Shown: positions 1 to 64,000 of the stretch, piece by piece
Position numbering within the stretch: position 1 is the stretch's first letter
How the letters are laid out: each line of letters begins with the position of its first letter
Assembly (NCBI GenBank): GCA_022711395.1
Contig: JAKLFA010000001.1
Location: 387,277 to 451,276 of the forward strand
Length of the DNA stretch: 64,000 bases
Direction: 5' to 3'
Source of the DNA: Candidatus Omnitrophota bacterium
Lineage (GTDB): Bacteria > Omnitrophota > Gorgyraeia > Zapsychrales > JANLHA01
Position numbers and translations under genes: made by a program
The notes under the pieces: model-generated
The model's input: the letters and a program-made list of their open reading frames with translations, nothing else
The model's database searches: none
Told to the model about the DNA's origin: nothing

Positions 1-236
1 TGACGCTGCTGGGGTATGAATTTTCATCTTTGCTGAGCGGGGCGGCTTTGATCGAGATCATTTGCTCCTGGCCGGGTTTGGGGTCTTTGATGCTCACGGC
101 GGTCCGTTCCAAGGATGTGTATCTGGTGATGGCCAGTTTTATGATGGGAGGGGTTTTATTTTTGATCGGGAATCTGCTGGCTGATATTTTATTGGCGCGG
201 CTTGATCCGAGGATCCGTTATGAAAGATTATCATAA
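1..236 (+). CDS. Oligopeptide/dipeptide ABC transporter permease, C-terminal fragment (OppB/DppB-like). The gene starts upstream of the window.
   Basis: The ORF runs open from the window edge to the TAA at 234–236. The C-terminal sequence ...LFLIGNLLADILLARLDPRIRYE is typical of OppB/DppB permease ends. Confidence 0.6.
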   Translation, partial: TLLGYEFSSLLSGAALIEIICSWPGLGSLMLTAVRSKDVYLVMASFMMGGVLFLIGNLLADILLARLDPRIRYERLS

Positions 237-1305
237 AAGCGAATTTCAGATCGCGCTGGGGAGCTTTCTTCGCAACCGGGCGGCGGTGGTGTGCCTTTGG
301 GTATTGGGCCTGTTGTATGCGGGCGCGATCTTCGCGGATTTTTTGGCGCCGTATTCTTACCAGAATGAGGACCGTGATTATTCTTATTGTGAGCCGACGC
401 GCGTTCATGTTCGCGATGAGGAAGGGCGCTGGCAGCGGCCGTTTGTTTATGGGATGACGGTCTCTTTTGATCAATATCATAAGCGTGTTTATCAGGAAGA
501 CCGCGCGCGGAAATATCCTGTCGAATTTTTTGTTCAGGGTGATGAATATCGGCCCTTGGGCCTGTTATCGTCGAAACTTCGGCTGTTCGGGGTCGCGCCG
601 GAGGGACGGATCCATGTTCTGGGAGCGGATTCCCGAGGGAGAGACCTGTTCTCCCGGATCCTCTACGGAGGAAGGATCTCTTTGTCGATCGGCCTTCTGG
701 GGGTCGCCATCTCATTTTCGATCGGGCTTTTGGTGGGGGGCATCGCCGGATATTATGGCGGGCGCGTTGATAATATTTTAATGCGGGTCTGTGAGATGTT
801 CATGATGGTCCCGGGTTTTTATTTGCTTTTGGCCTTGCGGTCTGTGGTCCCGGCAAACTTTAATTCCATGCAGGTCTATATCTCGATCGTCGTGATCCTG
901 TCGTTCATCGGATGGGCGGGATTGGCCCGTATTATCCGGGGGATGTGCTTATCCTTGCGCGAGCGGGAATTCGTTCTGGCGGCAAAGTCCATGGGAGTTT
1001 CTGATCTTGGGATCATCGTGAAACATGTTTTGCCGCATACCATTTCGTATTCGATCATCGCGGTGATGCTTTCGATCCCCGGTTATATTCTGGCGGAGTC
1101 CGCTTTAAGTCTGATCGGCCTGGGGATCCAGGACCCGTATGCCAGTTGGGGAAATTTGCTCTCAGAGGCTATGGGGATCCTTCAGATCCAGTTCGCGCCG
1201 TGGATCCTGATCCCGGGGCTGTTTATCCTGGTGACGGTGATGTGTTTTAATGTGATCGGGGATTGTTTAAGGGACGTCCTGGACCCGAAAATCAAAAAAT
1301 TATGA
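220..1305 (+). CDS. Oligopeptide/dipeptide ABC transporter permease (OppC/DppC-like).
   Basis: ATG at 220 lies 6 nt downstream of a GAGGA Shine-Dalgarno (SD) sequence and overlaps the upstream stop by 17 nt. The protein is a multi-TM permease with the OppC-type N-terminal extension and an ABC-permease EAA-like loop. The ORF track gives a longer TTG-202 alternative. Confidence 0.75.
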   Translation: MKDYHKSEFQIALGSFLRNRAAVVCLWVLGLLYAGAIFADFLAPYSYQNEDRDYSYCEPTRVHVRDEEGRWQRPFVYGMTVSFDQYHKRVYQEDRARKYPVEFFVQGDEYRPLGLLSSKLRLFGVAPEGRIHVLGADSRGRDLFSRILYGGRISLSIGLLGVAISFSIGLLVGGIAGYYGGRVDNILMRVCEMFMMVPGFYLLLALRSVVPANFNSMQVYISIVVILSFIGWAGLARIIRGMCLSLREREFVLAAKSMGVSDLGIIVKHVLPHTISYSIIAVMLSIPGYILAESALSLIGLGIQDPYASWGNLLSEAMGILQIQFAPWILIPGLFILVTVMCFNVIGDCLRDVLDPKIKKL

Positions 1306-2072
1306 TCTATCAAGTTGAAAATTTGACAGTCCGTGTGAACGATAACGGCGGAAAGCCGTTGGTAAATAACGTGAGCTTTTCGATCGGTTCGGGAGAGATC
1401 GTGGCGCTTGTCGGCGCCTCCGGAAGCGGAAAGACCACGACGGCCCTTGCCGGGCTCGGGCTTCTGGCGGATGGACTAATTGTAGCGTCCGGCCGCGTCC
1501 TTTTTGAAGGGGATGACCTGCTTAAAATTCCGCCGGTCCAACTTCGACGTTTTCGGGGGCGGAGGATCGCGGTGGTCTTTCAGGAGCCGTTATACGCGTT
1601 TGATCCGCTTTTTACGATCGGAGCGCAGATTGATGAGGTTTTGGAGGTCCATTTTGGAGCGCATGCCGCTGAGCGCAAAGACAAGGCTCTGGCATTGCTC
1701 AAGCGCTGCGGAATTGAGGAGGCGGAACGGGTTTATCGAAGTTATCCGCATCAGTTGAGCGGCGGTTTGCGCCAAAGGGCGATGATCGCCCAGGCTTTGG
1801 CCGGGGAACCCAAACTGATCATCGCTGATGAGCCGACCAGCAGCATTGACGTGACGCTGCAGGCGAAGGTTCTGGAACTGTTTCAGCAGTTGCGAAAGGA
1901 ATTGAATTTGTCGATCCTTTTGATCACGCATGATCTGGGACTGGTCCGGCATTTGGCGGACCGTGTTGTTGTTCTGAGGCAGGGGGAGATCGTAGAGCAG
2001 GGCAGGGTCGGGCATGTTTTGACGGCTCCGCGGCATGTTTATACACAACAGTTAATGGCGGCCGGCGGGTAA
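1302..2072 (+). CDS. ABC transporter ATP-binding protein (OppD-like).
   Basis: ATG at 1302 overlaps the oppC stop (ATGA). It has a Walker A motif GASGSGKTT, the ABC signature LSGGLRQR and Walker B LIIADEPTS. Confidence 0.85.
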   Translation: MIYQVENLTVRVNDNGGKPLVNNVSFSIGSGEIVALVGASGSGKTTTALAGLGLLADGLIVASGRVLFEGDDLLKIPPVQLRRFRGRRIAVVFQEPLYAFDPLFTIGAQIDEVLEVHFGAHAAERKDKALALLKRCGIEEAERVYRSYPHQLSGGLRQRAMIAQALAGEPKLIIADEPTSSIDVTLQAKVLELFQQLRKELNLSILLITHDLGLVRHLADRVVVLRQGEIVEQGRVGHVLTAPRHVYTQQLMAAGG

Positions 2073-2077
2073 GATTT

Positions 2078-2938
2078 ATGTTGCTGAGAATCCAGAATTT
2101 GAAAAAGTATTTTTATAAGGGATCCGGTCTTTTTACGGCATCGCGGGTGCATGTCAAGGCCGTCGACGGGGTGTCTTTGGATGTTCACGCCGGTCAGCAT
2201 GTGGGCCTGGTGGGGGAATCCGGTTCAGGAAAGAGCACCCTGGCACGGCTGATTGTGCGTTTGTATGAACCCGAGGAGGGGACGGTGATCTGGGACGGGC
2301 GCGGGGGCTTTTGCAAGAAACGATCACACGATGCCCGGCGTGATGTTCAGATGGTGTTTCAGGACCCCTACAGCAGCCTGGATCCGCGGTTTACGGTGCG
2401 GCGGATACTGCTGGAGGCTCTTTCGCTTTGCGGTGAGAAGATCTCCCCAAAAGAGCAAACAGGGCGCATGCAATCGGTCCTGGCTTCCGTTGGCCTTGAG
2501 GAAGGGGCTTTGGGCCGATTCCCTCATGAATTCAGCGGAGGAGAGCGCCAGCGGGTCGCGATCGCGCGGGCGCTTCTTATGAAGCCTCGGCTTTTGATCC
2601 TTGATGAGGCGGTCTCTTCTCTGGATGTGCTGGTTCAGCAGCAGATCGTGGAACTTTTGCTGCAGCTGCAAAAAGATTATTCCCTGACATACTTATTTAT
2701 TACGCACAATCTGAAGATCGTCCGTAAACTTTGCAAAAGGATCGCCGTGATGTATCGGGGAAAGATCGTTGAGACGGCAGAGACCGACGAGCTTTTCAAA
2801 AACCCGCTACATCCTTACACGCAGAGGCTTCTGGCGGCGGCCATGGACTACCGTGTTCACGAAACGGCATGGATCGAAAATTTCACGGAAAAATTTCAAT
2901 TAATTGATAAAGGGAACAGCCATTTTGTGTTAGAGTAA
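2078..2938 (+). CDS. ABC transporter ATP-binding protein (OppF-like).
   Basis: Walker A GESGSGKST, signature FSGGERQRVAIARAL, Walker B LLILDEAVSSLD. It immediately follows the OppD-like gene. Confidence 0.85.
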   Translation: MLLRIQNLKKYFYKGSGLFTASRVHVKAVDGVSLDVHAGQHVGLVGESGSGKSTLARLIVRLYEPEEGTVIWDGRGGFCKKRSHDARRDVQMVFQDPYSSLDPRFTVRRILLEALSLCGEKISPKEQTGRMQSVLASVGLEEGALGRFPHEFSGGERQRVAIARALLMKPRLLILDEAVSSLDVLVQQQIVELLLQLQKDYSLTYLFITHNLKIVRKLCKRIAVMYRGKIVETAETDELFKNPLHPYTQRLLAAAMDYRVHETAWIENFTEKFQLIDKGNSHFVLE

Positions 2939-2958
2939 AATTGTCTTTATAGAAAGGG

Positions 2959-5289
2959 ATGTTGTTTATGAGTGATAATTTTTGGCGGAGGATAAGCTTA
3001 ATATTCGGGATCATTGCCTTAGGAGGGATCTTTTCGCTGGCGATCCTGATGGCGCATCTTGAGATCAAGGACCTCGATCTCTGGCTTCATATCGGAGTGG
3101 GCCGCTTCATCGTTGAGAACGGGTTTCAGGTCCCGCAGGTGGATTTTCTTTCTTCCACGGTTGCCGGCACGCCGTGGAACAATCATGAGTGGCTGTTCCA
3201 GGTCTTGGCGTATCTCATTTATCAGGACGCGGGGCCTGACGGGCTGATCACGATGCAGGTGGTCCTGATTACGGTTACACTTTTATTGCTGGCTTTTCTG
3301 GGATACAGCAGGGAGAGGCAGTTCTTATCGGTGTTCGGGCTGCTGTTCGTCGTTTTTGTTTACATCGGCAGGTTCACGATCCGGCCTGATCTTTTCAGCC
3401 TGTTCTTTTTTACGCTTTATATTTTTATCATGGCGATGTTTTTGGACCGCAAATGGACGATCCCCGCTGTTTTTCTCATCCAGGTGATTTGGACCAATAT
3501 GCATGGATTCTTTTTTTTCGGTCCGGTGATCATCCTTTTGTCGCTGGTCTCTGAATGGAGCAAACGCCATTTGAAATTGCCTTGGGAGTGGAATTCGATC
3601 TCCCGGCTTGAAGATGATGAATACGCTCATCTGAAGTGGATGCTTTTAGTCGCCATGCTGGCTTGTTTCATCAATCCTGGCGGGATCAAGGGGGCGTTGT
3701 ATCCGATTTTTATTATGTTCCAGATCTCTGGCGATTCGAAGATATTCTTCGATCATATCGTGGAGCTGCAGAGGCCGATCACGAAAGAGACCCTGTTCTC
3801 TTTGGGGGAGAACTCTCAGTACCGTTTGCTTTTGCTAATCTCGGCGGTGAGCTTTTTCTTTAACCGGAGAAAGATGGATATCGGGGTTTTTGTTTTTTGG
3901 CTGATCTTTCTGTTCTTTTCCCTGGTCGCGGCCCGCAACATGGTCTTTTTTTCTTTCGCTGCTTATTTGGCGTTCATGAACAACGCGATGACACTGTCGC
4001 TTAAAGACCTCGTGCCGCTCACGTTGGAGGACAAAAAATTCAGTTACATCGCGGGAGCGTTCGCCAAGGTCCTGATCCTCATCGCGGCTTTGCAGTTCGT
4101 GATCGAGCTGACCGGCAACGGATATTTTGATTTTGACAAATATGAACGCAAAAGCGAGTTCGGAGGGGTGTCGCAGCGTAATTTTCCCGACAAGGCCGTG
4201 GATTTTCTGGTTGATCACCGCGTCAAGGGAAACATTTTCAATGATTTTAACAGCGGCGCGTATTTAGTGGGAAGGGTGTTCCCGAACATCAAGGTGTTCA
4301 TAGACGGCCGGACGGAAGTCTACGGGCCGAAATTTTTCTCGTATTATAAAACAATTTGGATGGATCAGAATTTGGATGAGTTTGACAAGGCCGTCGAAAA
4401 ATATCATCTGACGATCGCCTTGATCAACACGGTCAGCGGTGAGGGTCCGCCTAAGCTTTTGAGGCACCTTTATGAGTCAAAGGATTGGGTGCCGGTCTAT
4501 CTGGGCCATGACGCGGTGATTTTTCTAAAGAACACCCCGGAAAACGCTCAGTTGATCGCTGAAACGGCCCTTAACCTCGAGCACTGGCAGATTGAGCCTC
4601 TTGACATTTACCGTTTGGGATCCCGCAAGGTCGTTCCTTATCAGCATATGCACCGGGCCTTTATTTTACGGTCGATGGGGCTCAATGAGGCGGCCAAGCA
4701 GGAACTTGAGGAAGCCCTGCATGCCTATCCGGCGTTTGATGAGGCGATGGGGCTCCTCGGGGACATTTACGCCGAGGGAGGGGATTTTGAAAACGCGTTT
4801 TATTATTTCCGTACGGCGTTGACGTTTGACGTTGGAAATTATGACCTTCGTTTGAAGATGGCAAAGGCCTATGACCGATTGCAAATGTATGATTATGCCA
4901 TCCAGCAATACCGCCGGATGATCGAAGATTCTCCTCAGAAGCCTAACGCTTATTTTGAATTTTCCCGCACGTTACTGCGCCAGGGCGATTTCAAGGAAGG
5001 CCTTGCTGTTCTTGAAAAGGCCAATGGCCTTCAGCCCGATAATGTCCGCGACCTGATCGTGCTCGGTGATCTTCTTGCGGAGAAGGGCAAATACCCGGAG
5101 GCTGTTGAAGTGTATCATCGGGGCGTGGGCAAAGCCAAGGACCAGGCTGAGCTGAACGTGAAGATGGGCGATGCGTTCGAGAAGATGGGAAATATGGAAA
5201 AAGCCCGGGAGTCCTGGTCTGCCGCTTTTGAAGCGGATCCTGAATATGAAGAGGCGAAGCAGCGTCTGGAGTCGTCGTCGGCAAAGTAG
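2959..5289 (+). CDS. Polytopic membrane protein with C-terminal TPR repeats, architecture like a GT-C-fold glycosyltransferase (TMTC/PMT/ArnT-like).
   Basis: About 480 aa containing more than 10 predicted TM helices. The last 300 aa are TPR-like repeats (…AYFEFSRTLLRQGDFKEGLAVLEKA…, …LGDLLAEKGKYPEAVEVYHRG…). The glycosyltransferase assignment is by architecture only. Confidence 0.5.
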   Translation: MLFMSDNFWRRISLIFGIIALGGIFSLAILMAHLEIKDLDLWLHIGVGRFIVENGFQVPQVDFLSSTVAGTPWNNHEWLFQVLAYLIYQDAGPDGLITMQVVLITVTLLLLAFLGYSRERQFLSVFGLLFVVFVYIGRFTIRPDLFSLFFFTLYIFIMAMFLDRKWTIPAVFLIQVIWTNMHGFFFFGPVIILLSLVSEWSKRHLKLPWEWNSISRLEDDEYAHLKWMLLVAMLACFINPGGIKGALYPIFIMFQISGDSKIFFDHIVELQRPITKETLFSLGENSQYRLLLLISAVSFFFNRRKMDIGVFVFWLIFLFFSLVAARNMVFFSFAAYLAFMNNAMTLSLKDLVPLTLEDKKFSYIAGAFAKVLILIAALQFVIELTGNGYFDFDKYERKSEFGGVSQRNFPDKAVDFLVDHRVKGNIFNDFNSGAYLVGRVFPNIKVFIDGRTEVYGPKFFSYYKTIWMDQNLDEFDKAVEKYHLTIALINTVSGEGPPKLLRHLYESKDWVPVYLGHDAVIFLKNTPENAQLIAETALNLEHWQIEPLDIYRLGSRKVVPYQHMHRAFILRSMGLNEAAKQELEEALHAYPAFDEAMGLLGDIYAEGGDFENAFYYFRTALTFDVGNYDLRLKMAKAYDRLQMYDYAIQQYRRMIEDSPQKPNAYFEFSRTLLRQGDFKEGLAVLEKANGLQPDNVRDLIVLGDLLAEKGKYPEAVEVYHRGVGKAKDQAELNVKMGDAFEKMGNMEKARESWSAAFEADPEYEEAKQRLESSSAK

Positions 5290-5302
5290 TTTTTGGAGAT
5301 GG

Positions 5303-5331
5303 TTGCGAAGTCTTGCCGGCTGGCATATAAT
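5303..5331 (+). promoter_or_regulatory. Candidate sigma70 promoter for glgC (TTGCGA-N17-TATAAT).
   Basis: -35-like TTGCGA at 5303–5308, 17-nt spacer, consensus TATAAT at 5326–5331. It lies about 40 nt upstream of the glgC ATG. Confidence 0.4.
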
Positions 5332-5370
5332 GATCCTTTATTATTTAGACATTAATCGAAAGGCAGTCTT

Positions 5371-6597
5371 ATGCGCAATGTTCTGACGTTTATTTTAGCG
5401 GGTGGAAAGGGGGAGAGGCTGAATCCTTTGACCCGTGACCGCGCAAAACCGGCGGTCCCATTCGGCGGGATATACCGGATCATTGATATTACCTTAAGCA
5501 ACTGTATCAATTCGGGCCTGCGGCGGATCTATGTCCTGACCCAATACAAGTCGTTTTCGTTGCAGAAACATCTCCTTTCAGGCTGGCTGGACATCGTTTC
5601 ATCGCAGCTGGGAGAATTCATTGACCTTATTCCGGCGCAACAGAGGGTAAGTGCCGACTGGTATTTGGGAACGGCGGACGCCATTTATCAAAATATGTAC
5701 GCGATCTCGGACACGAATCCCGAGCACATCCTCATTCTCGCGGGGGACCATGTTTATAAAATGAATTACCAGGATATGCTCGATCAGCATTTGACAAATA
5801 AAGCGGATGTGACGGTTTCCTGCATTCCCATGCCGGTTGAGACCTCTTCCGCGTTCGGGGTAGTGGAGGTGGATGATAACGGGTGTGTGTGCGGGTTTCA
5901 GGAAAAGCCCAAGCATCCCAGGACGATCCCGGGAGCGCCGGACCAGATCTTCGCTTCCATGGGGATTTATCTCTTCAATAAGGATTCCCTGTGCGAAGAG
6001 CTGGAAATAGACGCCAAGACGCCTTTGTCGCAGCATGATTTCGGGAGGAATATCATTCCGCAAATGCTCAAGCGTGACCGGCGGGTTTACGCGTATAATT
6101 TTTCTGATTCACAGGGCCGTCCGAAATATTGGCGGGATATCGGGACCCGGGACGCGTATTATCAGGCTAATATGGACCTCGTCAAATATGGGGGAGAGTT
6201 CAATATTTATGACAGAAGTTGGCCGTTGCGTACGAACCATATCCAATATCCGCCGTCCAAGACGGTCAGTTATATCAATCAGAACGGAAGCCGTATCGAC
6301 AGCGTGATCGTTGATTCGTTGATCTCCGGCGGTTGCGTTGTTGAGGGGGCGACCGTCAAAGGTTCTGTCCTGTCTCCCAGCGTCAAGGTCGAGTATGGAG
6401 CTCAGGTCCTCAATTCCGTGGTCATGAACAATGTGACGATCGGCCACGGCGCCAGGATCCAGAACGCGATCATCGATAAAGAGGTGAAGATCGCGCCCGG
6501 AGCGCAGATCGGCTACAACGCTGAGGAGGATCGGAAGCTGTTCGATGTGACAGCCTCCGGAATCGTGATCGTTGGAAAGCGGGAGTCTGTGGGCTGA
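5371..6597 (+). CDS. glgC: Glucose-1-phosphate adenylyltransferase.
   Basis: N-terminus LAGGKGERLNPLTRDRAKPAVPFGGIYRIIDITLSNCINSG and FQEKP match canonical GlgC motifs. A left-handed beta-helix C-terminus is present. Confidence 0.9.
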   Translation: MRNVLTFILAGGKGERLNPLTRDRAKPAVPFGGIYRIIDITLSNCINSGLRRIYVLTQYKSFSLQKHLLSGWLDIVSSQLGEFIDLIPAQQRVSADWYLGTADAIYQNMYAISDTNPEHILILAGDHVYKMNYQDMLDQHLTNKADVTVSCIPMPVETSSAFGVVEVDDNGCVCGFQEKPKHPRTIPGAPDQIFASMGIYLFNKDSLCEELEIDAKTPLSQHDFGRNIIPQMLKRDRRVYAYNFSDSQGRPKYWRDIGTRDAYYQANMDLVKYGGEFNIYDRSWPLRTNHIQYPPSKTVSYINQNGSRIDSVIVDSLISGGCVVEGATVKGSVLSPSVKVEYGAQVLNSVVMNNVTIGHGARIQNAIIDKEVKIAPGAQIGYNAEEDRKLFDVTASGIVIVGKRESVG

Positions 6598-6616
6598 TCG
6601 TGATCTGGTTTTAAAA

Positions 6617-6656
6617 ATAAAAAACCCTCGGGCCGTTTGACCCGAGGGTTTTTTGT
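6617..6656. terminator. Bidirectional rho-independent terminator.
   Basis: Perfect 8-bp GC-rich stem CCCTCGGG/CCCGAGGG with an 8-nt loop, flanked by AAAA on one side and TTTTTT on the other. It sits between the convergent glgC and etfA genes. Confidence 0.8.
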
Positions 6657-6666
6657 CGGCGAAAGA

Positions 6667-7863
6667 TCAACGCCTCAACGCCTCTTTGAATTTTCGTGTC
6701 AAAAGTGGAACGACCTCAAAGACATCCCCCACAATACCGAATGTCGCCACGCTAAAGATCGGGGCGCTGGCGTCTTTGTTGATCGCGATGATGATATCAG
6801 AAGACTGCATGCCGACCAGATGCTGGATCTGCCCGGAAATGCCGCAGGCGATATAGATCTTGGGGCAGACGGTCTTTCCGGTCTGTCCTACCTGATGAGA
6901 ATAGGGCATCCAGCCGCTGTCGACCGCCGCGCGTGAAGAGCCGACGGCTCCTCCCAGGACCTGGGCCAATTCCTCCAAAAGGGCGAAATTCTCCGGTCCG
7001 CGCATCCCGCGGCCACCTGAAACAATGATGTTGGCTTCCGCAATGTTGATCGTCGCGGTCACTTCCTCAACGATATCCAAAAGCTTGGTGCGTGAGGTAA
7101 GAAGGCTCGGAGCGATCTTTTCTTCGATGATCTCGCCTTTGCGGGACTTGTCAATTTCACTTTCCTTAAAAACTTTATGCCGCACCGTGGCCATCTGAGG
7201 GCGGTGGTTCTTGCTCAGGATCGTTGCCATGATATTTCCGCCGAAGGCAGGCCGGGTCTGAAGCAGGAAACCCTCTTTGGGATCCACATCGAGCCCTGTG
7301 CAGTCGGCAGTGAGCCCTGTGTGAAGTTTGACCGCGACCCGGGAAACGAGCGAACGGCCCATGAAGGTCGCCCCGCACAAAAACATGGCCGGTCGGTATT
7401 TGCGCACAAGCTGGACGAGCACTTTGGTGTAGGGCTCATCCAGGAAATGCTCGAGTTTGGGGCTGTCCACGACGATGACTTTATCGGCGCCGCGGTGGAT
7501 CAGCTGCTTGGCATGCTCGGTGATATTGTGGCCGATGAACACGGCGGTAACTTCGGTCTTGAGCTTGTCAGCCAGTTCCCGTGCTTTTCCAAGAAGTTCA
7601 AAAACAACGGGCTGAACAACTCCCCGTTTCTGCTCGGCAAAGACCCAGATCCCCTTGTAATCTTCAAGATGGGGGGTCTTATTGGTGCTGCGCTGGATCT
7701 CGATCCCCTTGAATTTGCAGGAATCGAGGCACGCGCCGCAGAGCGTGCATTTGTCGCGGTCGATGACCGCCTTTTTGTCCTTCATGGAAATGGCCGCGAA
7801 TGGGCAGACATTTAAACATAAGGTGCAACCGGTGCATTTATCTTCGAAAATTTTGATGCTCAT
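6667..7863 (-). CDS. etfA: Electron transfer flavoprotein alpha subunit with an N-terminal 2x[4Fe-4S] ferredoxin domain (FixB-like).
   Basis: N-terminus has [12 protein letters not shown] and [11 protein letters not shown] ferredoxin motifs. This is followed by an EtfA fold with the FAD-binding C-terminal region (…[15 protein letters not shown]…). Confidence 0.85.
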
Positions 7864-7864
7864 A

Positions 7865-8647
7865 TTAATTCAACCTATCCTTTAAAAGATGAACGATTTT
7901 TGTGGCCGCTTCTTCAGGGTCCCCGTCAAAGATCTCGCCTTTGGGGCGCGGAGGGGGCGTGAAGATCTTGGACACCCATGTCGGGGAGCCTCCTAATCCA
8001 AGCTGTCCTTCATCAGCATCGATGTCGATGGCTTTCCAGGATATGATCTCTGCCTTTTTGGCTTTCATTTTTCCTTTTAAAGAAGGAAGGCGCGGCTCGT
8101 TGATCTCTTTGACAACAGTGAGAAGGCAGGGGAGGGATGTCTGGATGATCTCAAATCCTTCCTCGGTCATACGTTCGGCGACCAGGGTTTTATCCTCGAT
8201 CTTTTCGATCTTTTTGACATAGGTGATCTGCGGGATGTCCAGCTGGGTGGCGATGCCGGGCCCGACTTGGGCGGTATCACCGTCAGAAGCCTGTTTTCCG
8301 CAGATAATGATGTCGAATTCCCCGGTCCGTTTGATCGCGTTGGCCAGCGTATAGCCGGTCGCCAACGTGTCTGATCCGGCAAAGGCGCGGTCGCTGACCA
8401 GGATGGCATCGTCGCAGCCCAGGGCGATCGCTTCCCGCAGGGCGTTCTCCGCCTGGGGCGGGCCCATGGTGATGACGGTTGTTTTTCCGCCGAAGCGTTC
8501 TTTAAGGCGCACGCCTTCTTCGATGGCGTACATATCAAAAGGATTGATAATAGACTGAACACCCTCTCGGATGAGGGTATTGGTTTCCGGGTCGATCTTG
8601 ACCTGGGTCGTATCAGGCACCTGTTTGATGCAGACAACTATGTTCAT
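7865..8647 (-). CDS. etfB: Electron transfer flavoprotein beta subunit.
   Basis: MNIVVCIKQVPDT… start and overall EtfB/FixA similarity. It is adjacent to etfA. Confidence 0.85.
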   Translation of the reverse strand: MNIVVCIKQVPDTTQVKIDPETNTLIREGVQSIINPFDMYAIEEGVRLKERFGGKTTVITMGPPQAENALREAIALGCDDAILVSDRAFAGSDTLATGYTLANAIKRTGEFDIIICGKQASDGDTAQVGPGIATQLDIPQITYVKKIEKIEDKTLVAERMTEEGFEIIQTSLPCLLTVVKEINEPRLPSLKGKMKAKKAEIISWKAIDIDADEGQLGLGGSPTWVSKIFTPPPRPKGEIFDGDPEEAATKIVHLLKDRLN

Positions 8648-9804
8648 TTCTTCTTGCTTTCTTTTATGAGATTGAGAGCGATAATGCTGCGCTGAATTTG
8701 ATTGGTTCCTTCGTAGATCTGGGTGATCTTGGCGTCACGCATGAATTTTTCGACCGGATATTCATTAATGTAACCGTAACCACCGAAGATCTGGACCGCG
8801 TCCGTCGTGACCTGCATGGCGACGTCGGAAGCGAACATTTTTGCCATGGAAGATTGCATGGTGACGTCTTTGACCCCCGCATCGATCTGACGTGCCGCGG
8901 AATAAACGAGCGCGCGGGCTGCCTCGATCTGGGTGGCCATGTCAGCCAGCATGAACTGCAGGCCCTGGAAACTGGCGATGCTTTTTCCGAACTGAACGCG
9001 TTCCGTGGCATACTTAAGGGCTGCGTCAAAGGCGCCCTGGGCGATCCCCACGGCCTGAGCCCCGATCCCCGGCCGGGACATGTCAAAAGTTCTCATCGCG
9101 ATGAGAAAGCCCTGTCCTTCGCGTCCGAGGAGATTTTCTTTAGGGATCCGGCAGTCGGTAAAGATCAACTCACGGGTGGAAGAGGCGCGGATGCCGAGCT
9201 TTTCTTCCTTTTTTCCGAAGGTGAACCCGGGGGTGTCTTTTTCAACGATAAAGACGCTGGCGCCACGTGTGCCTTTGGATTTGTCGGTCATGGCGACGAT
9301 CGTGTAGATTTCCGCTTCGCCGCCGTTGGTGATGAAATGTTTTGTCCCGTTTAAGACATAATAATCGCCTTCCTTTCGGGCGGTTGTCTGCATGGCGCTG
9401 ACATCAGAACCTGCGGCCGGTTCAGTGATGCCATAGGCGGCCAATTTTTTTCCGCTGGCGATATCGGGCAGGTATTTCTTTTTTTGATCTTCATTTCCGA
9501 AGAGCAGGATCGGATCGGTCCCCAAAGCGGTCCCGGCAAAGGACAAGGCGATCCCGGCGCATCCGCGGGACAGTTCTTCCGCGGTAATGCACAATTCTAA
9601 AATCCCGCCGCCCATACCGCCATACTCTTCAGGAATATAGACTCCGCAAAGGTCGGACTGCGCCAGGATCTTCACGATCTCCCAGGGGAATTTTTCTTCC
9701 CGGTCGTATTTCGCGGCCACTGGCTTGATCTTTTCTTCAGCGACCTCGCGGCAAAGGTCTCTCAGCATGATTTGTTCTTCGGTTAGTAAATAATCCATGC
9801 ACAC
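8644..9804 (-). CDS. Acyl-CoA dehydrogenase (short-chain/butyryl-CoA dehydrogenase-like).
   Basis: ACAD fold with …YGITEPAAGSD…, an FAD-binding region, and a C-terminal …IYEGTNQIQR… motif. It forms an operon with etfBA. Confidence 0.85.
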   Translation of the reverse strand: MCMDYLLTEEQIMLRDLCREVAEEKIKPVAAKYDREEKFPWEIVKILAQSDLCGVYIPEEYGGMGGGILELCITAEELSRGCAGIALSFAGTALGTDPILLFGNEDQKKKYLPDIASGKKLAAYGITEPAAGSDVSAMQTTARKEGDYYVLNGTKHFITNGGEAEIYTIVAMTDKSKGTRGASVFIVEKDTPGFTFGKKEEKLGIRASSTRELIFTDCRIPKENLLGREGQGFLIAMRTFDMSRPGIGAQAVGIAQGAFDAALKYATERVQFGKSIASFQGLQFMLADMATQIEAARALVYSAARQIDAGVKDVTMQSSMAKMFASDVAMQVTTDAVQIFGGYGYINEYPVEKFMRDAKITQIYEGTNQIQRSIIALNLIKESKKK

Positions 9805-9970
9805 CCTCCTAATGTATAAGTGTCTTTTATTAAGATTATTATTTAAAGCGGTTTAAAAACTTTTCCATATTACCACATCTTTAAGATGAAACGCAATATT
9901 TTTTTAGCTTAGTTTTTTGTAATTGAATGTCTTTTTTGGCGACAAAATTTAAAAATACCTTAAAATCGGA

Positions 9971-9976
9971 TATAAT
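9971..9976 (+). promoter_or_regulatory. Candidate -10 element (TATAAT) for fabV in an AT-rich divergent intergenic region.
   Basis: TATAAT at 9971–9976 sits in the AT-rich divergent region between the acyl-CoA dehydrogenase gene and fabV. The -35 is poor (TTTAAA). Confidence 0.25.
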
Positions 9977-10098
9977 CTATGATTCAGAGATCTTCAAAAC
10001 TTATTGCAGGGAACGGGCAGAACGTGCTGGAAAGATCTCTTTTAAAATTCAGGAACGTTTTGAACTTTGCGCCATTCAATCCAGGGGAGAGGTTCCGT

Positions 10099-11280
10099 AT
10101 GATCGTTCGACCTAAGGTTAGGGGTTTTATTTGCACAACAGCCCACTCAGCGGGGTGTGCTCAAAATATCAAGGATCAGATCGAATATGTCCGTCGGCAC
10201 GGGCCCATAAATGGGCCGAAACGGGTCTTGGTCATTGGTGCGTCCACAGGATATGGTCTGGCCTCAAGGATCGTTTCGGCTTTTGGCAGCGGAGCATCCA
10301 CAATAGGGGTTTTTTTCGAAAAGCCTGCGGAAGGCGAACGCACGGCCACGGCAGGGTGGTATAACTCCGCGGCGTTCGAAGTGGAGGCCCGCAAGGCAGG
10401 GTTGTATTCAAAGAGTTTCAATGGTGACGCGTTTTCAGATCAAATTAAGGCCCAAGTGGTTCAAGCAATCCGAAAAGATTTGGGGCAGGTTGACATGGTG
10501 ATTTATAGCTTGGCCGCGCCCCGCAGGGTTCACCCTAAAACAGGCGAACGTTTCAAGGGGGTCGTGAAGCCGCTGGGAAAAGCTTTTAAAAATCGAGCGC
10601 TTGACCTTGAAACTTTTGAAATTATTGATGTTACAACAGAACCGGGAACTGAAGAAGAGCGAAAACAAACAGTCGCGGTGATGGGTGGTGAAGATTGGGA
10701 AATGTGGATCGAAACTTTAAAAAAAGAGGGAGTTTTGGCAGACAAATCCCTAACATTGGCATATTCTTATTTAGGACCAGATATTACATTTCCCATTTAT
10801 CGCCAAGGGACATTGGGAGCGGCCAAAGACCATTTAGAAGCTACTGCGCATAAATTGGATGAAACCCTTCGCCCGAAAGGCGGACGGGCTTTTGTGTCTG
10901 TTCAAAAGGCTTTGGTGACCCAGGCGAGCGCGGCGATCCCTTTGATGGCATTGTATATGGTGATTCTGCTTAAGGTCATGCGGCAAAAGGGTGTGGATGA
11001 GCATTGTATCCAGCAGATCCACAGGTTATATCAGGACCGGCTTTTTTCAGGGCGTGAAATTCCCGTCGATGAAAAGGGGCGCATCAGGCTGGATGACCTT
11101 GAGCTGCGGAATGATGTTCAGGCTGAGGTCAAACAGTCCTGGGAAGCGATCACCACTGAAAATTTTAAGGACTATGCGGATATTTCAGCCTATCAAAATG
11201 ATTTTTTAAGGCTTTTTGGTTTTGAGGTGCCCGGCATTGATTACGAAAAAGACGTTGAGGTGGATGTTCCGATCCCGTAA
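10099..11280 (+). CDS. fabV: trans-2-enoyl-CoA/ACP reductase (NADH), FabV/TER family.
   Basis: ATG at 10099 preceded by GGGGAGA. The N-terminus MIVRPKVRGFICTTAHSAGCAQNIKDQIEYV matches the FabV/TER signature. The ORF-track start at 9979 is probably too long. Confidence 0.8.
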   Translation: MIVRPKVRGFICTTAHSAGCAQNIKDQIEYVRRHGPINGPKRVLVIGASTGYGLASRIVSAFGSGASTIGVFFEKPAEGERTATAGWYNSAAFEVEARKAGLYSKSFNGDAFSDQIKAQVVQAIRKDLGQVDMVIYSLAAPRRVHPKTGERFKGVVKPLGKAFKNRALDLETFEIIDVTTEPGTEEERKQTVAVMGGEDWEMWIETLKKEGVLADKSLTLAYSYLGPDITFPIYRQGTLGAAKDHLEATAHKLDETLRPKGGRAFVSVQKALVTQASAAIPLMALYMVILLKVMRQKGVDEHCIQQIHRLYQDRLFSGREIPVDEKGRIRLDDLELRNDVQAEVKQSWEAITTENFKDYADISAYQNDFLRLFGFEVPGIDYEKDVEVDVPIP

Positions 11281-11475
11281 AACCGCTTTATCTTGGGGTG
11301 TTTTTTTTCCTGTCTGCAGTATCTAGTAGAAAATAGTCTAAAATCTTATTGACACACCGTCTATTACTATCTAAATTAAAATTAATTCAAGGCGAAGATG
11401 CGGCAAAGCCGACGTTTTGCTTTCGTTAAGCTTTCAGCAGGCCAAATTAAAACATCTGTGTAAGGAGAAAACGCT

Positions 11476-11733
11476 ATGGGGCAGTTGCCTAAGGGTGTTG
11501 ATGTTGAGGCAGATATCCGCGCGCTGGTCGCCGAGATCCTGGAGGAAGAGCCTGAAAATATTCAGGCTAGCGCCAACTTTATCAAGGACCTGGGAATGGA
11601 TTCGATGATGGCGCTTGAGATCCTCGCCGGGATCGAAAAAAAATATCGCATCGCGATTCCGGAAGAGATGTTGCCGAAGTTCACGGACTTAAACACGACA
11701 GTCAGCTTGGTCAAAGATTTACTATCAAAATAA
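11476..11733 (+). CDS. Acyl carrier protein-like (phosphopantetheine attachment).
   Basis: 85 aa with DLGMDSMMALEI, an ACP-type DSL/DSM serine motif. The N-terminal extension is unusual for a canonical AcpP. Confidence 0.6.
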   Translation: MGQLPKGVDVEADIRALVAEILEEEPENIQASANFIKDLGMDSMMALEILAGIEKKYRIAIPEEMLPKFTDLNTTVSLVKDLLSK

Positions 11734-11758
11734 TCCTAACTGAAAAAGGGAGAAGACC

Positions 11759-14700
11759 GTGTATTTAAAACGGCTTGAGATTTTTGGGTTCAAATCCTTT
11801 GCGGATAAGACGGTGTTCAATTTTGGTTCCGGGATCACAGCGGTGATCGGTCCCAATGGCTGCGGAAAAAGCAATGTGTTCGACGCCATGCGCTGGGTGC
11901 TGGGTGAACAGAGCGTCAAGGAGCTTCGCGGGTCCTCGATGGAGGATGTGATCTTCAATGGGACCGACCAAAAGCCCGCGCTGGGTTTTGCTGAAGTGAG
12001 TTTGACCTTCTCCAATGAGTCACGGGTCCTTCCGTATGAATATAACGAGGTCACGGTGACCCGCCGTTTGTTCCGTTCCGGCGAGAGCGAATATCTGATC
12101 AATAAAACTCCCGTTCGGCTCAAGGATATCACCGAGATGTTCATGGGAACCGGCGTCGGGGCGGAGGCTTATTCCATGGTCCAGCAGGGAAAGGTGGACC
12201 TCATCGTCAGCGCCAGGCCGGAAGACCGCCGGGTTCTTCTGGATGAAGCCTCCGGCATCACGAAATACAAGACCCGTAAGCGCGAGGCCTTGAACCGCCT
12301 GCGCGACACGGAGAACAATCTTTTGCGCATCAACGATATCGTGACTGAAGTCAAGCGCCAGATCGCGTCATCCGAGCGTCAGGCTAAAAAAGCCCGTCGA
12401 TACAAAGAAGAGTTTGAAAAACTGAAAGTATTGGAGGTCAGGTTCGCTCAGCATGAGCTGTCCCAGCATCAGGGTGAGCGTTCCCGTCGTCAGGAGCATC
12501 TTGATCAGTTGAAGGAAAAAGAAGCTCAACTTCATGCGGAGCTGGAAGAGTTCAAAAATCTTATTGAGCACGAATCGGTGATCCTGGATGAATTGGAAGA
12601 AAAGATCAACGCCGTTTACGCCGACCAGATCAAGATCGACGGTCAGATCGATCTGAACAACAAACAGATCGGTTTTAATGAGGAGCGGCTGCAGGGGCTT
12701 TCTTCGACAGAGCGCCGCATCCAGGAAACCAAGCAGCAGCTTGAAGAACGATGCCGGCAGCAGCGCGAGAAGATCGACCATATCAATCAATTCCTGTCCG
12801 GTTTGGACCAGAGCCTTCAGGGAAACCTTCAGGCCCTGGAGGTCAAGCGCCAGGCCCTGGCGGCGATCAACCGTTCTGTGGAAGATGCCCAGCATGAGAT
12901 CCGTCAGAAAGAGGAGCAGATCCTTTTTATCACATCCGAGCAGGTCAAGGTCAAGAACAAGCTCACCGACAGCATGAAACAGGTGCAGGGCTGTCTGGCC
13001 CGCCAGCGCCGGCTGGAAGTCGAGCACAGCAAGGTCTCTTCCGAGAAGAACGAGATCGATCAGAAATTTTCCGGGATCTGTCAGAAGATCGAACAGGTGA
13101 TGGGCGCGATCGGCGGATTGGGAACGCAATTGCGCGAACGCCGCGCCGCGTTTGATGAGGTCTCATCCCAGATGACGTTTATAGACGGGATGATCGATGA
13201 TCTCGACAGAAAGAAACTGTTTTTGATCTCCCAAAAAGAATTTATCGAGAAGTTAAGCGCCCAATACCAGGACATTCCTGATCCCGTGGCGGAAGGGCGT
13301 TTGGTGACGGATCGCGTTCCATTGCAGCATCAGAGTGGGATCATCGGCAAGGTTAAGGAAGTTCGGCCTTTGGACGCCGGAAACATGGGATGGCTCTCCC
13401 AGCAGTTCGGCCAGGACGGCCGCCAACTGTATGAGATCATCTGCGAGACCAAGTTCATTGAACTGGATCCGGCGCAGGTTTCCGCCCGCATTGATGAACT
13501 GGCCCGACAGATCGCCGAAAGGTCTTCAGAGCGGGAAGGATTGAATTCCCGAAGCGGACAGATGAGAGCGGAGATCTCCGCTTTGGAATCCCAATTGCAG
13601 GAAAGGGAAAAAGAAAGCTCGGTCTATCAGGCCCAGAGGTCTGATATCGCTCAGGAAGTTGAGAAATTGAACCAGGAGCTTGAATTGCTTCGTATGGAGC
13701 TCGATGAGGTGGCAACGAGCCTGGAAGCTCATCACAGCGCCGAGAATGTTTTGACCAATCAGCTGCAGACGCTGAATCAGGATTTGGATCACGCTCAGCA
13801 TGTGATCCGCGAGCGGCAGGAATCGATTCGCGTTAAGGGGCAGGAGCGTGAAGCGACGACGGTCTCGATCGCCCAGTTGGAAGCGGAGATCAATTCCGTG
13901 GAGGATAAACGTTCCAGCTATCTCGAAAATCTCCGGACGTTCAGTGAAGCGTTTGAAAGCGCCCAAAGCGAGCTTTTGCGTCTGGACCATGAGAATGAGG
14001 ACCTTTTTAAAAGGCGTGAACAATACCGGCAGGAGATTGATCAGATCGTTCAAGCTATCGAACAGCTGAAAGTCCAGAGGCAGGAATATCAGACCGAACT
14101 TCATGAGCAGCAAATTCAAAAAGAAGAGGTGGCCAGACGGATCCAAAGCGTCAAAGGCAATATTTTGGGTTATGAAAAGGACCTGGATGCGGTCCGCGCC
14201 GCCATGCATGATGAACAGATGAAAGAACAGCAGATCGGTTTCCGTCAAAAAGAGGTCCGTGACCGTTTGTTCCAGACATACCGGATCGACCTGGATCATT
14301 TAGAAACCGCTGAAGGCCTGGACCTGAACATGGCCGTAGAGGGAATATCAGCCGAAGGGCCGTTCAATCCTGAGGAACTTAACGCGGTCGTTGAACGGTT
14401 ACGGCGCAGATGCGAATCGTTCGGATCCGTCAATCTCGTCGCGATCGAGGAGTTCGATGAACTGAAAGATCGTTTTGAATTTTTGACCCGGCAGCAGGCT
14501 GATCTGATCACCGCAAAGGAATCGCTCCACAAAACGATCCAGAAGATCAACCGTGAGACCCGCCAGATGTTCATGAACACGTTCACCAAGGTCAGCGAAG
14601 AGTTCCGGATCTATTTCCGCATGCTTTTCGGCGGAGGTGAGGCTCAGCTTCTTCTTCTGGACCCTGAAAATGTCCTGGAATCCGGGATCGATATTATCGC

Positions 14701-15061
14701 CCGGCCTCCCGGGAAGAAGCGCCAGAACATCAGCCTTCTCTCCGGAGGGGAAAAGACGCTCACTGCCATTGCCCTGATCTTCGGGGTCTTTAAGGTCAAC
14801 CCCAGTCCGTTCTGCGTTCTGGATGAGATCGACGCGGCGCTGGATGAGTCCAATGTCGGACGATACAGCTATCTTTTGAAGGATTTTGCCAAGATCGCGC
14901 AATTCATTATTATCACCCATAATAAAAAGACCATTGCCAGCGCGGACGTGATGTATGGGATTACGATGCAGCAGACCGGGGTTTCGAAGCTCGTGTCCGT
15001 CAAATTCAGTGATCAGAAGCAAGAACAATCTGAAGAGGCAGAGGTTCCAGCGGCTGTTTAA
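11759..15061 (+). CDS. smc: Chromosome segregation protein SMC.
   Basis: GTG start with an AAAAAGGGAGAAG Shine-Dalgarno (SD) sequence. Walker A GPNGCGKSN at the N-terminus, long coiled coils, a hinge, and C-terminal signature LSGGEKTLTAIALIF with Walker B CVLDEIDAALD. Confidence 0.95.
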   Translation: MYLKRLEIFGFKSFADKTVFNFGSGITAVIGPNGCGKSNVFDAMRWVLGEQSVKELRGSSMEDVIFNGTDQKPALGFAEVSLTFSNESRVLPYEYNEVTVTRRLFRSGESEYLINKTPVRLKDITEMFMGTGVGAEAYSMVQQGKVDLIVSARPEDRRVLLDEASGITKYKTRKREALNRLRDTENNLLRINDIVTEVKRQIASSERQAKKARRYKEEFEKLKVLEVRFAQHELSQHQGERSRRQEHLDQLKEKEAQLHAELEEFKNLIEHESVILDELEEKINAVYADQIKIDGQIDLNNKQIGFNEERLQGLSSTERRIQETKQQLEERCRQQREKIDHINQFLSGLDQSLQGNLQALEVKRQALAAINRSVEDAQHEIRQKEEQILFITSEQVKVKNKLTDSMKQVQGCLARQRRLEVEHSKVSSEKNEIDQKFSGICQKIEQVMGAIGGLGTQLRERRAAFDEVSSQMTFIDGMIDDLDRKKLFLISQKEFIEKLSAQYQDIPDPVAEGRLVTDRVPLQHQSGIIGKVKEVRPLDAGNMGWLSQQFGQDGRQLYEIICETKFIELDPAQVSARIDELARQIAERSSEREGLNSRSGQMRAEISALESQLQEREKESSVYQAQRSDIAQEVEKLNQELELLRMELDEVATSLEAHHSAENVLTNQLQTLNQDLDHAQHVIRERQESIRVKGQEREATTVSIAQLEAEINSVEDKRSSYLENLRTFSEAFESAQSELLRLDHENEDLFKRREQYRQEIDQIVQAIEQLKVQRQEYQTELHEQQIQKEEVARRIQSVKGNILGYEKDLDAVRAAMHDEQMKEQQIGFRQKEVRDRLFQTYRIDLDHLETAEGLDLNMAVEGISAEGPFNPEELNAVVERLRRRCESFGSVNLVAIEEFDELKDRFEFLTRQQADLITAKESLHKTIQKINRETRQMFMNTFTKVSEEFRIYFRMLFGGGEAQLLLLDPENVLESGIDIIARPPGKKRQNISLLSGGEKTLTAIALIFGVFKVNPSPFCVLDEIDAALDESNVGRYSYLLKDFAKIAQFIIITHNKKTIASADVMYGITMQQTGVSKLVSVKFSDQKQEQSEEAEVPAAV

Positions 15062-15135
15062 GGTTTGCATTTATTATATAGATACGTTATACTTTTATTA
15101 CCATTTCAAGCTAAATTGCTTCATCAAGGGGCGCC

Positions 15136-17712
15136 ATGAATCGCAAAGCACAGCAAATCGTTGAATATCTCCTGTTGATCGCCAGTGTTATGGTGGTTTT
15201 TTTGGCTGTTTCCGGTCCCAATGGAATGATCCGCTGGAGGGTGGAAGATTCGATCAACCGGACCATTAACCTCATCAAAAAAGGGGATCCCCTTCCTTCA
15301 ACGGCCTATTATTGGGTTAAAGTTAACTGCGATTGTACTGGTCAGAGGGATTGTGTGTATCCTGGGGCGGCTGAGGTCTTTGTGAGCTGCACGTATCGGT
15401 GCATTCAGAATGGAACGGGCGCCAAAGTTGATGATTTTTTCTGTATCGATCTTTTGGGCTATAAACCGAACGCTCTTGGAAGTTGCGGGAATGGGCCATG
15501 CTGCGGTAACGCTAGAGTGGACGCGGCTTATGGTGAGCAATGCGACTCGAGCGCGGGATTTACACAGACGTGTAGCACCAGGCATACTCTCACAGACCCG
15601 GCTCGGAACACATGGTCGGGCAGCGTTCAATGCAACCAGTGCCGGATCATTGACACTTGCGTGGAAGTGGAAAACCCCGCGATCGCTCCTGTCTGCGGTG
15701 ATAACCGTCTGCAGTCGGCTGAGCGGTGCGATATGGTTAACGGCCGGCCGGTCTTTAATCCGGCATACGTGACCAATACGTCATGCATCGGCCGGAATAC
15801 GCCTGTCGCGCCGATCGTCGCTTTTACAGGAGGGTCTTTGGGTTGCAGCAACACCTGCCAAGTTGACGTTAGTAAATGTTACAGGTGCCCCACTTCATGG
15901 ACAGATGTTGGCTGCGGTACCAATGACACAGCATCGCTTCCTAATCCTACAGAGGAGGCACATTGTTTTAAAAACGGGACAAAATATCAGGAGCACACCT
16001 GCCGGTGGGGGACGAATCCCAGTAAGACATTCACGGAAGGGCGCTGTACGGCCGGCCCGGATTGCGGGAACCAGTGTAAGAACCGGGATCCATATTCCAC
16101 GATCTGCCCGCTGACGGTCCCATCAAGTTATACGATCGGTGATCATTGGAACTATGTGGATGCGCCGGCGAATTGCGGCATGAACACTATCTGCCAGGCA
16201 TCCTGTGACGGTGAATTGGTGGCGGTTGATGGCGGAACAGATTGTGATTGTGCGGTCGCGAATACGGTGTATAATGCCGGCACCAAAAAATGTGATTGTC
16301 CTTCCGGTTTTATTCATACCACAGACCGGGACGCGGCGTGTGATGTTTATGGCCCATGGAAAAAACCTGAAGTGGATATTTATACGGCATGGTCATCAGC
16401 GCTTTCTACTGCCAGCTGTTCCAGTTCAGCCATCCCAACGGATACATGTGATTCAAATCAGGTGGATGCATACAATTGTCCGGCTGATACAGCAAAGACC
16501 TGCGCGGATTCAACCTGCGTCTCTCTATATCATTCAAGCGTTTCCTATTACACCAGGACTGTGACCTGCGTGAACCCGCCGCCTACAACCACATATTCAA
16601 AGCGGACGTTAGCTTGCACACGGCCACGGGCTAGTTATATGGTAAATTATTTTAGTTGCGTGGATCCAGCGCCAGAGGCAACATACGCATATGATAATGT
16701 GACTTGCGCGGCTGGTGTTAAAAGCTCTACGGGTGCGGGTTCAAATGTTGTTTCGGGAACATGTGCCGCGAACGTGACAGATACATGTGACGGAGTGAAA
16801 ACAGCGGCGTATACATGCGGCGCTACCGAAACAAAAACATGCGTGGATGTTACAAGCTGTAGTGATGGTTTTGGCCCGGACAATGATACGATCACATCCA
16901 CGGAGGGGCCTTTTGATGTGGTAGGCGGCACGTATACATGTGCGAGTGCGCTGACAGATACCTGCAATGGAAATAAAATGGCGGCTTATGCGTGCGTTTC
17001 TGGTTTTAGAGGGACTTGCACGGATGTTGTCTGCACTGACACAGCTTCCGGGGCGGATACGATCACGGTGAATCCGTCCAATCCTATTACGGTTACGGGA
17101 ACATGCGCTGATAACGCTGAGGCGGATACCACGCCTTCCCCGAACAAATCAGCACAGTATACGTGTCAATTATTAGATGAGGGAACGTATACGGATATTT
17201 ATTCTTGTACGACTACTCCCGCTCCTGAAGGGGAGGGAGATACTTATGTTAACGCTACAGCGCCTGTTGTCTTGACTGGAACCTGTGGGACATGTGTTAA
17301 CGAAGGCTGTTTAAGGAGGCATCCGGAAACTGATGTTTGTCTTGAATACGGTAAATGCGTTGATGAGCCAGTAGGCTGCACACAGGGAACGTGCGGTGAA
17401 ACTCCTTTAACGGATACGTGCAATTCCGATAAGGCCGGCGCCTATACATGCGGTTCGGCAGAGGTAAGGACCTGCACGGATGTGGTTTGTGCGGCGGCGG
17501 CGAATGTGAATTACGCGAAGTATTCCACGCGAAGCATCACATGCAAGGCGCTCGGGGCTGATACATGCAACAATGTTCGTTCAGCTGAATATGATTGCCC
17601 CAATACGGTCCGAAAAACGTGCGTGGATGTTTTAAGCAATCCTCCGACCTTTGAAGGGTATCGCGATGTGACCTGCAGGACCTATAACGGAACATCCTGC
17701 GTTGCGCCATAA
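15136..17712 (+). CDS. Large secreted/surface Cys- and Thr-rich repeat protein with an Flp/Tad-pilin-like N-terminal processing motif.
   Basis: N-terminus MNRKAQQIVEYLLLIASVMVVFLAV matches the Flp 'G/XXXXEY + hydrophobic' class III signal, with Ala at -1. About 100 Cys. At least five ~28-aa modules T-D-T-C-[DN]-x-x-[KQR]-x-[AD]-[AE]-Y-x-C-x5-6-T-C-x-D-[VS]. No recognisable catalytic domain. Confidence 0.6.
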   Translation: MNRKAQQIVEYLLLIASVMVVFLAVSGPNGMIRWRVEDSINRTINLIKKGDPLPSTAYYWVKVNCDCTGQRDCVYPGAAEVFVSCTYRCIQNGTGAKVDDFFCIDLLGYKPNALGSCGNGPCCGNARVDAAYGEQCDSSAGFTQTCSTRHTLTDPARNTWSGSVQCNQCRIIDTCVEVENPAIAPVCGDNRLQSAERCDMVNGRPVFNPAYVTNTSCIGRNTPVAPIVAFTGGSLGCSNTCQVDVSKCYRCPTSWTDVGCGTNDTASLPNPTEEAHCFKNGTKYQEHTCRWGTNPSKTFTEGRCTAGPDCGNQCKNRDPYSTICPLTVPSSYTIGDHWNYVDAPANCGMNTICQASCDGELVAVDGGTDCDCAVANTVYNAGTKKCDCPSGFIHTTDRDAACDVYGPWKKPEVDIYTAWSSALSTASCSSSAIPTDTCDSNQVDAYNCPADTAKTCADSTCVSLYHSSVSYYTRTVTCVNPPPTTTYSKRTLACTRPRASYMVNYFSCVDPAPEATYAYDNVTCAAGVKSSTGAGSNVVSGTCAANVTDTCDGVKTAAYTCGATETKTCVDVTSCSDGFGPDNDTITSTEGPFDVVGGTYTCASALTDTCNGNKMAAYACVSGFRGTCTDVVCTDTASGADTITVNPSNPITVTGTCADNAEADTTPSPNKSAQYTCQLLDEGTYTDIYSCTTTPAPEGEGDTYVNATAPVVLTGTCGTCVNEGCLRRHPETDVCLEYGKCVDEPVGCTQGTCGETPLTDTCNSDKAGAYTCGSAEVRTCTDVVCAAAANVNYAKYSTRSITCKALGADTCNNVRSAEYDCPNTVRKTCVDVLSNPPTFEGYRDVTCRTYNGTSCVAP

Positions 17713-17765
17713 TATATCAGGCGCAAGCGTTTTAAAAAATTTTTAAGACGGTAGAAGGAGACCCA

Positions 17766-18029
17766 ATGGATAAAAAGAGATCAAAGACATTTCCGAAGAT
17801 CCAAAAAGATCTTAAATGCTTCCTGGAAAGTGAAGAAGGAAAGATCGTTGAAAAGGACGCCGTGAAGCTCGGCACTGCGATTGTGGCGGCGGGCGTCTTT
17901 TTGGGCAGCTTAGTGGCTCCTGTGGATGATGCCCATAGCGTGACCACGGGCCATTGTCAGCATGCCTCGCACGGAAGCCACGGAAGCCACGGAAGCCACG
18001 GAAGTCATTCGACCGGGGGCTGGTGTTAG
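17766..18029 (+). CDS. HxsA-like precursor peptide with C-terminal His-Xaa-Ser repeats.
   Basis: 87 aa. Charged N-terminal leader, hydrophobic segment LGTAIVAAGVFLGSLVAPV, then CQHASHGSHGSHGSHGSHSTGGWC. Preceded by a GAAGGAGA Shine-Dalgarno (SD) sequence and followed by four radical SAM genes in the same island. Confidence 0.7.
   Translation: MDKKRSKTFPKIQKDLKCFLESEEGKIVEKDAVKLGTAIVAAGVFLGSLVAPVDDAHSVTTGHCQHASHGSHGSHGSHGSHSTGGWC
17966..18005 (+). repeat. Perfect 9-bp tandem repeat (CACGGAAGC)x4 encoding the His-Gly-Ser repeats.
   Basis: Direct reading: cacggaagc cacggaagc cacggaagc cacggaagc cacggaagtcat. Confidence 0.9.
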
Positions 18030-18148
18030 GTTCTGGCGTATGTCCGCCGGGCCTTCAAATGTTTTATCTTCCAGAGCGACATCTTAGTCTAAGAAAAGAA
18101 TCCATGATCAACCCAATCAAGTCTGTAATGAAATATTCTAAAGATCGG

Positions 18149-18188
18149 AATATGACCGTGGTGCAGTCTACGGTCATATTTTAATTTT
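18149..18188 (+). terminator. Intrinsic terminator/attenuator hairpin between the precursor peptide and the downstream rSAM genes.
   Basis: 10-bp perfect stem ATATGACCGT/ACGGTCATAT with a 10-nt loop, followed by TTTTAATTTT. It sits 12 nt upstream of the rSAM start codon. Confidence 0.6.
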
Positions 18189-18199
18189 AAGGAGCGATC

Positions 18200-19627
18200 A
18201 TGCAGGGCCTGGCATCATCTGAGCAAGAGATGAGATTGAGAAGATTGTTCGCGGATCTTTTGATCAAAAAAGGATACGAAAAAGAGGTCTATCTGCTTGA
18301 CCTGAGCGCCTTTTTTAAGAGCCATGGAGTTTACACCTTATCCGAAGTGCAGGACCTTTGGAGAGGGCATTTGTCCAAAGCGGAAGTCTGCCGGCATTAT
18401 TTTTCTCTTTATGTGCACATCCCGTTCTGCCGGAAGCGATGTTCATTTTGCCGGCATTATGAATGGACCTGCAGCAGTGAGAACCAGCTGCGGCTTTATC
18501 TTGATTCGCTGGTCTTTGAGATCCGGGCGTTCAAAGAGATATTTTCTGGTGTTATGTTCAAAAGCCTTTATGTCGGCGGCGGGACGGCGAACATTTTAAG
18601 CCCGGAGCAGATCGATCGTCTTTTGTCAGAGATCGACCTAAATTTTAGATTTGATGATCACGCGGAGAAGACATTTGAATGCAATCCCAATGAGTCCTCC
18701 ATGGAAAAACTATCTGTTTTCGCGGGCCATGGGATCAACCGTGTTTCGTTCGGGGTGCAGAGCTATTCTCAGGATGTTCTGGGATGCACTCATCGCGCTC
18801 ATCAGAGTGAGGAGATGGTCGCCTCAGCCATCAGGGATGCGCAGAGATTCCCGGCTTTTCATAAGATCAATGCGGATCTGTTGATCGGGCTGCATAATGA
18901 CAGCCCGAAAACGGTGTGTGACAGTTTTCTTAAACTTGCGCAACTTGGCACAGGATCGATCTCGCTTTATGCTCTTAAGCCGCCGCTGCATTATATTAAA
19001 AAATATTATCGAGGACGGCAGGACCTCTATGATGAGGCCCTATCGGAAAAATTAAGGGACTTTGAACGCCTGGTCGCGCCGATCACAGAAGAATTTGATT
19101 ATGTTTTTACGCCCCTAAAGGAAATTAGGGCGAACTTTGACGCATGGATGTTCACCCTGCGAAAGAATTATCATACCGGGCGCATCTATAAATATGTGAC
19201 CGCGGAATTCCCGATCGATTGCCTGGGCCTTGGAACAGGCGCGGTCTCGACGATCACGGATCACGCTTTTTACAAGAACCAGAGCTTTACGCCGTCCGCG
19301 CAGGGCGGGACCTTTGAGCAAAACGGCAGATACCGAGGCTGTTTGAAATATGGGCCTAAAGAGCAAAGAGTGTTGTTCATTCTGGGGGAGATCGCCACAT
19401 GGAACCGTATTTCGAAAACCCAATACCGGGGGATGTTCGGATCAGATATTACGGCTGACTTTACGGTTGAACTCGAGCGGCTTTCAGCATTGGGCGTTGT
19501 GAGCCTGACTGACGCGTTCGTTATTTTTGAGAGGAAGAAGCCGGAGGAGAGGTTCTTTTACGCGCTGTTTTTTTTGGACCATAAGATGATCTTTGATGCA
19601 ATGGAAAAACTAAAAACAAAAGTCTGA
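18200..19627 (+). CDS. HemN-like (class C) radical SAM enzyme.
   Basis: YVHIPFCRKRCSFCRHY (HemN-type CxxxCxxC) and LYVGGGT. It immediately follows the Hxs-type precursor peptide. Confidence 0.75.
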   Translation: MQGLASSEQEMRLRRLFADLLIKKGYEKEVYLLDLSAFFKSHGVYTLSEVQDLWRGHLSKAEVCRHYFSLYVHIPFCRKRCSFCRHYEWTCSSENQLRLYLDSLVFEIRAFKEIFSGVMFKSLYVGGGTANILSPEQIDRLLSEIDLNFRFDDHAEKTFECNPNESSMEKLSVFAGHGINRVSFGVQSYSQDVLGCTHRAHQSEEMVASAIRDAQRFPAFHKINADLLIGLHNDSPKTVCDSFLKLAQLGTGSISLYALKPPLHYIKKYYRGRQDLYDEALSEKLRDFERLVAPITEEFDYVFTPLKEIRANFDAWMFTLRKNYHTGRIYKYVTAEFPIDCLGLGTGAVSTITDHAFYKNQSFTPSAQGGTFEQNGRYRGCLKYGPKEQRVLFILGEIATWNRISKTQYRGMFGSDITADFTVELERLSALGVVSLTDAFVIFERKKPEERFFYALFFLDHKMIFDAMEKLKTKV

Positions 19628-19648
19628 TTTCATAAGCGGACGTTCAAG

Positions 19649-21481
19649 ATGCCAGTCGCAAAATCCAAAAATAATTCTGCGGGCGCGGTCCGAAAAAAGG
19701 ACGCCCCCTATGTCATTTCAGCAGCCTATCATTGTAATAACGCGTGCCTGTTCTGTTATAACAAGGGCGGGCAGAATATCCGTCCTCAATTGAGCTTTGA
19801 TGAGATGCTCCGGCAGATCGAACAAGCCGCCGGGGCAGGGTATAAAAAGGTCGCTTTTTTCGGGGGGGAATGCACGGTCGAGCCGTATTTTTTTGATCTG
19901 CTCAAGGTCGCCAAAAAATTCGGTTTAAAGGCCCGGCTGGAAACCAACGGCCAGATGTTCGCAGAGACGGACTTTTTGAGGCGATTGAAAGAATTCGACC
20001 TGGATTCATGCCAGTTTTCTTTTCATACTTATGAGGAATCGGTGCATGATGAGTTGACGCGCAATCCGGGCGGATTCCGCAAGACCGTCAAGGGCATCCT
20101 GAATTTTAAAAAAGCCTTTCCCCATGTCAGGCTGGACAGTTACACCGTGATCACCCGCCGGAACGTGCGTCAATTGTATAAGACGGCCTGTTATCTTCAC
20201 AAATTCTTTGGCGTGCAGGAGGCGTTCTTTTCGTTTTTGATCTCTCCGGCGGAGAGGGAAAATTTTAAGCGCCTCGCCGTTTCGTTCAATGACGCCCGTC
20301 CCTGTTTGCAAAGGGCGCTGGACTATCTTTCTGGCCATAACCTTCCGTTCCGGATCGATAAATGCCCGAAATGCGTATTTCCCCAGTATCACGAGCTTCA
20401 TCATTATGAAAAAGGGGTCTTTGATCCGGATGATTACTGCAAGCATGCGGTCTGTGAAAGCTGTCCGCTTTCTGCGGATTGCCCGGGATTCAGTAAACAA
20501 TACGTGGCTGTTTTCGGATTTGATGGCCTGCGGCTGGGAGGATTTCAGCAGGATGAGCTGAAATATTTTTTTGCCGGGCTGAATATGGGAGCGTTAAAGA
20601 GCGTGAAACGATCGCTGACCTTTGATGAGTTCAACAATCCAGTGCTGAACTTTGAGAGGGAAGAGGGGGGCTGGGAGCAGATCTGCAAAGATGTCAATAT
20701 CCCATTGTGCGCGATTAAAAGCACAGGAAAGCTGATCGACATCTGGAATGATTTTCAATTTACGCCGGAGTTTGTTGAAAAAGCGCTTCGTCAAAACAGA
20801 ACAGTGTCCTGTGAAGATTTATCCAGGGCTGTGTGTCAGCAGTTGAGGAAAGATTTTAAGGCGAAGGTCAGTGAGGAAAATGTCCTTTTGACCGCCGGTT
20901 CCCGTCCGGCGTTGTATGCCGCGTTCCTTGCGCACATAAGGCCGGGCGACCTGGCCGTTCTTAAAGAGGGCATGTGGGACGGCTATCGCTATGGTCTTGA
21001 TCAGACCGGGGGCCGGGTCGTTGAGGTTTCTTCTTACGATGAACTGGAGAATGTCGGTTCGGATGAGCTGCGGCTGGTGATCGTCAACAACCCTCAGCTG
21101 CCTTCCGTGCGCCAGCGGTTGTCTGAAAAGGAAATCAGGAAGCTCATCTCTTTTTGCAATCAGCGGGGAACGTTTTTGCTCGTCGATGAGATCGGTAACC
21201 GCCTTTCTCCTGACCCGTTTTCGGTCCTTTCGCATTGTGATATGTCTAAAGACCGCGTGATCGTGACCCAGTCATTTTCTAAAAATTATTTTATTCCTCA
21301 ATATAAGGCCGGTTATGCGGTGGCGCATCCTGAGATCATTTCAAAGATCAAACGGATCATTGATTTCAGCGGATATCCGATCGCGCCCCGGTCCGTTCAG
21401 GCAGCGCATGCGGTTCTCTGTTCACCTCAGCAGTGGCAGAAAGAAAAGGCCGCCATGATCTATAAAAAAGGGACGTGGTAA
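19649..21481 (+). CDS. Radical SAM domain fused to a C-terminal PLP-dependent class I/II (HisC-like) aminotransferase-fold domain.
   Basis: N-terminal CNNACLFC (CxxxCxxC) with GGE. The C-terminal ~250 aa align to the aminotransferase fold, including SFSKNYFIPQYKAGYAVA. Compare hisC in this window: [18 protein letters not shown], the pyridoxal-Lys motif. Confidence 0.6.
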   Translation: MPVAKSKNNSAGAVRKKDAPYVISAAYHCNNACLFCYNKGGQNIRPQLSFDEMLRQIEQAAGAGYKKVAFFGGECTVEPYFFDLLKVAKKFGLKARLETNGQMFAETDFLRRLKEFDLDSCQFSFHTYEESVHDELTRNPGGFRKTVKGILNFKKAFPHVRLDSYTVITRRNVRQLYKTACYLHKFFGVQEAFFSFLISPAERENFKRLAVSFNDARPCLQRALDYLSGHNLPFRIDKCPKCVFPQYHELHHYEKGVFDPDDYCKHAVCESCPLSADCPGFSKQYVAVFGFDGLRLGGFQQDELKYFFAGLNMGALKSVKRSLTFDEFNNPVLNFEREEGGWEQICKDVNIPLCAIKSTGKLIDIWNDFQFTPEFVEKALRQNRTVSCEDLSRAVCQQLRKDFKAKVSEENVLLTAGSRPALYAAFLAHIRPGDLAVLKEGMWDGYRYGLDQTGGRVVEVSSYDELENVGSDELRLVIVNNPQLPSVRQRLSEKEIRKLISFCNQRGTFLLVDEIGNRLSPDPFSVLSHCDMSKDRVIVTQSFSKNYFIPQYKAGYAVAHPEIISKIKRIIDFSGYPIAPRSVQAAHAVLCSPQQWQKEKAAMIYKKGTW

Positions 21482-21498
21482 AGAGGGCTTTTATGTCT

Positions 21499-23097
21499 TT
21501 AAGGCAGGATCTTGTAGAATGTGTAACGGGCCTTGCCTTGATCGTATGAACGGTATTCTTCCATCCTGTAACTGCTTTTCATGATCCCGCACAATTCCCC
21601 TTCAGCGGCCGACATTTGGCAGATCAGATCATCGAAAAAGAGAACGCAGTCCGTTGAACGCAAGATGTTTCCTCGCTCCGCATGGTTTTCCAGGAAAAAG
21701 CTGAGATCGACCACGTTGAGTTCAGTGGTGGACCGCAGGATCGTTGGGTGGTTGGCAATGATCAGGCAGCCGGAAGGGATGTCTTTTTCCGCCAGCTCCG
21801 GGACGCGGGTCTCCAGCCGGTGTCCGTCACCGCCGAACATCTTTGACACCGGGTCAACGTAAGGGAGGCAGGAGCTTATTAAAAGGCCCACGATGAGAAT
21901 GCGCATGGCCGTTTGCGCGGAAGGCCGTTTGATTTTTTGCGTAAAAAAGACCAAGCCCTCAGAGAGCGCCGATGCGGCAAAAATGCCCAGGACAGGGTAA
22001 AAACTGAGAACGATCCGCCCCTTTCCCAGCAGGGCGTCTTCGCCGCCCAGGGTCTTTATCCAAGAGGAGAAATAGGCGGCCCACCAAAAGACGAGCCACA
22101 GGCACAGGAATGAAAATATTTTTCGGTCCTTGATGAGGAGCAGGATAGCCCCGATAAGCGAAAGAAAAGAGAAAAGAAGCGGCTGCATGGATCCGTTAAA
22201 AATGGAGATGCCGTAATGCCGTGTGTTGTAAAACAAATTTTGGAGGCTCCAGTTGGCTCCGCGGATGCCGGTATATTCTGCGACCTCGCTGAAGTTCAGG
22301 GAGGAATAATAATGAAGGACTTGCGCGAGATTGGGCAGGCTTAAGGCAATAAACAGCAGCCAGGCGAAGACGTATGATACAGGAGGCGTTACGTTGTTTT
22401 TTTCTCCCAGGATCCAGTTTCCCGCCGGGAACAAAAGAAAAAGGATATAATTTTCCGGCCTGAATTGTGCCGCAAGGCATATCGCAGACAGGGAGAGCCA
22501 AAAAAAGGCGCGGGTCTTTTTTTGAAAATAAAGAGAACATGCCGTTACGGCCAGGCAGACCATGAAGAGTGAAACGACATTGGTTTCGGCTGTGGCCGAC
22601 CAGCGGATATGGATCGGCTGAAGGCCTATCAGCAGAGCGGCAAAGATGGCTGTTGTTTTTTTATTCGTGATGGCAAAGGTCAGAAAAAACACTGCAGCGG
22701 CTGAAAGAGCCCCGATAACGATCATCCCGTAAAGCGCGACCCAGTTGTTGGTTCCGAACACGAAAAAAAATGAGCTTAAGAGAAAAGGCCAGCCGATCGA
22801 TTTGGGATAATCCCCCGAGTGGCCTGTTTGCAGGATGTGTTTGGCTGCCTCCATATACCATGGTTCATCCAAATACATCACATGCTGGATCGGCGGGACC
22901 AAAAGGCGCAAGGCGAGAGAAAAGAGAACAATGACGGCAAGCCATCCATAAGCAGCGCCGCCGGCCTTTGACGCGAACTCCGAGAGATTTTTACGGTTCT
23001 GAGCGAGCAGAAATAAAAAGATGATCCATGAGAACAGGGCGCATGCCGGGATGGCGGCGGAAAGAGTTTCGGCTATGGAGCGTAAGAACATTGTCAT
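21499..23097 (-). CDS. Polytopic membrane protein, GT-C-fold glycosyltransferase-like (ArnT/PMT family-like).
   Basis: At least 12 TM helices and a first-loop acidic motif …HVMYLDEPWYMEAAKHI… resembling the GT-C DE/DD motif. Function is inferred from architecture. Confidence 0.45.
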   Translation of the reverse strand: MTMFLRSIAETLSAAIPACALFSWIIFLFLLAQNRKNLSEFASKAGGAAYGWLAVIVLFSLALRLLVPPIQHVMYLDEPWYMEAAKHILQTGHSGDYPKSIGWPFLLSSFFFVFGTNNWVALYGMIVIGALSAAAVFFLTFAITNKKTTAIFAALLIGLQPIHIRWSATAETNVVSLFMVCLAVTACSLYFQKKTRAFFWLSLSAICLAAQFRPENYILFLLFPAGNWILGEKNNVTPPVSYVFAWLLFIALSLPNLAQVLHYYSSLNFSEVAEYTGIRGANWSLQNLFYNTRHYGISIFNGSMQPLLFSFLSLIGAILLLIKDRKIFSFLCLWLVFWWAAYFSSWIKTLGGEDALLGKGRIVLSFYPVLGIFAASALSEGLVFFTQKIKRPSAQTAMRILIVGLLISSCLPYVDPVSKMFGGDGHRLETRVPELAEKDIPSGCLIIANHPTILRSTTELNVVDLSFFLENHAERGNILRSTDCVLFFDDLICQMSAAEGELCGIMKSSYRMEEYRSYDQGKARYTFYKILP

Positions 23098-23121
23098 TTG
23101 AAGATCCTTCGTCCTATTATT

Positions 23122-24060
23122 TTAACGGAAGTAGATCCCTAATGAATCGCCTTCCCAGGTCAGGTAAGAAACGGCTCCGCCGCATTGCTTTAAATATTGC
23201 TTAGAGCTGTCCCACCACGTCAAAAGATGCTCGTCTTTAAAATTAAAGACTGGAAGTTCAGGGGCTGGCAGCGCCGTTTCCAAACGGGCCCAGATCTTGG
23301 TTGAAGAGACCGAGGCCTCCGGTGTGATGCGGTGCAGATATCCGATGTGGCGCAAAGGCATTTGTTTGACCCAGAGTAAAAATGGGGTGAGGAACGCAGA
23401 TCCGTCCCTTGAGCATTGATGGATGATCTCGTCATAGAACGCATCATGAAACGGGGCGGATGAATACGGGTAGATCTTTAAAGAACAATTGCCGCTCGGT
23501 CCGAAGTCTATTCCGATGGCGTCCAGCGTTATTCCTGAAATAAGCGTCTTTAACGCGGCCCGATTGATCCGCAGATCTTCAGCGATCGAAAGGAGAGAGT
23601 CGTCCGCTTTATGACAGGTGTTGATCAGGCTGATGTATGTTTTTAGCAAAAGGCGGCCGTCCTTATTAAGAGTGAAGCCAAACTGCATCGGCCAGTTGGT
23701 TTTTGAAATGGATTTGAAGGCTCCTTCAAGGATATGGACCTGTTGTTGCGTTAATGTTGGTTCCTGCTTTGAAAGAATATGCAGGGCGCGGTAGATCTCA
23801 AAAAAACGCTCTTTGCAGAGGGCCTGTTGGAATTCAAAAGGTCGGTCCGCGTCAAAGAAGCGCAAGTGGAGGAGCCGAAGGTCATCCGTTTTTGAGCTCA
23901 GCGAGAATTCAAAGATGCCCGATTGGGAAGAAAGCGCAGTGCCGGGTTTTTCCAGCAGCTTAAACAGGGAGCTGAAATCCAGCGGCGGGATGTTCCAGTG
24001 TTTTGTCAGGTCTGTGATGAAACGTTTTGCTTGGGAGCTGTCCATGGCTGATAAGGTCAA
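23122..24060 (-). CDS. Hypothetical protein (312 aa) in the rSAM island.
   Basis: Long ORF with coding-like composition, translationally coupled to the upstream rSAM (4-nt overlap). I recognise no family. Confidence 0.45.
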   Translation of the reverse strand: MTLSAMDSSQAKRFITDLTKHWNIPPLDFSSLFKLLEKPGTALSSQSGIFEFSLSSKTDDLRLLHLRFFDADRPFEFQQALCKERFFEIYRALHILSKQEPTLTQQQVHILEGAFKSISKTNWPMQFGFTLNKDGRLLLKTYISLINTCHKADDSLLSIAEDLRINRAALKTLISGITLDAIGIDFGPSGNCSLKIYPYSSAPFHDAFYDEIIHQCSRDGSAFLTPFLLWVKQMPLRHIGYLHRITPEASVSSTKIWARLETALPAPELPVFNFKDEHLLTWWDSSKQYLKQCGGAVSYLTWEGDSLGIYFR

Positions 24061-25208
24061 TATTGATAAAGTTGGATGAACCGCGGATCATATTTTAACG
24101 CGGACTTGATCTTTAAGAAAGTTCGGACATAGATTTTGGAGATACAGCAGAAAGCCGTGTAAAGACGCCGGCTTTGGACGGCGCGTTCGGTCTCGAATGT
24201 CTTTGTGTAGAGGAGATGTCCGATCGGGCAGAAACAATATTTATAGATGGAGCACTCTGAGCACTCGAGCCCGGATTCGGCGGTGAATTCATCGCGCAAT
24301 TTTTTCAGTAAACGCAGGCGTTTATCGTCATCGATCCCTTCGCAGGCGTTTCCGATGGCGTAGTCTTTTCGCATGGCGGGGTCAAGAGAGAAGACTTTGT
24401 CGCAGACATAGAATTGCTGATCGTTCCCGAAAGAGAGCTTTCCGCAGCGTTCCATTTTATCGACCTCGATCCCGTTGACGAGCGTGTCAAGAAATGCGTT
24501 CTTAAAGACCGGGGCGTTACGTTGAAACAGCTCGATATAATAGCGTTCAAAATCTTCAAAGGATCTTTCCATGGACCGCAGGTCGTTCGTGTTCCAGTGG
24601 GCGTATTGGTCAGGATAGAATTCGATCGAATAAAAATCCTTGGCGCTTAAAAAGCGGATATTGTCCAGAAGACGGCTCACGTTTTGTGGGGTGAACACCA
24701 TCGCGGCGGAAAGTCTGAAGGTGGTGCCGAGGCGCTCCATGTTCCGCATGATCGCATCAAAGCTGGACCGGTCAGGGTTGTTGCGGAATGGGCGGTTCTC
24801 ATCATGGGTCAGTTTGTCGCCATCGATGCTGATCTTGATGATGGTGTCTTCTTTGGCGATCGAGCGGAGGATGTCCTTATCCAGGAGGGTGCCGTTGCTG
24901 ATGATCGCCACATCTAAGCGGGTCTTGTTTTCCTGGGCTTTTTTTCGGGCGTAGTCGCAGAGCGCTCTTAAAAGTCCGATCTCAAGGGTCGGCTCGCTGC
25001 CGTTAAAACTTAAGGTCTTGTGTTTTCCGGGATAGCTGAAGAGCAGGTCGATCGATCGTTTCAAGGATTCTTCATCATCCGGAGAATGCTTGAAATCCGT
25101 CTTTTTTAGGAAGCAGTATTTACAGTCGAGGTTGCATTGGCCGGTGAAAAAGAAATTCAGCGTGGACGGCGAGTCGTGGGGGATTATGGGGTTATTCGGA
25201 TCTCTCAT
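24057..25208 (-). CDS. Radical SAM/SPASM-domain protein (anaerobic sulfatase-maturase-like); HxsB/HxsC candidate.
   Basis: Start revised to ATG 25208 (MRDPNNPII…). The ORF-track N-terminal 74 aa are low-complexity and would overlap the upstream gene by 238 nt. CNLDCKYC lies near the N-terminus. The C-terminus has Cys clusters (CEGIDDDKRL…CSECSIYKYCFCPIGH…). Confidence 0.7.
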   Translation of the reverse strand: MRDPNNPIIPHDSPSTLNFFFTGQCNLDCKYCFLKKTDFKHSPDDEESLKRSIDLLFSYPGKHKTLSFNGSEPTLEIGLLRALCDYARKKAQENKTRLDVAIISNGTLLDKDILRSIAKEDTIIKISIDGDKLTHDENRPFRNNPDRSSFDAIMRNMERLGTTFRLSAAMVFTPQNVSRLLDNIRFLSAKDFYSIEFYPDQYAHWNTNDLRSMERSFEDFERYYIELFQRNAPVFKNAFLDTLVNGIEVDKMERCGKLSFGNDQQFYVCDKVFSLDPAMRKDYAIGNACEGIDDDKRLRLLKKLRDEFTAESGLECSECSIYKYCFCPIGHLLYTKTFETERAVQSRRLYTAFCCISKIYVRTFLKIKSALKYDPRFIQLYQY

Positions 25209-26691
25209 AGAGATGAGCGGCCATCCGCCGGAACCAGTCGTCGAAGACGGCCCGTATTTTTTTGTTCTTGAGCTTTTTGAACAGATGATCAAAGATCGCC
25301 ATTTTGATCTTGCAGCTGTCTGTCGCCGGGATCTGGGGGAAGAGATTGCCGTATTCCACGAAATTGACCAGCGGGCAGACGCCGCAGTATGGTTTGTAAG
25401 CACAGTCTGAGCAGCTGGCCTGGTTATCAAGGCAAGATGAGATGCATAGCGTCTTCGTGACTTCGTTGTCGATCAGGTCGCTAAACCGGCTGGTATTGAC
25501 ATGTCCGATCTGAAAATTCCCGTAACCCATACGGCTGGACATCCGCCCTTCATCGCAGGAATAGATCGCGCCGTCGTAGTTGAAGGCCATTTGGCCGATG
25601 CTGGCGCCGCAAGGATTGCGCATATCATAAAAACAGGGGTCATCGTTCTTGAGGATCTTGGACAAAGCAAAAAAAGCGTTACGTTCCAGTATGAACGTGC
25701 CCTTCGAATTCAACTCCAGGATATAATCCAGCGCGCGCTTGTAAAAGGTGATGAACTTTTCGGATTTATAGCTGATGAGTTTGTGTGTTTTGCGCTCCAG
25801 GCCGAACGGATTGAGCGGGCGCAGGAAAATGTTATTGAATCCCAGGGAAATATATTCATCAATGATCTCTTTGGCGTAGGGAAGCGAGAATTTTGTGATG
25901 GTCGTGATGGCGTTGAGCTGGTCAATGAATTGAGAAGGGGAACCTTTACGCTTTTGCCGGATGGCCGCATTGATCTTTTTGATCTGCTTGACAACGATGG
26001 CATGGCTTTTACCGGAACCGAGAAATGGCCGGTTTTTGTCGTGCACTTCAGCTGGTCCATCCAGCGAGGTGACGATGCTCACGTTATGATCGAGCAGGAA
26101 CTTGAGCTTTTCATCATCCATCAGGATGAGGTTGGAGATCACCGTGAGCTTAAGCCGTTTTTTATGGATCTCGGCCATGTTTTGAGAATATCCGACCATA
26201 TATTGCAGGACCGGCCAATTCAATAACGGCTCTCCTCCCTGGAATTCGATATGGACATTTTGTGAAGGCCCTTGAAAAATAAGGTCCAGCGCCTTTTTGG
26301 CGGTCGCCTCATCCATGTCATAACCATGCGTGTCGCAGGTTTCCGGAGTGGATTGGCAGTAAAGGCAGCGTTGGTTGCAACGCAAGGTCAGGATGATCAG
26401 GAAAAGCGAGGGGCCCCGGTAAGCGGAGTTGTGAAGGCGGAGGTACTTTGAGGCCTGCTCAGCCAGTTTGTTTCGGTCGGTCCGGTCGATGTCAATGAAC
26501 TGTTTGTCCCGTAGCTCTTGATAGAGCGGTTCATCTTTTGTAATGGAATTTTCAAGCAAACGCTTGAAATCCACCTGGTCCAGGCAGGCCCAATCGCCGC
26601 AGTCATTGGTAACGATGTAATCGTTGTTGACCCTGCGGAAACGGATATTGCCCAGGTGAGAACAGGTGGCTGCTTTTTTAGGGTTGCGCAT
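25192..26691 (-). CDS. Radical SAM/SPASM-domain protein with a ~110-aa N-terminal extension; HxsB/HxsC candidate.
   Basis: Start revised to ATG 26691 (MRNPKK…); the upstream ORF-track residues are low-complexity. CNQRCLYC lies ~110 aa in from the start. The C-terminus has SPASM-like Cys clusters (…CISSCLDNQASCSDCAYKPYCGVCP…). Confidence 0.65.
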   Translation of the reverse strand: MRNPKKAATCSHLGNIRFRRVNNDYIVTNDCGDWACLDQVDFKRLLENSITKDEPLYQELRDKQFIDIDRTDRNKLAEQASKYLRLHNSAYRGPSLFLIILTLRCNQRCLYCQSTPETCDTHGYDMDEATAKKALDLIFQGPSQNVHIEFQGGEPLLNWPVLQYMVGYSQNMAEIHKKRLKLTVISNLILMDDEKLKFLLDHNVSIVTSLDGPAEVHDKNRPFLGSGKSHAIVVKQIKKINAAIRQKRKGSPSQFIDQLNAITTITKFSLPYAKEIIDEYISLGFNNIFLRPLNPFGLERKTHKLISYKSEKFITFYKRALDYILELNSKGTFILERNAFFALSKILKNDDPCFYDMRNPCGASIGQMAFNYDGAIYSCDEGRMSSRMGYGNFQIGHVNTSRFSDLIDNEVTKTLCISSCLDNQASCSDCAYKPYCGVCPLVNFVEYGNLFPQIPATDSCKIKMAIFDHLFKKLKNKKIRAVFDDWFRRMAAHLYERSE

Positions 26692-26896
26692 GGGCGATCT
26701 CGAGATAGAGGACATAGTTTTTGAACTCACTGATAAAGATTTCTGCGTCGTCCAATTGTCCGTCGTCATCAACGGAGACATGGAAATACTGCCCCTTTGA
26801 GCGGATCTCAAACTTGCCGAAATCCTTGAATTGTTCAAAGGCGGCTTCAATGTGCGCTTGTGAGTATAAATTTTTATGAAAAGGGATTGTCAGCAT
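26678..26896 (-). CDS. Small hypothetical protein (72 aa) immediately upstream of the SPASM rSAM pair; possible accessory protein or second substrate.
   Basis: Tight spacing: 2 nt after the upstream gene and a 14-nt overlap with the downstream rSAM. I have no family assignment. Confidence 0.4.
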   Translation of the reverse strand: MLTIPFHKNLYSQAHIEAAFEQFKDFGKFEIRSKGQYFHVSVDDDGQLDDAEIFISEFKNYVLYLEIAHAQP

Positions 26897-26897
26897 T

Positions 26898-27401
26898 TTA
26901 CTGCAAAGGTCTTTTTATGTTCAACGGATCTTCTTCGTAGGTTCCCGCAGAAAAATCTTCCTGCTCCAGTTCTTTCTTGAGAGCTTCGATCTCCTGTTCG
27001 ATCTTTTTGATGTCATCCTCATCACTGTTGGCGCGTGAAGGTTCTTGCGGCCCTTTGGATGAGGAGGGAAGGGCGGCGTTAATGGCCCCTCCAACGATAT
27101 ATTCAATGATCGTTTTATTTTTTTGGGCGATCTCTTTGCGGACGGATGCATTGAGAAGTTCATTCAAGAATTCATTGCGGAGCGCTTCGAGCTGCTTTTT
27201 GGTTGATCGTGTCTTTGTTTTCAACAAGACGGTGAACTCATCTTTTTTCGGGGCGTCGATATAAACATAGACTTTGTCTACGATGATGTAGCAAGCCTTT
27301 AAAAGGACCTCTTTGGGATAGATTTTAGGATGAACGGAGAAGACAATCTCTGAATCCTTCGTGTTAATCCGTGTTTTGCTGGATTTTTCGAAATTATTCA
27401 T
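26898..27401 (-). CDS. Hypothetical protein (167 aa) with an acidic coiled-coil C-terminus; HxsD-like candidate.
   Basis: First gene of the minus-strand rSAM operon. Contains …FLNELLNASVRKE…, loosely reminiscent of the LLNDYxLRE motif I recall for HxsD. This similarity is weak. Confidence 0.4.
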   Translation of the reverse strand: MNNFEKSSKTRINTKDSEIVFSVHPKIYPKEVLLKACYIIVDKVYVYIDAPKKDEFTVLLKTKTRSTKKQLEALRNEFLNELLNASVRKEIAQKNKTIIEYIVGGAINAALPSSSKGPQEPSRANSDEDDIKKIEQEIEALKKELEQEDFSAGTYEEDPLNIKRPLQ

Positions 27402-27538
27402 TTTTCGCTCGTATATTGTGGGATTGATAGAGAACTAAAAGAATCTAGGTAAAGTATAACAGGAATGACTGTTTTCGCAAATATTTTATTCCGTTTCTTG
27501 CGCCGGGCAGCGTCTAGCCCCGGCCTCGTTGCTGCCTT

Positions 27539-28303
27539 TTAAGGACCGGCATGGATGTTGGGAAGGATGCGCAGGAGTTCTTCTTTGGGCATGTCATATT
27601 TCAAGAGGGCGTCACTTCGTAATCCGGCCAGAGCAGTGTAGTAGGCGTCATAACCGAGACTGAACGCGGTGTAGGCCAAGAGGCTGGAATAGTCATAATA
27701 TGTGAAATAGATCAGGATCTTTTTGTTCTTATCGAATTTCCGCAAGGCTTTTTCCATTTCCTGGGGGTTCATATAAAATTTTTTTGCTGAAGGGGAATCG
27801 TCATTCAAAAGGCGGATAGGATAAAAATCGTCGATCCCCAGGACCTGGAACGATCCGTAGGTTTGCGGGTCGATCGTGTTCAGGTCAACGTAACGCTGCG
27901 CCTTGAATTCCTGATAGGGTAGGGAAACGCCCGGGGAGGCGATCAGCTCGCCGCAGTAATCGACATCGCAGGATGCTTCATGGCAGCATTTGTAGGATAG
28001 ATACGTTTTGAAACGGATATCATAATATTTCAAACTGATGAAAGCTGCCAGGAAGAGCGTGAAGATCGCAGCCCAGAAACGGAGGCGCTGCTGGGAGGCT
28101 TTGTTTTTTATGAGCTTCAGGAAGGAGATGGTCCCGGCGCAGAAGACGACCAGGATATAGATCAGTCCCATGCCCATGGCTGACGCGATCACCTGGATGG
28201 TATGAGGGGAAATAAAGGCAAAAGCGTCCGTTGAAAGACAGAGAATGATACAGAAGGACAAAAGGGTTTTAAAGGATCTTGATCTCGACATGTTTGGCGT
28301 CAC
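27539..28303 (-). CDS. Membrane protein with 3 N-terminal TM helices and a Cys-containing C-terminal domain.
   Basis: Hydrophobic N-terminus followed by …CCHEASCDVDYC…. Family unknown. Confidence 0.4.
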   Translation of the reverse strand: MTPNMSRSRSFKTLLSFCIILCLSTDAFAFISPHTIQVIASAMGMGLIYILVVFCAGTISFLKLIKNKASQQRLRFWAAIFTLFLAAFISLKYYDIRFKTYLSYKCCHEASCDVDYCGELIASPGVSLPYQEFKAQRYVDLNTIDPQTYGSFQVLGIDDFYPIRLLNDDSPSAKKFYMNPQEMEKALRKFDKNKKILIYFTYYDYSSLLAYTAFSLGYDAYYTALAGLRSDALLKYDMPKEELLRILPNIHAGP

Positions 28304-28592
28304 CTGTTATGGCCAGTTTTCCACGCGGGGGGACCGGCCCCAGCGTTTGGTTCAAACGTATGATCGTTTTGCCGTATTCCAGCGCGATCAACGCCAGATG
28401 CGCCAGGGGAGAGCCCTGTTCGGTAATGATCAGTTTGACCTTGTGCAAGATGATCGAAAAATCCGGGTCCAATGAGCGGACGATCACGCAGGGGCTGCCG
28501 GCGAATTCTGAAATATTTCCCATTGTCTGATAGTCGATCATGTCCTCAGCGGTGAAATGACCGGTGATCGTTATTCCTTTTAATGTCATCAT
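28269..28592 (-). CDS. Stand-alone PEP-utilizing-enzyme mobile (phosphohistidine swivel) domain protein.
   Basis: …ITEQGSPLAHLALIALEYGKTII… matches the PEP-utilizer swivel-domain consensus around the catalytic His. Only ~107 aa, with no flanking ATP-grasp or PEP-binding domains. Confidence 0.55.
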   Translation of the reverse strand: MMTLKGITITGHFTAEDMIDYQTMGNISEFAGSPCVIVRSLDPDFSIILHKVKLIITEQGSPLAHLALIALEYGKTIIRLNQTLGPVPPRGKLAITGDAKHVEIKIL

Positions 28593-29310
28593 AGCTCATC
28601 TCAAATATATTTTGAATGTTTTTTTCTGCGGCTAGCTCAAGAAAAGAAAAACGCAGGTCGCGGATGACCAGGAGCGAAAGATATTTCAGCTCTTCCCGCA
28701 ATGACGAATAGGCCGCGAACAGGTTCTTGCTTTTAGAGTCGATAAAATCATAAAGAGAGGTCGCTTTCTGCGTTTTGAAGTCACTGAGGAACCTGGCGAT
28801 CTCAAGGAGCTCCTGCTCCGGGTATTCGCTGAAACGTCTGGCGGAAAGTTCATAGGCGTTGAAGGCGTAATGGCCGAAGCTTTCATTGAATGATTGACGG
28901 GTGATCTCCCCGTGGAACAGGCGCTTGAACGCAAGAAGTCTCTCATCCTCTTTCGTGATGATGGGGTTGGTTTTATGTTTTTCGGCAAAGAAGGCGTATA
29001 TCAAGAACGTGTTGTTGAGCGCGATAAAATCGAACAGGACGGTCAGCCGCTCCCAGGCGCGGTCGATCCTTTGGATGGTGTCCCTTTCAGCGGGGAGAGC
29101 GCGGTCATATCCGCGGGTGAAGGCGTGGATCCTCAGATACTCCTCCTGATACCGGAGCCGCAGCTTGACCTGGTTAAAGAAACCCCGGGGCGGGAAGAGG
29201 GAATCGTATTTCTGCTTTTGGGATATGGCCAGCTCCACAACGCTCCGGGAAAGAGGGCTGGGATCTTTAATAAAATCTTCGAAGATGTTGTTTTGCTCGT
29301 ATTGTCCCAT
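28546..29310 (-). CDS. Hypothetical protein. The start is uncertain (ATG 29310, or 29472 per the ORF track).
   Basis: Helical, charged protein. The ATG at 29310 avoids a 90-nt overlap with the upstream gene. Its 3' end overlaps the swivel-domain ORF by 47 nt in another frame. Confidence 0.35.
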   Translation of the reverse strand: MGQYEQNNIFEDFIKDPSPLSRSVVELAISQKQKYDSLFPPRGFFNQVKLRLRYQEEYLRIHAFTRGYDRALPAERDTIQRIDRAWERLTVLFDFIALNNTFLIYAFFAEKHKTNPIITKEDERLLAFKRLFHGEITRQSFNESFGHYAFNAYELSARRFSEYPEQELLEIARFLSDFKTQKATSLYDFIDSKSKNLFAAYSSLREELKYLSLLVIRDLRFSFLELAAEKNIQNIFEMSYDDIKRNNDHRSFHR

Positions 29311-29381
29311 GCGTATTAGAAGAAGGCTTTTTATCCCGTATTTTATGCCGGCCGTGGAGGGCTTGATCTTTTTTTTGGTCT

Positions 29382-30329
29382 TTAAGGAGAAGGGGTGATA
29401 TTGGTTCTCGGTGGAGCGTTGCCCTTCTGCTGTTTGACGAACTCCCTTGCCTGATAGACCAGTTCCCGGCATTTGTTGAAGTCGACCTCATGAAAATCCC
29501 TGATCTTGTAACAGTAGGACACGGGGTCATCCGGGCCATTGGGGTCAAGGGTCCCAACGACAGCCAAGGGGATCGCGTATGCCTTATAGCACTGATTTTC
29601 AGTGTAATGGCGGATGATCTTTTTTTCAACACTGCTTGGATCGACCAAAGTTTCGCACTGGAGGCGCAGCATGTCATCCCGGATGCTGATCTTGCTGCAC
29701 TCATTGATATCTTTTGTTTTGAACGCCCGGTAAAGCGTGAAGCCTTCCACGCAGTATTTTCGCCCGTCAGACCCTTCTTCAAAATTGTCCAGGCAGGCAT
29801 TGATCCCGGCCGGTGTCGTGACGGCCAGGCAGATCGAATAGGAAACCCGTTTATCTTCCTCGGTGCTGTCATCGAAGATTTGGTTTTTCAGGAACGAATC
29901 GCAGAGAGAAGGGTCCTTGTAAAAGATCACGTGGGCCATGCGGACGCTTTTTGACCTTAAGTTCAGTTTTTGGGCGTCCTCAAGGAATTTTTGGAGGTCT
30001 TTTTCCGTCTTAAGGTGGAACATGATCGATTGCAGACAAAGACGCTTAATATCATCACTCCATGTTTTGTTGTCACAGGTGCCGGTCTTGGCTTGATGGA
30101 GGATCACTTGATATTCCTGGTCCTGGTAGGAGTTGCCGAATTTGGGCAGTTGGCCGCGCGTGGCCAAAGATGTGCACTCATCAATATAGCTTTGGGATTT
30201 TTTCTGAACGTCAGAGAACTTCTGCCCTTTGAAATTATCCAGGGTCATGTCCAGGACGGTCTGAGCATGGATCGTTTGGGAAACAAGGGTAAGAAGCGCG
30301 CTGATCAAAAAGATTCGGAGGGTCTTCAT
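29382..30329 (-). CDS. Secreted Cys-containing protein (signal peptide MKTLRIFLISALLTLVSQTIHAQ), function unknown.
   Basis: Clear Sec signal peptide and about 12 Cys. It is divergent from the tandem rSAM operon. Confidence 0.5.
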   Translation of the reverse strand: MKTLRIFLISALLTLVSQTIHAQTVLDMTLDNFKGQKFSDVQKKSQSYIDECTSLATRGQLPKFGNSYQDQEYQVILHQAKTGTCDNKTWSDDIKRLCLQSIMFHLKTEKDLQKFLEDAQKLNLRSKSVRMAHVIFYKDPSLCDSFLKNQIFDDSTEEDKRVSYSICLAVTTPAGINACLDNFEEGSDGRKYCVEGFTLYRAFKTKDINECSKISIRDDMLRLQCETLVDPSSVEKKIIRHYTENQCYKAYAIPLAVVGTLDPNGPDDPVSYCYKIRDFHEVDFNKCRELVYQAREFVKQQKGNAPPRTNITPSP

Positions 30330-30576
30330 TCTTTTTCCGATCGGTTAAGTGGTAGTAGACATGACAGTATCACATCCAATGCATAGGTATTATATGTGTG
30401 TCAAAATTTGAGGTCAAGACTTAAAGTGACAGATCCTGATCCAAAGTATCTGGGGCATGCTTTAGATCAAGAAAAACCATTGCAAGTCCATTCTAAAGGC
30501 ATTATATTTACTATAAGTCTGAATAATGAAAAAGGCCCTCTTTAAGTCGAGAAAAGAGTTTTTTCCCTAAAAGCCG

Positions 30577-31473
30577 ATGAAAAAAGCGGATATCAAAACC
30601 GGGTTTTTATGCAATTCCAACTGCCGTTTCTGCGTTCAGGGTGACCTCAAAAAGGCCCTTGGCAATAAATCGGCTGCTGAGCTTAAAGAGATCATCAAGG
30701 AGGCCAGCCGCGACTGCGGGATCCTGGTCTTTACCGGAGGGGAAGTGTGCGTGCGGGAGGATATTCTTGAGCTTGTCGCGTATGCCCGGCAATTCCCTTT
30801 TCACACAATACAGATCCAATCCAACGGCCGTGTGTTTATGGACGAGCGTTTTTGCGCGGACGTGATCTCCGCCGGGGCCAATGAGTTCGCCCTGGCGCTT
30901 CACGGCCATACGCCGGAACTTCATGATTATCTGACCCAAAGCGCCGGCTTTAAACAGACGATCCGCGGCATTCGGAATTTAAAAAAACTCGGCCAGCGTG
31001 TTCTTGTGAACACGGTGGTGACCAAACCAAATTACCGCCACCTGCCGGATATTACAAAATTGCTGATCAGCCTGGATGTTGACCAGATGCAGCTGGCCTT
31101 TGTGCACGCGCTGGGTTCGGCCGCATTGAATTTTGAAAGCATGGTCCCGCGACTGACGCTGGTGATGCCCTATGTCATCCGAAGTATCGTGATCGCCCGT
31201 CATTTTGACAGGCAGATCGTCACGGAGGCTATTCCGTATTGTTTTCTTAAAGGTTATGAAGGGCATGTTTCCGAGCAGGTCATGCCTATCATGAAGATCT
31301 TTGAACATGATCATGTTGTGGCCAACTTCACGGAATCCAGGTTGACCGAGGGCAAGCTGAAAGGCCCGGATTGTCCGCAATGCGCTTATTACGAGGCATG
31401 TGAAGGATCGTGGAAAGAATATCCCCAAGCCTTCGGATGGGATGAATTCGTGCCGGTGAGCAGGGAACGATGA
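30577..31473 (+). CDS. Radical SAM protein (small, ~300 aa), first of three tandem paralogs.
   Basis: CNSNCRFC at residues 12–19, GGE motif (FTGGEV), C-terminal CPQCAYYEACEG. Confidence 0.75.
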   Translation: MKKADIKTGFLCNSNCRFCVQGDLKKALGNKSAAELKEIIKEASRDCGILVFTGGEVCVREDILELVAYARQFPFHTIQIQSNGRVFMDERFCADVISAGANEFALALHGHTPELHDYLTQSAGFKQTIRGIRNLKKLGQRVLVNTVVTKPNYRHLPDITKLLISLDVDQMQLAFVHALGSAALNFESMVPRLTLVMPYVIRSIVIARHFDRQIVTEAIPYCFLKGYEGHVSEQVMPIMKIFEHDHVVANFTESRLTEGKLKGPDCPQCAYYEACEGSWKEYPQAFGWDEFVPVSRER

Positions 31474-32606
31474 GCGCAAATAAGGTCCAAATTAAAAATA
31501 AGGCGGCTGAGGAGAAACGTCATTGGGTGCGTTTGACGAATACCTGCAACCAGCGGTGCGTGTTCTGCCACGATCGTCGGAATCAGCAGGGAGGGGTCGT
31601 GCCGTTTGAGGAGATTGTCCGCGATCTTCAAAAAGGGCGCAGGCGGGGTTGCCGGCGGGTGGTGCTGTCAGGAGGTGAACCGACGCTGCATCCTGAATTG
31701 GCCAGGGTCATTTCCGAGGCCAGGCGCCTGGGGTATTCACATGTGCAGATGGTGAGCAATGGGCGGATGCTCTTTTATAAGGATTTTGTAAAGGCCTTGA
31801 AGACGGCTGGTTTGGATGAAGTGACCCTTTCATTGCATAGTCATTTGGAGGGGCCGTTCGAGCAGATCACGCGAGCAAAGGGCAGTTTCCGTCAGGCGAT
31901 GAAGGGGCTGCTTGCCGTTCTTGAGAACGATTTTATTGTGAGCGTGGATATTGTCATTAATAAGCTGAATTACAAGAGCCTCGCACGGACCATGAAATTC
32001 TTTATCGGGTTAGGGGTCTATGAGTTCGATCTTTTGCATTTGATCCCGTTCGGGGATGCCTGGCAGAACAGGAGGGACGTTTATTACCCTATCCAAAAAG
32101 CGAAAAAATATCTGGATGAGGCTTTCGAACTTTCCAGGAAAGAACAGGTCTATCTTTGGACCAACCGTCTGCCGGCGATGTACCTCGAGGGTTATGAAGA
32201 CTTGATCCAGAGTCCGCGTAAACTTTTTGATGAAGTGGCGGGGATGGAGCAGGAACTTAAGAACGTTTTGGAGACGGGGCGCCCGATGATCTGTTCGGGA
32301 GAACGATGCGGATATTGTTTTATGGAGGCCTTTTGTCAGGATCTGATGCGATTACGAAAGGATAAGTTTCTTTCTGCCAGACAGCCGCCGCCATGTTTAA
32401 AAAAGAAACAGCAGTTGAAGCCGGCCGTTTACCGCTTTCGAAAGGGCATGAGCCTTTACCGGTTCCTGGATTTTTTTATTGAACATCGGTATTATGTGAA
32501 AAGCCTGCGGTGCGGGCAGTGTCGCTTCAACCGTCAGTGCGACGGAGCGCACATCGAGGAAATACGGACAAAGGGTTTTAAGGCCCTGGTCCCGTTTAAA
32601 AAATAA
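31470..32606 (+). CDS. Radical SAM protein with a SPASM/twitch-like C-terminus, second tandem paralog.
   Basis: CNQRCVFC; LSGGEPTL; C-terminal CSGERCGYCFMEAFC and CGQCRFNRQCDG. Its start overlaps the previous stop (ATGA). Confidence 0.75.
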   Translation: MSANKVQIKNKAAEEKRHWVRLTNTCNQRCVFCHDRRNQQGGVVPFEEIVRDLQKGRRRGCRRVVLSGGEPTLHPELARVISEARRLGYSHVQMVSNGRMLFYKDFVKALKTAGLDEVTLSLHSHLEGPFEQITRAKGSFRQAMKGLLAVLENDFIVSVDIVINKLNYKSLARTMKFFIGLGVYEFDLLHLIPFGDAWQNRRDVYYPIQKAKKYLDEAFELSRKEQVYLWTNRLPAMYLEGYEDLIQSPRKLFDEVAGMEQELKNVLETGRPMICSGERCGYCFMEAFCQDLMRLRKDKFLSARQPPPCLKKKQQLKPAVYRFRKGMSLYRFLDFFIEHRYYVKSLRCGQCRFNRQCDGAHIEEIRTKGFKALVPFKK

Positions 32607-32611
32607 GAGCA

Positions 32612-33547
32612 ATGGCGAGCCTAGGCTATATACAAGTCACCCGCGAGTGCAATCAGAATTGTATGATCTGTTCTAATCCTCCGACGGGTTATTATTTGCC
32701 GCTTGACCAGGCCAAGAAGGAAGCGGACTGGCTGGTCGAAAAGCGGTGCGCAGGTGTTATTTTAAGCGGCGGGGAGCCTACGTTGTATCCGCAACTTCCG
32801 GAATTGATCCGATATTGCAAAGCCCGGGGGCTGTTTCCACGGATCATCACCAACGGGCAGAAGACCTGTGATGAACAGTATCTTCGCCTTTTAAAAGAAT
32901 CCGGTCTGCAGCATTTGCATCTGTCGATCTATTCTTGCCGGCCCGCGGTTCAGGCGAAGCTCACCGGCAACGCGCAGGCCTTTGCCAACATTGAAAAAAG
33001 CCTTATGAATATCGTGCGGCTTGGCGGAATGACCGTGGATGTCAATATCGTGATCAATAAATATAATGCCGGTCATTTGTTGGAGACGGTTTCGTGGATG
33101 ATTGAACATTATGGTTTTGTTCAACATTGTGTTTTCAACAATCTGGATCCGTGCATGAACCGCGTGGCGGAGCATCCGGATGTGGTCCCGCGGCTCAATG
33201 ATTTTGAGCTGGAGCTTCACCGGGCGTTGCAGTTCTTGGCTGCTCATGGAAAAACATTCCGTGTTGAGCGTGTCCCGCTGTGCTATTTGACGGATTTCGA
33301 GCACATTTCCACGGAAACGCGCAAGATCGTCCTGAATGAACAGAGAGCGATCTATTTTTTGGATGACCGGGGAGAGGTGGAGCAGGAAGATTGGTATTAT
33401 AAAAAAGGGGCTGCTTGTAGGCCCTGCAGGCTGAATAAGATCTGCGCCGGGCTGTATGCCCTGGGAAAAGGATATGATGAAGGGGAGTTGTATCCGGTTT
33501 TTATTGATCCTGCCGGGATCATTGAGAAGATCAAAGGAATTCCATGA
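32612..33547 (+). CDS. Radical SAM protein, third tandem paralog.
   Basis: CNQNCMIC; LSGGEPTL; C-terminal CRPCRLNKICAG. Confidence 0.75.
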   Translation: MASLGYIQVTRECNQNCMICSNPPTGYYLPLDQAKKEADWLVEKRCAGVILSGGEPTLYPQLPELIRYCKARGLFPRIITNGQKTCDEQYLRLLKESGLQHLHLSIYSCRPAVQAKLTGNAQAFANIEKSLMNIVRLGGMTVDVNIVINKYNAGHLLETVSWMIEHYGFVQHCVFNNLDPCMNRVAEHPDVVPRLNDFELELHRALQFLAAHGKTFRVERVPLCYLTDFEHISTETRKIVLNEQRAIYFLDDRGEVEQEDWYYKKGAACRPCRLNKICAGLYALGKGYDEGELYPVFIDPAGIIEKIKGIP

Positions 33548-34521
33548 TATTCAATAACCTTTTGCTTGCTATGCTTTTTGGGTTCAGTTTGTATATTGCA
33601 GATCAGGATATGCGGACAAAACGCATCTCGAACCGGGTGATCGCAAGGGCGCTTTTGGCGGGGGTGTTGGTGTATGGAGCGGGCCTTATAGCTGGCGCGA
33701 TGAGCGTGACGTATGTTCTTCAAGCAGGGCTGAACACGCTTACGGCTTTTGCCGCTGGATTCCTGATCTGGAAACTGAACTTATGGCCTGCCGGGGACGC
33801 GAAATTTTTCATGGCCTGTTCCTTTTTGATCCCTTTACAGTATTATTCAAAGCAGTTTTTCTATTTTCCGGCGTTTAGTTTTTTGATGAACATGTTCTTG
33901 ATCTATTTGGTTTTTATGGGGTATAAATTTGCGATCTGGGCAGGTCAAAACATCGTTGCATTTTTCAAAAGCCGGGTGTTTTTAAGAAAGGGTTTTTTGC
34001 GATTTCTGAAGATGAGATGCAAACGATCCCTGGCCGTTCTCGGAACTGCGGGATTTTGGAAGAAACTGGCTTACCGGGTCATGTTCAAGGCTGTTTTTCA
34101 GGTGTCGCTGATCGCCGTGGCGTTCGTGTTTTTTACAAAGCGGAGTTTTCAGTTCCAGGCGTTCTCAGTGTTTTTTTTGTTCTTTCTGGGAGTGCGGATG
34201 GTATTCAGTGCTTTTGTTAAGACCTCAGGACGCCGGATGATCAAGGCGGAAACCCTTCAACCCGGCATGAATCTCTCGATAGATACGATCAAGCGGGTGA
34301 AATGCGATCGTGAATTCTTCAAGGGGATCGGGGCCTTGAGGGCTGATGGGCTTACTGTTCAGCAGGCAGAGGCCCTTAAAGAATATTTGTTGCGGAAAAA
34401 TTTTCTTGATATCTATATTTATGACACGATCGCGTTCTCACCATTCATCGCCTTGGGGGCTGCGGCAACGGTCCTGGCGAACGGCTCTGTGCTGGATTTG
34501 GGCCCGCAGATCATGATGTAA
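33544..34521 (+). CDS. A24-family prepilin peptidase-like membrane aspartyl protease (TadV/CpaA type) with a C-terminal extension.
   Basis: DQDMRTKRISNRV (CpaA-like D…R.I[PS]N motif) and WPAGDAKFF (GxGD second catalytic Asp), both embedded in TM helices. It overlaps the last rSAM stop (ATGA). Confidence 0.55.
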   Translation: MIFNNLLLAMLFGFSLYIADQDMRTKRISNRVIARALLAGVLVYGAGLIAGAMSVTYVLQAGLNTLTAFAAGFLIWKLNLWPAGDAKFFMACSFLIPLQYYSKQFFYFPAFSFLMNMFLIYLVFMGYKFAIWAGQNIVAFFKSRVFLRKGFLRFLKMRCKRSLAVLGTAGFWKKLAYRVMFKAVFQVSLIAVAFVFFTKRSFQFQAFSVFFLFFLGVRMVFSAFVKTSGRRMIKAETLQPGMNLSIDTIKRVKCDREFFKGIGALRADGLTVQQAEALKEYLLRKNFLDIYIYDTIAFSPFIALGAAATVLANGSVLDLGPQIMM

Positions 34522-34536
34522 GGTTCTTATTCCGAA

Positions 34537-35718
34537 TCAATGAAAAGGTTTTTGGGGGTCAATGCTTGCGGCTGAACATGTCTTGTTTTTGCCGGAGGAT
34601 TTAGCCTGATACATGGCTTGGTCAGCCAGGCGGATCAGGGCGTCCTTGGAAGAGACATCCGTTGGGTAGGATGCCAGTCCGATACAGACCGTGAATCGCA
34701 TGTATCCGACCCCGGAGGGGGAGGGGAAGTTATGTTCAGCGATTTTTGTGCGCAGGTGTTCAGCAATCTCAAAGGAATTCTGTCCATTGCTGTTTTTCAG
34801 GATCATGGCGAATTCTTCACCGCCGTAACGGCAAACATAGTCTCCGGGTCGCAGGGACTCGGTCAGGAGACGTGAAATATCTTTGAGGATCTGGTCCCCG
34901 TGCTGATGGCCGCACGTGTCATTGAGCTTTTTGAAATCATCGATATCGATCATCGCCAACGTAAAAGGTTCGCCGCTTCTTTTGCTCGCTTCGATCTCAT
35001 TGACCAGGTTCTTTTGAAAATAACCGTGGTTCCAGAGGCCAGTCAAAGAGTCGGTCTGGCTTTGGGCGACGACCATCTCATAAAGGCGTGAGTTCTCGAT
35101 CGCGAGCCCTGCCTGATTGGCCAGCATGCGGAAAAAACGGATATCGGCATCCGAGATGGGTTTCTTTGTGAAAATGTTATCAGCGACGATGAGCCCGTTG
35201 ATCTGGTCCTGCGCTTTGAGCGGCATGATCAGGAGCTCATGGCTTTGGAACTTTTTTAAAAACGGGTCATCTTTGAATTTTTCCACCTCTTCCGGAGGTA
35301 AATGCCAGGCGTGCCCTCTGTGATAAGCCTGGCACAACAGGCAGTCGGGCATATCCTTAACGGAGAACGTCATGTCTTTTAAGGAAAGGTAAAGATTGGA
35401 TTCATGATAGGTCTGCTCGAGGCGTTCTTCATGGATCAGGTCTTCCATTCGCTGCTCGGATTGGTCAATGTATTTCCAGATCTTGTTGGCCTCTTCTCCG
35501 GATTCCGGGCCGATGGCCATTTCGCATTTGAGGGTTTGGTTCTTTGGGTTGAAGAGGAAAAGGATAGCGCGGTTATACTCAAGCCCAAAATGCGAAGTGA
35601 CGCCTGTCAGAATAATATAGAGAACATGCTTCAGTTCGAGCGTTGTGCGCATCGCGCAGCTGATCTCATAAAGGATCCGTAAATTGCGTTCTGTTGGGTC
35701 TGTTTGTGAAGGCACCAT
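34537..35718 (-). CDS. GGDEF diguanylate cyclase with an N-terminal GAF-like sensor region.
   Basis: …RYGGEEFAMIL… active-site motif within a GGDEF domain (…SLTGLWNHGYF…DIDDFKKLND…). Confidence 0.85.
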   Translation of the reverse strand: MVPSQTDPTERNLRILYEISCAMRTTLELKHVLYIILTGVTSHFGLEYNRAILFLFNPKNQTLKCEMAIGPESGEEANKIWKYIDQSEQRMEDLIHEERLEQTYHESNLYLSLKDMTFSVKDMPDCLLCQAYHRGHAWHLPPEEVEKFKDDPFLKKFQSHELLIMPLKAQDQINGLIVADNIFTKKPISDADIRFFRMLANQAGLAIENSRLYEMVVAQSQTDSLTGLWNHGYFQKNLVNEIEASKRSGEPFTLAMIDIDDFKKLNDTCGHQHGDQILKDISRLLTESLRPGDYVCRYGGEEFAMILKNSNGQNSFEIAEHLRTKIAEHNFPSPSGVGYMRFTVCIGLASYPTDVSSKDALIRLADQAMYQAKSSGKNKTCSAASIDPQKPFH

Positions 35719-35882
35719 AAGTCCACATCCGTGTTGCGTTCAACTGATTTTGTGAAAGATAACACTTTCTACAATCTTTGTCAAGAAGCATATTTTTGGG
35801 CCTCATGAGCGCCCTAATTTGTAACTATTTTATTTACAAATATTTGTGTTAATTTAGAAATGGCTTGGTTGAAACCGCTTTC

Positions 35883-35911
35883 TTGACACTCTCGGGGGGC
35901 TGTGTTATACT
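35883..35911 (+). promoter_or_regulatory. Consensus sigma70 promoter (TTGACA-N17-TATACT) for the cvpA-dnaG-rpoD operon.
   Basis: TTGACA at 35883–35888, 17-nt spacer, TATACT at 35906–35911. It lies about 55 nt upstream of cvpA. Confidence 0.55.
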
Positions 35912-35966
35912 TGCACAAGCTTAAGTACTGGTTTTTCAATATGTTCGGCGATTTTGGGGGAAAAGA

Positions 35967-36542
35967 TTGAGCTGGATGGACTTAGTGATATTCTGTGTGT
36001 TTGCCTGGTGTATCGCAGCTGGCGTAAAGCAGGGACTTTTCTCAGAAATATTTCGACTCCTCGGATGTTTTTTTACAACGGTCTTTGCGCTGCACTTCTT
36101 CCCGATGTGCGCGCAATTTTTTCGAAAGTTCATTCCGATCGCACCGCGTTATCTAGAGTTTTTTTCATATGCCTTTTTAGGGATATTTATTATCATGAGC
36201 TTTAAAGTCATGCGTGATGCGATGGACCTTTTTCGAAAGGTGCCGGAAGAGGGGGCGGAGATCTCTTCACGAAGCCGCATGTGGGGCGCGATGCTAGGCA
36301 GTGTGCGGGCGGTTCTGGTGTCAGGATTGATCTTTACGGCGGTTGTGATCTTGGATCATACTCCGACGCTGCGGGCCAGTCAGGCGTCTTTTAGCGGAAA
36401 AATATTGTTCCATGTATCGCCAACTATTTATAAAGGGATTCACAATAACGTGATCGAGAAGCTGTTCCCGAACGAGCAGATCAATTCGAAATTATTCCGA
36501 AGGTTTGAGGACGTCAAATATCTTCATAAAAAAATGCCATAA
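35967..36542 (+). CDS. cvpA: CvpA-family membrane protein.
   Basis: The TTG start gives MSWMDLVIFCVFAW…, which aligns with the E. coli CvpA N-terminus MVWIDYAIIAVIAF…. About 4 TM helices. Confidence 0.6.
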   Translation: MSWMDLVIFCVFAWCIAAGVKQGLFSEIFRLLGCFFTTVFALHFFPMCAQFFRKFIPIAPRYLEFFSYAFLGIFIIMSFKVMRDAMDLFRKVPEEGAEISSRSRMWGAMLGSVRAVLVSGLIFTAVVILDHTPTLRASQASFSGKILFHVSPTIYKGIHNNVIEKLFPNEQINSKLFRRFEDVKYLHKKMP

Positions 36543-36586
36543 GAAGGTCTTGGTGATGATGGCTGGATGGCAGTGGGGAACTTGGA

Positions 36587-38383
36587 ATGGGATTCATTCC
36601 CGAAGAGGTTATACAGCAGGTTTTAGACCGATGCGATATTGTTGAAGTGGTTTCGTCCTATGTTCCATTAAAGAAGGCGGGGCGGAATTTTAAGGCGTTG
36701 TCTCCTTTTCGGCATGAAAAAACACCATCGTTCATTGTCAGTCCGGATAAACAGATATTCCATTGTTTCAGCAGCGGGATGGGTGGAAATGTCATTAGTT
36801 TCATTATGCATATGGAACGGTTGACTTTTCCGGAAGCTGTGAGGCTTTTGGCTGATCGCTGCGGGGTTGCGATCCCGCAAGCTGTTTCGGGGATTTCCAA
36901 AAAAGATGATCGTGACGATGTGTTACGTCAGATTAATGAATGGGCCGTTGAATTTTATCACCGTAATTTGTTGATGTCGCGAGAAAAGAACGCGGTTTTT
37001 GCCCGGGAATACTTGAAAAAACGTGGAATTAGCCTGGAAAACGCACGAAAATTTCAGTTAGGGCTGGCTTTAGAAGATTGGGATGCTCTGGCTCGATTTT
37101 TGCTGGAAAAAAAGGCAAAGGCCGAATTATTGGAAAAGGCCGGGTTGGTCATTGCACGCCAGGGAAAAGAAGGGCATTATGACCGTTTTCGGAACCGGAT
37201 TATGTTTCCGATTTTTGATGTTCGAGGCAGATGTGTGGCGTTTGGCGGTCGGGCTTTAGACAGCGGTCAGGATGCGAAATATATTAATTCACCCGAAACT
37301 CCAGTTTACAGTAAAGGGGCCCATCTTTACGGGTTACAGTTGTCAAAACAGGCGATCGCTCAAAAGGATCAGGTGATCGTTGTTGAAGGGTATATGGATT
37401 TTGCGATACCGTTCTCGGCAGGAGTGGATAATATTGTCGCGTCGTTGGGAACGGCGCTAACACAGCAACAGATACGGTTGATCCGTCGTTATACACACAA
37501 TATTGTTATGCTTTATGATGCGGATCCGGCAGGACAGGCTGCCATGATCCGCAGTCTTGATCTGCTCATTGAAGAAGGAATGCACGCGAGAGTCGCCGGC
37601 CTTGAACAAGGCGAGGATCCGGATTCGTTTGTGAGAAAATTCGGGGTGGAGGCGTTCCTAAAACGGGTGTCAGAGGCTAAAGAGGCCGATGATTTCAAGA
37701 TGGATTTTTTGTTTGAAAAGATCGATCCGTCAACTTCTGAAGGACGTTCTAAGATCGCCTCTGAAATGCTTTTGACGATCAACCGGTTTCAGGATGAGAA
37801 CCTGAAAGTGGAAGCGATCCGCAAATTGGCGGGCCGGTTGTCGGTTATTCAAAGCTCAATGATGACTCAGCAGGCTTTGATCACGGAGCTCTCAAGGATC
37901 GCTCGTCAGCCGGACAGGCAGGCAGGTCGTGTTAAGGCTGAAGAGCCGGCCGACGACCAATTTAAGGATGTCCCTGCAGCGGAACGGGACCTTTTACGGC
38001 TGATGCTTGTTGACGCTGATTTTATTGGACCGGTCCAATCAGAGGTGACCCTGGATGGTTTTCAGCATGGGGGCGTCAAGGAAGTGGCCCGGTGTATTTT
38101 TGAACTGTTCTCTCAGCATGGAAGTTTTGAACTGACGCTTTTGATCTCCCGGCTTGAGAGGCAGGAAATGATCAATTTTGTTTCCGGGCTGGTGTCGTCA
38201 GGCTCTTCGGTCGTTGGTAACAAGAAAAAGATGTACCGTGATTGTGTTGATAAGATGAAGAATGATAACATGCGTCTGGTTCGAAAAAGCCTTCTCGCCG
38301 CGATGGAAGATGCCAAGGCAAGAGGCGATGAGCAGCAGCTGGCCAAGTTGGCACAAGAATTTAACCGATTATTAAAGAGGTGA
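36587..38383 (+). CDS. dnaG: DNA primase.
   Basis: CHP-type Zn finger …[34 protein letters not shown]… and a TOPRIM domain (…VVEGYMDF…). Confidence 0.95.
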
Positions 38384-38388
38384 GATAC

Positions 38389-39978
38389 ATGGACACAAAG
38401 GATTTGCAGTCCGATTTGGAAAAACTCGTTTCAATGGGGAAGAAAAAAGGTTTTCTGACCTATGATGAAGTGAACGAGACTTTGTCCGAAAAGATCGAGT
38501 CATCAGAGGATATCGATCAGGTTTTCGATATTCTAGATGGAAAGAACATCAAGGTCATTGAGTCTGAGGACCTGGAAGCTGTTGAAGTGGATGAGGAGTT
38601 CTTGGAGGAGGAGTCCCGCGAACAGCAAGTCCGTCGTGTCCGGGCCGAGCAGACGAAGGATGACATCTATTCTGACAAATTTATTCCATTGGATGATCCG
38701 GTCAAGATGTATTTGAAACAAATGGGGTCGATCCCATTGTTGACCAGGGATGAAGAGATCGCTTTGGCCAAGCGTATTGAGGAGACCGAATACAAACTCG
38801 CCGAGGCGCTTTACTGCACCGCCTATGCACGCAAGCGGGCCATTGAAGTGATCAAGAAAGTTCTTTCGGAAGAGATCAATGTGGAAGATGTGATCAAGGA
38901 TGAGCTGGAACGCCGGCCGAAACTCATAAAAGATCTCAAGCGTATTTTAGCCCAGGTGCGGCAGACCCGGGTTGGCTCTGAGAAGTCGGCGAAGCTGTTA
39001 GCGGAGTTTAAACTGACCGCTTCTTTTAACGAGCAGGTGATCGATGAGATCGTCATGAAGAAAAGACGCCTTGAAAAGTTGGACCGGTTGCTTAAAAATA
39101 AATCCAAGAAAAAAGAGAATGAAGAACTTTATAAAGAGCGCGCGCTGTTGAGCAAGGATCTTGTTCAGCCGGCAAAGGTGATCAAAGAGCAGCTTAATGA
39201 TATTCGTATGCGCCGTTCCAATTTCAATAAGGCAAAAAAGTTGTTGGTCGAAGCGAACCTCCGTCTAGTTGTCAGCATCGCTAAAAAATATATTAACCGC
39301 GGACTTTCGTTCCTTGATCTGATCCAAGAGGGCAATATGGGTTTGATCCGTGCGGTTGAAAAATTCGAATATCAGCGAGGGTATAAATTTTCGACTTACG
39401 CCACTTGGTGGATCCGTCAGGCGATCACGCGTTCCATCGCCGATCAGGCCAGGACGATCCGTATTCCGGTTCATATGACCGAGACGATCAACAAGATCAT
39501 CCGGGTGTCACGTCTCTTTGTTCAGGAGTTCGGCCGTGAGCCCACGCCTCAGGAGATCGCCAAGCAGATGCGCATTCCTGTGATCAAGGTCAAGGAGATC
39601 ATGAAGATCTCTCAGGTCCCGATTTCTTTGCAGACACCGATCGGGGATGAGGGGGACACGAACTTCGGTGATTTCATTGAGGATAAAAAGGCGGTTTCGC
39701 CAGCCAACGCGACTTTGCATTCGATGCTCAAAGAAGAGATCCATTCTGTGCTTGAGACCTTAGATGAGCGCGAGCGCAAGATCCTGGAGCTGCGATTCGG
39801 TATCCATGATGGGACCAGCCGCACGCTTGAAGAGGTGGGTTCTGAATTCAATGTGACCAGAGAGCGTGTCCGTCAGATCGAATCGAAAGCCCTGAGGAAA
39901 CTCCGCCATCCGACACGTTCACGCCGGATCCAACAGTTTTTGGATGTGTCACTGAAGGATGCGGAAGTGATCTTTTAA
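38389..39978 (+). CDS. rpoD: RNA polymerase sigma-70 factor RpoD.
   Basis: ATG at 38389 lies 8 nt after AAAGAGG. It has regions 1.2 to 4 (…[32 protein letters not shown]…, …[20 protein letters not shown]…). Confidence 0.95.
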
Positions 39979-39995
39979 CGATGAAATGTCCTTTT

Positions 39996-40028
39996 AAGGC
40001 CTCGGGAAACCGGGGCCTTTTTTGTTTT
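39996..40028 (+). terminator. Rho-independent terminator after rpoD.
   Basis: Stem AAGGCCTCGGG/CCGGGGCCTT (10 bp including one G·U pair), AAA loop, then TTTTTTGTTTT. Confidence 0.7.
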
Positions 40029-40096
40029 AAAGCTGTTTTTTAGTTTTTTAAATCATGATATACTTACAATGATTTCAGCTTTTCAGGAGGGACACC

Positions 40097-40933
40097 ATGC
40101 GGCGCTGGATTTTGATTATCGGATTTTTGATCGGTTTCATGTGTACGGGATCGGTCTTTTCGGCAGACGATCAGGCGATCGACCCTCAGGTCATTGAACT
40201 TTCCAACAGGATCATGCAGGACATTTTTTCGGAGGTCAAGACCTCCCAGCCCAAGTTCAAGGAGCTGGCCCAATTCAGCGATCAGAATTTATTTAAGAAC
40301 GCCCAGGGAATCTATGCGATCAAGTATGAGTATAAGCCGGTCGCTCAAAGTGGCGATGCTTCTCAGCAAGACCTTCCCTATGAGCTGGCGGTTACTATCG
40401 ACGGCATGGAGCAGTGGACATTTGAGCCCCGCAAGGGGATGTTCAATTATGGATTTCCTTTGCTGAAACTGAAGATCTCGGGTTATCAAAAAAAGCATCC
40501 GATCCGTACCCAGTTCGATATCGATCCTCTCGTCAAGAAATACGGCCAGATCCTGGCGGACGAACAGCAAAAGCTCATGCCGCTTAAGATCATCATTGAG
40601 CCGACAAAGTCTTCGTTCACCACGGATGAGGACGTGATCGTGGAAGTCGTCCTGCGCAATGTTTCTAAACGCCACATGTATGTCCGGCCGTTGAACAAGG
40701 ACACATTGTATTTTTTGATCGATGATCAGTACTGGGGAACCAAACCAACTGAGGCGGCCCCGGATGAAGTGCAGAAGATCCTTTATTCTGGAGAAGAAGA
40801 ACGGATGAGCTATCGGATCGGGGTTTTTCAGCAACCACAGACTATTCACATGATGTGTTTTTATCGGATGGCCATTCATGGGGTCAATCCATTTGGTGTT
40901 CAGGAAATCTCGATCGTTGAGGCGAAGAAGTAG
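40097..40933 (+). CDS. Secreted hypothetical protein.
   Basis: Signal peptide MRRWILIIGFLIGFMCTGSVFSA. I recognise no family. Confidence 0.45.
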   Translation: MRRWILIIGFLIGFMCTGSVFSADDQAIDPQVIELSNRIMQDIFSEVKTSQPKFKELAQFSDQNLFKNAQGIYAIKYEYKPVAQSGDASQQDLPYELAVTIDGMEQWTFEPRKGMFNYGFPLLKLKISGYQKKHPIRTQFDIDPLVKKYGQILADEQQKLMPLKIIIEPTKSSFTTDEDVIVEVVLRNVSKRHMYVRPLNKDTLYFLIDDQYWGTKPTEAAPDEVQKILYSGEEERMSYRIGVFQQPQTIHMMCFYRMAIHGVNPFGVQEISIVEAKK

Positions 40934-41174
40934 CGGAGAGTTTAAGATTGCAGATGGTTTGCGATAGGTCGCGCTTGTCTGGGGGGACGCGCTTTTAAAG
41001 CCTTTCCGAGTGCAGTAATGCGTTAATATATAAGGGGTTATCAAAGTTGGCTTTTCCTACCGATTTTAACAAAGAAGTTCTGGAAAACCTCTTTACAGGT
41101 TTCTAAAATTCAATTATAATTAGGTTCACTTTTTGATTTATATTAGTATTAATTATATAAATATTTGGATTTTC

Positions 41175-41248
<74 letters not shown>

Positions 41249-41281
41249 GATTTGTAGAGAGTTCTTTTAGATTTTGCTTTC

Positions 41282-41358
41282 GGGCGCATAGCTCAGCTGG
41301 TTAGAGCGCTGCCCTCACATGGCAGAGGTCGAAGGTTCGAGTCCTTCTGTGCCCACCA
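41282..41358 (+). tRNA. tRNA-Val (CAC) with encoded CCA.
   Basis: Acceptor GGGCGCA/UGUGCCC, anticodon loop CUCACAU, T-loop GGUUCGAGUCC, 3' ACCA. Confidence 0.85.
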
Positions 41359-41389
41359 TCTTTTAACGATTGAACTGAAAGAAGGCATT

Positions 41390-42121
41390 GTGGCTGGATC
41401 CAATGTAGTGGAGACGCTCCGAAAATTAGTCGGGTTGCAGAAGTTTGATAATGAGATTTTCATGCTCAATCGAGAATTGGAGGAAAAGCCGGTCGCATTA
41501 GAGACCTTAAAGCAGGAGTTTGAACTTAAAAAAAGCAAGCTCAAGGATTTGGAAGCACGCTTTAAGAGTGTTCAGGTTGAGCGTAACACTCTGGAAGGGG
41601 ATTTGGCCGCCAAGGAAGAAAATATTAGAAAAGCCGAATCTCAATTGGCCCAGCTCAAGACAAACAAAGAATATCATGCCAAGATCACAGAGATCGAGGG
41701 TCTGAAGGCTGAAAAGTCTATGATTGAAGAAAAGATCCTCATGTCATACGATAAAGCCGATGAAGTGAGGGTCCAGGTTGAATCTGAGAAAAAAGTTGTC
41801 GCCGAGCAGGAGCAAGATTTTCAGTCAAAAAAGAAAGTCTTGGATGATGAGATCAAGGGCATACAGGGCCGAGTGGGCCTTTTGAAGGCTGAGCGGGAAA
41901 AGCTTCTTCCGGACCTGGATAAGGCCCTCTTGGCAAGGTATGAACGCATTTTGCATAATCGTGAGGGGCTGGCTGTTGTGCCGGTCAAGAATCAGGTCTG
42001 TGGCGGCTGTTTCATGAACATTCCAGCGCAGGTCATCAATGAGATCAAGAAACACGAGGAAATGATCAGTTGTGAGATTTGCGCCCGTATTCTTTATCTT
42101 GAGGAAGAACTGGGGTTGTGA
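41390..42121 (+). CDS. Coiled-coil Zn-ribbon protein (COG1579/DUF164 family).
   Basis: Long coiled coil ending …VCGGCFMNIPAQV…EEMISCEICARILY (C4 zinc ribbon). It sits in the conserved position upstream of rnhA. Confidence 0.75.
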   Translation: MAGSNVVETLRKLVGLQKFDNEIFMLNRELEEKPVALETLKQEFELKKSKLKDLEARFKSVQVERNTLEGDLAAKEENIRKAESQLAQLKTNKEYHAKITEIEGLKAEKSMIEEKILMSYDKADEVRVQVESEKKVVAEQEQDFQSKKKVLDDEIKGIQGRVGLLKAEREKLLPDLDKALLARYERILHNREGLAVVPVKNQVCGGCFMNIPAQVINEIKKHEEMISCEICARILYLEEELGL

Positions 42122-42576
42122 AAAGTTTAGAGATCTATACTGATGGGGCGTGCAGCGGAAATCCCGGTCCTTCTGGGATCGGATATATCATCCGTCAGAA
42201 TGGAAAAGTGGTCGGTGAATTTTCCCATTTTATCGGGCAGGCGACCAATAATATCGCTGAATATACGGCGCTTATTTATGCGCTGCAGGAAGCCTTGATC
42301 TTGAAGGCTTCGGATGTTGAGATCCGTGCCGATAGCGAGCTTTTGTGCCGGCAGGTATTGGGTGAATATCAGGTCAGGCACGAGAATATCAAACCGCTCT
42401 TTGATCAGATCCAGCATTTGGTAAAAGGTTTTCGTTCGTTTAGGATCAAGCATGTTCCGCGGACGGAGAATCGAGATGCCGATAGGCTGGCAAGAGAAGG
42501 ACTCAAACAAGGGCAGGCGAAGGTGTTTGCCTCGGCACAACAGGCCGGGGAGGAAAGTCCGAGCTCCGAAGGATAA
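42118..42576 (+). CDS. rnhA: Ribonuclease HI.
   Basis: GTG start overlapping the upstream stop. MKSLEIYTDGACSGNPGPSGIGYII…NNIAEYTALIYAL…ADSELL…KHVPRTENRDADRLAR contains the DEDD catalytic residues. Confidence 0.9.
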   Translation: MKSLEIYTDGACSGNPGPSGIGYIIRQNGKVVGEFSHFIGQATNNIAEYTALIYALQEALILKASDVEIRADSELLCRQVLGEYQVRHENIKPLFDQIQHLVKGFRSFRIKHVPRTENRDADRLAREGLKQGQAKVFASAQQAGEESPSSEG

Positions 42577-42913
42577 TGCACCCTGCTAATCCAGGGCCTG
42601 TGCACCACGTGGGGTGTACGGCGGGCCTTTTACAAGGTTTGCCGTGGACCCGGCATGGTTCACGGAGGATCAGAGCAACAGTGACGATGTCCCTGCAAAG
42701 GGAAGTGAAACGGGCAATCTCTGCATGGAGCAATGCCAAATAGGAGGACACATCCGGAAACGGAGACGAAGCGATCCGCTTCGTGTATGATCCTCGGGTA
42801 GGCAGCAAGAGTTCATGGGGCAACCCGTGAAGTGAGTTGAATAAACACCGCCTCGTTAGCGCATAAGCTTTTTTCTGCGAGGTCACAGAACTCGGCTTAC
42901 CGTTTGCCCTTGT
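42508..42913 (+). ncRNA. rnpB: RNase P RNA, bacterial type A.
   Basis: 5' conserved region GAGGAAAGUCCGAGCUCC. GCAAUGCCAAAUAGGAGG (cf. E. coli GCAAGGCCAAAUAGGGG). CGGGUAGGCAGCAAGAG. 3' ACAGAACUCGGCUUA. The P4 strands covary (5' AAGUCCGAG with 3' CUCGGCUU). P1 helix ends CAAGGGCA/UGCCCUUG. Confidence 0.85.
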
Positions 42914-42971
42914 TCTTATTTTAGATGAAATTGAAAATGAAATAGGTTGTTTTAAATGAGGAGGGTTTAAC

Positions 42972-43724
42972 ATGTCAGGACATTCAAAATGGGCAACCAT
43001 CAAGCATAAAAAGGCTGCTGCCGATGCCAAGCGCGGTGCGTTGTTTACAAAGTTGACAAAAGAGATCACGGCGGCCGCGAAGGCCGGTGGCGGGGACACG
43101 GAATCGAATATCCGTTTGCGTACGGCGATCCTGCGCGCGAAGGCCTATAATATGCCCAGTTCCAATATCGATAATGCTGTTAAAAAGGGAACAGGGGAGC
43201 TTCCCGGTGTCATTTATGAAGAGGTTGTTTTTGATGCGTATGCTCCGGGCGGAGTGGCTCTGTTAATCGAAGGGCTGACCGATAATAAAAATCGCACGAC
43301 AGCGGAGATCCGCAATATCCTTAACAAAAAGAATGGCAGTATGGCCGGTGCCGGTTCAACATCATGGATGTTCACGGCGAAAGGCGTCATTACGGTCAAG
43401 AAGGATAACGCTTCTGAAGACCAGCTTATGGAAGTCGCGCTTGAAGCCGGGGCTGAAGACATCGGAACAGAAGGTGATCTTTTTGAGGTCACTTGTGAGC
43501 CAGCAGCTTTCAATCAGGTCAAAGTTGCTTTGGAAGCAAAAAATATTGTAACGGAATCCGCTGAATTGACAAAGATCCCGAGTTCGACCGTGCGAGTTGT
43601 TGGAAACGATGCCAAGCAGGTGCTGGCATTGATGGAAGTCCTGGAAGAGCATGAGGACGTTCAGGCGGTTCATGCCAATTTTGATATCCCCGATGAAGAA
43701 ATGGAGCAGATCTCTGCTGAGTAA
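42972..43724 (+). CDS. yebC: YebC/PmpR-family transcriptional regulator.
   Basis: MSGHSKWATIKHKKAAADAKRG…, a canonical YebC N-terminus. Confidence 0.9.
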   Translation: MSGHSKWATIKHKKAAADAKRGALFTKLTKEITAAAKAGGGDTESNIRLRTAILRAKAYNMPSSNIDNAVKKGTGELPGVIYEEVVFDAYAPGGVALLIEGLTDNKNRTTAEIRNILNKKNGSMAGAGSTSWMFTAKGVITVKKDNASEDQLMEVALEAGAEDIGTEGDLFEVTCEPAAFNQVKVALEAKNIVTESAELTKIPSSTVRVVGNDAKQVLALMEVLEEHEDVQAVHANFDIPDEEMEQISAE

Positions 43725-43728
43725 AACG

Positions 43729-44211
43729 GTGATCTTGGGAGTTGATCCAGGGCTCAAGGCAACCGGATATGGCGTGATCGAGGTTGTTTGGCAGCCGGAT
43801 CGCCGTATCCGCCTTCTGGAGGCTGGGACCATTAACCCGAAGTCGCGAGATTCCATGCCGCTGCGTATTGATTCTGTCTATAAGAACTTAAAGGATATCA
43901 TCCATCAGCATGCTCCTCATTTGATGGTCCTTGAGAAACTGTTCGCGCATTATAAACATCCAACAACCGCTTTTATTATGGGGCATGTCCGCGGGGCGAT
44001 CTGTTTGCTCTGCGCTCATTGCCAGATCGAACTGGCCGAATACAGCGTCAAGCGGATACGCAAAGCGCTGGTCGGCAACGGAAGTGCCACCAAGCAACAG
44101 ACGCAGTTGGCTGTTGCCAAGGTCCTGAGCGTTGATCCTTCAAAATTGACACTGGACGCCAGCGATGCTTTGGCATTGGCCTTGGGCCATGCTTATATGC
44201 AACGATTGTAG
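43729..44211 (+). CDS. ruvC: Holliday junction resolvase RuvC.
   Basis: GTG start giving MILGVDPGLKATGYGVIE… with the catalytic Asp. The ORF-track ATG at 43651 would overlap yebC by 74 nt. Confidence 0.85.
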   Translation: MILGVDPGLKATGYGVIEVVWQPDRRIRLLEAGTINPKSRDSMPLRIDSVYKNLKDIIHQHAPHLMVLEKLFAHYKHPTTAFIMGHVRGAICLLCAHCQIELAEYSVKRIRKALVGNGSATKQQTQLAVAKVLSVDPSKLTLDASDALALALGHAYMQRL

Positions 44212-44224
44212 GAATGAAAAGGAT

Positions 44225-44875
44225 ATGATCTCAAAGATCAGGGGAAAATTTATTGAACGGCGCGATCAAGCGGTGATCCTTGAGGTGGGGGGGATCTTTT
44301 ATGAGATCCTGGTCTCGGATTCCGTGATGGGAAGGATCGAAGACCGCATGGGCCCCGATGCTTGTTTGGAGCTGATCACGTATTACTATATCCAGATCGG
44401 GCCGGCAAAAGGGAACCCTGTCTTGGTCGGATTTTTAAATGAGATCGAGAAAGATTTCTTTCTTGATTTTATCAAGGTCTCTGGTATTGGCCCGCGGGCT
44501 GCGATTAAAGCTCTCAATCAGCCGATCTCCACGATCGCCGAGGCGATCGTCAAGGGCGAAGAAAAATTCTTGACGGCTTTACCGGGGATCGGTAAGCAAA
44601 AGGCCAAGGAGATCGTGGCCAAGCTTCAAAATAAGGTGGGCAAATACGGGTTGATCCAGGATGAGGGGCCAGGAAGTTCTTTTCAGGCGGCGAGCAAGAT
44701 TGGAAAAGTCGAAGCTTGGCAGGAAGAAGCGTTGGAAGTTCTGCTGCAGTTGCAGTATAAAAAAGCGGAGGCCCAGCAGATGATCGAAAAGGCGCTTGAA
44801 CGCAATGCCTCGGTCTCTTCTGCCGAACAGTTGCTTAATGAAATTTATAAACAAAGGATCGCAGCTCATGGATGA
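44225..44875 (+). CDS. ruvA: Holliday junction branch-migration protein RuvA.
   Basis: ATG at 44225 after AAAGGA gives MISKIRGKFIERRDQAVILEVGGIFYEI…. HhH motifs (…GIGPRAAIKAL…, …LPGIGKQKAKEIV…). Confidence 0.85.
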   Translation: MISKIRGKFIERRDQAVILEVGGIFYEILVSDSVMGRIEDRMGPDACLELITYYYIQIGPAKGNPVLVGFLNEIEKDFFLDFIKVSGIGPRAAIKALNQPISTIAEAIVKGEEKFLTALPGIGKQKAKEIVAKLQNKVGKYGLIQDEGPGSSFQAASKIGKVEAWQEEALEVLLQLQYKKAEAQQMIEKALERNASVSSAEQLLNEIYKQRIAAHG

Positions 44876-45800
44876 AGAATCTCTTCGTTATATGAAAGGC
44901 GCCGTTGAAGCGCTGTTATTTATCAGCGAGAAGCCGGTGGCCCTTGAGCAGTTCAAGGAGGCCCTGGAGACCGTGGAGATCCAGGATATCCGTTTCATAT
45001 TAAAGGAGCTTCAGCAGGATTATGAAGAACGTCAGACGGGCATCACGCTGGTGGAGATCGCTGGCGGGTTTCAGATGTTGAGCAATCCGCAGTATGCGGA
45101 ATATATCCGTAATTTTTTTAAGACGAGGGTTAAGGAGAAATTGTCCCGTCCGGCCCTGGAGGTCCTTGCGATCGCGGCGTATCGCCAGCCGGTCTCGCGC
45201 GGGGATATTGAGATGATCCGCGGGGTTAATTCGGATGGGACCGTGGCCCATCTGCTGGATAAGAATTTGATCAAGATCGTCGGGCGGAAAGATGTTCCGG
45301 GCAGACCTTATTTGTATGGGACTACGAAACTTTTTTTGGAATATTTTGGCCTTAAATCATTGAAAGACCTGCCCAAGCTTGAGGACTTTGTGGATTCTGT
45401 TGGGGCGATGGAAGACGAGCGCGGCGCCGGGAATCTTTTTTCCAGCAATAAACCGGTAACGGTCGAGGACGCGGTCCAGGATGTCGGGGAGGACCATGTG
45501 GAGCGGTCGTTTGCCACGCAGGACCCGGGGGGGGAATCTGTCCCGGAGGACGAGGTCCTCTCGTCCAGTGAGCCAGCACCTGAGGAATTCTCGGATGCGA
45601 TGGCCCGGCGTGATATCGCTCAGCAGGAACATGTCCTGGATGGTCCTGCGGAAGAAGCGGGAGATCTGAAAAAAGCCATGGATGCGATTAGCCGCGGTGA
45701 ACATGAGATCGAGCAGGATGCTCAGCGCCCTGAAGGGTATGAGCAGAGTTTTTACGAAGAGATGCAGCAAGAACAGGCGCCGGAACCCTCAAAAGATTAA
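44868..45800 (+). CDS. scpB: Segregation and condensation protein B.
   Basis: MDEESLRYMKGAVEALLFISEKPVALEQF… followed by winged-helix repeats (…AAYRQPVSRGDIEMIRGVN…) and a long acidic C-terminal tail. It overlaps the ruvA stop by 8 nt. Confidence 0.8.
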   Translation: MDEESLRYMKGAVEALLFISEKPVALEQFKEALETVEIQDIRFILKELQQDYEERQTGITLVEIAGGFQMLSNPQYAEYIRNFFKTRVKEKLSRPALEVLAIAAYRQPVSRGDIEMIRGVNSDGTVAHLLDKNLIKIVGRKDVPGRPYLYGTTKLFLEYFGLKSLKDLPKLEDFVDSVGAMEDERGAGNLFSSNKPVTVEDAVQDVGEDHVERSFATQDPGGESVPEDEVLSSSEPAPEEFSDAMARRDIAQQEHVLDGPAEEAGDLKKAMDAISRGEHEIEQDAQRPEGYEQSFYEEMQQEQAPEPSKD

Positions 45801-45814
45801 AAGGTGAGGTGAGT

Positions 45815-46870
45815 ATGTCATTAAAAGAATACCGAGCAAAAATCGATCAGTTGGACGAACGTATCGTCAAGACCCTTAACGAGCGAGCGAAACTGAGCCA
45901 GAAGATCGGAGAGCTGAAGAATAAAGAAAAACGAAGCATTTATTCGGCTGAACGGGAACAGCAGGTCCTTAAAAGGGTCAAAGATATGAACGCCGGCCCT
46001 ATGACCGGGGAGGCGCTGGACGCGATCTACAGAGAGATCATGTCCGCCTCGCTGTCATTGGAGAAGGCGTTGCGTATCGCGTATATGGGGCCGAAAGCCT
46101 CGTTCTCACACCAGGCGGCCTTGAAGAAATTCGGTTCTCAAGTGGAATACGTGGATTGCCTGAACATCTCAGAGGTCTTTAAGCGTGTCTCGGATGGTGA
46201 CTGTGACCACGGTGTTGTGCCGATCGAAAACTCTATTGAAGGGGCGGTCACACATACTTTTGACCTTTTGGTGGACAGCGACCTAAAGATCTGTTCTCAG
46301 CTTTTGCTTGAGATCTCGCATAATTTGCTGTCGAAAACCACATTAAGCAAGATCAAGAACGTGTATTCCAATCCGCATGTGTTCGGACAGTGCCGATATT
46401 GGCTGCAGAACAATTTGCCCCAAGCGAATTTGATCGATGTGGTTTCAACGACCCATGCGTCACAGATCGCGACAAAGGAAAAGAATTCCGCGGCGATCGC
46501 CTCGATCTTGGCGGCGAAGGAATACAATTTGAAAGTTGTCCAGCAGGGGATCGAGGATTCGCATCATAATATCACCCGGTTTTTAGTGATCGCCAATTCT
46601 GACGTTCCGCAAACCGGAAATGACAGGACATCGATCGTGTTCTCTATCAGGGACCGGGTGGGCGCGCTTCATGACATGCTCACGCCGTTTCATGAGAACA
46701 AGATCAACCTGACAAAGATCGAATCCCGTCCATCCAAGAAAAAGGCGTGGGATTATTATTTCTTTGTTGATTTTTACGGGCACCGGGAAGACGCTCAGGT
46801 CAAAAAAGCTCTTCAGAAACTCGACGGAATGTGCAAATATTTAAAGGTTCTGGGATCCTACCCAGTTTAA
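45815..46870 (+). CDS. pheA: Bifunctional chorismate mutase/prephenate dehydratase.
   Basis: N-terminal chorismate-mutase helix (…LREYRAKIDQLDERIVKTLNERAKLS…), then a prephenate dehydratase domain (…RIAYMGPKASFSHQAA…) and a C-terminal ACT domain. Confidence 0.9.
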   Translation: MSLKEYRAKIDQLDERIVKTLNERAKLSQKIGELKNKEKRSIYSAEREQQVLKRVKDMNAGPMTGEALDAIYREIMSASLSLEKALRIAYMGPKASFSHQAALKKFGSQVEYVDCLNISEVFKRVSDGDCDHGVVPIENSIEGAVTHTFDLLVDSDLKICSQLLLEISHNLLSKTTLSKIKNVYSNPHVFGQCRYWLQNNLPQANLIDVVSTTHASQIATKEKNSAAIASILAAKEYNLKVVQQGIEDSHHNITRFLVIANSDVPQTGNDRTSIVFSIRDRVGALHDMLTPFHENKINLTKIESRPSKKKAWDYYFFVDFYGHREDAQVKKALQKLDGMCKYLKVLGSYPV

Positions 46871-46874
46871 GACT

Positions 46875-47969
46875 ATGAAAAAACAAGCTGTTCAAAGACT
46901 TTTATCGCTGGCTCCTTACCAGCCTGGAAGGCCGATCGATGAAGTGAAACGCGAATTGGGCCTTCGCAGCGTGATCAAACTGGCCTCCAATGAAAGCCCG
47001 TTCGGGCCTTCTCCCAGGGTTCTAAAGGCGATCGAAAAGGCGGCCCTTGATGTCAATCGGTATCCGGACGGAGGATGTTTCTATCTTCGTCAGGAAGTGA
47101 GCAAACAGTTGTCCGTGAAAGCAGGCCAGCTGGTTTTCGGCAATGGTTCCGATGAGCTGATCATCCTGGCGCTGCGTTCTTTTGTGAACCCCGGCGATGA
47201 GATCCTGGTCTCTGACCCGTCATTTATGGTCTATAGCATCGGAGGGAAGGCCGTGGGCGCCAAGGTCCGAGTTGTTCCCATGAAAGATTTCCATCATGAT
47301 CTTAAGGCTTTGGCGGCAGCAGTGACTGAAAACACGAAGATCATTTTTCTGGATAATCCCGGCAATCCGGCAGGTACTTATATCACGGATCAAGCCCTGC
47401 GGGATTTTTTGACAAAGATCCCATCGAGGGTCGTCGTATTTTTGGATGAGGCCTATTATGAATATGCCTGCTTGCAAAAAGATTATCCGTGCTCCTTGTC
47501 CTGGATCTCGCAGTATCCCAACGTGATCGTGGCCCGGACATTTTCAAAGATCTACGCCCTTGCGGGCCTGCGTGTCGGCTACGCGATCGCCAGCGAGGAG
47601 GTCGCTGATATCCTCAACCGCGTCCGGGAACCGTTCAATGTCAATTCCCTGGCGCAGGCTGCGGCGGTGGCTGCCTTAAAAGATCAGGCGTATTACCGAA
47701 AGCGTGCGAAAGATTTCAAGGAACAGAGGCAGTGGCTCGCGGATGAATGCGTGAAATTAGGCGTGCGGATCATCCCCGGTGTCACGAATTTTGTCCTGAT
47801 CGATCTGCAGGGGGCAGCATCTCCTGTTGCCCAGGAGTTGCTGAAGAAGGGCGTGATCGTCCGGGATATGACGGCCTGGGGCTTGAAGAATTTTATCCGT
47901 GTTACCATTGGGACAGACGCTGAAAACCAGCGTTTCGTGAAAACGTTCAAAACCGTTTTAAAGAAATAA
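46875..47969 (+). CDS. hisC: Histidinol-phosphate/aromatic aminotransferase.
   Basis: Class II aminotransferase with [17 protein letters not shown] (pyridoxal-Lys motif) and …FGNGSDELI…. Confidence 0.85.
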
Positions 47970-47979
47970 AGGTGAATAT

Positions 47980-48996
47980 ATGATCGTCATTTTAAAACCA
48001 GGAGTCACTGAGGAGCAGATCCAGCATATTGTGACCAAGGCTGAATCATTGGGCCTTAAGGCTCATATTTCACGGGGGGTGCAGCGCAGCATTATCGGAT
48101 TTATCGGTCCGGAAGATGTTTTGCGCGTCACTCCATTGGAAGTCTTTCCGGGGGTTGAAAGTGTTATGGAAGTCCTCTCGCCGTACCGATTTGTTTCGAG
48201 GGAATTTCAAGCTGAGGATTCGGTCATTCAGATCAAGGACGGAGTCGCGATCGGGGGGAAGGCGCTTGCGGTCATGGCCGGCCCCTGTTCGATCGAGAGC
48301 TATGAGTCATTGCTTGAAGTGGCCAAAGAGATCAAGAAGGCGGGGGCCCGGATCTTGCGGGGAGGGGCGTTTAAGCCCAGGACATCGCCTTATGAATTTC
48401 AAGGCCTTGGAGAAGAGGGATTGAGGATCATGAAGAAAGTGGCCGAAGAGACTGGCCTTGCGACGGTGACAGAGCTTATGGACGTGCGCCATGTCGAGCT
48501 TCTGGACCGTTACGTGGATATGTTCCAGATCGGGGCCAGGAACATGCAGAATTTCACCCTTTTGCGTGAGGTGGGAAAGACCAAAAAGCCGGTCCTTTTA
48601 AAAAGGGGGATGAGCGCCACGATGAAGGAATGGCTCATGTCGGCGGAATATATTTTTTCTGAAGGAAATCCTAACGTTGTTTTTTGTGAACGCGGGATCC
48701 GGACCTTTGAGACCGAGACACGGAACACATTTGATATCAACGCAATTCCTGTGATCAAATCCAAGACCCACCTTCCGATCATTGCTGATCCCAGCCATGG
48801 GACGGGACGCTGGGGCCTGGTTGGAAGCATTGCCAGGGCCGCGGTCGCCGCAGGGGCTGACGGGTTGATGATCGAGGTCCATGCCAATCCGGAAGAGGCG
48901 CGTTCAGATGGGGCCCAGTCGCTGCTGCCGAAGAATTTTTCGCAGCTTATGAAAGACCTTCGCGCGGTCGCAGAGGCTGTCGGCAGGACGCTTTAG
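47980..48996 (+). CDS. aroF: 3-deoxy-7-phosphoheptulonate (DAHP) synthase, type I-beta, with an N-terminal regulatory domain.
   Basis: …[13 protein letters not shown]…[23 protein letters not shown]…ELMD…ADPSHGTGR…. AroA(I-beta)/KDO8PS-family motifs. Confidence 0.85.
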
Positions 48997-49031
48997 ACTC
49001 GGGCTAAACATTTTAAACGCAGGCGCAAACG

Positions 49032-49910
49032 TTGGAGGGGATTTTTATGATGGGGTTAGTCGGCAATTCATTGTTATTCCGGAAGGTCGCGATCATCGGT
49101 GTGGGACTGGTCGGGGGGTCTCTTGGCAAGGCCTTGAAGAAGCAGGGTTTGGCGAAGGAAATCGTTGGCTCTTCCCGGCGGAAGGAAGCCCTGGCCCACG
49201 CGGTCAAGGATATGGCGATCGACCATGGGACCCACGATGTTAAGAAAGCGGTCATTAACGCTGATCTGGTGGTCTTAGCGACGCCGGTTAGCGTTGTTCC
49301 GGCCATGCTGTCTGCCATAGCGCCGAATTTAAAAAAGAGCTGTATCATCACGGATGTGGGGAGCACAAAGGTCTCGATTGTCGCCGCGGCTCATCAGGCG
49401 CTGCAAAATCCTTCGATGTTCGTGGGGTCGCATCCTCTGGCCGGTTCAGAAAAGAAAGGCGTAGAATTCTCAACTGAGACTTTGTTTCAGGATTCGACAT
49501 GCATCATGACGCCCTTGGATGAAACGAACCGTTCAGCCGTGGATCGTGTCAAAAAGATGTGGACCGCTGTCGGATCCCAGGTCAAGATCCTCACTCCAGA
49601 AGAACATGATAAAGCGCTTGCCTATGTGAGCCATTTACCGCATGTGCTGGCGTATGCATTAATGGGAGTCATCAATCCTGAAATTTTGCAGTATGGGGCC
49701 GGCGGGTTGAGGGATACGGCACGCATTGCCTCGTCGACTCCGCAGGTATGGGCTGATATTTGTTCTGCCAACGCCAAGAATATTATCGGTGCCATTGATG
49801 ACCTTGCCGGGGTTCTGTCCACGATTCGTAAGGCGATCAGTGAAACGGATGAAAAGACCCTGCTGGAATGTTTTAGGGTTGGAAAAGAGCGCAGGGACCA
49901 GTTGAAATAA
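49032..49910 (+). CDS. tyrA: Prephenate/arogenate dehydrogenase.
   Basis: Rossmann motif IIGVGLVGGSLGKAL and …GSHPLAGSEK… (TyrA catalytic His region). The start could be 49047. Confidence 0.85.
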   Translation: MEGIFMMGLVGNSLLFRKVAIIGVGLVGGSLGKALKKQGLAKEIVGSSRRKEALAHAVKDMAIDHGTHDVKKAVINADLVVLATPVSVVPAMLSAIAPNLKKSCIITDVGSTKVSIVAAAHQALQNPSMFVGSHPLAGSEKKGVEFSTETLFQDSTCIMTPLDETNRSAVDRVKKMWTAVGSQVKILTPEEHDKALAYVSHLPHVLAYALMGVINPEILQYGAGGLRDTARIASSTPQVWADICSANAKNIIGAIDDLAGVLSTIRKAISETDEKTLLECFRVGKERRDQLK

Positions 49911-49919
49911 AGGAACGCT

Positions 49920-50594
49920 ATGGGAGCTTCTGTTGTCGCGATTGATGGCCCTGCCGGGGCAGGCAAGAGCACAGTGGCCAAACGGCTGGCTGTGCGTTTA
50001 AATTTTTCGTATTTGGATACCGGGGCGATGTACCGTTCGGTCACGCTGAAAGCGATGCGGCAGGGAGTTCCTTTGGATAATGAGGACGCGTTGGCGCATA
50101 TGGCCAAAAACACGCGGCTTGATCTTCGGGGCAATCCGCAGAGCGGGTTAAAGGTTTTTCTGGATGGAGAGGATGTTTCAGACGAGATCCGAACCCCTGA
50201 GGTGACCAATCAGACGTTTTATATCGCCCGCGCCCCGAAAGTGCGAGCTGTTATGGTCGAGTTGCAGCGTGCGATCGGGTCCGGGACGGATGTGGTGATC
50301 GAAGGCAGGGATATCGGAACGGTTGTTTTTCCTGAGGCCCGTTTTAAGTTCTATCTGGACGCCAGTGTGGAGGAACGAGCCGAGAGGCGTTTTAAGGAGT
50401 TCCGGGAAAAAGGAAAAGAGATCGCGTTGGCGCAGGTCATCGAAGATGTCCGTAAACGGGATGAAACAGATTTCAACCGTTCGGTCGGTCCTCTTCGAAA
50501 GGCGGAAGACGCGGTCGTGATCGATTCAACACGAATGTCCATTGACGAGGTCGTTGAAGCGATGGCCCGTCATGTTGAGAAGCAAAAAAACTAA
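49920..50594 (+). CDS. cmk: Cytidylate kinase.
   Basis: VVAIDGPAGAGKSTVAKRLAVRLNFSYLDTGAMYR, a canonical Cmk N-terminus. Confidence 0.95.
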   Translation: MGASVVAIDGPAGAGKSTVAKRLAVRLNFSYLDTGAMYRSVTLKAMRQGVPLDNEDALAHMAKNTRLDLRGNPQSGLKVFLDGEDVSDEIRTPEVTNQTFYIARAPKVRAVMVELQRAIGSGTDVVIEGRDIGTVVFPEARFKFYLDASVEERAERRFKEFREKGKEIALAQVIEDVRKRDETDFNRSVGPLRKAEDAVVIDSTRMSIDEVVEAMARHVEKQKN

Positions 50595-50633
50595 CCTTTT
50601 GGCGCGAGCGTCAAACAATGGATGTAAGGTGTT

Positions 50634-52424
50634 ATGGACAAATCGCATATTCGAAATTTTTCAATTATCGCCCACATCGACCATGGCAAGTCCACGCTTG
50701 CTGATCGCCTTTTGCTGCATACCGGCGCTATTGATGAGCGCAAATTTCACAATCAACTGTTAGATGATATGGACTTGGAACGTGAACGCGGGATCACGAT
50801 CAAAGCCTCAGCGGTCCGTATCGAATACCACGCCAAAAATGGCGAGGACTATATTTTCAACCTGATCGACACCCCCGGGCATGTGGACTTCTCCTATGAG
50901 GTTGAAAAGTCGCTGCGCGCCTGTGAAGGGGCTCTTCTGGTTGTTGATGCGTCCCAGGGCGTGGAATCCCAGACGGTCGCCAATTATTATCTTGCATTGG
51001 ACAATCAGCTTAAGATCGTTCCGGTCATTAACAAGATCGATATCGTCAATATTGATCTGGACCATGTCAAATTGGAACTGATGGAGATCTTTAACGTTGA
51101 CGAAGGCAAGATCGCTCTCGTTTCGGCCAAAGAGGGGATGGGGATCCCGGAACTTTTTGAATATATTGTCAGGGAAGTTCCCCCTCCGACGGGATCTGAT
51201 GACGGGCCTCTGAAGGCGCTGATCTTCGACATGGAATACGATATTTATAAAGGCGTGATCATTTATGTCCGTTTGATGGAGGGCGAGATCAAGCCGGGCA
51301 TGCGCATCCGCATGATGAATATGGGACAGGAGTTCGGCGTTGAAGAAGTGGGGGTCTTTGTCCCGCAGGCCCAGCAGATGAAAAAGTTGACCGCGGGTGA
51401 AGTCGGCTATATTACGTGCAACGTCCATGAACCGCGCCTGGTGCGTGTGGGGGATACGATCACGGCTAAAGATAGGCCGACGGATCAGGCCTTGCCGGGA
51501 TACCGCCAGTTGAATCCGCTGGTCTTTTGCGGGGTGTATCCGGTCAGCCCAAAGGATTTCATGGCCCTGCGTGAGGGGATAGAAAAATTGCGTTTGAACG
51601 ATCCGAGTTTTGTCTACGAACCGGAAACGTCGCAGTCGTTCGGCAACGGTTTTCGCTGTGGATTTTTGGGCCTTCTGCATATGGAGATCGTTCAGGAACG
51701 GCTGCAACGCGAATATGACCTGAATTTGATCCTGACCACTCCGAACGTCAAGTACCGTTTGGTGAAAAAGAACGGCGAGTTTCTTGATATAGAGAATCCT
51801 TGTGATCTGCCGGACGCAGGAATGATCGAACGCGTGGAAGAACCCCTCTTGGAGGTCTCGATCATGTGCCCCGTCGAGCACATGGATAAAGTGATGGAAC
51901 TTTCCAAGACAAAACGCGGAGTGTACCAGCGCAGCGAGTATGTTTCGGACCGGATGCGGATCATTTTTGATATTCCGCTGTCTGAGGTTATTGTGGATTA
52001 TAACGACATGATCAAATCGGTGACCCGCGGGTACGGTTCGATCGATTATAAGTTTAAAGGGTTCCAGCCGGCCAATGTGACGCGCCTCGAGATCATGATC
52101 AACGGGAAGCCCTGCGACGCGTTCTCGTTTTTGGTCAGCAAAGACCGTGCCTATGAGAAGGGACTGGCTTTGGTCACAAAGCTCAAAGACATGATCCCGC
52201 AGCAGTTATATGAAGTGCGCGTTCAGGCCGCGGCCGACGGGCGTATTATTTCCAGCGCGAAGATCAAAGCGACCGGAAAGAACGTGACGGCGAAGTGTTA
52301 CGGGGGCGACATCACCCGTAAGCGGAAGTTATGGGAAAAACAGAAAGAAGGTAAAAAACGCCTGAAGCAGGTCGGGAATGTGGAGATCCCTCAAGAGGCG
52401 TTTTTGGCTGCGTTAAAGATTTAA
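50634..52424 (+). CDS. lepA: Elongation factor 4.
   Basis: IRNFSIIAHIDHGKSTLADRLL…DTPGHVDFSYEV…NKID. A LepA-specific C-terminal domain is present. Confidence 0.95.
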   Translation: MDKSHIRNFSIIAHIDHGKSTLADRLLLHTGAIDERKFHNQLLDDMDLERERGITIKASAVRIEYHAKNGEDYIFNLIDTPGHVDFSYEVEKSLRACEGALLVVDASQGVESQTVANYYLALDNQLKIVPVINKIDIVNIDLDHVKLELMEIFNVDEGKIALVSAKEGMGIPELFEYIVREVPPPTGSDDGPLKALIFDMEYDIYKGVIIYVRLMEGEIKPGMRIRMMNMGQEFGVEEVGVFVPQAQQMKKLTAGEVGYITCNVHEPRLVRVGDTITAKDRPTDQALPGYRQLNPLVFCGVYPVSPKDFMALREGIEKLRLNDPSFVYEPETSQSFGNGFRCGFLGLLHMEIVQERLQREYDLNLILTTPNVKYRLVKKNGEFLDIENPCDLPDAGMIERVEEPLLEVSIMCPVEHMDKVMELSKTKRGVYQRSEYVSDRMRIIFDIPLSEVIVDYNDMIKSVTRGYGSIDYKFKGFQPANVTRLEIMINGKPCDAFSFLVSKDRAYEKGLALVTKLKDMIPQQLYEVRVQAAADGRIISSAKIKATGKNVTAKCYGGDITRKRKLWEKQKEGKKRLKQVGNVEIPQEAFLAALKI

Positions 52425-52447
52425 TTTGAATTGAGAAAGGAACAACC

Positions 52448-53017
52448 ATGGCCGCTAAATCAGCAGCGCGGGAGTGGACGGAGTCGATCATCATCGCTTT
52501 TATTCTGGCGATGTTCATCAGGACATTTTTTATTCAAGCATTCAGGATCCCCAGCGGCTCTATGCTTCCGACGCTTCAGATCGAGGACCGGCTGATGGTC
52601 AACAAGCTCTTGGTTGGTCCAAAGTTCCCATTTACGCGTTACCGCCTGCCGGGCTACGGCAAGTTGAAGCGGGGAGACGTGATCGTTTTTGTTTATCCTG
52701 AAAACCCCAAGAAAGATTTCATCAAGAGGCTGATCGCTTTTGGCGGGGAGACCATTGAGATCAAGTTCGGCGATGTTTATATTAATGGGGAATTGATAAC
52801 GGATCCGAGGATACGGAACATTTATTATTACAATTATGGCCCGAACGCTTTGCCCGGCGAATCGATTAAAGTGCCGGAGGGGTCTCTTTTTGTGCTGGGG
52901 GATAACAGCGCGTCCAGTCACGACAGCCGTTACTGGGGATTTGTTCCGGAAGACAACGTGATCGGAAAAGCAGAGCTTATTTATTGGCCGGTGAACCGGA
53001 TGAGGTTCATTCAATAG
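52448..53017 (+). CDS. lepB: Signal peptidase I.
   Basis: …RIPSGSMLPTL… (catalytic Ser box), …KRLIAFGGETIEIK… (Lys box), …VLGDNSASSHDSRYWGFV…. Confidence 0.95.
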   Translation: MAAKSAAREWTESIIIAFILAMFIRTFFIQAFRIPSGSMLPTLQIEDRLMVNKLLVGPKFPFTRYRLPGYGKLKRGDVIVFVYPENPKKDFIKRLIAFGGETIEIKFGDVYINGELITDPRIRNIYYYNYGPNALPGESIKVPEGSLFVLGDNSASSHDSRYWGFVPEDNVIGKAELIYWPVNRMRFIQ

Positions 53018-53036
53018 TCGAGCGAAGGACAAGACC

Positions 53037-53657
53037 ATGGTCGCATTTTTATTGGGTGCAGCGTTGAGCTATTTTATCGGGTCCATCCCCACGGCGTATG
53101 TTTACGGGAAATGGACCCGGGGCATCGACATTCGGGGCCATGGTTCGGGCAATATCGGCGCGACCAACACGTTCCGTGTTCTGGGAAAAGGGCCGGGGAT
53201 CTTTGTTTTGATCTGCGATATTTTAAAAGGGATCGTGGCGGTCGTTGGGGTGGCAATGATCTTGAACATTTCCGGGGCTTTTGCGCGGGCAGGACTTGGC
53301 CTGGCGGCTGTGGCAGGGCATAATTGGACGATCTTTCTGAATTTCAAAGGCGGGAAGGGAATCGCCACAAGCCTCGGCGTCTTGATCGGGCTTGCCATAT
53401 CCTTTCCGGCTTTATGGCCGGCGTTAGGGTTAACGTTATTTTTATGGGGCGTGGTGTTTTTTATGAGCGGTTATGTTTCGCTGGCATCCATGGTCGCTGC
53501 TGTGGGGCTTCCTGTTTTTGTTCTGGCCTTTCATTTGTCGTCCGAACTGATGGTCCTGAGCGCGATCCTCTGTATTCTTGTCATCATCAGGCATAAATCC
53601 AACATTACTCGCCTTTTGTGCGGAACGGAAAACAGGGTCCGGTTCGGGAAGAAGTAA
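53037..53657 (+). CDS. plsY: Glycerol-3-phosphate acyltransferase PlsY.
   Basis: …GSIPTAYVYGKW…DIRGHGSGNIGATNTFRVLGK…. Membrane protein. Confidence 0.9.
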   Translation: MVAFLLGAALSYFIGSIPTAYVYGKWTRGIDIRGHGSGNIGATNTFRVLGKGPGIFVLICDILKGIVAVVGVAMILNISGAFARAGLGLAAVAGHNWTIFLNFKGGKGIATSLGVLIGLAISFPALWPALGLTLFLWGVVFFMSGYVSLASMVAAVGLPVFVLAFHLSSELMVLSAILCILVIIRHKSNITRLLCGTENRVRFGKK

Positions 53658-53696
53658 TTTTTGAGCACGCCAAAGGTTTTTTGCATTCGTCTTTTT

Positions 53697-53779
53697 TGCA
53701 ACTTGTTTTTTTACAACATGTTGTGCCAATTCAAAAAAACAACACTTGTTTGTTTATCATCATAAATAAATGTTATAAT
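53697..53779 (+). promoter_or_regulatory. Candidate regulatory region upstream of the glycoside hydrolase gene: three CAAC-N2–4-TGTT motifs, one a perfect 10-bp palindrome CAACATGTTG, plus an extended -10 TGTTATAAT.
   Basis: TGCAACTTGTT (53697–53708), ACAACATGTTGT (53713–53724) and AACAACACTTGTTTGTT (53739–53755). TGnTATAAT at 53771–53779, about 28 nt upstream of the ATG. Confidence 0.35.
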
Positions 53780-53807
53780 TATTTATAAATTTTTTTCAGG
53801 GGGCCAC

Positions 53808-56435
53808 ATGAAGTCGGTTTTTTTAGCCATTCTTTTTTTCTGCCTGATCCTGGCAATTCCTGCCTTTGCGGAACCATGGGTTACCGTTGAGCCTTCTCAA
53901 GAGACCGGCGCTCTGGAGATCCAAGTCGACTTCGATGGAAATGGTGTCTATGATCCGTATTTTATCCGTGGGGTCGGTTACAGCCCAGTCCCGATCGGCC
54001 GCAGCGGATATCAGTGGGGGACGACCAACATTTTCAATGATGAACGGATTTTGAGGCGTGATTTCCAGCTGTTAAAGGACATGCATGCCAACACCATAAG
54101 GATCTGGAAGGCAGATAACACGAATAACGCCCAGAATGAATTCCCGAACTTTATCACGGCCAGGACCCTGGACTTGGCTGAGGAATATGGCTTGAAGGTG
54201 GTTCCTGGATTTTGGCTCGAGTTCAACGGCTACTGGCAGTGCGGGCTCAATGGGAGGGAATTTGTTTGGGATGGGTCATTTTTTGACCTGACCAACAAAA
54301 ATATTTGGCCTCACATCAGGACAAACATCCTGGCACGCTGGGAGCTTTTCCTGCGGGAGTTCAAGGACCATCCCGCGATCCTTTTTTGGGTCATCGGAAA
54401 CGAGAATAATTATCATTTGGGTAAAGACGCGATCTTGGCAGAGAGATTTTATTCTTTGGTCAATGAGATGGCTCAGATGGCGCATGCGATCGACCCTAAT
54501 CATCTGGTCGCATTCGTTAACGGAGATATCTTTGTCCCGGTCGATATCGTTGACCAGGAAACGGGTCAAACGGTTGAGGTCAATTATTTTTCCCATTTAA
54601 TGAATGATGTTGCTTCGAATGTGGATATTCTGGGGCTTAATGTTTATAGAGGGGAAACCTTCGGCAGTTTGTTCCAGGACATTCGCGCAATGGGCATTGA
54701 TAAACCGGTGTGGATCTCTGAATACGGGATCGATGCTTGGTATGGGGACCGCTATGATGATGAAGGCGGATATGAAGATCAGCAAACCCAGGCTGTCTGG
54801 GCTGGACAGCTTTGGGATGAGATCGTGGAGGCGCGCGCTCTTGGAGCTGTTGGAGGGACCGTGATGTCCTATGTGGATGAGTGGTGGAAGCCGTATGCTT
54901 GGCTTTGTGAGAATGCCGGATGGAGGCAGTGGTGGCAACCGTATTGGCTTTTGATGAGCGGCAGCAATTGCGGGGTCTTTAATAACACACATGACCTGTA
55001 TGGTTACGGACCGACCGATGATAATTGCGACGGGACTATTGATGAACAGAATGACTGGTTCCCGCCAACGCAGGATCATTTTTTTAATGAAGAGTGGTGG
55101 GGCCTGATGGGCGCCCGGCGGAACCTGTCCACTGGAGAGCCGGATGTGATGACTCCCCGATACGCTTATACGCTGCTTCAGCAAAAATTTGAAGAGCTTG
55201 TGGCCGGCAATCATTTTCCTGTTTTTGATGAGATCGAAGATCGCGTGATCGCTGTTGAGCGGCCGTTGGTCCTGGAATTGAGGGCGCAAGATCCCGACGG
55301 GGATGACGTTTTGATCTCGGCCCGGTTGGCAAACGGTGAAGCGCTTTCCACTATTGGCGCGCAGATCTCGGACCGGGGAAACGGGACAGCGGAGTTTTCC
55401 TGGACGCCTGCCCCGGGTCTTTTGGGCCAGGTTGTGGGGATTGTTTTTTCTGCGACGGATACGCACGGCGGGTTAACCGAGATGCCGGTGATCTTTTCTG
55501 TGACCCTTGTTCCTCCGAACGTGACCGCGGTCAGTCCCGGCACGGCGGTCTACGGGGACCTGATCGCTCTTCAGGGGGGCGGGTTCGGTTCTTATCAGGC
55601 GGATGCCAAATATAACCCCGCGGCGGATTTCAACCATGATAAAGTTGTGGATTCTCTGGATCTTTCGATCCTTTCTGCGTCGTATGGAAAAAGGTCGGGG
55701 CAGGCGGGATTCAACCGGAGCGCGGACCTGAATTTTGACGATAAAGTCGATTCGGCGGATTTCTTTATGTTCGCCGATAGTTATGCTCGTCGGGGAAAAG
55801 ATGATTTTGTTGTGCTTCGTCCGGGGGTTTTCGCCCGCGTGATCAGCTGGCGGGAAAACGAGATCCGGTTTGAGGTCCCTCATGGGGCGGACTCCGGAGA
55901 AATTATTGTTCGAACAGAGGCGGGGGAAAGCCTTCCCGGAATGACGTTGCAGCTTTTGACGCAGCAGCCGGCCATGACGATCACTTCCATCTCGCCTTCA
56001 GCGGGGGGATCCAGGACGATCGTAAGTCTGTCTGGAGAGTTTTTGATGGAAGGGAGTGTCAACGTTATTTATCAGTCAGGTTATGATTTTGACCTGGATG
56101 GCGATGTCGATACATATGACTTTCAGAGTTTTTTGACCCATTATAATACAAGGCAGTCCGCGGGGAATGGATATATTGCCAAGGCGGATTATGATGGGGA
56201 TGCGGATATCGATGTGCAGGATTTCTTTTTGTTCGCTGCGGGCTACGGCTCTAAAAGAGGGGATCGTTATGTCTCCTTTGGGTCTCTTTTTCCGCGGGTC
56301 GTCAGCTGGAGCGCCACGTCTGTTGTTTTTGAGATCCCTCATGACGCCAAGGCGGCCATAGGGTCCGGGCAGGTTTCAGTGACAGCAAAATCCGGACAAA
56401 AACAATCAAATTCTGTCAATTTTTACCTTAATTAA
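53808..56435 (+). CDS. Secreted clan GH-A (TIM-barrel) glycoside hydrolase with Ig-like domains and two dockerin-like Ca-binding modules.
   Basis: Signal peptide. …VIGNENNY… (acid/base NE) and …WISEYGIDAW… (nucleophile E). Dockerin-type paired repeats DFNHDKVVDSLDLSILSASYG / DLNFDDKVDSADFFMFADSY and DFDLDGDVDTYDFQSFLTHY / DYDGDADIDVQDFFLFAAGY. Confidence 0.7.
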   Translation: MKSVFLAILFFCLILAIPAFAEPWVTVEPSQETGALEIQVDFDGNGVYDPYFIRGVGYSPVPIGRSGYQWGTTNIFNDERILRRDFQLLKDMHANTIRIWKADNTNNAQNEFPNFITARTLDLAEEYGLKVVPGFWLEFNGYWQCGLNGREFVWDGSFFDLTNKNIWPHIRTNILARWELFLREFKDHPAILFWVIGNENNYHLGKDAILAERFYSLVNEMAQMAHAIDPNHLVAFVNGDIFVPVDIVDQETGQTVEVNYFSHLMNDVASNVDILGLNVYRGETFGSLFQDIRAMGIDKPVWISEYGIDAWYGDRYDDEGGYEDQQTQAVWAGQLWDEIVEARALGAVGGTVMSYVDEWWKPYAWLCENAGWRQWWQPYWLLMSGSNCGVFNNTHDLYGYGPTDDNCDGTIDEQNDWFPPTQDHFFNEEWWGLMGARRNLSTGEPDVMTPRYAYTLLQQKFEELVAGNHFPVFDEIEDRVIAVERPLVLELRAQDPDGDDVLISARLANGEALSTIGAQISDRGNGTAEFSWTPAPGLLGQVVGIVFSATDTHGGLTEMPVIFSVTLVPPNVTAVSPGTAVYGDLIALQGGGFGSYQADAKYNPAADFNHDKVVDSLDLSILSASYGKRSGQAGFNRSADLNFDDKVDSADFFMFADSYARRGKDDFVVLRPGVFARVISWRENEIRFEVPHGADSGEIIVRTEAGESLPGMTLQLLTQQPAMTITSISPSAGGSRTIVSLSGEFLMEGSVNVIYQSGYDFDLDGDVDTYDFQSFLTHYNTRQSAGNGYIAKADYDGDADIDVQDFFLFAAGYGSKRGDRYVSFGSLFPRVVSWSATSVVFEIPHDAKAAIGSGQVSVTAKSGQKQSNSVNFYLN

Positions 56436-56689
56436 CCCCTTTTTCTTTTTTTCAGGATGATTTTTAATTTTCGCCTTCCAGTCCGTCCGTTTTCAATGAC
56501 ATGGCATAAATAAAAAATTTGTTTTTGGTTTAGAAAACCGCGCGGACCAGATTTTTTATTTTTTCCCGACGACAAATTTGATTTCTGGTGTTTTTGGAAA
56601 ACGCTTTCCTGAAAACGCCTTATCCGTCTTGTTCCCCCGATCGCAGGTGTTATACTTTGACTAACATTGAAAGGGACAGGGGGATAGGG

Positions 56690-57049
56690 ATGAAGCATGT
56701 CATTTTCAGAAACCGGACTTCGCAAGAACATCATCGAAAAATGGTCTCAATTGATGAGTTCTCTCAAGATAAAGATGCAAAGACCCATGTGCGTAAGAGC
56801 TTTCTTTATCAGGTTAGCGTTGTGGAAGACGGGAGTTTGGAGGAGCGGGCTCCGGAGATCCATATCCAGAAACGGATCGACACGAAACGGCAGTTTGAGG
56901 AATTCTGTTTTCGCACGAATGGAAGTTTTTGCATGAGCAATGGGGACCAGGTGGTTCGGGTTGAGTTCAGCCATGCACTGAAAATCCAGATGCATTGGAA
57001 ACATAAAGTTTTTCTCCCCCAAAAAGTCAGTTACTCTGACTTAGGCTAA
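56690..57049 (+). CDS. Hypothetical protein (119 aa).
   Basis: ATG at 56690 after AGGGGGATAGGG. An upstream TGTTATACT extended -10 lies at 56648–56656. I recognise no family. Confidence 0.4.
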   Translation: MKHVIFRNRTSQEHHRKMVSIDEFSQDKDAKTHVRKSFLYQVSVVEDGSLEERAPEIHIQKRIDTKRQFEEFCFRTNGSFCMSNGDQVVRVEFSHALKIQMHWKHKVFLPQKVSYSDLG

Positions 57050-57073
57050 GTGAGTGACATCACCAGCCACACC

Positions 57074-57111
57074 TGACGGAAGCGGTTCGCCGCTTCCGTC
57101 AGTTTTTTTTG
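57074..57111 (+). terminator. Rho-independent terminator with a UUCG tetraloop.
   Basis: 13-bp perfect stem CTGACGGAAGCGG/CCGCTTCCGTCAG, TTCG loop, then TTTTTTTT. Confidence 0.85.
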
Positions 57112-57264
57112 TGATCCATCCTTCGAAGGCCATTTCAAAATAATTCTAAAAGATGCTATACGAACTTGGTCTTTATGTTAGAATAAATCCTCGTAGAGTT
57201 CCGAAAAAATTGTCTTTTAAATCCATAACAAATCCATAAAAATTTGAAACACAAGGAGGGGTCG

Positions 57265-57762
57265 GTGGGGAGAAAACTTTTATTTTTGGCGGCGTGTCTG
57301 GTTGTGTTAAGCGGCTGTGCCACAGCGTCACGTTCTCAGAACCAGACGATGACAAGCCAGCTTCAGTTTCGGGTTGGAGATCTGGAGCGTCAGATCGAAG
57401 GTCGTGATCAGCAGATCAAACAGCTGGAATATGATGTCAAGGACCTGAGCTATGAAGTCGGCCGTCTTCAAGAGGAACTTAAACGCGCCCGAGGGGGATC
57501 GTCATCTCGCAGCACGTCTGGTTCTTCTGGTGCCGTTGCCCTTCCTGGTAAGGATGAGCCGATCATCCGTATCGATGTGGATCCTAAAGACGTTCAGACA
57601 GCATTGAAGAATGCGGGATATTATAGTGGAGCGATCGATGGAAAAGTCGGGTCAGGAACAAAAAGCGCCATTGTTCAGTTTCAGAAAGATAACAACCTTA
57701 AGGCGGATGGCCTTATGGGGAATCAGACCTGGAATGAATTAAAGGCGTTCTTGAACCGATAG
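57265..57762 (+). CDS. Lipoprotein with a C-terminal peptidoglycan-binding (PG_binding_1) domain.
   Basis: GTG start 5 nt after a perfect AAGGAGGG Shine-Dalgarno (SD) sequence. Lipobox LVVLSGC. C-terminal …ALKNAGYYSGAIDGKVGSGTKSAIVQFQKDNNLKADGLMGNQTW…. Confidence 0.7.
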   Translation: MGRKLLFLAACLVVLSGCATASRSQNQTMTSQLQFRVGDLERQIEGRDQQIKQLEYDVKDLSYEVGRLQEELKRARGGSSSRSTSGSSGAVALPGKDEPIIRIDVDPKDVQTALKNAGYYSGAIDGKVGSGTKSAIVQFQKDNNLKADGLMGNQTWNELKAFLNR

Positions 57763-57772
57763 AGCGGAGACG

Positions 57773-58375
57773 TTATCCAGCGATCAAAACGCCTTGAGGC
57801 GGGACGCGCGCTTTTTTCTGCCAGGGATGAGATTCGTTAGGGAGCTGTTTACAGATCGTATATTCGGTTTGAGTTGTCAAAGCAAGGGCGAGTTCTTTTA
57901 AAGATCTCGCCCCTGTTTTTTGAAGGCGGTTATTGTTGAATACGACAAACGATCCATCCATTTCGAACACGCAGACCGCGTGTGAGCTTTCGCGGTTGGA
58001 GAGGATCAGGATGTGGGGATCATAGCCTAAAAGAACGGCCACGCGTGAGGCGAGAAAGGCGAAATCCTCGCAATCTCCACTTTGTTTTTTGAGCGTCTCG
58101 ATCGGCGATGCCCAGGTGTCTTTCACGGGATCTTTGATGTAGGATGTATTTTCCGAAAGCCATTTCGCGAAATCCGAGATATCAGTGATGCCTCGGCTGC
58201 GCAGAAAAGACAGGAGCTCTTTATCAACGATGTCCGGGCCGGAGGAGAGGACGCCGTTTTTTTGGACTGTTCGAGTTTCTGCCTGGCGTGAAAGTAGCGG
58301 CAGTTCAGCGTGAACAGGGCCCAGCGGAAGGCTCGTAAGGAAGATGGTCGCGAGTAATACAGGTGTGAATTTCAT
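57773..58375 (-). CDS. Secreted transglutaminase-like cysteine protease superfamily protein.
   Basis: Start revised to ATG 58375 (MKFTPVLLATIFLTSLPLGPVHA signal peptide, GGAGAAG Shine-Dalgarno (SD) sequence). Core …QSGDCEDFAFLASRVAVLLGYDPHILIL…HAVCVF… has the Cys-His core of the TGase-like fold. Confidence 0.6.
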   Translation of the reverse strand: MKFTPVLLATIFLTSLPLGPVHAELPLLSRQAETRTVQKNGVLSSGPDIVDKELLSFLRSRGITDISDFAKWLSENTSYIKDPVKDTWASPIETLKKQSGDCEDFAFLASRVAVLLGYDPHILILSNRESSHAVCVFEMDGSFVVFNNNRLQKTGARSLKELALALTTQTEYTICKQLPNESHPWQKKARVPPQGVLIAG

Positions 58376-58463
58376 GAACTTCTCCAACTTGGCGTAAATA
58401 TGATAAGGGAGTTCAAATTCAAAGGGAAGAATTTTATAAAAATTTTTAGCACTGGGGCAAACA

Positions 58464-59111
58464 ATGAAAAACATGGATATTTTAGACCGTAAACCGGGCG
58501 GGCCGGATAACGCAGGGGTAACGGAACTCCGAAAGAAGATCGTTGAGCATTGCAAGAGCTTTAAGACCTCTTGGGTAAATCTCGGACAGGCGCTTTATCC
58601 GGCATGGAAAGATAAGTTGTATTACGGCTGGGGTTTTGAGAAGTTTGAACATTACGCTCGGGAAGAACTGGGGCTTAAGAAAGAAACAGCGCTGAAGCTT
58701 TTGAAGGTTTATTTTTTTACGGAGCAGACAGAGCCGTCTTATTTAAAGGAAGAATTCGTCCAGGAGAATGAGGCAGCGCATGTCCCCGGTTGCGATGAGA
58801 TCAATGTTTTGAGGTTGGCCCGTTCCAAAAAGGAATTGACCAAGGATGATTATCAGCAATTAAAAAAAGCTGTTTTTAAGGACGGAAAGGATGCGTCGCT
58901 TCTGCGCAAAGACCTGACGGCGCTCATGCGCGAACGTAAAGAGGTCGACCCGGATGAAGAGCGTCAGGAACGAAATGATGCTGCTATTCGTAAGCTTGCT
59001 TCAGCGATCAAAATTTTCAGTCGGGATATGGAAACCCTAAAAATGGCTCCTGCGGACCTTTTGGAGGAGGCAAGAAAGCTTTTGGATCGGTTGGAAAAAG
59101 AAGTTGAGTAG
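58464..59111 (+). CDS. Hypothetical protein (215 aa), charged and helical.
   Basis: Long ORF with coding-like composition. I recognise no family. Confidence 0.4.
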   Translation: MKNMDILDRKPGGPDNAGVTELRKKIVEHCKSFKTSWVNLGQALYPAWKDKLYYGWGFEKFEHYAREELGLKKETALKLLKVYFFTEQTEPSYLKEEFVQENEAAHVPGCDEINVLRLARSKKELTKDDYQQLKKAVFKDGKDASLLRKDLTALMRERKEVDPDEERQERNDAAIRKLASAIKIFSRDMETLKMAPADLLEEARKLLDRLEKEVE

Positions 59112-59140
59112 GGCTTTTTCATAAGGATGAGAGAAAAAGA

Positions 59141-59169
59141 TTGACATCCACACGCATGGGTGGTATATT
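59141..59169 (+). promoter_or_regulatory. Consensus sigma70 promoter (TTGACA-N17-TATATT) for lexA, with an imperfect inverted repeat in the spacer.
   Basis: TTGACA at 59141–59146, TATATT at 59164–59169. The spacer CCACACGCATGGGTGG reads CCAC-N8-GTGG. The ATG lies only ~9 nt after the -10. Confidence 0.55.
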
Positions 59170-59178
59170 AAAAACACT

Positions 59179-59778
59179 ATGGAAAATAACAAACTTACCG
59201 AAAAACAGCGTGATGTCCTGAAATATATTTACCGCAGGGTCAAAGAGGTCAACCTGCCGCCGACGATCCGTGAGATCGCGGAAGAATTCGGGTTTTCTTC
59301 TACGGGAACGGTCCGTGATTATTTGCGGGCCTTGGTCAAAAAGGGTTATATCAAGATCGAAGAGGGCAAATCCCGGGCGATTGAGCTTATGAAATCGAGT
59401 CTGTTTTCCCTTCCGATCCTCGGTAAAGTCCAGGCTGGCCTTCCCACGCTGGCCGTTGAGGAGATCGAAGGGTATCTTGATCTGGACAGTTTGGTCTTTT
59501 CTGATAATGACACCTTTGCCCTGCGCGTCAAGGGGGACAGCATGATCAATGCCGGGATCCTTCCGGATGACTTGGTCTTAGTCCGCCGTCAAACGATCGC
59601 GCAGACCGGCGAAATCGTGGTCGCCCTGGTAGGCACTGAAGAAGCGACCGTGAAATATCTCCGCAAACGCCCCAACGGTTATGTCCTGGATCCCGCCAAT
59701 CCGCGCTATGAGCCTATTCCGGTCAATGAAGATGTCGCCATTGTTGGGAAAGTCATCAGCGTGGTCCGAAGATTTTAA
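59179..59778 (+). CDS. lexA: LexA repressor.
   Basis: N-terminal wHTH (…LPPTIREIAEEFGFSSTGTVRDYLRAL…), an A-G cleavage region, and an S24 peptidase domain with VKGDSMINAGI and the catalytic Lys region. Confidence 0.95.
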   Translation: MENNKLTEKQRDVLKYIYRRVKEVNLPPTIREIAEEFGFSSTGTVRDYLRALVKKGYIKIEEGKSRAIELMKSSLFSLPILGKVQAGLPTLAVEEIEGYLDLDSLVFSDNDTFALRVKGDSMINAGILPDDLVLVRRQTIAQTGEIVVALVGTEEATVKYLRKRPNGYVLDPANPRYEPIPVNEDVAIVGKVISVVRRF

Positions 59779-59820
59779 GAAAGTATTTTTAAATGTGTTT
59801 CTTTCTTCACGGCAACCCCG

Positions 59821-61830
59821 GTGGGTGTTATAATGCAGCCCATGCCAACTCTAATTGACTATAAAAAAGAACTTAATCAGGCCCAGTATGAAGCGGTCGC
59901 TTCGATCGAGGGCCCTCATCTGGTTATCGCGGGCGCCGGCAGCGGGAAGACCCGGGTCCTGGTCTATCGCACCGCCTATCTTGTTGAGCAGGGGGTGGAT
60001 CCCCGCAGCATCCTTCTTTTGACGTTCACGCGCCGGGCCGCTTCACAAATGCTGGAACGGGCTTCGCATATTCTGGATGAACGTTGCCAGAACGTCTCCG
60101 GGGGGACGTTTCATTCGTTCGCAAATTTGACCCTTCGCCGTTTCGCGGACCGGATCGGATTGTCACGCGGTTTTTCTATTCTTGATGAGCAGGACGCTGA
60201 AAGCCTGGTTGGTATTTTGCGCAAGAAACGCGGTTTTGACAAATTGGACAAGAGGTTCCCGAAAAAAGCAACGCTTTATTCCGTGATCTCCAAAAGTATC
60301 AATAAATGCATGGATGTGGAAGAGGTCTTTTATGATGAATATCCTCAGCTTTGCCAGTGGGCTGAGCAGGCCGCTGTTCTGAAAAATGATTACGCCTTGG
60401 CTAAGCGGGACATGGGTGTTCTGGATTATGATGACCTGCTTATTTTTTTGAGGGATCTTTTGCAGCAGCATCAGGATATCCGCAGGTCGTTGAGCCGGCA
60501 ATACCGCTATATCATGGTCGATGAATACCAGGACACCAACCATATTCAGGCGCAGATCATCCGTTTGTTGACGGATGACCACGCCAATATTATGGTCGTC
60601 GGAGATGATTCTCAGAGCATTTACGCTTTTCGGGGGGCGCAGTTTCGGAACATCATTGATTTTCCCAACGCCTTCCCGGGCGCGAAGGTGGTCATGCTTG
60701 AGGAGAATTACCGCTCCTCCCAGCCGATCCTTGATCTGACCAACGAGGTCATTCAGTCGTCCCGTGAGAAATTTGACAAGGTGCTTTTTAGCCGCAGGCC
60801 GGGAAAGCAGCGCCCGAAATATGTCGACGTTTATCATGAAAATTCTCAGTCAAAATATATTACCAGACGGATCGCAGAACTCAGACAGGAGGGTGTTCCT
60901 TTGGGAGAGATCGCGGTGCTGTTCCGTTCGGGATGGCATTCCAATGATCTGGAGATCGAACTTTCCAGTTGGAGGATCCCGTTCGTGAAATACGGAGGGC
61001 AAAAATTCACTGAGGCTTCGCATGTGAAAGATGTGCTGGCGTATTTGAATATCATCCATAACCGGACACATGAGCTGGCCTGGCTGCGGGTCCTGATGAT
61101 GGTCAGGGGGATCGGTCCCAAATCCGCCGCGAACCTTACTCAACGCGTGGTCAGCTCCGCGCAGCTTCCTATGGATGCGCCTTCTGTCGTGAAGAACGCT
61201 GACCTAAGACGGCTGTTCGAGTCCCTGGCTAAGATCGATGCGGCCGCTCAAAAGCCGGCTGAGATCCTGGACGCGGTCTTGAATATGTATCATCCTTTTT
61301 TCATGGACCAATATGATGATTATGACAAACGGATCAATGACCTGGAATCTTTGCAGAGGATCATTCAGCGTTATTCGAGCCTGGAGGCTTTCTTATCCGA
61401 CCTGACCCTGGAACCGATGGAAAAAAGCGTTCTGGAGGCACAGCGGACGCAGAAGAAAGGAGATGTTTTAACGCTTTCGACGATCCATTCCGCCAAAGGG
61501 CTTGAGTGGCACACGGTTTTTCTCATTCATGTGTGTGAAGGATTTTTGCCGTCTTACAAAGCGCTGAACAGCCATGACGCGATCGAGGAAGAGCGCCGTT
61601 TGTTTTATGTGGCGACCACCCGGGCTAAAGAGAACTTGTATTTGTTACGGCCTCAGCGCAACTCATCAGTCCAGATGAACGCGGATGTTTTTTCTTCGCC
61701 TTATACGCGGGTCTCCAGGTTCATCGGAGAAGGCCGCATCCTCACGGATTATGTTGATATCGAGCAGACCTCTTTTGCGCCGGCAGCTACACGAGCATGG
61801 ACGGATGATTATTTTGATGCGACCTTTTGA
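59821..61830 (+). CDS. UvrD/PcrA/Rep-family ATP-dependent DNA helicase.
   Basis: …VIAGAGSGKTRVLVYR… (Walker A), …VDEYQDTN… (DEAD-like motif), …TIHSAKGLEWHTVFL…YVATTRAKENL…. Confidence 0.9.
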   Translation: MGVIMQPMPTLIDYKKELNQAQYEAVASIEGPHLVIAGAGSGKTRVLVYRTAYLVEQGVDPRSILLLTFTRRAASQMLERASHILDERCQNVSGGTFHSFANLTLRRFADRIGLSRGFSILDEQDAESLVGILRKKRGFDKLDKRFPKKATLYSVISKSINKCMDVEEVFYDEYPQLCQWAEQAAVLKNDYALAKRDMGVLDYDDLLIFLRDLLQQHQDIRRSLSRQYRYIMVDEYQDTNHIQAQIIRLLTDDHANIMVVGDDSQSIYAFRGAQFRNIIDFPNAFPGAKVVMLEENYRSSQPILDLTNEVIQSSREKFDKVLFSRRPGKQRPKYVDVYHENSQSKYITRRIAELRQEGVPLGEIAVLFRSGWHSNDLEIELSSWRIPFVKYGGQKFTEASHVKDVLAYLNIIHNRTHELAWLRVLMMVRGIGPKSAANLTQRVVSSAQLPMDAPSVVKNADLRRLFESLAKIDAAAQKPAEILDAVLNMYHPFFMDQYDDYDKRINDLESLQRIIQRYSSLEAFLSDLTLEPMEKSVLEAQRTQKKGDVLTLSTIHSAKGLEWHTVFLIHVCEGFLPSYKALNSHDAIEEERRLFYVATTRAKENLYLLRPQRNSSVQMNADVFSSPYTRVSRFIGEGRILTDYVDIEQTSFAPAATRAWTDDYFDATF

Positions 61831-61904
61831 TATTTTTATCTTGGAATAATATGGAAATGATGTATAGTTATTTTTTAAATGGTAACACGATTTAAGGGGA
61901 TGTT

Positions 61905-62684
61905 ATGGATATCAAGAAACCTTTAGTGATCCTGGATCTGGAAACAACCGGGACGTGGATCGAGAAGGACCGGATCATTGAGATCGCCATGGTCCGTTGC
62001 CTTCCGGATGGAAACCGCGCTGAATATGAACAGCGGGTCAACCCGGGGATGCCGATCCCTTTGGAGGCATCGGAGATCACAGGTATAACCGATCAGGATG
62101 TCAAGGACTCGCCCCGTTTTAAGGACATCGCTCAACAGGTCATGGCTTTTCTGGACGGCGCGGACATCGCCGGATTTAATGTCGAACGGTTCGATCTGCC
62201 TTTGCTGGCGAGGGAGTTTGCGGACGTGGGGCTTACTTTTAACTGGCAGGAACGAACGGTCTACGACGCGCAGAAGGTCTATCATCTCAATGAAAAACGG
62301 GATCTGACGGCGGCGTATTCTTTTTATTGCCATAAGGACCTGGAGGGTGCGCATTCGGCGCTGGCTGACACGCGCGCGACATTGGAGGTCTTGCAGGCGC
62401 AGGTCGTTAAATATGGGAAAGGACGCAACGATATCGAGGCCTTGGGGTCGTTCGATTATAAAACGCACGGTGATTATTATGACGCCGGTCGCAGGTTTCG
62501 CTGGTGGAACGGTGAGCTGTATATGATGTTCGGCAAATACGCCGGCAAAATGACCATAAAGGAAGTCGTTAAAAATGATCCTCGTTATCTTGAATGGATC
62601 CTTTCCGCGAACTTCAGCGAGGATATCAAGGACCTGGTTTCCGCCGCGTTGGAGGGGAAGTTCCCGGTTTATCCGCGCTCGTGA
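61905..62684 (+). CDS. DnaQ-like 3'-5' exonuclease (DEDDh) domain protein.
   Basis: LVILDLETTG (Exo I), …FNVERFDLPLL… (Exo II), …HSALADTRATLEVL (Exo III with His). Confidence 0.75.
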   Translation: MDIKKPLVILDLETTGTWIEKDRIIEIAMVRCLPDGNRAEYEQRVNPGMPIPLEASEITGITDQDVKDSPRFKDIAQQVMAFLDGADIAGFNVERFDLPLLAREFADVGLTFNWQERTVYDAQKVYHLNEKRDLTAAYSFYCHKDLEGAHSALADTRATLEVLQAQVVKYGKGRNDIEALGSFDYKTHGDYYDAGRRFRWWNGELYMMFGKYAGKMTIKEVVKNDPRYLEWILSANFSEDIKDLVSAALEGKFPVYPRS

Positions 62685-62769
62685 TGTGGAGTTGTCGCGG
62701 ACATAATTTTTCTTGAGTCAAGGGGCATTGCCCATTAAAATATTAAAAATTGATTGAACAGGGGGAGAT

Positions 62770-63378
62770 ATGAAAAATCAATGGCCATTCTGGTTGTTTC
62801 TGATCGTGATCGTGCTGGTAATCGTCTTTTCTTTGAATTATCAAAAAAAGTCCGAACCGGTCCATTTGGGGGAAATTTTTGAAGAAGGGACCACTCAAAA
62901 GATCGACTATGTTTATAAGCCTGAGGAAAACGTTGTTCAGACCGCAATCGGTGAGGAAGGTGTTCCTTTGGCCCCGGCGGTGAAGACTGCTGTTGAGCCT
63001 GTTGGTGCGCCGACAACCGCTTCTGTTCCTGCGCAGCCGGCGGTGAAGCCGGTTGTCCCGACAGCCCAGGTAACGTCAGCACCAGCCGTGTCGCCTGCCC
63101 CTGTTGCAACTTCCACGCAGCCTGCGCCAAGCGCGGCAGGAGATAAGTACGTGATACAGGTTTTGGCATCAAAAGACAAATCTTCCTCAGAAAAAGCTTT
63201 GGAACGTGTTCGTAAGAACGGTTTTGAATCAGCCTATCTCCAGACGGTTGACCTGGGCGAAAAAGGCACATGGTACCGGATCTATGTCGGAGGATTCAAG
63301 ACAAAAACTGAAGCGGACGCGTCTTTGGCCAAAGTCAAGAGTTCCTACAGCGATGCGTTTGTCCGATCTTTAAAATAA
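62770..63378 (+). CDS. SPOR-domain protein (single N-terminal TM, Pro/Ala/Val-rich linker, C-terminal SPOR).
   Basis: TM helix WPFWLFLIVIVLVIVF, low-complexity PAVKPVVPTAQ… linker, C-terminal …YVIQVLASKDKSSSEKALERVRKNGFESAYLQTVDLGEKGTWYRIYVGGFKTKTEADASLAKV…. Confidence 0.75.
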   Translation: MKNQWPFWLFLIVIVLVIVFSLNYQKKSEPVHLGEIFEEGTTQKIDYVYKPEENVVQTAIGEEGVPLAPAVKTAVEPVGAPTTASVPAQPAVKPVVPTAQVTSAPAVSPAPVATSTQPAPSAAGDKYVIQVLASKDKSSSEKALERVRKNGFESAYLQTVDLGEKGTWYRIYVGGFKTKTEADASLAKVKSSYSDAFVRSLK

Positions 63379-63396
63379 GAACACTGGAGAACACCG

Positions 63397-64000
63397 ATGC
63401 TGACCCGCAAACATTTTGTTTTTGGTATGTGCCTGACAGTTATCGCTTTTTCCTTTTTGGGCTGCAGCACGACACCGAAGGTTAAACGGGTCGATGTCGC
63501 CGACGTGATCGATATCAGCGGGCGCTGGAATGACACAGACGCGCGGGTGGCGGCTGAAAAAGTCATTGCTGATGCGGCTCAAAGCATGTGGAATCAGCAG
63601 TTCAGGGACAGTAACGGACGCAAACCCGTCGTGATAGTAGGCGATATTTTGAACCGCAGTCATGAGCAGATCGACACGCTTGTTGTCGTGAAGGCGTTCG
63701 AGCATGCCCTTTTGAATTCTGGCCAGATGAAGTTCGTGGCTTCACGCGATGAGCGCGCCGGCATACGCGAAGAGCGAAGGGATCAGAACACCGAAGGGCT
63801 GACGCGGCCGGATACGATCAAACCGATAGGACAGGAGACCGGCGCTGATTTCATGTTGATCGGGACTATCAATTCCGTGGTGGATGAGTACGGGCCGCGG
63901 TCGGTCGTTCTTTATCAGGTGAATATGGAAATCGTGGATATTACCACCAATGAGAAAGTTTGGTTTGGCCAGGCGAATATCAAGAAAACGGTCACAAAAA
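63397..64000 (+). CDS. Lipoprotein, LpoB-like (penicillin-binding-protein activator family). 3' end truncated by the window edge.
   Basis: ATG at 63397 after GGAGA. Lipobox FSFLGCS. …GDILNRSHEQIDT…GQETGADFMLIGTINSVVDEY…VLYQVNMEIVDI… resembles the LpoB/COG3417 core. Confidence 0.5.
   Translation, partial: MLTRKHFVFGMCLTVIAFSFLGCSTTPKVKRVDVADVIDISGRWNDTDARVAAEKVIADAAQSMWNQQFRDSNGRKPVVIVGDILNRSHEQIDTLVVVKAFEHALLNSGQMKFVASRDERAGIREERRDQNTEGLTRPDTIKPIGQETGADFMLIGTINSVVDEYGPRSVVLYQVNMEIVDITTNEKVWFGQANIKKTVTK

Follow-up and report, generated by a model that had tools for sequence, protein, structure and literature searches.

Introduction

A reading frame encoding 858 residues in a Candidatus Omnitrophota genome raises the question of whether its cysteine-rich product is a surface protein carried by a pilin-like N-terminus or a very large substrate of the radical SAM (rSAM) enzymes encoded next to it. 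Omnitrophota are uncultured, mostly ultra-small bacteria that are thought to attach to or prey on other cells. A preliminary description of the locus had offered both readings. Here we analyse the gene, its relatives and its surroundings within a 64,000-nucleotide stretch of DNA, hereafter the window. Feature coordinates are collected in Table 1.

Table 1. Features of the cysteine-rich protein gene and of selected neighbours, in window coordinates
Feature	Position	Strand	Remarks
Shine-Dalgarno-like AAGGGG	15126..15131	+	4 nt before ATG; read from sequence
CDS, putative pilin-like Cys-rich surface protein	15136..17712	+	858 aa
Leader MNRKA, short, basic, Ala-ending	15136..15150	+	aa 1-5; putative prepilin-peptidase site A5|Q6, cleavage predicted
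Mostly hydrophobic 21-residue tract QQIVEYLLLIASVMVVFLAVS, alpha1-N-like	15151..15213	+	aa 6-26
GPNG kink, amphipathic helix 31-49 (MIRWRVEDSINRTINLIKK), linker	15214..15300	+	aa 27-55
Cys-rich core common to all family members	15301..16341	+	aa 56-402; 36 Cys, 35 invariant
Long beta-hairpin sub-domain	15307..15504	+	aa 58-123; weak, unconfirmed resemblance to thrombospondin type 1 repeat
First CGNG..D..GE.CD-type motif, CGNARVDAAYGEQCD	15502..15546	+	aa 123-137; regex
Second CGNG..D..GE.CD-type motif, CGDNRLQSAERCD	15694..15732	+	aa 187-199
TDTC module 1	16435..16587	+	aa 434-484; module HMM i-E 7e-24
TDTC module 2	16774..16929	+	aa 547-598; i-E 3e-18
TDTC module 3	16951..17109	+	aa 606-658; i-E 9e-22
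Degenerate TDTC module	17140..17292	+	aa 669-719; i-E 4e-5; also in P0001 and P0005
TDTC module 4	17407..17562	+	aa 758-809; i-E 4e-25
TDTC module 5, C-terminal	17557..17694	+	aa 808-853; i-E 1e-22
HxsA-type peptide, next gene	17766-18029		NCBIfam HxsA3 1.3e-13, sub-threshold
Peptidase_A24 (prepilin-peptidase family) gene	33544..34521	+	325 aa, no methyltransferase domain; Pfam PF01478 6.3e-8, above cut-off
GAF-GGDEF diguanylate cyclase, conserved downstream neighbour of the family	34537..35718	-	directly adjacent in L004

Results

The gene and its product

The reading frame at 15136-17712 on the plus strand starts with ATG and is real; its product was deposited at NCBI from a Candidatus Omnitrophota MAG as HSA31899.1, annotated as 'hypothetical protein'. 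An in-frame stop lies 11 codons upstream of the ATG with no other start in between, which fixes the five-residue leader MNRKA. A weak sigma-70-like site is found at 15064-15093, to which we give little weight because the scan returned 8 such sites against 4.3 expected. The protein contains 75 Cys (8.7%) instead of the roughly 100 counted previously, 12.9% Thr and 7 His (0.8%), and 'giant', the word first chosen for it, overstates a length of 858 residues. No family in Pfam, NCBIfam or the PDB matched it.

The N-terminal region

The protein begins with MNRKAQQIVEYLLLIASVMVVFLAVSGPNG, in which MNRKA|QQIVEY is followed by hydrophobic residues. The sequence thus confirmed the short leader, the Ala at -1 and the hydrophobic stretch that had been noted before. 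In the register A|QQIVEY, Gln occupies position +1, Glu +5 and Tyr +6, and the stretch up to G-P measures exactly 21 residues. AlphaFold2 (AF2) gave poor models, with a pLDDT of 32 at full length and 63.6 for aa 1-125 (helix-kink-helix and beta hairpin); it placed a helix at 3-26, a kink and a second helix at 31-49 (pLDDT about 55-60), with beta strands after them.

Conservation in the family peaks in the first 50 residues. In the alignment of the window protein with P0001, P0002 and P0003, 31 of these 50 columns are invariant, as opposed to 61 of the 312 non-Cys columns in aa 55-402. M1, N2, A5, Q6 and Q7 are unchanged across six homologues, one paralogue having His for Q7, while Ala -1, Glu +5 and Tyr +6 as well as G27, P28, G30 and R33 are invariant in the homologues. 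The N-terminus is retained even in P0007, which is 29% identical, and in a paralogue of 515 residues. Such conservation is what one expects of pilins and not of generic signal peptides. A six-frame translation of the window contains the class-III-like N-terminal pattern a single time, and among the loci compared it was confined to family members.

Profile and fold comparisons gave no significant pilin match against Pfam Flp_Fap, N_methyl and Class_IIIsignal, NCBIfam or the PDB pilins. PF04964 (Flp/Fap) matched neither the full protein, nor its N-terminal 30 or 53 residues, nor any homologue, at E-values up to 1-10. With hhalign, IVEYLLLIASVMV aligned in the expected register on AIEYGLIVALIAV of the mature Caulobacter Flp pilin (8u1k), albeit weakly (P 0.014, probability 3%). 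Among Pfam families, PF04021 (Class_IIIsignal) alone touched the N-terminus; it reached aa 4-24 of P0002 (profile 2-22 of 27) below threshold at 10.3 bits and E 0.73, the gathering score being 23.7; no match was reported for the window protein. A Foldseek search of the PDB with the model of aa 1-125 returned no pilin and nothing at an E-value below 0.3. The Flp prepilin signature proposed earlier thus stands in Glu +5, Tyr +6 and the hydrophobic helix, but fails in Gly(-1) and in the Flp family HMM.

These data leave room for the main competing explanation, in which the same ectodomain is attached to no pilus and the N-terminus is either a Sec signal cut after A-V-S26 or an uncleaved anchor, so that the product would be a Cys-rich binding protein that is secreted, periplasmic or tethered to the membrane. 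The sequence A-V-S|G at aa 24-27, kept as A-[VI]-[SA]|G in all homologues, obeys the -3/-1 rule of signal peptidase I; moreover, Ala takes the would-be -1 position, pilin HMMs gave no match, and filament machinery was found near neither of the two loci described below. However, the 'h-region' would then span 19-21 residues and contain an invariant Glu as well as AQQ..EY, in a register that equals that of Flp/DUF361 pilins exactly. In a fast-evolving protein, a generic signal peptide is also seldom the segment that changes least, whereas here 31 of 50 positions are invariant against 20% elsewhere. We consider a Sec signal or plain anchor possible, if rather unlikely.

The conserved cysteine-rich core

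The N-terminus is followed by a core in which 35 of the 36 Cys are invariant (aa 55-402). The core (aa 56-402) had no match in Pfam, NCBIfam or the PDB. In the protein, cysteines are irregularly spaced in a domain-like manner and accompanied by conserved Gly, Pro, Trp and Tyr, resembling extracellular modules rich in disulfides.

The first sub-domain, aa 58-123, has the layout W...C.C...C...V.D..C...KP...C..C, with AF2 strands at 58-72 and 79-91. The best PDB match of the aa 1-125 model (pLDDT 64) was the TSR didomain of THSD7A (8oxr) at E 0.34, and Pfam TSP1_ADAMTS aligned at full length, insignificantly (E 5.1), on P0007 only. Comparison with TSP-1 repeats by hhalign was negative (probability 1%). 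We therefore do not assign the sub-domain to the thrombospondin type 1 repeats (PF00090/PF19030), as neither profiles nor folds matched significantly.

The CGNG..D..GE.CD-type regex finds one to three copies in all members having the region, where shuffled sequences would give about 0, and P0007 carries three clean CGN[GA]..D..GE.CD copies. The copies at aa 123 and 187 are reminiscent of the 'CGNG..E.GE.CD' repeats of disintegrins and of DUF4215/TIGR02232, the latter a Cys-rich repeat of Myxococcus type. Membership in DUF4215, TIGR02232 or the disintegrins was rejected, as Pfam and NCBIfam gave no match at E-values up to 10, P0007 and excised segments included. The resemblance to disintegrin/DUF4215 repeats and to TSRs lies at the motif level only and may reflect convergence.

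The cysteines could alternatively serve as metal ligands or redox thiols in a periplasmic or surface protein that binds metal or handles electrons for an anaerobe. The organism indeed appears anaerobic (many rSAM enzymes, Fer4-ETF), no Dsb-type gene was found in the window, and the protein has several C-x-C, CC and C-x2-C pairs. However, ferredoxin-, cytochrome- or metallothionein-type motifs and family matches were absent from the 858-aa protein, and the low His content fits this role as poorly as the domain-like Cys spacing does. We regard a metal or redox function as improbable.

The TDTC modules

The C-terminal part contains repeats with the consensus xDTC-x8-Y-x-C-x7-C-x-D-V-x-C ... Y-x-T-R-x-V-T-C. 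What had been described as at least five modules of about 28 residues proved to be five real copies plus a degenerate one, of a conserved unit that is roughly 50 residues long. The five copies start at aa 434, 547, 606, 758 and 808, and their i-Evalues against the module HMM lie between 1e-18 and 1e-25. Their DNA is 62-86% identical, so the repeats are old duplications and no assembly artefact. TDTC modules are also found in homologues, in differing numbers, and in two proteins of other architecture, and a counterpart of module 5 is conserved as the terminal module in P0001, P0002, P0005 and P0009. Known disulfide-rich families, for which searches had been suggested, gave no significant match in Pfam, NCBIfam or the PDB.

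Cys6, Cys16, Cys24 and Asp26 of the module do not vary among 18 copies. The preliminary description had likened the recurring TC-x-D to the motifs of ranthipeptides. The motif spacing of ranthipeptides is Cys-X3-Asp, whereas the spacing conserved here is C-x-D, and the likeness does not hold at that level.

Relatives and rate of change

Only about eight relatives were found among billions of proteins. The MAG to which the window belongs encodes three paralogues that are alike in N-terminus and core and unlike in their C-termini. The ectodomain as a whole is 29-51% identical between genomes in which the flanking genes are 68-95% identical. In L001, the Cys-rich protein shows 40% identity, compared with 86% for SMC, 95% for ACAD and 83% for HxsA; in L005 it shows 51% against 88% for SMC, and in L004 29% against 68% for SMC and 91% for ACAD. 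P0008, which bears TDTC modules, is a protein from Elusimicrobiota.

Genomic neighbourhood

The gene is placed after smc in a conserved backbone. As previously stated, it lies directly 5' of the His-Xaa-Ser (HxS) peptide gene; the gap is 53 nt, and no terminator was predicted in it. The HxsA-like peptide and rSAM genes follow the gene in three contigs (the window, L001 and L005), and a PapB-like SPASM enzyme is encoded 6 kb away. Together with the unvarying Cys and Asp of the modules, this arrangement could point to a very large rSAM/SPASM substrate, in which the TDTC...TCxD modules would carry Cys-Asp thioethers like those of ranthipeptides or QhpC. Synteny, however, argues against it. In L004, smc and the GGDEF gene directly flank the positional homologue, and the entire 16.8-kb His-Xaa-Ser/rSAM block (17.7-34.5 kb in the window) is missing. 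At a second locus of the same MAG (L008-L010), a pair of paralogues, one of them with TDTC modules, lies between two GGDEF genes directly on its 5' side and ROK/LptD, with no rSAM gene within 10 kb; nor was a SPASM gene present around P0008.

The Hxs system also has its own HxsA-type precursor, HxsB and HxsD. A role of the 858-aa protein as HxsA itself was discarded, since it matches no HxsA model and has only 7 His. The core, moreover, holds most of the conserved Cys without such a Cys/Asp motif, and a protein with a conserved membrane-insertion signal is expected to be moved out of the cytoplasm, the compartment in which rSAM maturases work. The earlier proposal that the neighbouring rSAMs modify the protein as a very large substrate thus finds no support in L004, the paralogue locus, the separate Hxs precursor or the motif spacing, and we hold it to be highly improbable. 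We give equally little credence to a mixed version, restricted to genomes with the Hxs/rSAM block directly 3', in which SPASM enzymes would cross-link the modules by non-reducible Cys-Asp thioethers before export to produce a protein-sized, RiPP-like modified pilus adhesin; the synteny of L004 and of the paralogue locus implies that cross-linking is no general property of the family. We conclude that the His-Xaa-Ser/rSAM cluster is a separate inserted block, independent of the gene, that has a precursor peptide of its own.

The Peptidase_A24 gene of the window, the only A24 gene found, carries the motifs D-M-R-T-K-R-I-S-N and A-G-D-A-K, as read from the sequence. Its product is a candidate processing enzyme only: it lies in the variable Hxs/rSAM block, may serve that system, and is not found beside the L004 homologue. 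The GGDEF neighbour suggests a possible regulatory link to the Cys-rich protein. Neither the 64 kb of the window nor the DNA up to 10 kb from the paralogues contained tad genes, and no genes for pilus or secretion machinery were found near either locus.

Discussion

A proposed surface adhesin on a pilin-type N-terminus

Among the explanations considered, a surface protein rich in disulfides and carried by a pilin-type N-terminus, the other of the two original readings, fits the evidence best: the register, the conservation of the N-terminus and the 35 of 36 invariant core Cys favour it, the Flp HMM does not. More specifically, we propose a modular, type-IV-pilin-like adhesin with an Flp/archaeal class III type signal and a new disulfide-rich ectodomain, a model to which we assign about an even chance of being right. 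MNRKA and the following tract would act as an Flp/archaeal-type class III signal and insert the protein into the inner membrane with the N-terminus inside and the C-terminus outside. An A24 prepilin peptidase would cut the leader between Ala5 and Gln6, and the conserved helix with Glu +5 could then dock into a type IV filament of the Tad- or T2SS-like kind, with the tip as the most plausible site; otherwise, the helix would keep the protein on the cell surface. Genes for Tad and T4a pili are common in Omnitrophota (PMC10066038), and many small genes with class III signals lie beside T2SS/Tad-like systems in these bacteria (bioRxiv 10.1101/2023.11.21.568195).

The ectodomain of roughly 800 residues, presumably held by its conserved Cys, most likely as disulfides, combines the core of about 350 residues common to all paralogues with a variable C-terminal array of TDTC modules of about 50 residues. 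Because it evolves much faster than the surrounding genome, we take it to be the ligand- or cell-binding part, that is, the adhesin, of presumably host-associated ultra-small bacteria. The family is a specific candidate for a molecule that recognises hosts or prey, in view of its rapid diversification, multiple paralogues, Cys-stabilised structure, highly conserved pilin-type anchor and adjoining c-di-GMP synthases. The core and the TDTC unit are two new sequence modules, described in no current database. For annotation, the 858-aa gene should not be counted as part of the adjacent His-Xaa-Ser rSAM system.

Comparison with known systems

Ranthipeptides (PapA/freyrasin) and QhpC of quinohemoprotein amine dehydrogenase resemble the family in the close, conserved Cys and Asp of the repeats and in the SPASM enzymes nearby in some genomes. 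Such substrates, however, are small precursors of the cytoplasm with a strict link to their maturase, whereas here the linkage is broken and an export signal is present.

The Flp/Tad type IVb pilins (PF04964; Caulobacter PilA) share X|xxxxEY, the hydrophobic helix and the Gly kink with the 858-aa protein. They differ in having Gly at -1 instead of Ala, a leader of typically 10-26 residues instead of 5, and a length of about 45-80 residues (about 40-80 for the mature pilin), and in being encoded in a tad locus with TadV/CpaA, TadA, TadB/C and RcpA. The EppA-dependent DUF361 (PF04021) pilins of Methanococcus maripaludis are similar in their short leader, Gln +1 and Glu +5, and the EYLLLI-type start of the DUF361 pilin helix is also similar to that of our protein. 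However, the M. maripaludis pilins lack Tyr +6 (PMC3875500), their leader ends in Gly, their ectodomain is far smaller, and their host is an archaeon.

By definition, a class III signal peptide has a hydrophilic leader of 6-26 residues ending in Gly, and Gly -1 is critical in the bacterial systems studied (PMC4471445). With 5 residues, one below this range, and its terminal Ala, MNRKA departs from the bacterial class III pattern; the tract, in contrast, agrees with the same definition, as 21 predominantly hydrophobic residues interrupted by Glu5 are followed by GP (PMC4471445). Archaeal DUF361 pilins have leaders of 5-13 residues with Gln +1 and Glu +5 (PMC3875500), and the archaeal range and exceptions cover a leader like MNRKA (PMC3875500, PMC4471445). 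The Sulfolobus bindosome provides a precedent for class III signals on large extracellular functional proteins, namely sugar-binding proteins (PMC4471445), which are displayed at the surface, possibly via type IV filament machinery, rather than forming a pilus (PMC4471445). These proteins are archaeal, and their binding domains are unrelated to those of the 858-aa protein and not Cys-rich.

Pilins onto which large modules have been grafted are a kind already described, and a widespread one (PMC8179133). Since, in addition, a five-residue leader and Gln +1 are normal in archaeal DUF361 pilins (PMC3875500), the initial expectation that either reading of the protein would be new was overstated. 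Modular type IV pilins such as S. sanguinis PilB/PilC, ETEC CofB and GspK likewise combine a pilin-type N-terminus with bulky non-pilin modules, their proposed tip site and adhesive role are those that we propose here, and an 860-residue example with 12 repeats (PMC8179133) is comparable in size. They are, however, defined by the T4a-type motif IPR012902 (G|FTLxE), which is absent from the 858-aa protein, and the modules of the latter are new Cys-rich units without a database signature. The 858-aa protein is therefore a modular pilin only if an Flp/DUF361-like signal counts as a pilin signal. If our proposal is true, the idea of the modular pilin would widen from T4a-type to Flp/archaeal-type class III signals.

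The Cys-rich protein and its repeats

The open reading frame of the Cys-rich protein with a pilin-like N-terminus is real, as had been proposed, and encodes 858 aa from an ATG codon preceded by AAGGGG. Because an in-frame stop lies 11 codons 5' of this ATG with no other start between them, the 5-residue leader of the N-terminal sequence, MNRKAQQIVEYLLLIASVMVVFLAVSGPNG, is not a matter of annotation choice. The protein is composed of 12.9% Thr, 8.7% Cys, and 0.8% His; the Cys count is 75, not the approximately 100 of the preliminary description. A metal- or thiol-based function, a minor rival to the adhesin role discussed below, seems improbable.

The five repeats reported, which lie in the C-terminal part and are here termed TDTC modules, were confirmed by an HMM built from them, which also detected a degenerate sixth copy (aa 669-719), but the conserved unit spans ~50 aa instead of 28. 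Cys6, Cys16, Cys24, and Asp26 are invariant in the module. The copies share DNA identity of only 62-86% over short stretches and therefore stem from ancient duplications that were preserved in the protein, rather than from recent ones or an assembly artefact.

The identical protein in NCBI (HSA31899.1) is a "hypothetical protein" from a Candidatus Omnitrophota MAG, and the closest genome match is likewise from Omnitrophota. This is a very small family, with three relatives returned by a word-indexed search over 5.8 billion clusters and eight matches given by exhaustive phmmer against 1.84 billion representatives. Two metagenome scans for the N-terminal pattern found no relatives, nor did homologous-protein searches with the N-terminal 53 aa or with the module alignment, nor tblastn against phages. 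No significant match was given by Pfam or NCBIfam, whether the query was the entire protein, the N-terminus alone, an excised segment, or any homologue. Among PDB sequences, no meaningful match was obtained with profiles built for the entire family, the N-terminus, aa 55-125, or the double module; a summed E of 4e-4 to a phage tail protein, in its Ig-like repeats, was discounted because it comprised three ~10-bit matches to a Y.W...Y.C pattern. As far as these searches reach, the core (aa 55-402) and the TDTC module are undescribed.

Two likenesses of the ectodomain, the part following the N-terminal helix, are leads only. The layout of aa 58-123 is reminiscent of ADAMTS-type thrombospondin repeats (TSRs); the top Foldseek match in the PDB was the THSD7A TSR didomain (E 0.34, not significant), and P0007, a 29%-identical homologue, gave an alignment to TSP1_ADAMTS that was full-length but not significant (E 5.1). 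We rejected a TSR identity as unproven, since hhalign against verified TSP-1 repeats was negative. The CGNG..GE.CD motifs of the core resemble those of disintegrin/DUF4215 repeats, for which no profile match was obtained.

Coordinates of the Cys-rich gene, its relatives, and neighboring features
Feature	Location	Remark
Cys-rich gene	window 15136-17712 (+)	
TDTC modules of the Cys-rich protein	aa 434, 547, 606, 758, 808	five copies
Hxs/rSAM block	window 17766-34521	16.8 kb
HxsA3-like peptide gene	window 17766-18029	
HxsC-like rSAM fused to class I/II aminotransferase	window 19649-21481	
GT-C/PMT_2-type glycosyltransferase	window 21499-23097 (-)	532 aa, polytopic
Membrane protein of the block	window 27539-28303 (-)	254 aa, CCHEASCDVDYC motif, no family match
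Cys-containing ORF of the block	window 29382-30329 (-)	315 aa, many Cys, signal-peptide-like N-terminus, no family match
Three tandem HxsC-like rSAM genes and Peptidase_A24 gene	window 30577-34521	
GGDEF gene	window 34537-35718 (-)	
GGDEF gene	L004 11163-12428	
GGDEF genes	L008 6063-8377	
FabV-type enoyl reductase	window 9979-11280	one ORF, 433 aa
FabV-type enoyl reductase	L001 4516-5807	split, 324 + 100 aa
Dockerin protein	window 53808-56435	875 aa; GH2-type TIM barrel, dockerin, IPT/TIG domain
Orthologue of the Cys-rich gene	L005 2830-5914	called as two genes, 519 + 511 aa
Tandem paralogues	L008-L010 8412-11932	upstream member 515 aa, MNRKAQHVIEY... start
Locus of the paralogue type, another MAG	L002 3-2964	
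TDTC-module short protein P0008	L006 10001-10822	N-terminus unrelated to family
TDTC-module short protein P0006	L007 560-1192	N-terminus unrelated to family

Conservation and divergence within the family

The best-conserved part of the protein is aa 1-50, where four homologues with overall identities of 40-47% share 31 invariant columns out of 50. Even when the distant P0007 is included, M1, N2, A5, Q6, Q7, E10, Y11, F22-L23-A24, G27, P28, and G30 do not change. The core is common to all members, and 35 of its 36 Cys are invariant, as compared with 61 of the 312 other positions; it contains two motifs of the type CGN[GA]..D..GE.CD, of which P0007 has three clean copies.

The C-terminal part is variable. 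The number of TDTC modules differs among the window protein and the homologues P0001, P0002/P0009, and P0005, and P0007 ends without any. In P0003 and a 515-aa paralogue, an unrelated C-terminal domain (...SPEGMxCASGENRP...ILVACYC...) replaces the modules. The two gene calls of the L005 orthologue are separated by a run of N (XXXX in translation); the real orthologue is ~1030 aa long, with a greater number of modules than in the window protein. The module also occurs in two short proteins of other architecture, of which one is encoded in an Elusimicrobiota MAG (MFA6316639.1), and it is therefore mobile across architectures and phyla.

The Cys-rich protein of the window is 40% identical to its L001 counterpart (SMC 86%, ACAD 95%, HxsA 83%), 51% to that of L005 (SMC 88%, HemN-like rSAM 71%), and 29% to that of L004 (SMC 68%, ACAD 91%). 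A fast-changing ectodomain with fixed Cys and a fixed N-terminal helix, gain and loss of modules, and several paralogues together make up the profile of what would be an exposed binding protein.

Genomic context and the Hxs/rSAM block

The gene order in the window is TPR, GlgC-like, ETF, ACAD, FabV, ACP, SMC, the Cys-rich gene, a block at 17.7-34.5 kb, GGDEF(-), CvpA, DnaG, and RpoD. In L004, no FabV-type gene lies between ACAD and ACP. Farther downstream, the dockerin protein combines domain types that have been reported around giant-gene loci of Omnitrophota.

As first described, a His-Xaa-Ser peptide gene of the HxsA3 type (sub-threshold match) follows the Cys-rich gene directly, 53 nt from its end with no predicted terminator between. 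The block that it opens contains a HemN-like rSAM, the HxsC-like rSAM-aminotransferase fusion, a glycosyltransferase, a PapB-like SPASM rSAM, HxsB (494 bits), HxsD, several unknown genes, three more HxsC-like rSAMs, and a Peptidase_A24 gene. All four HxsC-like paralogues scored sub-threshold. With seven rSAM genes in all, this His-Xaa-Ser system is unusually rich in rSAMs.

The preliminary description offered, as one of two alternatives, that the Cys-rich protein is a very large substrate of these neighboring rSAMs. L001 and L005 carry the block as in the window, or at least its beginning. It is wholly missing from the syntenic L004, a contig of 167 kb from a different Omnitrophota MAG with the same backbone, where P0007 lies directly between smc and a GGDEF gene. 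The MAG of the window (locus tags P5160_) encodes two further paralogues in tandem, of 515 aa and 643 aa (P0009), in the order DnaK, DnaJ, ..., ABC, GGDEF, GGDEF, 515 aa, 643 aa, ROK, LptD, and no rSAM or pilus genes were found within 10 kb of this locus. The Cys-rich gene is therefore part of a conserved backbone, and the block is an insertion independent of it, equipped with a precursor of its own. Because the linkage to rSAM genes is broken at both places, we regard the substrate role as very unlikely.

GGDEF diguanylate cyclase genes adjoin the family at both loci, an association only, on the basis of which the Cys-rich family may be under c-di-GMP control. Glycosylation is conceivable as well, since the protein is rich in Thr (16% in aa 403-858) and has 11 N-x-S/T sites, with the GT-C/PMT_2 gene in the adjacent block. 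This gene is absent beside the homologues in L004 and L008.

Apart from the A24 peptidase, of the prepilin-peptidase family, no Tad, pilus, or T2SS machinery and no Dsb genes were found in the window. The A24 gene, which belongs to the variable block, and the stop of the third tandem HxsC-like rSAM gene overlap, so that these four genes look like one operon. In the HxsA-like peptide, a hydrophobic tract comes after a Gly, KLG|TAIVAAGVFLGSLV (...AVKLG|TAIVAAGVFLGSLVAP), and the peptidase might cut this peptide at KLG| instead of the Cys-rich protein. A leader peptidase of this family for an Hxs peptide would be unusual, if true. The A24 peptidase had no FlaK-type match in the PDB.

A putative pilin-type N-terminus

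Putative cleavage at A5|Q6 would place Gln at +1, Glu at +5, and Tyr at +6, with exactly 21 mainly hydrophobic residues before G-P. Among the proteins of the window and the related loci, only family members have this N-terminus. PF04021 was the only Pfam family touching an N-terminus of the family, far below threshold; Pfam gave no match of the Cys-rich protein to PF04964 or the T4a N-methyl motif. Against the mature Caulobacter Flp pilin (sequence checked against PDB 8u1k), hhalign aligned the segment weakly in the expected register. AF2 modeled aa 1-125 with modest confidence (pLDDT 63.6) as a helix (3-26), a GPNG kink, a second helix (31-49), and a long beta hairpin; the full-length model was unusable (pLDDT 32). 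Foldseek retrieved no pilin from the PDB.

The main rival keeps the ectodomain but precedes it with an ordinary Sec signal or a signal anchor, and A-V-S|G would fit a signal-peptidase-I site. In a fast-diverging protein, conservation would not be expected to peak in a generic signal peptide. We consider the Sec-type explanation possible, though doubtful, and favor a pilin-type role mainly because the N-terminus is the most conserved part, with an invariant Glu and AQQ..EY. We infer that the Cys-rich protein is most likely, at about an even chance, a modular type-IV-pilin-like surface adhesin with an Flp/DUF361-type signal and a disulfide-rich, rapidly diversifying ectodomain. Such an adhesin would rely on a type IV filament system whose genes lie elsewhere, either for its display or as its anchor. 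Genes for Tad and T4a pili are common among Omnitrophota, for which host dependence has been inferred (PMC10066038), and their genomes contain many small genes with class-III-signal homology beside T2SS/Tad-like systems (bioRxiv 10.1101/2023.11.21.568195).

Large pilins onto which adhesive modules are grafted ("modular pilins") have been described and are widespread (PMC8179133). Class III signal peptides have a hydrophilic leader of 6-26 aa that ends in Gly, with archaeal exceptions, followed by a stretch of 21 hydrophobic residues that Glu5 interrupts (PMC4471445). In the DUF361 pilins of M. maripaludis, the leader measures 5-13 aa, and positions +1 and +5 are occupied by Gln and Glu, respectively (PMC3875500). 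Compared with Flp and archaeal DUF361 signals, the Cys-rich protein combines features of both, but has Ala instead of Gly at -1.

Follow-up and report, generated by a model that had tools for sequence, protein, structure and literature searches.

The window analysed is a 64,000-nucleotide stretch of DNA from an Omnitrophota bacterium. Within it, a block of ~19 kb (15136–34521) extends exactly from the start of its first gene, W01, to the stop of its last, W18. Genes lie on the plus strand from 15.1 to 21.5 kb, on the minus strand from 21.5 to 30.3 kb and on the plus strand from 30.6 to 34.5 kb, so the layout of two convergent and two divergent operons given in the original prediction holds, strands included; they are referred to below as sub-operons 1 to 4, the third being the 27.5–30.3 kb segment. 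The block is flanked by smc and by genes for GAF-GGDEF, CvpA, DnaG and RpoD proteins, the same housekeeping families as had been named there. The GC content is 0.496 in the block and 0.509 in the flanks, GC3 is 0.590 and 0.605, and 4-mer correlation is 0.93–0.95 between block and flanks and 0.95–0.965 between the flanks. By composition the block is thus not an island, and comparison of GC, GC3 and 4-mers with the flanks revealed no compositional sign of horizontal acquisition of the block. The smc-adjacent position is kept in related genomes.

Seven proteins exceeded the PF04055 cut-off, which matches the predicted number of radical SAM (rSAM) enzymes: W03 (18200–19627) and W04 (19649–21481) on the plus strand, W07 (24057–25208) and W08 (25192–26691) on the minus strand, and W15 (30577–31473), W16 (31470–32606) and W17 (32612–33547) on the plus strand. 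The CxxxCxxC motif is present in all seven, and a C-terminal CxxCx5C in six of them.

Hxs core and precursor peptide

W08 is an HxsB radical SAM/SPASM maturase (TIGR03978, 494.3 bits, cut-off 370). W10 (26898–27401, minus strand) is HxsD (TIGR03976, 56.7 bits, cut-off 50; PF27806 HxsD in the precomputed annotation). W09 (26678–26896, minus strand) encodes an HxsD-like protein of 72 aa (NF038315 HxsD_rel, 63.4 bits, cut-off 41), relatives of which separate hxsD from hxsB in many related loci. W07 is a PapB-like radical SAM/SPASM peptide maturase with a PapB score (NF047865, 154.6 bits) below the cut-off of 340. It takes the place held by HxsC in canonical systems and is 44% identical to the product of a gene lying between hxsB and the precursor gene in related locus L009. 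No HxsC equivalog was found in the block, the best score being 100.5 bits against a cut-off of 267.9; its place is taken by four HxsC-like paralogues together with one PapB-like SPASM and one HemN-like enzyme.

W02 (17766–18029, plus strand) encodes an HxsA3-like precursor of 87 aa. Its match to the HxsA3 model (NF038309) spans the full length but scores below the cut-off (50.5 bits vs 65), as does the match to HxsA4 (NF038313, 35.3 vs 55). A conserved leader (KDLKxFLxSEEGK) is followed by a hydrophobic segment and a repeat core of five tandem HxS repeats (HAS, then four HGS) with Cys on both sides and a GGWC end. No textbook prepilin cleavage site is seen in its sequence. The leader and repeat architecture is common to 132 related protein clusters, and the ~130 related precursor clusters come chiefly from Omnitrophota and Elusimicrobia. 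In precursor alignment A5, F19, L20, E24 and four His are invariant, and an aromatic residue (W or Y) is conserved at, or adjoining, the C-terminus. Unlike in nearly all relatives, the W02 gene lies on the opposite strand from hxsD/hxsB, at a distance of 7 kb. Neither W02 nor the 72-aa W09 gene had been noticed in the original prediction.

A terminator-like hairpin (18149–18189, plus strand; 13-bp arms at 18149–18161 and 18168–18180, then TTTAATTTT) lies between W02 and the first enzyme gene, W03. Folding of 18020–18205 gave a minimum free energy of −51.8 kcal/mol (z = −3.07). The hairpin may function as an attenuator that sets the precursor to enzyme ratio.

Judged by these sequence matches, the core of the block is a true Hxs relative. 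The HxsB, HxsD and HxsD_rel matches above cut-off and the HxS-repeat precursor bear out the view of the block as an elaborated Hxs variant.

Additional radical SAM enzymes

W03 (475 aa) is a HemN-like, class C type enzyme with a CRKRCSFC motif. Its best NCBIfam matches (HemN, HemW, ChuW/HutW; 123–141 bits) are all below cut-off, and homologues are present in L007 (two copies), L009, L017, L033, L039 and L040. W04 is a fusion of an N-terminal HxsC-like rSAM domain (PF04055, 73 bits; HxsC, 90.9 bits vs cut-off 267.9) with a PLP aminotransferase fold (PF00155, 65.5 bits) and has a PLP lysine motif, SFSK, at residue 542. The match stops at position 270 of 361 of the Aminotran_1_2 profile, so the C-terminal portion of that fold is missing. 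Full-length fusions of this type were found in only 4 clusters among 5.8 billion proteins. W15 is HxsC/HxsC4-like (HxsC4, NF038332, 150.9 bits vs 500; its HxsC score is the block's best, given above), W16 is HxsC/MoaA-like with two C-terminal CxxCx5C motifs, and W17 is HxsC-like by profile matches. Their relatives in L007 are 73%, 63% and 68% identical, respectively; W15 is also 62% identical to a relative in L009, while relatives of W16 and W17 in L033 score 459 and 407 bits.

Prenyltransferase-fold, membrane and Cys-rich proteins

The previously unannotated W06 (23122–24045, minus strand; 307 aa) has an ABBA (PT-barrel) fold in its AF2 model (pLDDT 77, pTM 0.77), with five (alpha-alpha-beta-beta) units and invariant K/R/Y residues located on strands. 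The best 50 Foldseek matches in the PDB are all aromatic or peptide prenyltransferases. Profile searches matched W06 to no prenyltransferase family at the sequence level, and an hhalign comparison with DUF5838 aligned a 20-column motif only. The related clusters L009 and L033 carry genuine PatF-family members: their DUF5838 proteins match, with E values of 1e-31 to 1e-7, peptide prenyltransferases of the LynF/TruF/PatF type with solved structures, among them LimF, which geranylates His. L033 also carries a polyprenyl synthase gene; none was found within the 64-kb window. On the strength of the modelled fold, W06 is a candidate peptide prenyltransferase.

W05 (21499–23091, minus strand) is a GT-C fold membrane glycosyltransferase of the PMT_2/ArnT-like type (PF13231, 30.7 bits, cut-off 26.1) with a DEPWY motif in its first loop, and its orthologue (49% identity) lies within the single operon of L007. 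GT-C and W06 are confined to a few Omnitrophota lineages. Two GT-C proteins had been predicted, but the second large membrane protein, W18 (33544–34521, plus strand), belongs to the prepilin/preflagellin peptidase family (Peptidase_A24, PF01478, 33.5 bits, cut-off 26.5). Both Asp motifs are present (DQDMRTKRISN and AGDAK), followed by a C-terminal extension of ~190 aa. W18 homologues end rSAM runs in L007, L010, L011, L012 and L033, and A24 homologues close such runs in six independent long loci. W18 is a candidate leader peptidase by sequence; since W02 is devoid of a textbook prepilin site, this role is conjectural.

Secreted Cys-rich proteins were predicted, and two with signal-like N-termini are indeed encoded, their secretion being suggested by sequence features. 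The first, W01 (15136–17712, plus strand), is Thr/Cys-rich (858 aa, 75 Cys) and contains five repeats of approximately DTC(D/N)xxKxAAYxC...TCxDV; it had no match in Pfam or NCBIfam. The N-terminus of W01 follows the Flp/class-III prepilin pattern (MNRKA|QQIVEYLLLIASVMVV) and has the exact Flp-type A|xxxxEY motif, which makes the protein a possible A24 peptidase substrate. Its orthologues follow smc in L005 and L006. In L009, a Cys-rich protein unrelated to W01 but with the same N-terminal motif is encoded divergently to hxsD. Membership of W01 in the pathway is moderately supported.

The second, W14 (29382–30329, minus strand; 315 aa, 12 Cys), opens sub-operon 3. It is analogous to secreted Cys-rich proteins adjoining the precursor in other clusters, the similarity (E about 0.01) being too weak to demonstrate homology. 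The best sigma-70-like match in the region, TTGACC-17-TATAAT (30389–30417, minus strand; 11/12, a consensus match only), is upstream of it. W13 (28546–29310, minus strand) is an all-helical protein of 254 aa, similar to the domain with which rifampin phosphotransferase binds its substrate, and is the partner of W12 (28269–28592, minus strand), a stand-alone PEP-utilizer swivel phosphohistidine domain (PF00391, 28.8 bits, cut-off 23.1). W12, the predicted swivel-domain protein, starts at 28592 or 28541, keeps its His in GSPLAHLAL and shows weak matches to PEP synthase and rifampin phosphotransferase in their swivel region. W11 (27539–28303, minus strand) is a membrane protein: it has three hydrophobic segments, and its C-terminal domain is rhodanese-like but without the usual Cys. 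The single PDB match of W11 is a rhodanese (E = 0.46), and the conserved motif AF(I/L)SPxT supports its GTG start at 28303.

Conservation in related genomes

Three of the four sub-operons have genes that recur jointly, more than by chance, in several independent genomes and contigs from metagenomes. L007 contains, on one strand, genes for SPASM, GT-C, three C15, the rSAM/aminotransferase fusion, C16, C17, A24 and two HemN proteins. L033 is fully co-linear: D-B-B-A-secreted Cys protein-SPASM-PatF-HemN-C15-C15-C16-C17-A24-polyprenyl synthase. In 36 metagenome loci and L009–L011 the core order D-(d)-B-...-A is kept nearly everywhere and is followed by variable rSAM runs. Because genes of sub-operons 1, 2 and 4 are co-directional in L007 and L033, they are assigned to one pathway.

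A close relative is the only place where the 27.5–30.3 kb sub-operon recurs with the other three. In distant organisms, the W14-W13-W12-W11 module stands apart from any Hxs gene (L050 and L051, where W11 homologues adjoin W13/W12 relatives), W13 relatives are annotated as archaeal and the module is also found on archaea-annotated contigs. Its membership in the pathway is therefore uncertain, and it is probably a separate accessory module. The predicted single pathway thus holds for the genes of sub-operons 1, 2 and 4; the independent occurrence of the third counts in part against the prediction.

Proposed function of the block

We consider it likely that the block encodes a strongly expanded maturation system of the His-Xaa-Ser (Hxs) type, specific to its lineage. 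The family assignments, the W06 fold and the gene co-linearity in relatives are observations; the substrate, order of steps and chemistry we infer as follows. The substrate would be W02, with its FLxSEEGK leader, hydrophobic export segment and ~30-residue core of five HxS repeats with a GGWC end. In the cytoplasm, HxsB would act with HxsD and with W09, joined by six further rSAM enzymes (the PapB-like SPASM enzyme, four HxsC-like enzymes, one of them PLP-fused, and the HemN-like enzyme); jointly, they would put several radical modifications on the His/Ser/Cys/Trp-rich core. W06 would prenylate the peptide, probably at the conserved C-terminal aromatic residue or a His. The peptide would then enter the membrane via its hydrophobic segment, W18 or a signal peptidase would cut off the leader, and W05 may glycosylate the product, or W01, on the external side of the membrane. 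The end product would be an envelope-associated, cross-linked, probably lipidated His-rich peptide. An exported, heavily modified peptide, as originally predicted, is the best reading of the product; glycosylation is possible because a GT-C is present, though one and not two. Several observations speak against the proposed maturation system: no gene reaches the HxsC cut-off, W02 is distant from hxsD/hxsB, W06 has no sequence match to a prenyltransferase family, the window has no polyprenyl synthase gene, W06 homologues in L012/L013 lie in an rSAM cluster that has no HxS ORF within 10 kb, and GT-C and W06 have a narrow distribution.

The inferred biological role could be to form a barrier in the envelope, as HXS does in E. 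coli, to bind metal or to serve in interactions with other organisms or molecules as an interaction factor. Anti-phage defence, in which the matured envelope HxS peptide stops phage DNA entry as in proteobacterial HXS, is compatible with the proposed maturation system but is a tentative and rather doubtful assignment. HxsB, HxsD and HxS repeats are common to the experimentally shown defence system (PMC13128918), and W02 has an export segment. However, W02 lacks the peptidoglycan-binding domain, mutations in which abolished E. coli defence, and its repeats are HGS rather than basic-rich. PADLOC matched generic viperin-type rSAM only, no neighbouring defence genes accompany the compositionally unremarkable block, and its place beside smc is conserved.

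It is unlikely that the block is a mosaic of neighbouring independent systems, in which D, d, B and A would form a minimal Hxs core beside an unrelated rSAM/cofactor or lipid pathway, a phosphotransfer module and a pilin-like adhesin accompanied by its own peptidase and glycosyltransferase. Such a mosaic would accommodate the free-standing W14-W11 module, the W13 relatives annotated as archaeal, the L012/L013 rSAM cluster with W06 homologues (in L012 also homologues of W07, W15 and A24) and no HxS ORF within 10 kb, and the many short D-B-A loci without extra enzymes. The short loci, however, are mostly just truncated contigs, and the operons of L033 and L007, single, co-directional and tightly spaced, unite C15-C16-C17-A24, HemN-like and SPASM genes with the fusion and GT-C (L007) or with D-B-A and PatF (L033); the same pattern is seen in L009, L010 and L011.

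It is improbable that the main substrates are instead W01 and perhaps W14, with SPASM and other rSAM enzymes placing thioether or other cross-links in Cys/Thr/Asp-rich repeats, A24 cleavage of the W01 leader and GT-C glycosylation yielding a cross-linked pilus-like or surface protein: the Flp-type motif and Cys-rich repeats of W01, the A24 and GT-C enzymes of the block, the fact that W07 is most similar to thioether-forming PapB and CcpM, the second Flp-leader protein adjoining hxsD in L009 and the secreted Cys-rich proteins flanking the precursor in many clusters speak for it, but Flp-leader Cys-rich proteins occur in two lineages only among the loci while A24 and the rSAM runs are far more widespread, no leader that rSAM enzymes would recognise is discernible in W01, and the partner universally conserved with HxsB and HxsD is the HxS peptide.

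Comparison with known systems

W18 and W01 resemble Tad/Flp prepilin peptidases (TadV/CpaA, FlaK; Peptidase_A24) and their substrates in the A24 profile, Asp motifs and Flp-type N-terminus. Unlike Tad/Flp systems, the block has no pilus assembly genes, its A24 protein is C-terminally extended, and A24 homologues end rSAM runs in several clusters without any Flp-type protein. The parts of rifampin phosphotransferase and PEP synthase-type swivel enzymes are split here into separate small genes, no ATP-grasp domain was found accompanying W12, and the rhodanese-like membrane protein W11 and the Cys-rich W14 accompany them. The ABBA PT-barrel fold is common to W06 and the LynF/TruF/PatF-family peptide prenyltransferases of cyanobactin and other RiPP pathways (PagF, PirF, LimF); W06 has no detectable sequence membership in this family, real members of which are held by the sister clusters L009 and L033. 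We found no description in the literature of a link between this enzyme class and Hxs-type rSAM systems.

The system had been called undescribed. Literature searches found no paper on the variant or its clusters, chemistry or function, but parts of it are covered by NCBIfam models HxsA3, HxsA4, HxsD_rel and HxsC4, which are annotation models only. W09 is an HxsD_rel member, relatives P0032 and P0079 of the same multi-rSAM cluster type are HxsA4 members, and W02 and W15 fall below the HxsA3 and HxsC4 cut-offs.

The canonical HXS system consists of HxsD-HxsB-HxsC-HxsA (Haft & Basu 2011, PMC3133131; Li et al. 2026, PMC13128918). Pseudomonadota host 99.7% of surveyed HXS systems, and in E. coli the system stops phage DNA entry (PMC13128918). 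Experiments with it demonstrated that HxsA is processed N-terminally and exported to the periplasm, and that SHRSS undergoes an rSAM-dependent modification of +8 Da (PMC13128918). The block differs in its host phylum, Omnitrophota, in having a PapB-like SPASM enzyme where HxsC would be, and five more rSAM enzymes, in its short 87-aa substrate, encoded away from D-B, and in its extra genes for the ABBA-fold protein, GT-C, A24 peptidase and additional HxsD-like protein. Both have true HxsB and HxsD members and a substrate with HxS repeats and an export signal, and modification of the repeat region by the rSAM enzymes, ahead of export, is expected in both.

Gene organization and composition of the block

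Between smc (positions 11759–15061 of the window) and a GAF-GGDEF gene (34537–35718), which is followed by genes for CvpA, DnaG and RpoD, 18 genes were identified by means of ORF listing, Pfam and NCBIfam searches and the stored gene calls of the 547-kb metagenome contig that holds the window (JGI 3300010429, Ga0116241_10000026) (W01–W18, numbered from left to right). The housekeeping flanks were as originally predicted. The first sub-operon, on the plus strand (15.1–21.5 kb), codes for an 858-aa Cys-rich protein (W01), an 87-aa peptide with HxS repeats (W02, 17766–18029), a HemN-like radical SAM (rSAM) enzyme (W03) and a fusion protein in which a PLP aminotransferase-fold domain is joined to an HxsC-like rSAM domain (W04, 19649–21481). 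The minus-strand genes encode, in the order of transcription, a predicted secreted 315-aa protein with 12 Cys (W14), a 254-aa helical protein (W13), a swivel-domain protein (W12), a membrane protein (W11), HxsD (W10), an HxsD-like protein (W09), HxsB (W08), an rSAM/SPASM enzyme (W07), a 307-aa protein without a family match (W06) and a protein with the membrane glycosyltransferase fold GT-C (W05); W10–W05 form the second sub-operon and W14–W11 the third. The fourth, on the plus strand, consists of genes for three HxsC-like rSAM enzymes (W15, W16 and W17) and a homolog of Peptidase_A24 (hereafter A24), a prepilin peptidase family (W18).

A hairpin with 13-bp arms and a T-rich run is located between W02 and W03 (z = −3.07). 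The best σ70-like promoter match of the region lies upstream of W14 and a second one, with an extended TG, upstream of W10, both being consensus matches only. No convincing additional precursor-like small ORF was found in the gaps at 27.4–27.5 and 30.3–30.6 kb. A 76-aa ORF at 17954–18184 was rejected as a gene: it overlaps the 3′ end of W02, reads the HGS repeat in another frame (PRKPRKPRK) and has no family match.

Of the shift in GC content and codon usage that was to be looked for with the original prediction, the GC part did not appear, GC being 0.496 in the block versus 0.509 in the flanks and GC3 0.590 versus 0.605. The 4-mer correlation was 0.93–0.95 between block and flanks and 0.95–0.965 between the flanks. 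No horizontal-transfer signature was seen in GC, GC3 or 4-mer content. The codon-frequency distance of the block is somewhat larger (0.124 versus a null of 0.073 ± 0.011), which may reflect its unusual amino-acid composition. Elsewhere in the window, 53808–56435 codes for a protein of 875 aa in which a GH2-type TIM barrel is joined by an IPT/TIG domain and by a dockerin type I domain, the latter being unusual for an Omnitrophota genome.

Hxs core proteins and the HxS-repeat precursor

Three of the minus-strand proteins belong to curated families: W08 is HxsB (TIGR03978, 494.3 bits versus a cut-off of 370), W10 is HxsD (TIGR03976, 56.7 versus 50 bits; PF27806 in the precomputed annotation) and W09 is the HxsD-like protein NF038315 (63.4 versus 41 bits). 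The precursor W02 (MDKKRSKTFPKIQKDLKCFLESEEGKIVEKDAVKLGTAIVAAGVFLGSLVAPVDDAHSVTTGHCQHASHGSHGSHGSHGSHSTGGWC) accommodates five tandem HxS repeats and a predicted export segment in its 87 aa. It has no peptidoglycan-binding domain and scored below the cut-offs for HxsA (TIGR03979, 22.6 versus 121.65 bits), HxsA3 (NF038309, a full-length match, 50.5 versus 65 bits) and HxsA4 (NF038313, 35.3 versus 55 bits). Two scanned relatives of W02, P0032 and P0079, did pass the HxsA4 cut-off, and W02 has the leader FLxSEEGK and the repeats in common with these true HxsA4 members.

A search with W02 revealed 132 protein clusters of 73–153 aa. K(K/D)LKxFLxSEEGK is the leader motif of all members listed; each of them also contains a hydrophobic segment, in many cases with an AxA-like site at its end, HxS repeats and an aromatic residue at or beside the C-terminus (GGWC, GQW, GSY). 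The members with names come from Omnitrophota and Elusimicrobia.

Radical SAM enzymes

The predicted number of rSAM enzymes, seven, was borne out: every one of them exceeds the PF04055 cut-off and contains CxxxCxxC, and in six the C-terminal part has CxxCx5C as well, a motif characteristic of an auxiliary cluster. No protein of the block reached the HxsC cut-off (TIGR03977, 267.9 bits), the highest scores being those of W15 (100.5), W16 (96.4), the N-terminal domain of W04 (90.9) and W17 (86.9). W15 was also below the HxsC4 cut-off (NF038332, 150.9 versus 500 bits), as were the HxsC-like enzymes of three related loci (L009–L011). W07, which occupies the usual position of HxsC, has its closest match in PapB, a thioether-forming family (NF047865, 154.6 bits versus a cut-off of 340); judged by these scores, it is a related SPASM maturase outside the PapB ranthipeptide maturase family.

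The rSAM/aminotransferase fusion W04 is very rare: a set of 5.8 billion proteins contained four full-length clusters of it. Its aminotransferase-fold domain retains the PLP lysine (SFSK, residue 542), and the Aminotran_1_2 match stops at profile position 270 of 361, so the C-terminal part of the fold is missing. Among the best named relatives of the domain are the cyclising PLP enzymes GntC and VioD, and it may be no simple transaminase.

A lipid-modifying role of the rSAM enzymes, suggested by weak matches to the tetraether synthase Tes, was rejected because these matches rank below HxsC, HxsC4, MoaA and several other families. PADLOC returned only generic viperin-type rSAM matches for the block and assigned no defence system.

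GT-C, A24 and Cys-rich proteins

Where two GT-C proteins had been expected, only W05 was found (PF13231, PMT_2, 30.7 versus 26.1 bits); it contains DEPWY, the acidic motif of the first extracytoplasmic loop, at residue 75. The other large polytopic protein, W18, turned out to be an A24 homolog (PF01478, 33.5 versus 26.5 bits). Its Asp motifs comprise D20 and D22 in DQDMRTKRISN and D85 in AGDAK, and a catalytic role of these three residues is presumed from the motifs.

The block does encode putative secreted Cys-rich proteins, as predicted, namely W01 and W14, whose N-termini resemble export signals. W01 contains five Cys-rich repeats, and its N-terminus (MNRKA↓QQIVEY...) matches the Flp-type pattern G/A↓xxxxEY. 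A second Cys-rich protein, different from W01 but sharing its N-terminal motif, is encoded divergently to hxsD in L009; in no other locus was one found. Since A24 homologs are far more widespread in such clusters than Flp-type proteins, the substrate of W18 may be the HxS precursor or W01, or it may cleave the two of them. Several clusters encode, just upstream of hxsD, secreted Cys-containing proteins with a common N-terminal motif T(I/M)TTYYP(S/A)PxGxYxxL (6074–6715 in L010, 4365–5075 and 6535–6972 in L011, and in L016).

W06 and the link to peptide prenylation

Only six homologous clusters were found for W06, and those named are from Omnitrophota. Pfam and NCBIfam contained no match, including the PatF type (TIGR04445/PF19156), DMATS and NphB/CloQ families. 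A sequence search against PDB returned weak, non-significant matches only (E at least 0.03), nearly all of them to antibody heavy chains. Such searches being uninformative for W06 and for the helical protein W13 alike, structure prediction was needed. An AlphaFold2 model of W06 built from the homologous clusters (pLDDT 77, pTM 0.77) contains five alpha-alpha-beta-beta units, and the order of its secondary-structure elements fits a 10-strand ABBA fold (PT-barrel). The best 50 Foldseek matches in PDB were all ABBA prenyltransferases (TM 0.45–0.64, probability 0.96–1.0), IptA, CymD, NphB/Orf2, CloQ, EpzP, AmbP1 and PatF among them. The invariant residues K135, Y137, K190, Y192, K250, W252, R254, Y305 and R307 are located on predicted strands. 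In this model W06 has the ABBA prenyltransferase fold and is a candidate peptide prenyltransferase.

Membership of W06 in the PatF family was rejected: hhalign aligned just a 20-column motif with the DUF5838 protein of L009 and found nothing when the W06 family was compared with a 309-aa protein of the same locus. Because sequence-level membership in any prenyltransferase family is absent, we filed W06 by fold only.

A prenylation step in such clusters is supported by two independent findings in related loci. The DUF5838 proteins of L009 and of the metagenome locus L033 match solved LynF/TruF/PatF peptide prenyltransferases, including LimF, PagF and PirF (E = 1e-31 to 1e-7), and L033 in addition encodes a polyprenyl synthetase (PF00348, 187 bits). 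LimF geranylates histidine; the repeat His would, therefore, be a candidate acceptor, beside the C-terminal Trp/Tyr. Also encoded in L009 (13174–18898) are an rSAM enzyme of the B12-binding type and an ATP pyrophosphatase that resembles diphthamide synthase (Diphthami_syn_2). This deserves mention, diphthamide being a modified form of histidine, a residue in which the substrate is rich.

Conservation of the block in related genomes

Conservation of the block as a unit was to be checked for the original prediction of one pathway, and for sub-operons 1, 2 and 4 it was found. The layout is identical in L005 (~90% amino-acid identity), and the left part is as in the window in L006 (61–88% identity). 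In L007, from a more distant genome (40–73% identity), genes for a partial W07-like SPASM enzyme, a GT-C protein, three W15-like enzymes, an rSAM/aminotransferase fusion, W16, W17, A24 and two HemN-like enzymes all lie on one strand with short gaps throughout. Clusters on three long contigs with precursor homologs (L009, L010 and L011) begin with hxsD, a gene for the small HxsD-like protein in some, hxsB, a gene for a SPASM enzyme or a secreted Cys-rich protein, and the precursor gene; these are succeeded by six to nine more rSAM genes and, in two of the clusters (L010 and L011), by a gene for an A24-like membrane protein.

A metagenome scan seeded with the precursor alignment yielded 36 loci, in which the order D-(d)-B-...-A (d, small HxsD-like protein) is the rule wherever upstream sequence is present. 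One of them, L033, is fully co-linear, with genes for HxsD, HxsB, the precursor, a secreted Cys-rich protein, a SPASM enzyme, the DUF5838 protein, a HemN-like enzyme, two W15-like enzymes, W16 (459 bits), W17 (407 bits), A24 and the polyprenyl synthetase. Its hxsB (8528–9986) is represented by two consecutive ORFs of 266 and 197 aa; the gene may truly be split, or a frameshift or an error in sequencing may account for this. These co-linear relatives imply that sub-operons 1, 2 and 4 belong to a single recurrent system; the only oddity of the window lineage is that the precursor and two enzymes moved into a convergent operon. An exact-peptide-pattern scan of the genome collection with HxsB as a single query gave one irrelevant match (25% identity).

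In a more distant Omnitrophota genome (GCA_026387335.1; L012/L013), smc and the GAF-GGDEF gene directly adjoin, and a related cluster is located immediately upstream of smc (~8000–19000). It contains genes for rSAM enzymes, W07-like, W06-like ABBA and W15-like proteins, A24, GT2, a MiaB-like rSAM enzyme, a U32 peptidase and an Asn synthase, and no HxS ORF was found within 10 kb. By this arrangement, the cluster retains its neighbourhood but not its insertion point.

A separable module at 27.5–30.3 kb

The third sub-operon (W14–W11) is the part to which conservation as one unit does not extend outside a close relative. The swivel-domain protein of the original prediction is W12, which matches PF00391 (28.8 versus 23.1 bits) and keeps the phosphohistidine His; no ATP-grasp (PPDK_N) match was found in any block protein. 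For W13, a set of 1.84 billion proteins contained 67 representatives, which are stand-alone and ~250 aa long almost without exception. Its predicted model is confident (pLDDT 92.9), and PDB sequence searches found nothing with the single sequence and one non-significant match with the profile.

The W13–W12 pair recurs at other loci, and the module, located at 27539–30329 (minus strand) in the window, in which a helical RPH-like protein is combined with a swivel phosphohistidine protein of the stand-alone type and a rhodanese-like membrane protein, recurs without Hxs genes at 7043–11755 in L050 and at 618–2731 in L051. Two W11-like membrane proteins and one secreted Cys-rich protein come after the pair in L050; in L051 the pair adjoins a protein of 7272 aa and an STT3 oligosaccharyltransferase. 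Since Hxs genes are absent from both loci, the module is separable and a putative part of the Hxs pathway at most; an ATP-grasp partner of the module was not seen in them either. Some of its relatives are annotated as archaeal (Nanoarchaeota or ‘archaeon’). The sole link between module and Hxs genes is the Cys-rich protein of L050, which has relatives among the secreted Cys-rich proteins flanking precursors in Hxs clusters (E = 1e-7 to the one in L030). Homology of W14 to the latter family was rejected (E ~0.01, hhalign probability 6%), and the likeness is kept as an analogy.

Interpretation

We conclude that the block is a version of the Hxs system elaborated with multiple enzymes and not a categorically new one. 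The view of it as an undescribed Hxs variant holds in that no description was found in the literature, where a search on Omnitrophota rSAM clusters and on links between prenyltransferases and rSAM enzymes also revealed nothing specific; it does not hold for the parts, which are named in NCBIfam (HxsA3/A4, HxsD_rel, HxsC4). Most useful among the new points are the link to prenyltransferases, A24 as a recurrent cluster member, the co-linear relatives that join three sub-operons and the evidence for the remaining one as an independent module.

A more far-reaching reading, which we put forward tentatively and consider rather unlikely, is that the products of the Omnitrophota/Elusimicrobia clusters form a new class of ribosomal peptides, with an HxS-repeat core, several different rSAM modifications and a prenyl lipid anchor; A24 would be the dedicated leader peptidase, and the peptide would be displayed in the envelope and possibly glycosylated by a GT-C enzyme. 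If true, this would give A24 peptidases a new job, link PatF/ABBA prenylation to Hxs chemistry for the first time and provide a natural variant series for HxsB/HxsC-type action on His and Ser. Should the product be an envelope-anchored lipopeptide, it would bear on surface building or defence in very small, possibly host-dependent bacteria.

Comparison with known systems

Rifampin phosphotransferase and PEP-utilizing enzymes share the swivel domain with the block (W12), whereas their ATP-grasp domain is absent from it. The barrel fold of ABBA prenyltransferases is that of the W06 model, but W06 falls outside the known sequence subfamilies. The HxsA3/HxsA4 variant of NCBIfam is represented by the HxsD-like protein NF038315; the precursor is a near miss, and HxsC4 is lacking.

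Canonical HXS is a four-gene anti-phage system that blocks DNA entry; 99.7% of surveyed systems are in Pseudomonadota, and the gene order is D-B-C-A in 99.6% (PMC13128918). HxsB, HxsC and HxsD are necessary for HxsA's N-terminal processing, a +8 Da change in its SHRSS motif and its periplasmic export, HxsA being a protein of ~214 aa with a peptidoglycan-binding domain (PMC13128918). The 2026 E. coli study could report no more than the +8 Da change and did not succeed in reconstituting the reaction (PMC13128918). The present variant family combines short, soluble-looking peptide substrates of 75–130 aa and the same HxsB/HxsD core with a graded series of extra enzymes, and Hxs chemistry could thus be easier to study in it. 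It extends Hxs-type systems from Pseudomonadota to Omnitrophota and Elusimicrobia and links them to the prenylation of peptides, with possible further links to glycosylation and to processing of the prepilin type. Of the four HXS proteins, HxsB and HxsD are found in the block as family members, while HxsC and HxsA are not. The order D-B-C-A is not kept, the block having D-d-B-SPASM-ABBA-GT-C on the minus strand and the precursor gene 7 kb off on the plus strand; its relatives, in contrast, hold D-(d)-B-...-A.

What the first reader, a model, noticed from the sequence alone, without database searches (positions are those of the whole stretch)
17766..18029. His-Gly-Ser repeat precursor peptide (HxsA-like) embedded among radical SAM enzymes
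The 87-aa ORF ends in SHGSHGSHGSHGSHS flanked by two Cys (…GHCQHAS…GGWC). It carries a charged leader and a mid-peptide hydrophobic segment. It is preceded by a strong Shine-Dalgarno (SD) sequence and followed by four radical SAM genes in the same island. This fits the His-Xaa-Ser (Hxs) peptide-modification family. As I recall, that family is defined only from genome context (HxsA precursor, SPASM rSAMs HxsB/HxsC, HxsD) and its chemistry is unknown. Being in what looks like a non-proteobacterial anaerobe would extend the family's range.
Basis: partly seen in the sequence, partly recalled or inferred. Interest (0 to 1): 0.85.

Follow-up and report, generated by a model that had tools for sequence, protein, structure and literature searches.

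The report
Small HxsA-like peptide, seven-rSAM island
An 87-residue membrane-targeted peptide with His-Gly-Ser repeats lies in a 17-kb island of an uncultured Omnitrophota genome, alongside true HxsB/HxsD maturases, six more radical SAM enzymes, a prenyltransferase-fold protein and a prepilin-type peptidase; it is an undescribed relative of the HXS anti-phage system characterised in 2026.

Summary
ORF 17766-18029 (+) encodes an 87-aa peptide with a basic leader, one hydrophobic helix and a C-(HxS)5-HST-GGWC tail. It has a Shine-Dalgarno site, and the HGS run is a perfect 9-nt DNA tandem.

The Hxs reading holds at system level. HxsB, HxsD and an HxsD-like protein pass NCBIfam cut-offs. The peptide narrowly misses HxsA3 (50.5 vs 65 bits) over its leader, helix and repeats. 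Four radical SAM (rSAM) enzymes are HxsC-like but below cut-off.

The island (17766-34521) holds seven rSAM genes, not four. It also holds an ABBA-prenyltransferase-fold protein, a GT-C glycosyltransferase and a GxGD (A24) peptidase.

This gene set recurs around homologous peptides in dozens of Omnitrophota, CPR-labelled and Elusimicrobiota metagenome loci. A PapB-like SPASM enzyme occurs in 10/10 loci whose peptide ends GGWC and in 0/14 others.

Canonical HXS is now a characterised anti-phage system, with a +8 Da change in an HxS repeat. NCBI already names this locus's HxsB and HxsD.

My best model is cytoplasmic rSAM maturation, then N-in/C-out membrane insertion, then leader removal by the A24 peptidase. 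The product would be an envelope-anchored, modified His-rich peptide. Its chemistry and function remain untested. This is a new variant of a known kind.

The parts
17766..18029 (+). Precursor peptide (87 aa): basic leader with the K..LK.FL.SEEGK motif, a hydrophobic helix (aa 35-53), then the core C-(HxS)5-HST-GGWC
   Evidence: NCBIfam HxsA3 scores 50.5 bits over residues 9-82, below the cut-off of 65. Family alignments A1/A2. Residue frequencies over 248 members.
17970..18004 (+). Perfect 9-nt tandem repeat (CACGGAAGC x3.9) that encodes the HGS units
18200..19627 (+). HemN-like radical SAM enzyme (475 aa), of the family that includes class C rSAM methyltransferases; a tailoring candidate
   Evidence: HemN 140.9, HemW 131 and ChuW/HutW 123 bits, all below cut-off. 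Cx3Cx2C at residue 77 and a GGGTA motif. 71% identical orthologue in the same position in L028. HemN-like genes recur in L005, L008, L017, L019, L020 and L027.
19649..21481 (+). Fusion protein (610 aa): HxsC-like radical SAM domain (aa 1-~300) plus a fold-type-I aminotransferase-like PLP domain (aa ~375-607) that lacks the C-terminal small domain
   Evidence: HxsC 90.9 and HxsC4 82.5 bits; Pfam Radical_SAM and Aminotran_1_2. Only 4 clusters among 5.8 billion proteins; the three full-length ones are 609-610 aa. SFSKNYF, NNPQLPS and DEIG are invariant.
21499..23097 (-). GT-C (PMT_2-like) polytopic membrane glycosyltransferase; a candidate periplasmic-face glycosylase
   Evidence: Pfam PMT_2 30.7 bits, cut-off 26.1. 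49-50% identical orthologues in L027 and L028. Also present in L094 and L101.
23122..24060 (-). ABBA aromatic-prenyltransferase-fold protein (307-312 aa); no sequence-family hit
   Evidence: AlphaFold2 model with pLDDT 77 and pTM 0.77, built of five alpha-beta-beta-alpha units. All top 50 Foldseek PDB matches are ABBA prenyltransferases, TM 0.45-0.64. Faint Trp_DMAT hits in 2 of 6 homologues.
24057..25208 (-). PapB-like radical SAM/SPASM enzyme (383 aa), specific to loci whose peptide ends GGWC
   Evidence: PapB 155 bits, cut-off 340. An orthologue is present in 10/10 GGWC loci and 0/14 other loci that have HxsB.
25192..26691 (-). HxsB radical SAM/SPASM maturase (499 aa)
   Evidence: TIGR03978 494.3 bits, cut-off 370. 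34% identity over 473 aa to canonical Aeromonas HxsB. Named HxsB in NCBI as HSA31249.1.
26678..26896 (-). HxsD-like protein (72 aa)
   Evidence: NF038315 63.4 bits, cut-off 41.
26898..27401 (-). HxsD (167 aa, with an acidic C-terminal extension)
   Evidence: TIGR03976 56.7 bits, cut-off 50. Named HxsD in NCBI.
29382..30329 (-). Secreted Cys-rich protein (315 aa, N-terminal signal-like sequence). Weak homologue of the gene that directly follows the peptide in related loci
   Evidence: BLASTP E 1.7e-8 (L008), 3.2e-8 (L013) and 3.9e-5 (L014). The single-sequence model was too poor to use.
30577..31473 (+). HxsC-like radical SAM enzyme R298; the window protein closest to canonical HxsC
   Evidence: HxsC4 150.9 and HxsC 100.5 bits. 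Best window hit of canonical HxsC, 23% identity and E 1.7e-12. 54-73% identical orthologues in L005, L008, L011, L019, L020 and L027.
31470..32606 (+). HxsC/MoaA-like radical SAM enzyme R378
   Evidence: HxsC 96.4 bits. 50-63% identical orthologues.
32612..33547 (+). HxsC-like radical SAM enzyme R311
   Evidence: HxsC 86.9 bits as best hit. 55-68% identical orthologues.
33544..34521 (+). A24-family (prepilin-type, GxGD) aspartyl peptidase (325 aa). Its start overlaps the R311 stop by 4 nt
   Evidence: Pfam Peptidase_A24 33.5 bits, cut-off 26.5. The catalytic Asp and W[PS]AGD[AS]K are invariant in 8 orthologues. Found in Hxs-like loci L008, L012, L019-L023 and L025-L027. Reverse search.
18148..18180 (+). 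15-bp hairpin followed by a U-rich tract, between the peptide gene and the next gene; a possible attenuator (weak evidence)
   Evidence: z = -3.07 for the 186-nt region. Not flagged by the terminator scan. Not conserved in L028.

Best explanation
The ORF is the precursor of a variant His-Xaa-Ser (Hxs) maturation system of a Candidatus Omnitrophota bacterium. What is shown: homology of HxsB, HxsD and HxsD-like above curated cut-offs; a conserved peptide family; conserved co-location of the gene set. What is inferred is the following sequence of steps. The invariant leader motif (K..LK.FL.SEEGK) holds the newly made peptide on the cytoplasmic maturases. HxsB, with HxsD/HxsD-like and the HxsC-like paralogues (R298, R378, R311 and the PLP-fused one), modifies His/Ser in the HxS repeats. 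By homology this would be the same kind of change as the +8 Da (+C/-4H) mark of canonical HxsA. The PapB-like SPASM enzyme makes a Cys-dependent cross-link involving the GGWC end. The HemN-like rSAM, the PLP domain and the ABBA prenyltransferase-fold protein add lineage-specific tailoring; prenylation of the conserved C-terminal Trp or of His is a candidate. The peptide then inserts N-in/C-out through its single hydrophobic helix. The co-encoded A24 (GxGD) peptidase removes the leader at the small residue just before the helix (after Gly36; alternatively after Gly25). The GT-C enzyme may glycosylate the exposed tail. The product would be a roughly 50-residue, heavily modified, His-rich peptide anchored in the inner membrane and facing the periplasm. 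Its role is not established. I favour an envelope function (metal, redox or nucleic-acid binding) that is part of normal physiology rather than a mobile defence island.
For: System membership: HxsB 494.3/370, HxsD 56.7/50, HxsD-like 63.4/41. All of the peptide's family hits are Hxs models, and the HxsA3 match spans leader to repeats. Canonical Aeromonas HxsB is 34% identical, and canonical HxsC hits R298 best.

Real peptide family: 722 homologues at E<=1e-3. Frequencies over 248 members are F16 97%, L17 95%, E20 97%, E21 91% and G22 93%.

Synteny from the peptide side: the order HxsD, HxsD-like, HxsB, [SPASM383], peptide recurs in L005, L008 and L011-L014 (L017 and L019 keep it without SPASM383), and the tail R298-R378-R311-A24 recurs in whole or in part in L005, L008, L012, L019, L020 and L027, despite rearrangements.

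Synteny from the peptidase side: 62/80 A24-centred metagenome loci carry HxsC-like rSAMs (30/33 of those >=10 kb). 14/33 hold a leader-HMM hit, and every such hit has HxS repeats.

The SPASM383 orthologue is present in 10/10 GGWC loci and 0/14 others.

A24 looks active: the catalytic Asp and the GxGD-type motif are invariant.

Prepilin-like site: the position before the helix is G 70%, A 20%, S 4%, T 3%, with K at -3. Then +1 is hydrophobic, +2 is S/A/G/T and +3 is Leu in 62%. In L021 and L025 the A24 gene directly follows the peptide gene.

Topology: the first 18 residues are strongly basic, and the hydrophobic segment has Kyte-Doolittle means above 2.

Tailoring: ABBA prenyltransferase fold. 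PLP motifs are invariant in the fusion. All seven rSAMs keep Cx3Cx2C.

Genomic setting: housekeeping flanks and uniform GC.

In canonical HXS, HxsB, HxsC and HxsD are needed for N-terminal processing and export of HxsA (PMC13128918).
Against: No step of the mechanism has been tested. No mass, topology or cleavage data exist for any member of this subfamily.

The peptide and its closest relatives miss every HxsA cut-off (about 50 vs 65 bits). No window rSAM reaches the HxsC cut-off.

The peptide lacks Glu+5 and has no N_methyl match, so it is not a canonical type IV prepilin.

Many members also have a signal-peptidase-I-like V-x-A site after the helix, for example DVQA|xC. That would release a soluble peptide instead.

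Canonical G|FTLIE pilins lie within 10 kb in 10/80 A24-centred loci and in L025, so the A24 enzyme could simply be the cell's prepilin peptidase.

Only 14/33 long A24-centred loci show the peptide within 10 kb.

In the window the peptide gene is 6.7 kb from hxsB and on the other strand.

rSAM modification before membrane translocation of a cross-linked tail is an assumption.

The loci in the co-occurrence counts are not phylogenetically independent.
Confidence: 0.55

Rival explanations
1. Same maturation, but the product works like canonical HXS: an envelope-located HxS array that blocks entry of phage DNA. On this reading it is a small-effector version of the known anti-phage system.
For: HxsB and HxsD are true family members. 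In E. coli the HxS repeats are the functional element, the matured effector must reach the periplasm, and it binds DNA (PMC13128918). The peptide here is also predicted to expose its HxS tail outside the cytoplasm.
Against: There is no peptidoglycan-binding domain. The tail is only about 35 residues and has no Arg or Lys. Canonical repeats are HRS/HSS-rich and basic; here they are HGS. Canonical systems sit on conjugative plasmids beside restriction-modification and Tn7-like genes. This island lies between SMC/FabV and DnaG/RpoD with uniform GC. PADLOC gave no defence-specific hit, only generic viperin-rSAM similarity, although PADLOC 2023 predates HXS. Six extra rSAMs, a prenyltransferase-fold protein and a GT-C enzyme have no counterpart in the four-gene defence system.
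Confidence: 0.2
2. The hydrophobic segment is the core of a long Sec signal peptide cleaved by signal peptidase I. The product is a soluble, secreted 25-35-residue RiPP (C-(HxS)n-GGWC), for example a metallophore or antimicrobial. On this reading the A24 peptidase is unrelated or only clears the signal remnant.
For: Many family members have A-x-A-like sites right after the helix, such as DVQA|EC, DVNA|AC and AQA|Q. The core starts with a conserved Cys just after that site. His-rich tails are typical metal ligands (own knowledge).
Against: The window peptide itself has a poor site (PVDDA|HS). The 34-residue conserved leader is far longer than a Sec n-region. The A24 subfamily is tied to these rSAM clusters (30/33 long loci), and its gene directly follows the peptide gene in L021 and L025. 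No exporter or leader-cleaving C39-type ABC transporter is present in the island.
Confidence: 0.17
3. The peptide is a minimal pilin-like subunit. After A24 cleavage it is assembled or displayed by type IV pilus/T2SS-like machinery, giving a filament or pseudopilus decorated with modified HxS tails.
For: The leader/helix layout and size resemble Flp-type prepilins (own knowledge). The site is a small residue followed by I/L-S/T-L, like G|FTL. In L025 the peptide-A24 pair is followed directly by five G|FTLIE pilins, PilM, PilO and a secretin. Pilin-like ORFs lie near 10/80 A24-centred loci.
Against: Glu+5, which is needed for pilin assembly (own knowledge, Strom & Lory 1991), is absent from the family. 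No assembly ATPase or platform gene is found in the window island or in most related loci. There is no N_methyl Pfam hit.
Confidence: 0.06
4. The ORF is a chance or unrelated small His-rich membrane protein, and the neighbouring rSAM enzymes act on something else.
For: The peptide misses all curated HxsA cut-offs. In the window it is not adjacent to hxsB.
Against: In relatives the homologous peptide gene sits directly after HxsB/SPASM383. Leader residues are 91-97% conserved over 248 sequences. The C-terminal motif co-varies with one specific enzyme.
Confidence: 0.02

Closest known systems
Canonical HXS anti-phage system (HxsD-HxsB-HxsC-HxsA) of Pseudomonadota; PMC13128918, TIGR03976-03979
   Same: It shares an HxsB orthologue (34% identity, above the model cut-off), HxsD above cut-off, HxsC-like rSAMs with a C-terminal CxxCx5C motif, and a substrate with tandem His-Xaa-Ser repeats and an N-terminal export/anchor segment. 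In relatives the gene order is D-B-(rSAM)-A.
   Different: The substrate is 87 aa rather than about 190-214 aa and has no peptidoglycan-binding domain. It has a conserved 34-residue leader before the hydrophobic segment, HGS rather than basic HRS/HSS repeats, and a GGWC end. There are two HxsD-type proteins. There is no HxsC equivalog, but four HxsC-like paralogues. Added components are a PapB-like SPASM enzyme, a HemN-like rSAM, a PLP fusion, an ABBA prenyltransferase-fold protein, a GT-C enzyme and an A24 peptidase. The setting is chromosomal and housekeeping in Omnitrophota rather than plasmid or defence-island.
NCBIfam HxsA3 (NF038309) and HxsA4 (NF038313) small His-Xaa-Ser repeat proteins, with HxsC4 (NF038332) and HxsD_rel (NF038315)
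   Same: They share the same architecture of leader, helix and HxS repeats at about 80-95 aa. The HxsA3 model aligns to residues 9-82. HxsD_rel is passed. Relatives P0025, P0054 and P0072 pass HxsA4, and their loci also carry many rSAMs.
   Different: The window peptide and its closest relatives P0001-P0003 (all three GGWC-ending members scanned) score about 50 bits, below the HxsA3 cut-off of 65. R298 scores 151 against the HxsC4 cut-off of 500. I found no publication on these model families.
Type IV / Flp prepilins and their A24 (PilD/TadV/FlaK) GxGD peptidases
   Same: Both have a basic leader, a small residue, then a roughly 20-residue hydrophobic helix. A co-encoded A24 peptidase keeps both catalytic Asp motifs. 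The +1 to +4 residues resemble F-T-L-I.
   Different: The leader is 34-36 residues long and carries its own conserved motif. There is no Glu+5, no N_methyl match, and usually no pilus assembly genes. The peptidase has an extra, unassigned C-terminal region of about 200 residues.
PapB-type ranthipeptide and other SPASM Cys-thioether maturases
   Same: The best family hit of the 383-aa SPASM enzyme is PapB. Its presence tracks Cys-containing GGWC cores.
   Different: It scores 155 bits against a cut-off of 340. The core has no CxxxD/E motifs, and the acceptor residue is unknown.
ABBA peptide/indole prenyltransferases (DMATS/CymD, cyanobactin PatF/PagF family, NphB)
   Same: The predicted five-unit alpha-beta-beta-alpha barrel matches them exclusively. 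The substrate family carries a conserved C-terminal Trp.
   Different: There is no detectable sequence similarity (faint Trp_DMAT hits only). No catalytic residues were checked. Activity is untested.

Membership tests
His-Xaa-Ser (Hxs) system | HxsB radical SAM/SPASM maturase (TIGR03978) | tested here: met
   494.3 bits against a cut-off of 370. 34% identity over 473 aa to Aeromonas HxsB.
His-Xaa-Ser (Hxs) system | HxsD (TIGR03976, LLNDYxLRE family) | tested here: met
   The 167-aa protein scores 56.7 against a cut-off of 50. The 72-aa protein scores 63.4 against a cut-off of 41 for HxsD_rel.
His-Xaa-Ser (Hxs) system | HxsC radical SAM maturase (TIGR03977) at equivalog level | tested here: not met
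   Best scores are 100.5 (R298), 96.4 (R378), 90.9 (fusion) and 86.9 (R311) against a cut-off of 267.9. HxsC4 scores 150.9 against 500. Canonical HxsC does hit R298 best, so these are paralogue-level relatives.
His-Xaa-Ser (Hxs) system | Substrate with tandem His-Xaa-Ser repeats | tested here: met
   Five HxS units plus HST, encoded partly by a perfect 9-nt tandem.
His-Xaa-Ser (Hxs) system | Substrate passes a curated HxsA model (HxsA, A2, A3 or A4) | tested here: not met
   HxsA3 50.5/65, HxsA4 35.3/55, HxsA 22.6/121.65. HxsA2 does not appear among the peptide's hits at E<=0.01. The closest relatives also score about 50 bits.
His-Xaa-Ser (Hxs) system | Clustered order hxsD-hxsB-hxsC-hxsA | tested here: inconclusive
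   In the window the peptide is 6.7 kb from hxsB and on the opposite strand. Relatives have the colinear order HxsD, HxsD-like, HxsB, SPASM383, peptide.
Canonical HXS anti-phage effector (PMC13128918) | [quoted passage not shown] | tested here: not met
   The peptide is 87 aa with no Pfam domain. Canonical HxsA is 192 aa with a C-terminal PG-binding region and shows no BLAST similarity.
Canonical HXS anti-phage effector (PMC13128918) | +8 Da modification in an HxS repeat, and protection against phage | not testable with these tools
   This needs MS of the matured peptide and phage challenge assays.
Type IV / class III (prepilin-type) signal peptide substrates | Co-encoded A24 peptidase with both catalytic Asp motifs | tested here: met
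   Pfam A24 33.5 bits against a cut-off of 26.5. The catalytic Asp and W[PS]AGD[AS]K are invariant. Association shown.
Type IV / class III (prepilin-type) signal peptide substrates | Basic leader, then Gly (or a small residue) at -1, then a hydrophobic helix | tested here: met
   The -1 position is G 70%, A 20%, S 4%, T 3% over 248 members, with K at -3 in 74%. In the window this reads VKLG36|TAIVAAG.
Type IV / class III (prepilin-type) signal peptide substrates | Glu at +5 and an N_methyl (PF07963) motif | tested here: not met
   The +5 position is A/I/V/L. There is no Pfam hit.
RiPP precursor with rSAM/SPASM maturase | Conserved leader and variable core, encoded beside the maturases | tested here: met
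   Leader residues are 91-97% conserved. The core varies in repeat number and ending. Adjacency in relatives is shown.
ABBA aromatic prenyltransferases (for ORF 23122-24060) | PT-barrel fold of five alpha-beta-beta-alpha units | tested here: met
   Model pLDDT 77. All top 50 PDB matches are ABBA prenyltransferases.
ABBA aromatic prenyltransferases (for ORF 23122-24060) | Diphosphate-binding residues and prenyl-transfer activity | not tested
   No active-site comparison was done. Activity needs an enzyme assay.

The most novel reading that the evidence does not exclude
These loci may define an undescribed class of envelope peptides found in MAGs labelled Omnitrophota, candidate-phyla-radiation (CPR) lineages and Elusimicrobiota. 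The precursors would combine a RiPP-style recognition leader with a prepilin-like (class III) signal. Up to seven or more radical SAM enzymes (HxsB plus an expanded HxsC family), with lineage-specific prenyl-, glycosyl- and PLP-dependent tailoring, would rebuild the C-terminal HxS tail. A dedicated GxGD peptidase would then release the product into the membrane. It would be a lipid- or helix-anchored, cross-linked poly-His array with a physiological role (metal or redox handling, or cell-cell or host attachment) rather than phage defence.
Probability: 0.3. Interest if true: 0.8.

Novelty: new variant of a known kind. Interest (0 to 1): 0.62.

Why it matters
The chemistry of the Hxs modification is still unsolved. 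The 2026 study could localise a +8 Da change but could not reconstitute it, because E. coli HxsA is insoluble when overexpressed and the enzymes are scarce. A short natural substrate with four or five clean HGS units and true HxsB/HxsD partners gives an alternative route to that chemistry.

The variant also shows that the Hxs enzymes are not confined to a four-gene proteobacterial defence module. The 2026 paper counted 99.7% of HxsA proteins in Pseudomonadota. In uncultured Omnitrophota and in MAGs labelled CPR, the same enzymes sit at the centre of 15-20-kb clusters with expanded HxsC families, a PLP-fused rSAM, a prenyltransferase-fold protein and a prepilin-type peptidase.

The strict pairing of a PapB-like enzyme with GGWC-ending cores is a directly testable enzyme-substrate prediction. 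Coupling RiPP-type maturation to class-III-signal processing would be a new export logic for modified peptides.

Tried and rejected
1. The first scan of genome contigs with the 50-sequence alignment failed because no block was conserved enough. I repeated it with 14 close sequences.

2. PADLOC returned only generic viperin-rSAM similarity. The library dates from 2023 and predates HXS, so this is uninformative.

3. The consensus promoter/terminator scan found nothing near the peptide gene. A 15-bp hairpin seen by RNA folding is not conserved in the closest relative, so I do not rely on it.

4. Rfam found no riboswitch near the island.

5. A single-sequence AlphaFold model of the secreted 315-aa protein had pLDDT 57, so I did not search with it.

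6. A sequence-profile search of the PDB with the 312-aa protein family found nothing. Only the fold search was informative.

7. I rejected the 858-aa ORF upstream (15136-17712) as part of the system. It has no family hits, no homologue in related loci, and is split in L028.

8. I rejected the idea that the 383-aa SPASM enzyme in the 'HxsC position' is HxsC. Canonical HxsC hits it at only E 4e-3, against 1.7e-12 for R298.

9. I looked for signs of recent acquisition. GC is uniform at 0.47-0.52 and there is no flanking tRNA or mobile-element gene.

10. P0064 is an orphan peptide with no Hxs genes within 10 kb. No DNA was available for the P0054 locus.

11. Literature searches found no description of the small-HxsA variant or of rSAM clusters linked to prepilin peptidase.
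Full report
**Observation**

It encodes 87 residues:

MDKKRSKTFPKIQKDLKCFLESEEGKIVEKDAVKLGTAIVAAGVFLGSLVAPVDDAHSVTTGHCQHASHGSHGSHGSHGSHSTGGWC

- GAAGGAG ends 7 nt before the ATG.
- The HGS run is encoded by a perfect 9-nt tandem, CACGGAAGC x3.9, at 17970-18004.
- Residues 1-34 are highly charged (10 K/R, 7 D/E), and the first 18 residues are strongly basic.
- Residues 35-53 form one hydrophobic segment, with Kyte-Doolittle 15-mer means up to 2.26.
- The tail has five HxS units plus HST, bracketed by Cys64 and the C-terminal Cys87.
- The exact peptide is called on 15 public contigs.

**Organism and setting**

The window matches JGI metagenome 3300010429, contig Ga0116241_10000026 (547 kb). Identical proteins are deposited under Candidatus Omnitrophota MAGs.

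The flanks are housekeeping genes. On one side lie ETF, acyl-CoA dehydrogenase, FabV, ACP and SMC. On the other lie a GGDEF protein, CvpA, DnaG and RpoD. GC content is uniform at 0.47-0.52. No tRNA or mobile-element gene borders the island.

**The Hxs test**

| Protein | Coordinates | Model | Score / cut-off |
|---|---|---|---|
| 499-aa rSAM/SPASM | 25192-26691 (-) | HxsB, TIGR03978 | 494.3 / 370 |
| 167 aa | 26898-27401 (-) | HxsD, TIGR03976 | 56.7 / 50 |
| 72 aa | 26678-26896 (-) | HxsD_rel, NF038315 | 63.4 / 41 |
| Peptide | 17766-18029 (+) | HxsA3 | 50.5 / 65 |
| Peptide | 17766-18029 (+) | HxsA4 | 35.3 / 55 |
| Peptide | 17766-18029 (+) | HxsA | 22.6 / 121.65 |

- All of the peptide's NCBIfam hits are Hxs models. 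The HxsA3 match covers residues 9-82, so it includes the leader and helix. The match to canonical HxsA covers only the repeats.
- The closest relatives P0001-P0003 also score about 50 bits against HxsA3. More distant members P0025, P0054 and P0072 pass HxsA4.
- Four rSAMs have HxsC or HxsC4 as best or near-best hit, all far below cut-off: R298 at 30577-31473, R378 at 31470-32606, R311 at 32612-33547, and the N-terminal half of 19649-21481.
- I also compared a canonical locus, Aeromonas salmonicida pAsa4 (hxsD-B-C-A). HxsB is 34% identical over 473 residues. Canonical HxsC hits R298 best (E 1.7e-12), then R378 (4e-9), then the fusion and R311 (about 1e-5). The SPASM enzyme next to HxsB scores only 4e-3. 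Canonical HxsA is 192 aa with a signal peptide, HRS/HSS repeats and a PG-binding region, and shows no similarity to the 87-aa peptide.

**What else is in the island**

There are seven rSAM genes in all, each with an intact Cx3Cx2C motif.

- **HemN-like rSAM (18200-19627).** It scores below all cut-offs.
- **HxsC-like rSAM fused to a PLP domain (19649-21481).** The PLP domain is aminotransferase-like and fold-type I. SFSKNYF, NNPQLPS and DEIG are invariant, and the C-terminal small domain is absent. The fusion is very rare: four clusters among 5.8 billion proteins, and the three full-length ones are 609-610 aa.
- **PapB-like SPASM enzyme (24057-25208).** It scores 155 bits against a cut-off of 340.
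- **HxsB** and the three HxsC-like genes make up the rest.
- **312-aa protein (23122-24060).** It has no sequence-family hit. Its AlphaFold2 model (pLDDT 77, pTM 0.77) is a five-unit alpha-beta-beta-alpha barrel. All top 50 PDB matches are ABBA aromatic prenyltransferases, including IptA, CymD, CdpNPT, NphB, AmbP1, CloQ and PatF, with TM 0.45-0.64.
- **GT-C/PMT_2-like membrane glycosyltransferase (21499-23097)**.
- **A24-family peptidase (33544-34521).** Its start overlaps the R311 stop by 4 nt. The catalytic Asp and a W[PS]AGD[AS]K (GxGD-type) motif are invariant across eight orthologues.

**The peptide family**

Word-based search found 132 clusters. A full profile search of 1.84 billion representatives found 722 proteins at E<=1e-3 and 167 at E<=1e-10. 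Nearly all of those listed are 65-160 aa.

Conservation over 248 members, in profile numbering:

| Position | Residue frequency |
|---|---|
| 7 | P 82% |
| 10, 11 | K 84%, K 89% |
| 16, 17 | F 97%, L 95% |
| 20, 21 | E 97%, E 91% |
| 22 | G 93% (A 6%) |
| 23 | K 72% |
| 31 | K 74% |
| 33 (just before the hydrophobic run) | G 70%, A 20%, S 4%, T 3% |

After position 33 come a hydrophobic residue, then S/A/G/T, then Leu (62%). There is no Glu at +5.

The cores vary. Repeat numbers run from about 2 to more than 60 HxS units; L015 has a 524-aa example. The endings are GGWC, GQW, SW or SY.

**Synteny from the peptide side**

In MAGs labelled Omnitrophota, Parcubacteria, Moraniibacteriota, Saccharibacteria, Microgenomates and Elusimicrobiota, the core order is HxsD, HxsD-like, HxsB, [SPASM383], peptide. 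These are the record labels, and I did not verify them.

A tail of R298-R378-R311-A24 recurs, in whole or in part, at 50-73% identity for the rSAMs. Between the core and the tail lies a variable set of further rSAMs (HemN-like, B12-dependent, SPASM), plus YcaO or diphthamide-synthase-like genes.

Two close relatives carry the rare fusion:
- L028 repeats the window's peptide-HemN-like-fusion arrangement, with a peptide 79.5% identical to the window's.
- L027 has GT-C, R298, two R298-like genes, the fusion, R378, R311, A24 and HemN-like genes, all on one strand.

The window therefore looks like a rearranged version of one gene set, organised as three transcription units:
- 17766-21481 (+)
- 30329-21499 (-)
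- 30577-34521 (+)

**Synteny from the peptidase side**

Scanning metagenome contigs with the A24 alignment gave 356 relatives, and 80 loci were kept.

- 62 of the 80 loci carry HxsC-like rSAM neighbours. Among loci of at least 10 kb the figure is 30 of 33.
- 14 of those 33 contain a hit to an HMM built from the leader and helix only. Every such hit has HxS repeats.
- In L021 and L025 the A24 gene directly follows the peptide gene.
- One caveat: canonical G|FTLIE pilin ORFs lie within 10 kb in 10 of the 80 loci. In L025 a full pilin/PilM/PilO/secretin set follows.

**An enzyme-substrate co-variation**

I considered loci that contain both HxsB and a peptide. An orthologue of the 383-aa SPASM enzyme (269-358 bits, 41-45% identity) is present in 10 of 10 loci whose peptide ends GGWC. 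It is absent from 14 of 14 loci with other endings, where the best hit is at most 95 bits. The loci are not phylogenetically independent. Even so, the split is complete and points to a Cys/GGWC-directed reaction.

**Literature**

Canonical HXS was characterised in 2026 (PMC13128918).

- It is a four-gene anti-phage system that blocks phage DNA entry.
- A +8 Da (+C/-4H-type) change maps to SHRSS in the last repeat.
- 99.7% of the HxsA proteins surveyed were in Pseudomonadota.
- The chemistry could not be reconstituted.

I found nothing on the small-HxsA variant, on these Omnitrophota clusters, or on rSAM clusters linked to prepilin peptidase.

**Interpretation**

*Shown:*
- It is a real, conserved peptide family.
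- True HxsB and HxsD are present.
- HxsC-like paralogues are present.
- A conserved accessory set includes an apparently active A24 peptidase.
- One enzyme co-varies with the core's C-terminus.

*Inferred:*
- The conserved leader docks the precursor on the cytoplasmic maturases.
- The HxS units receive the Hxs-type modification.
- The SPASM enzyme cross-links through Cys.
- The HemN-like enzyme, the PLP domain and the prenyltransferase-fold protein tailor the product.
- The helix inserts N-in/C-out.
- The A24 enzyme cuts at the small residue before the helix, after G36 or alternatively after G25.

Glu+5 is dispensable for prepilin cleavage but needed for pilus assembly (own knowledge, Strom & Lory 1991). 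Its absence therefore fits a product that is cleaved but not assembled, and so stays membrane-anchored. A GT-C enzyme in the cluster fits a tail exposed outside the cytoplasm.

*Rivals:*
- The product has an HXS-like anti-phage role.
- Signal peptidase I releases a soluble secreted RiPP.
- The product is a true pilin-like subunit.

Function is open. The housekeeping context, the uniform GC and the size of the enzyme set make me lean away from a mobile defence module, but only weakly.

**Verdict**

Two of its premises are outdated. The locus is a new variant of a known kind. Database models and NCBI annotation already partly recognise it, but the literature does not describe it. It offers concrete, testable predictions about a chemistry that is still unsolved.

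Noticed in passing
window 28269-28592 (-) and 28546-29472 (-): A 107-aa ORF is a PEP-utilizers mobile (swivel-His) domain (Pfam 28.8 bits). It overlaps by 47 nt a 308-aa ORF with no family hit. Together they may be a split or frameshifted PEP-synthase/rifampicin-phosphotransferase-like kinase inside the minus-strand Hxs operon. No homologue was seen in the related loci.
   Followed up: partly
L025 (GCA_041643015.1) 8694-20255: HxsD, HxsD-like, a 211-aa gene, the HxS peptide and an A24 peptidase are followed directly by five G|FTLIE pilin genes, PilM, PilO and a secretin. This locus has no clear HxsB within 10 kb upstream.
   Followed up: partly
L015 (CAZMCB010000006.1) 10007-11581: A 524-aa protein has the same leader and helix, followed by a very long run of HxS units (more than 60). 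The family therefore includes large proteins as well as peptides.
   Followed up: no
L065 2361-3174: Two tandem precursor paralogues with Cys-containing HxS cores sit in one locus.
   Followed up: no
L026 (JGI Ga0212088_10000174) 3374-19515: This Hxs-like cluster also carries Aminotran_5, a stand-alone Aminotran_1_2 (weakly similar to the window fusion's PLP domain), a TP_methylase, and a NifH-fused nitrogenase-like (Oxidored_nitro) pair.
   Followed up: no
window 18148-18180 (+): A 15-bp hairpin followed by UUUAAUUUU lies between the peptide gene and the HemN-like gene (region z = -3.07). It is not conserved in the closest relative, L028.
   Followed up: yes
window 15136-17712 (+): An 858-aa ORF directly upstream of the peptide has no Pfam or NCBIfam hit. 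In L028 it is represented by two ORFs of 520 and 511 aa. It is not found in other Hxs-like loci.
   Followed up: partly
window 42509-42915 (+); 41175-41358 (+): Bacterial RNase P class A RNA (143.6 bits), and tRNA-Met and tRNA-Val genes.
   Followed up: no
window 27539-28303 (-): A 254-aa predicted membrane protein lies just upstream of hxsD on the same strand. It has no family hit and no homologue in related loci.
   Followed up: no
L024 (ERZ795390 NODE_102) 10001-10330: An orphan HxsA4-like peptide (P0064, ending RGGWC) has no HxsB or HxsD within 10 kb. Some precursors are therefore encoded away from their maturases.
   Followed up: no
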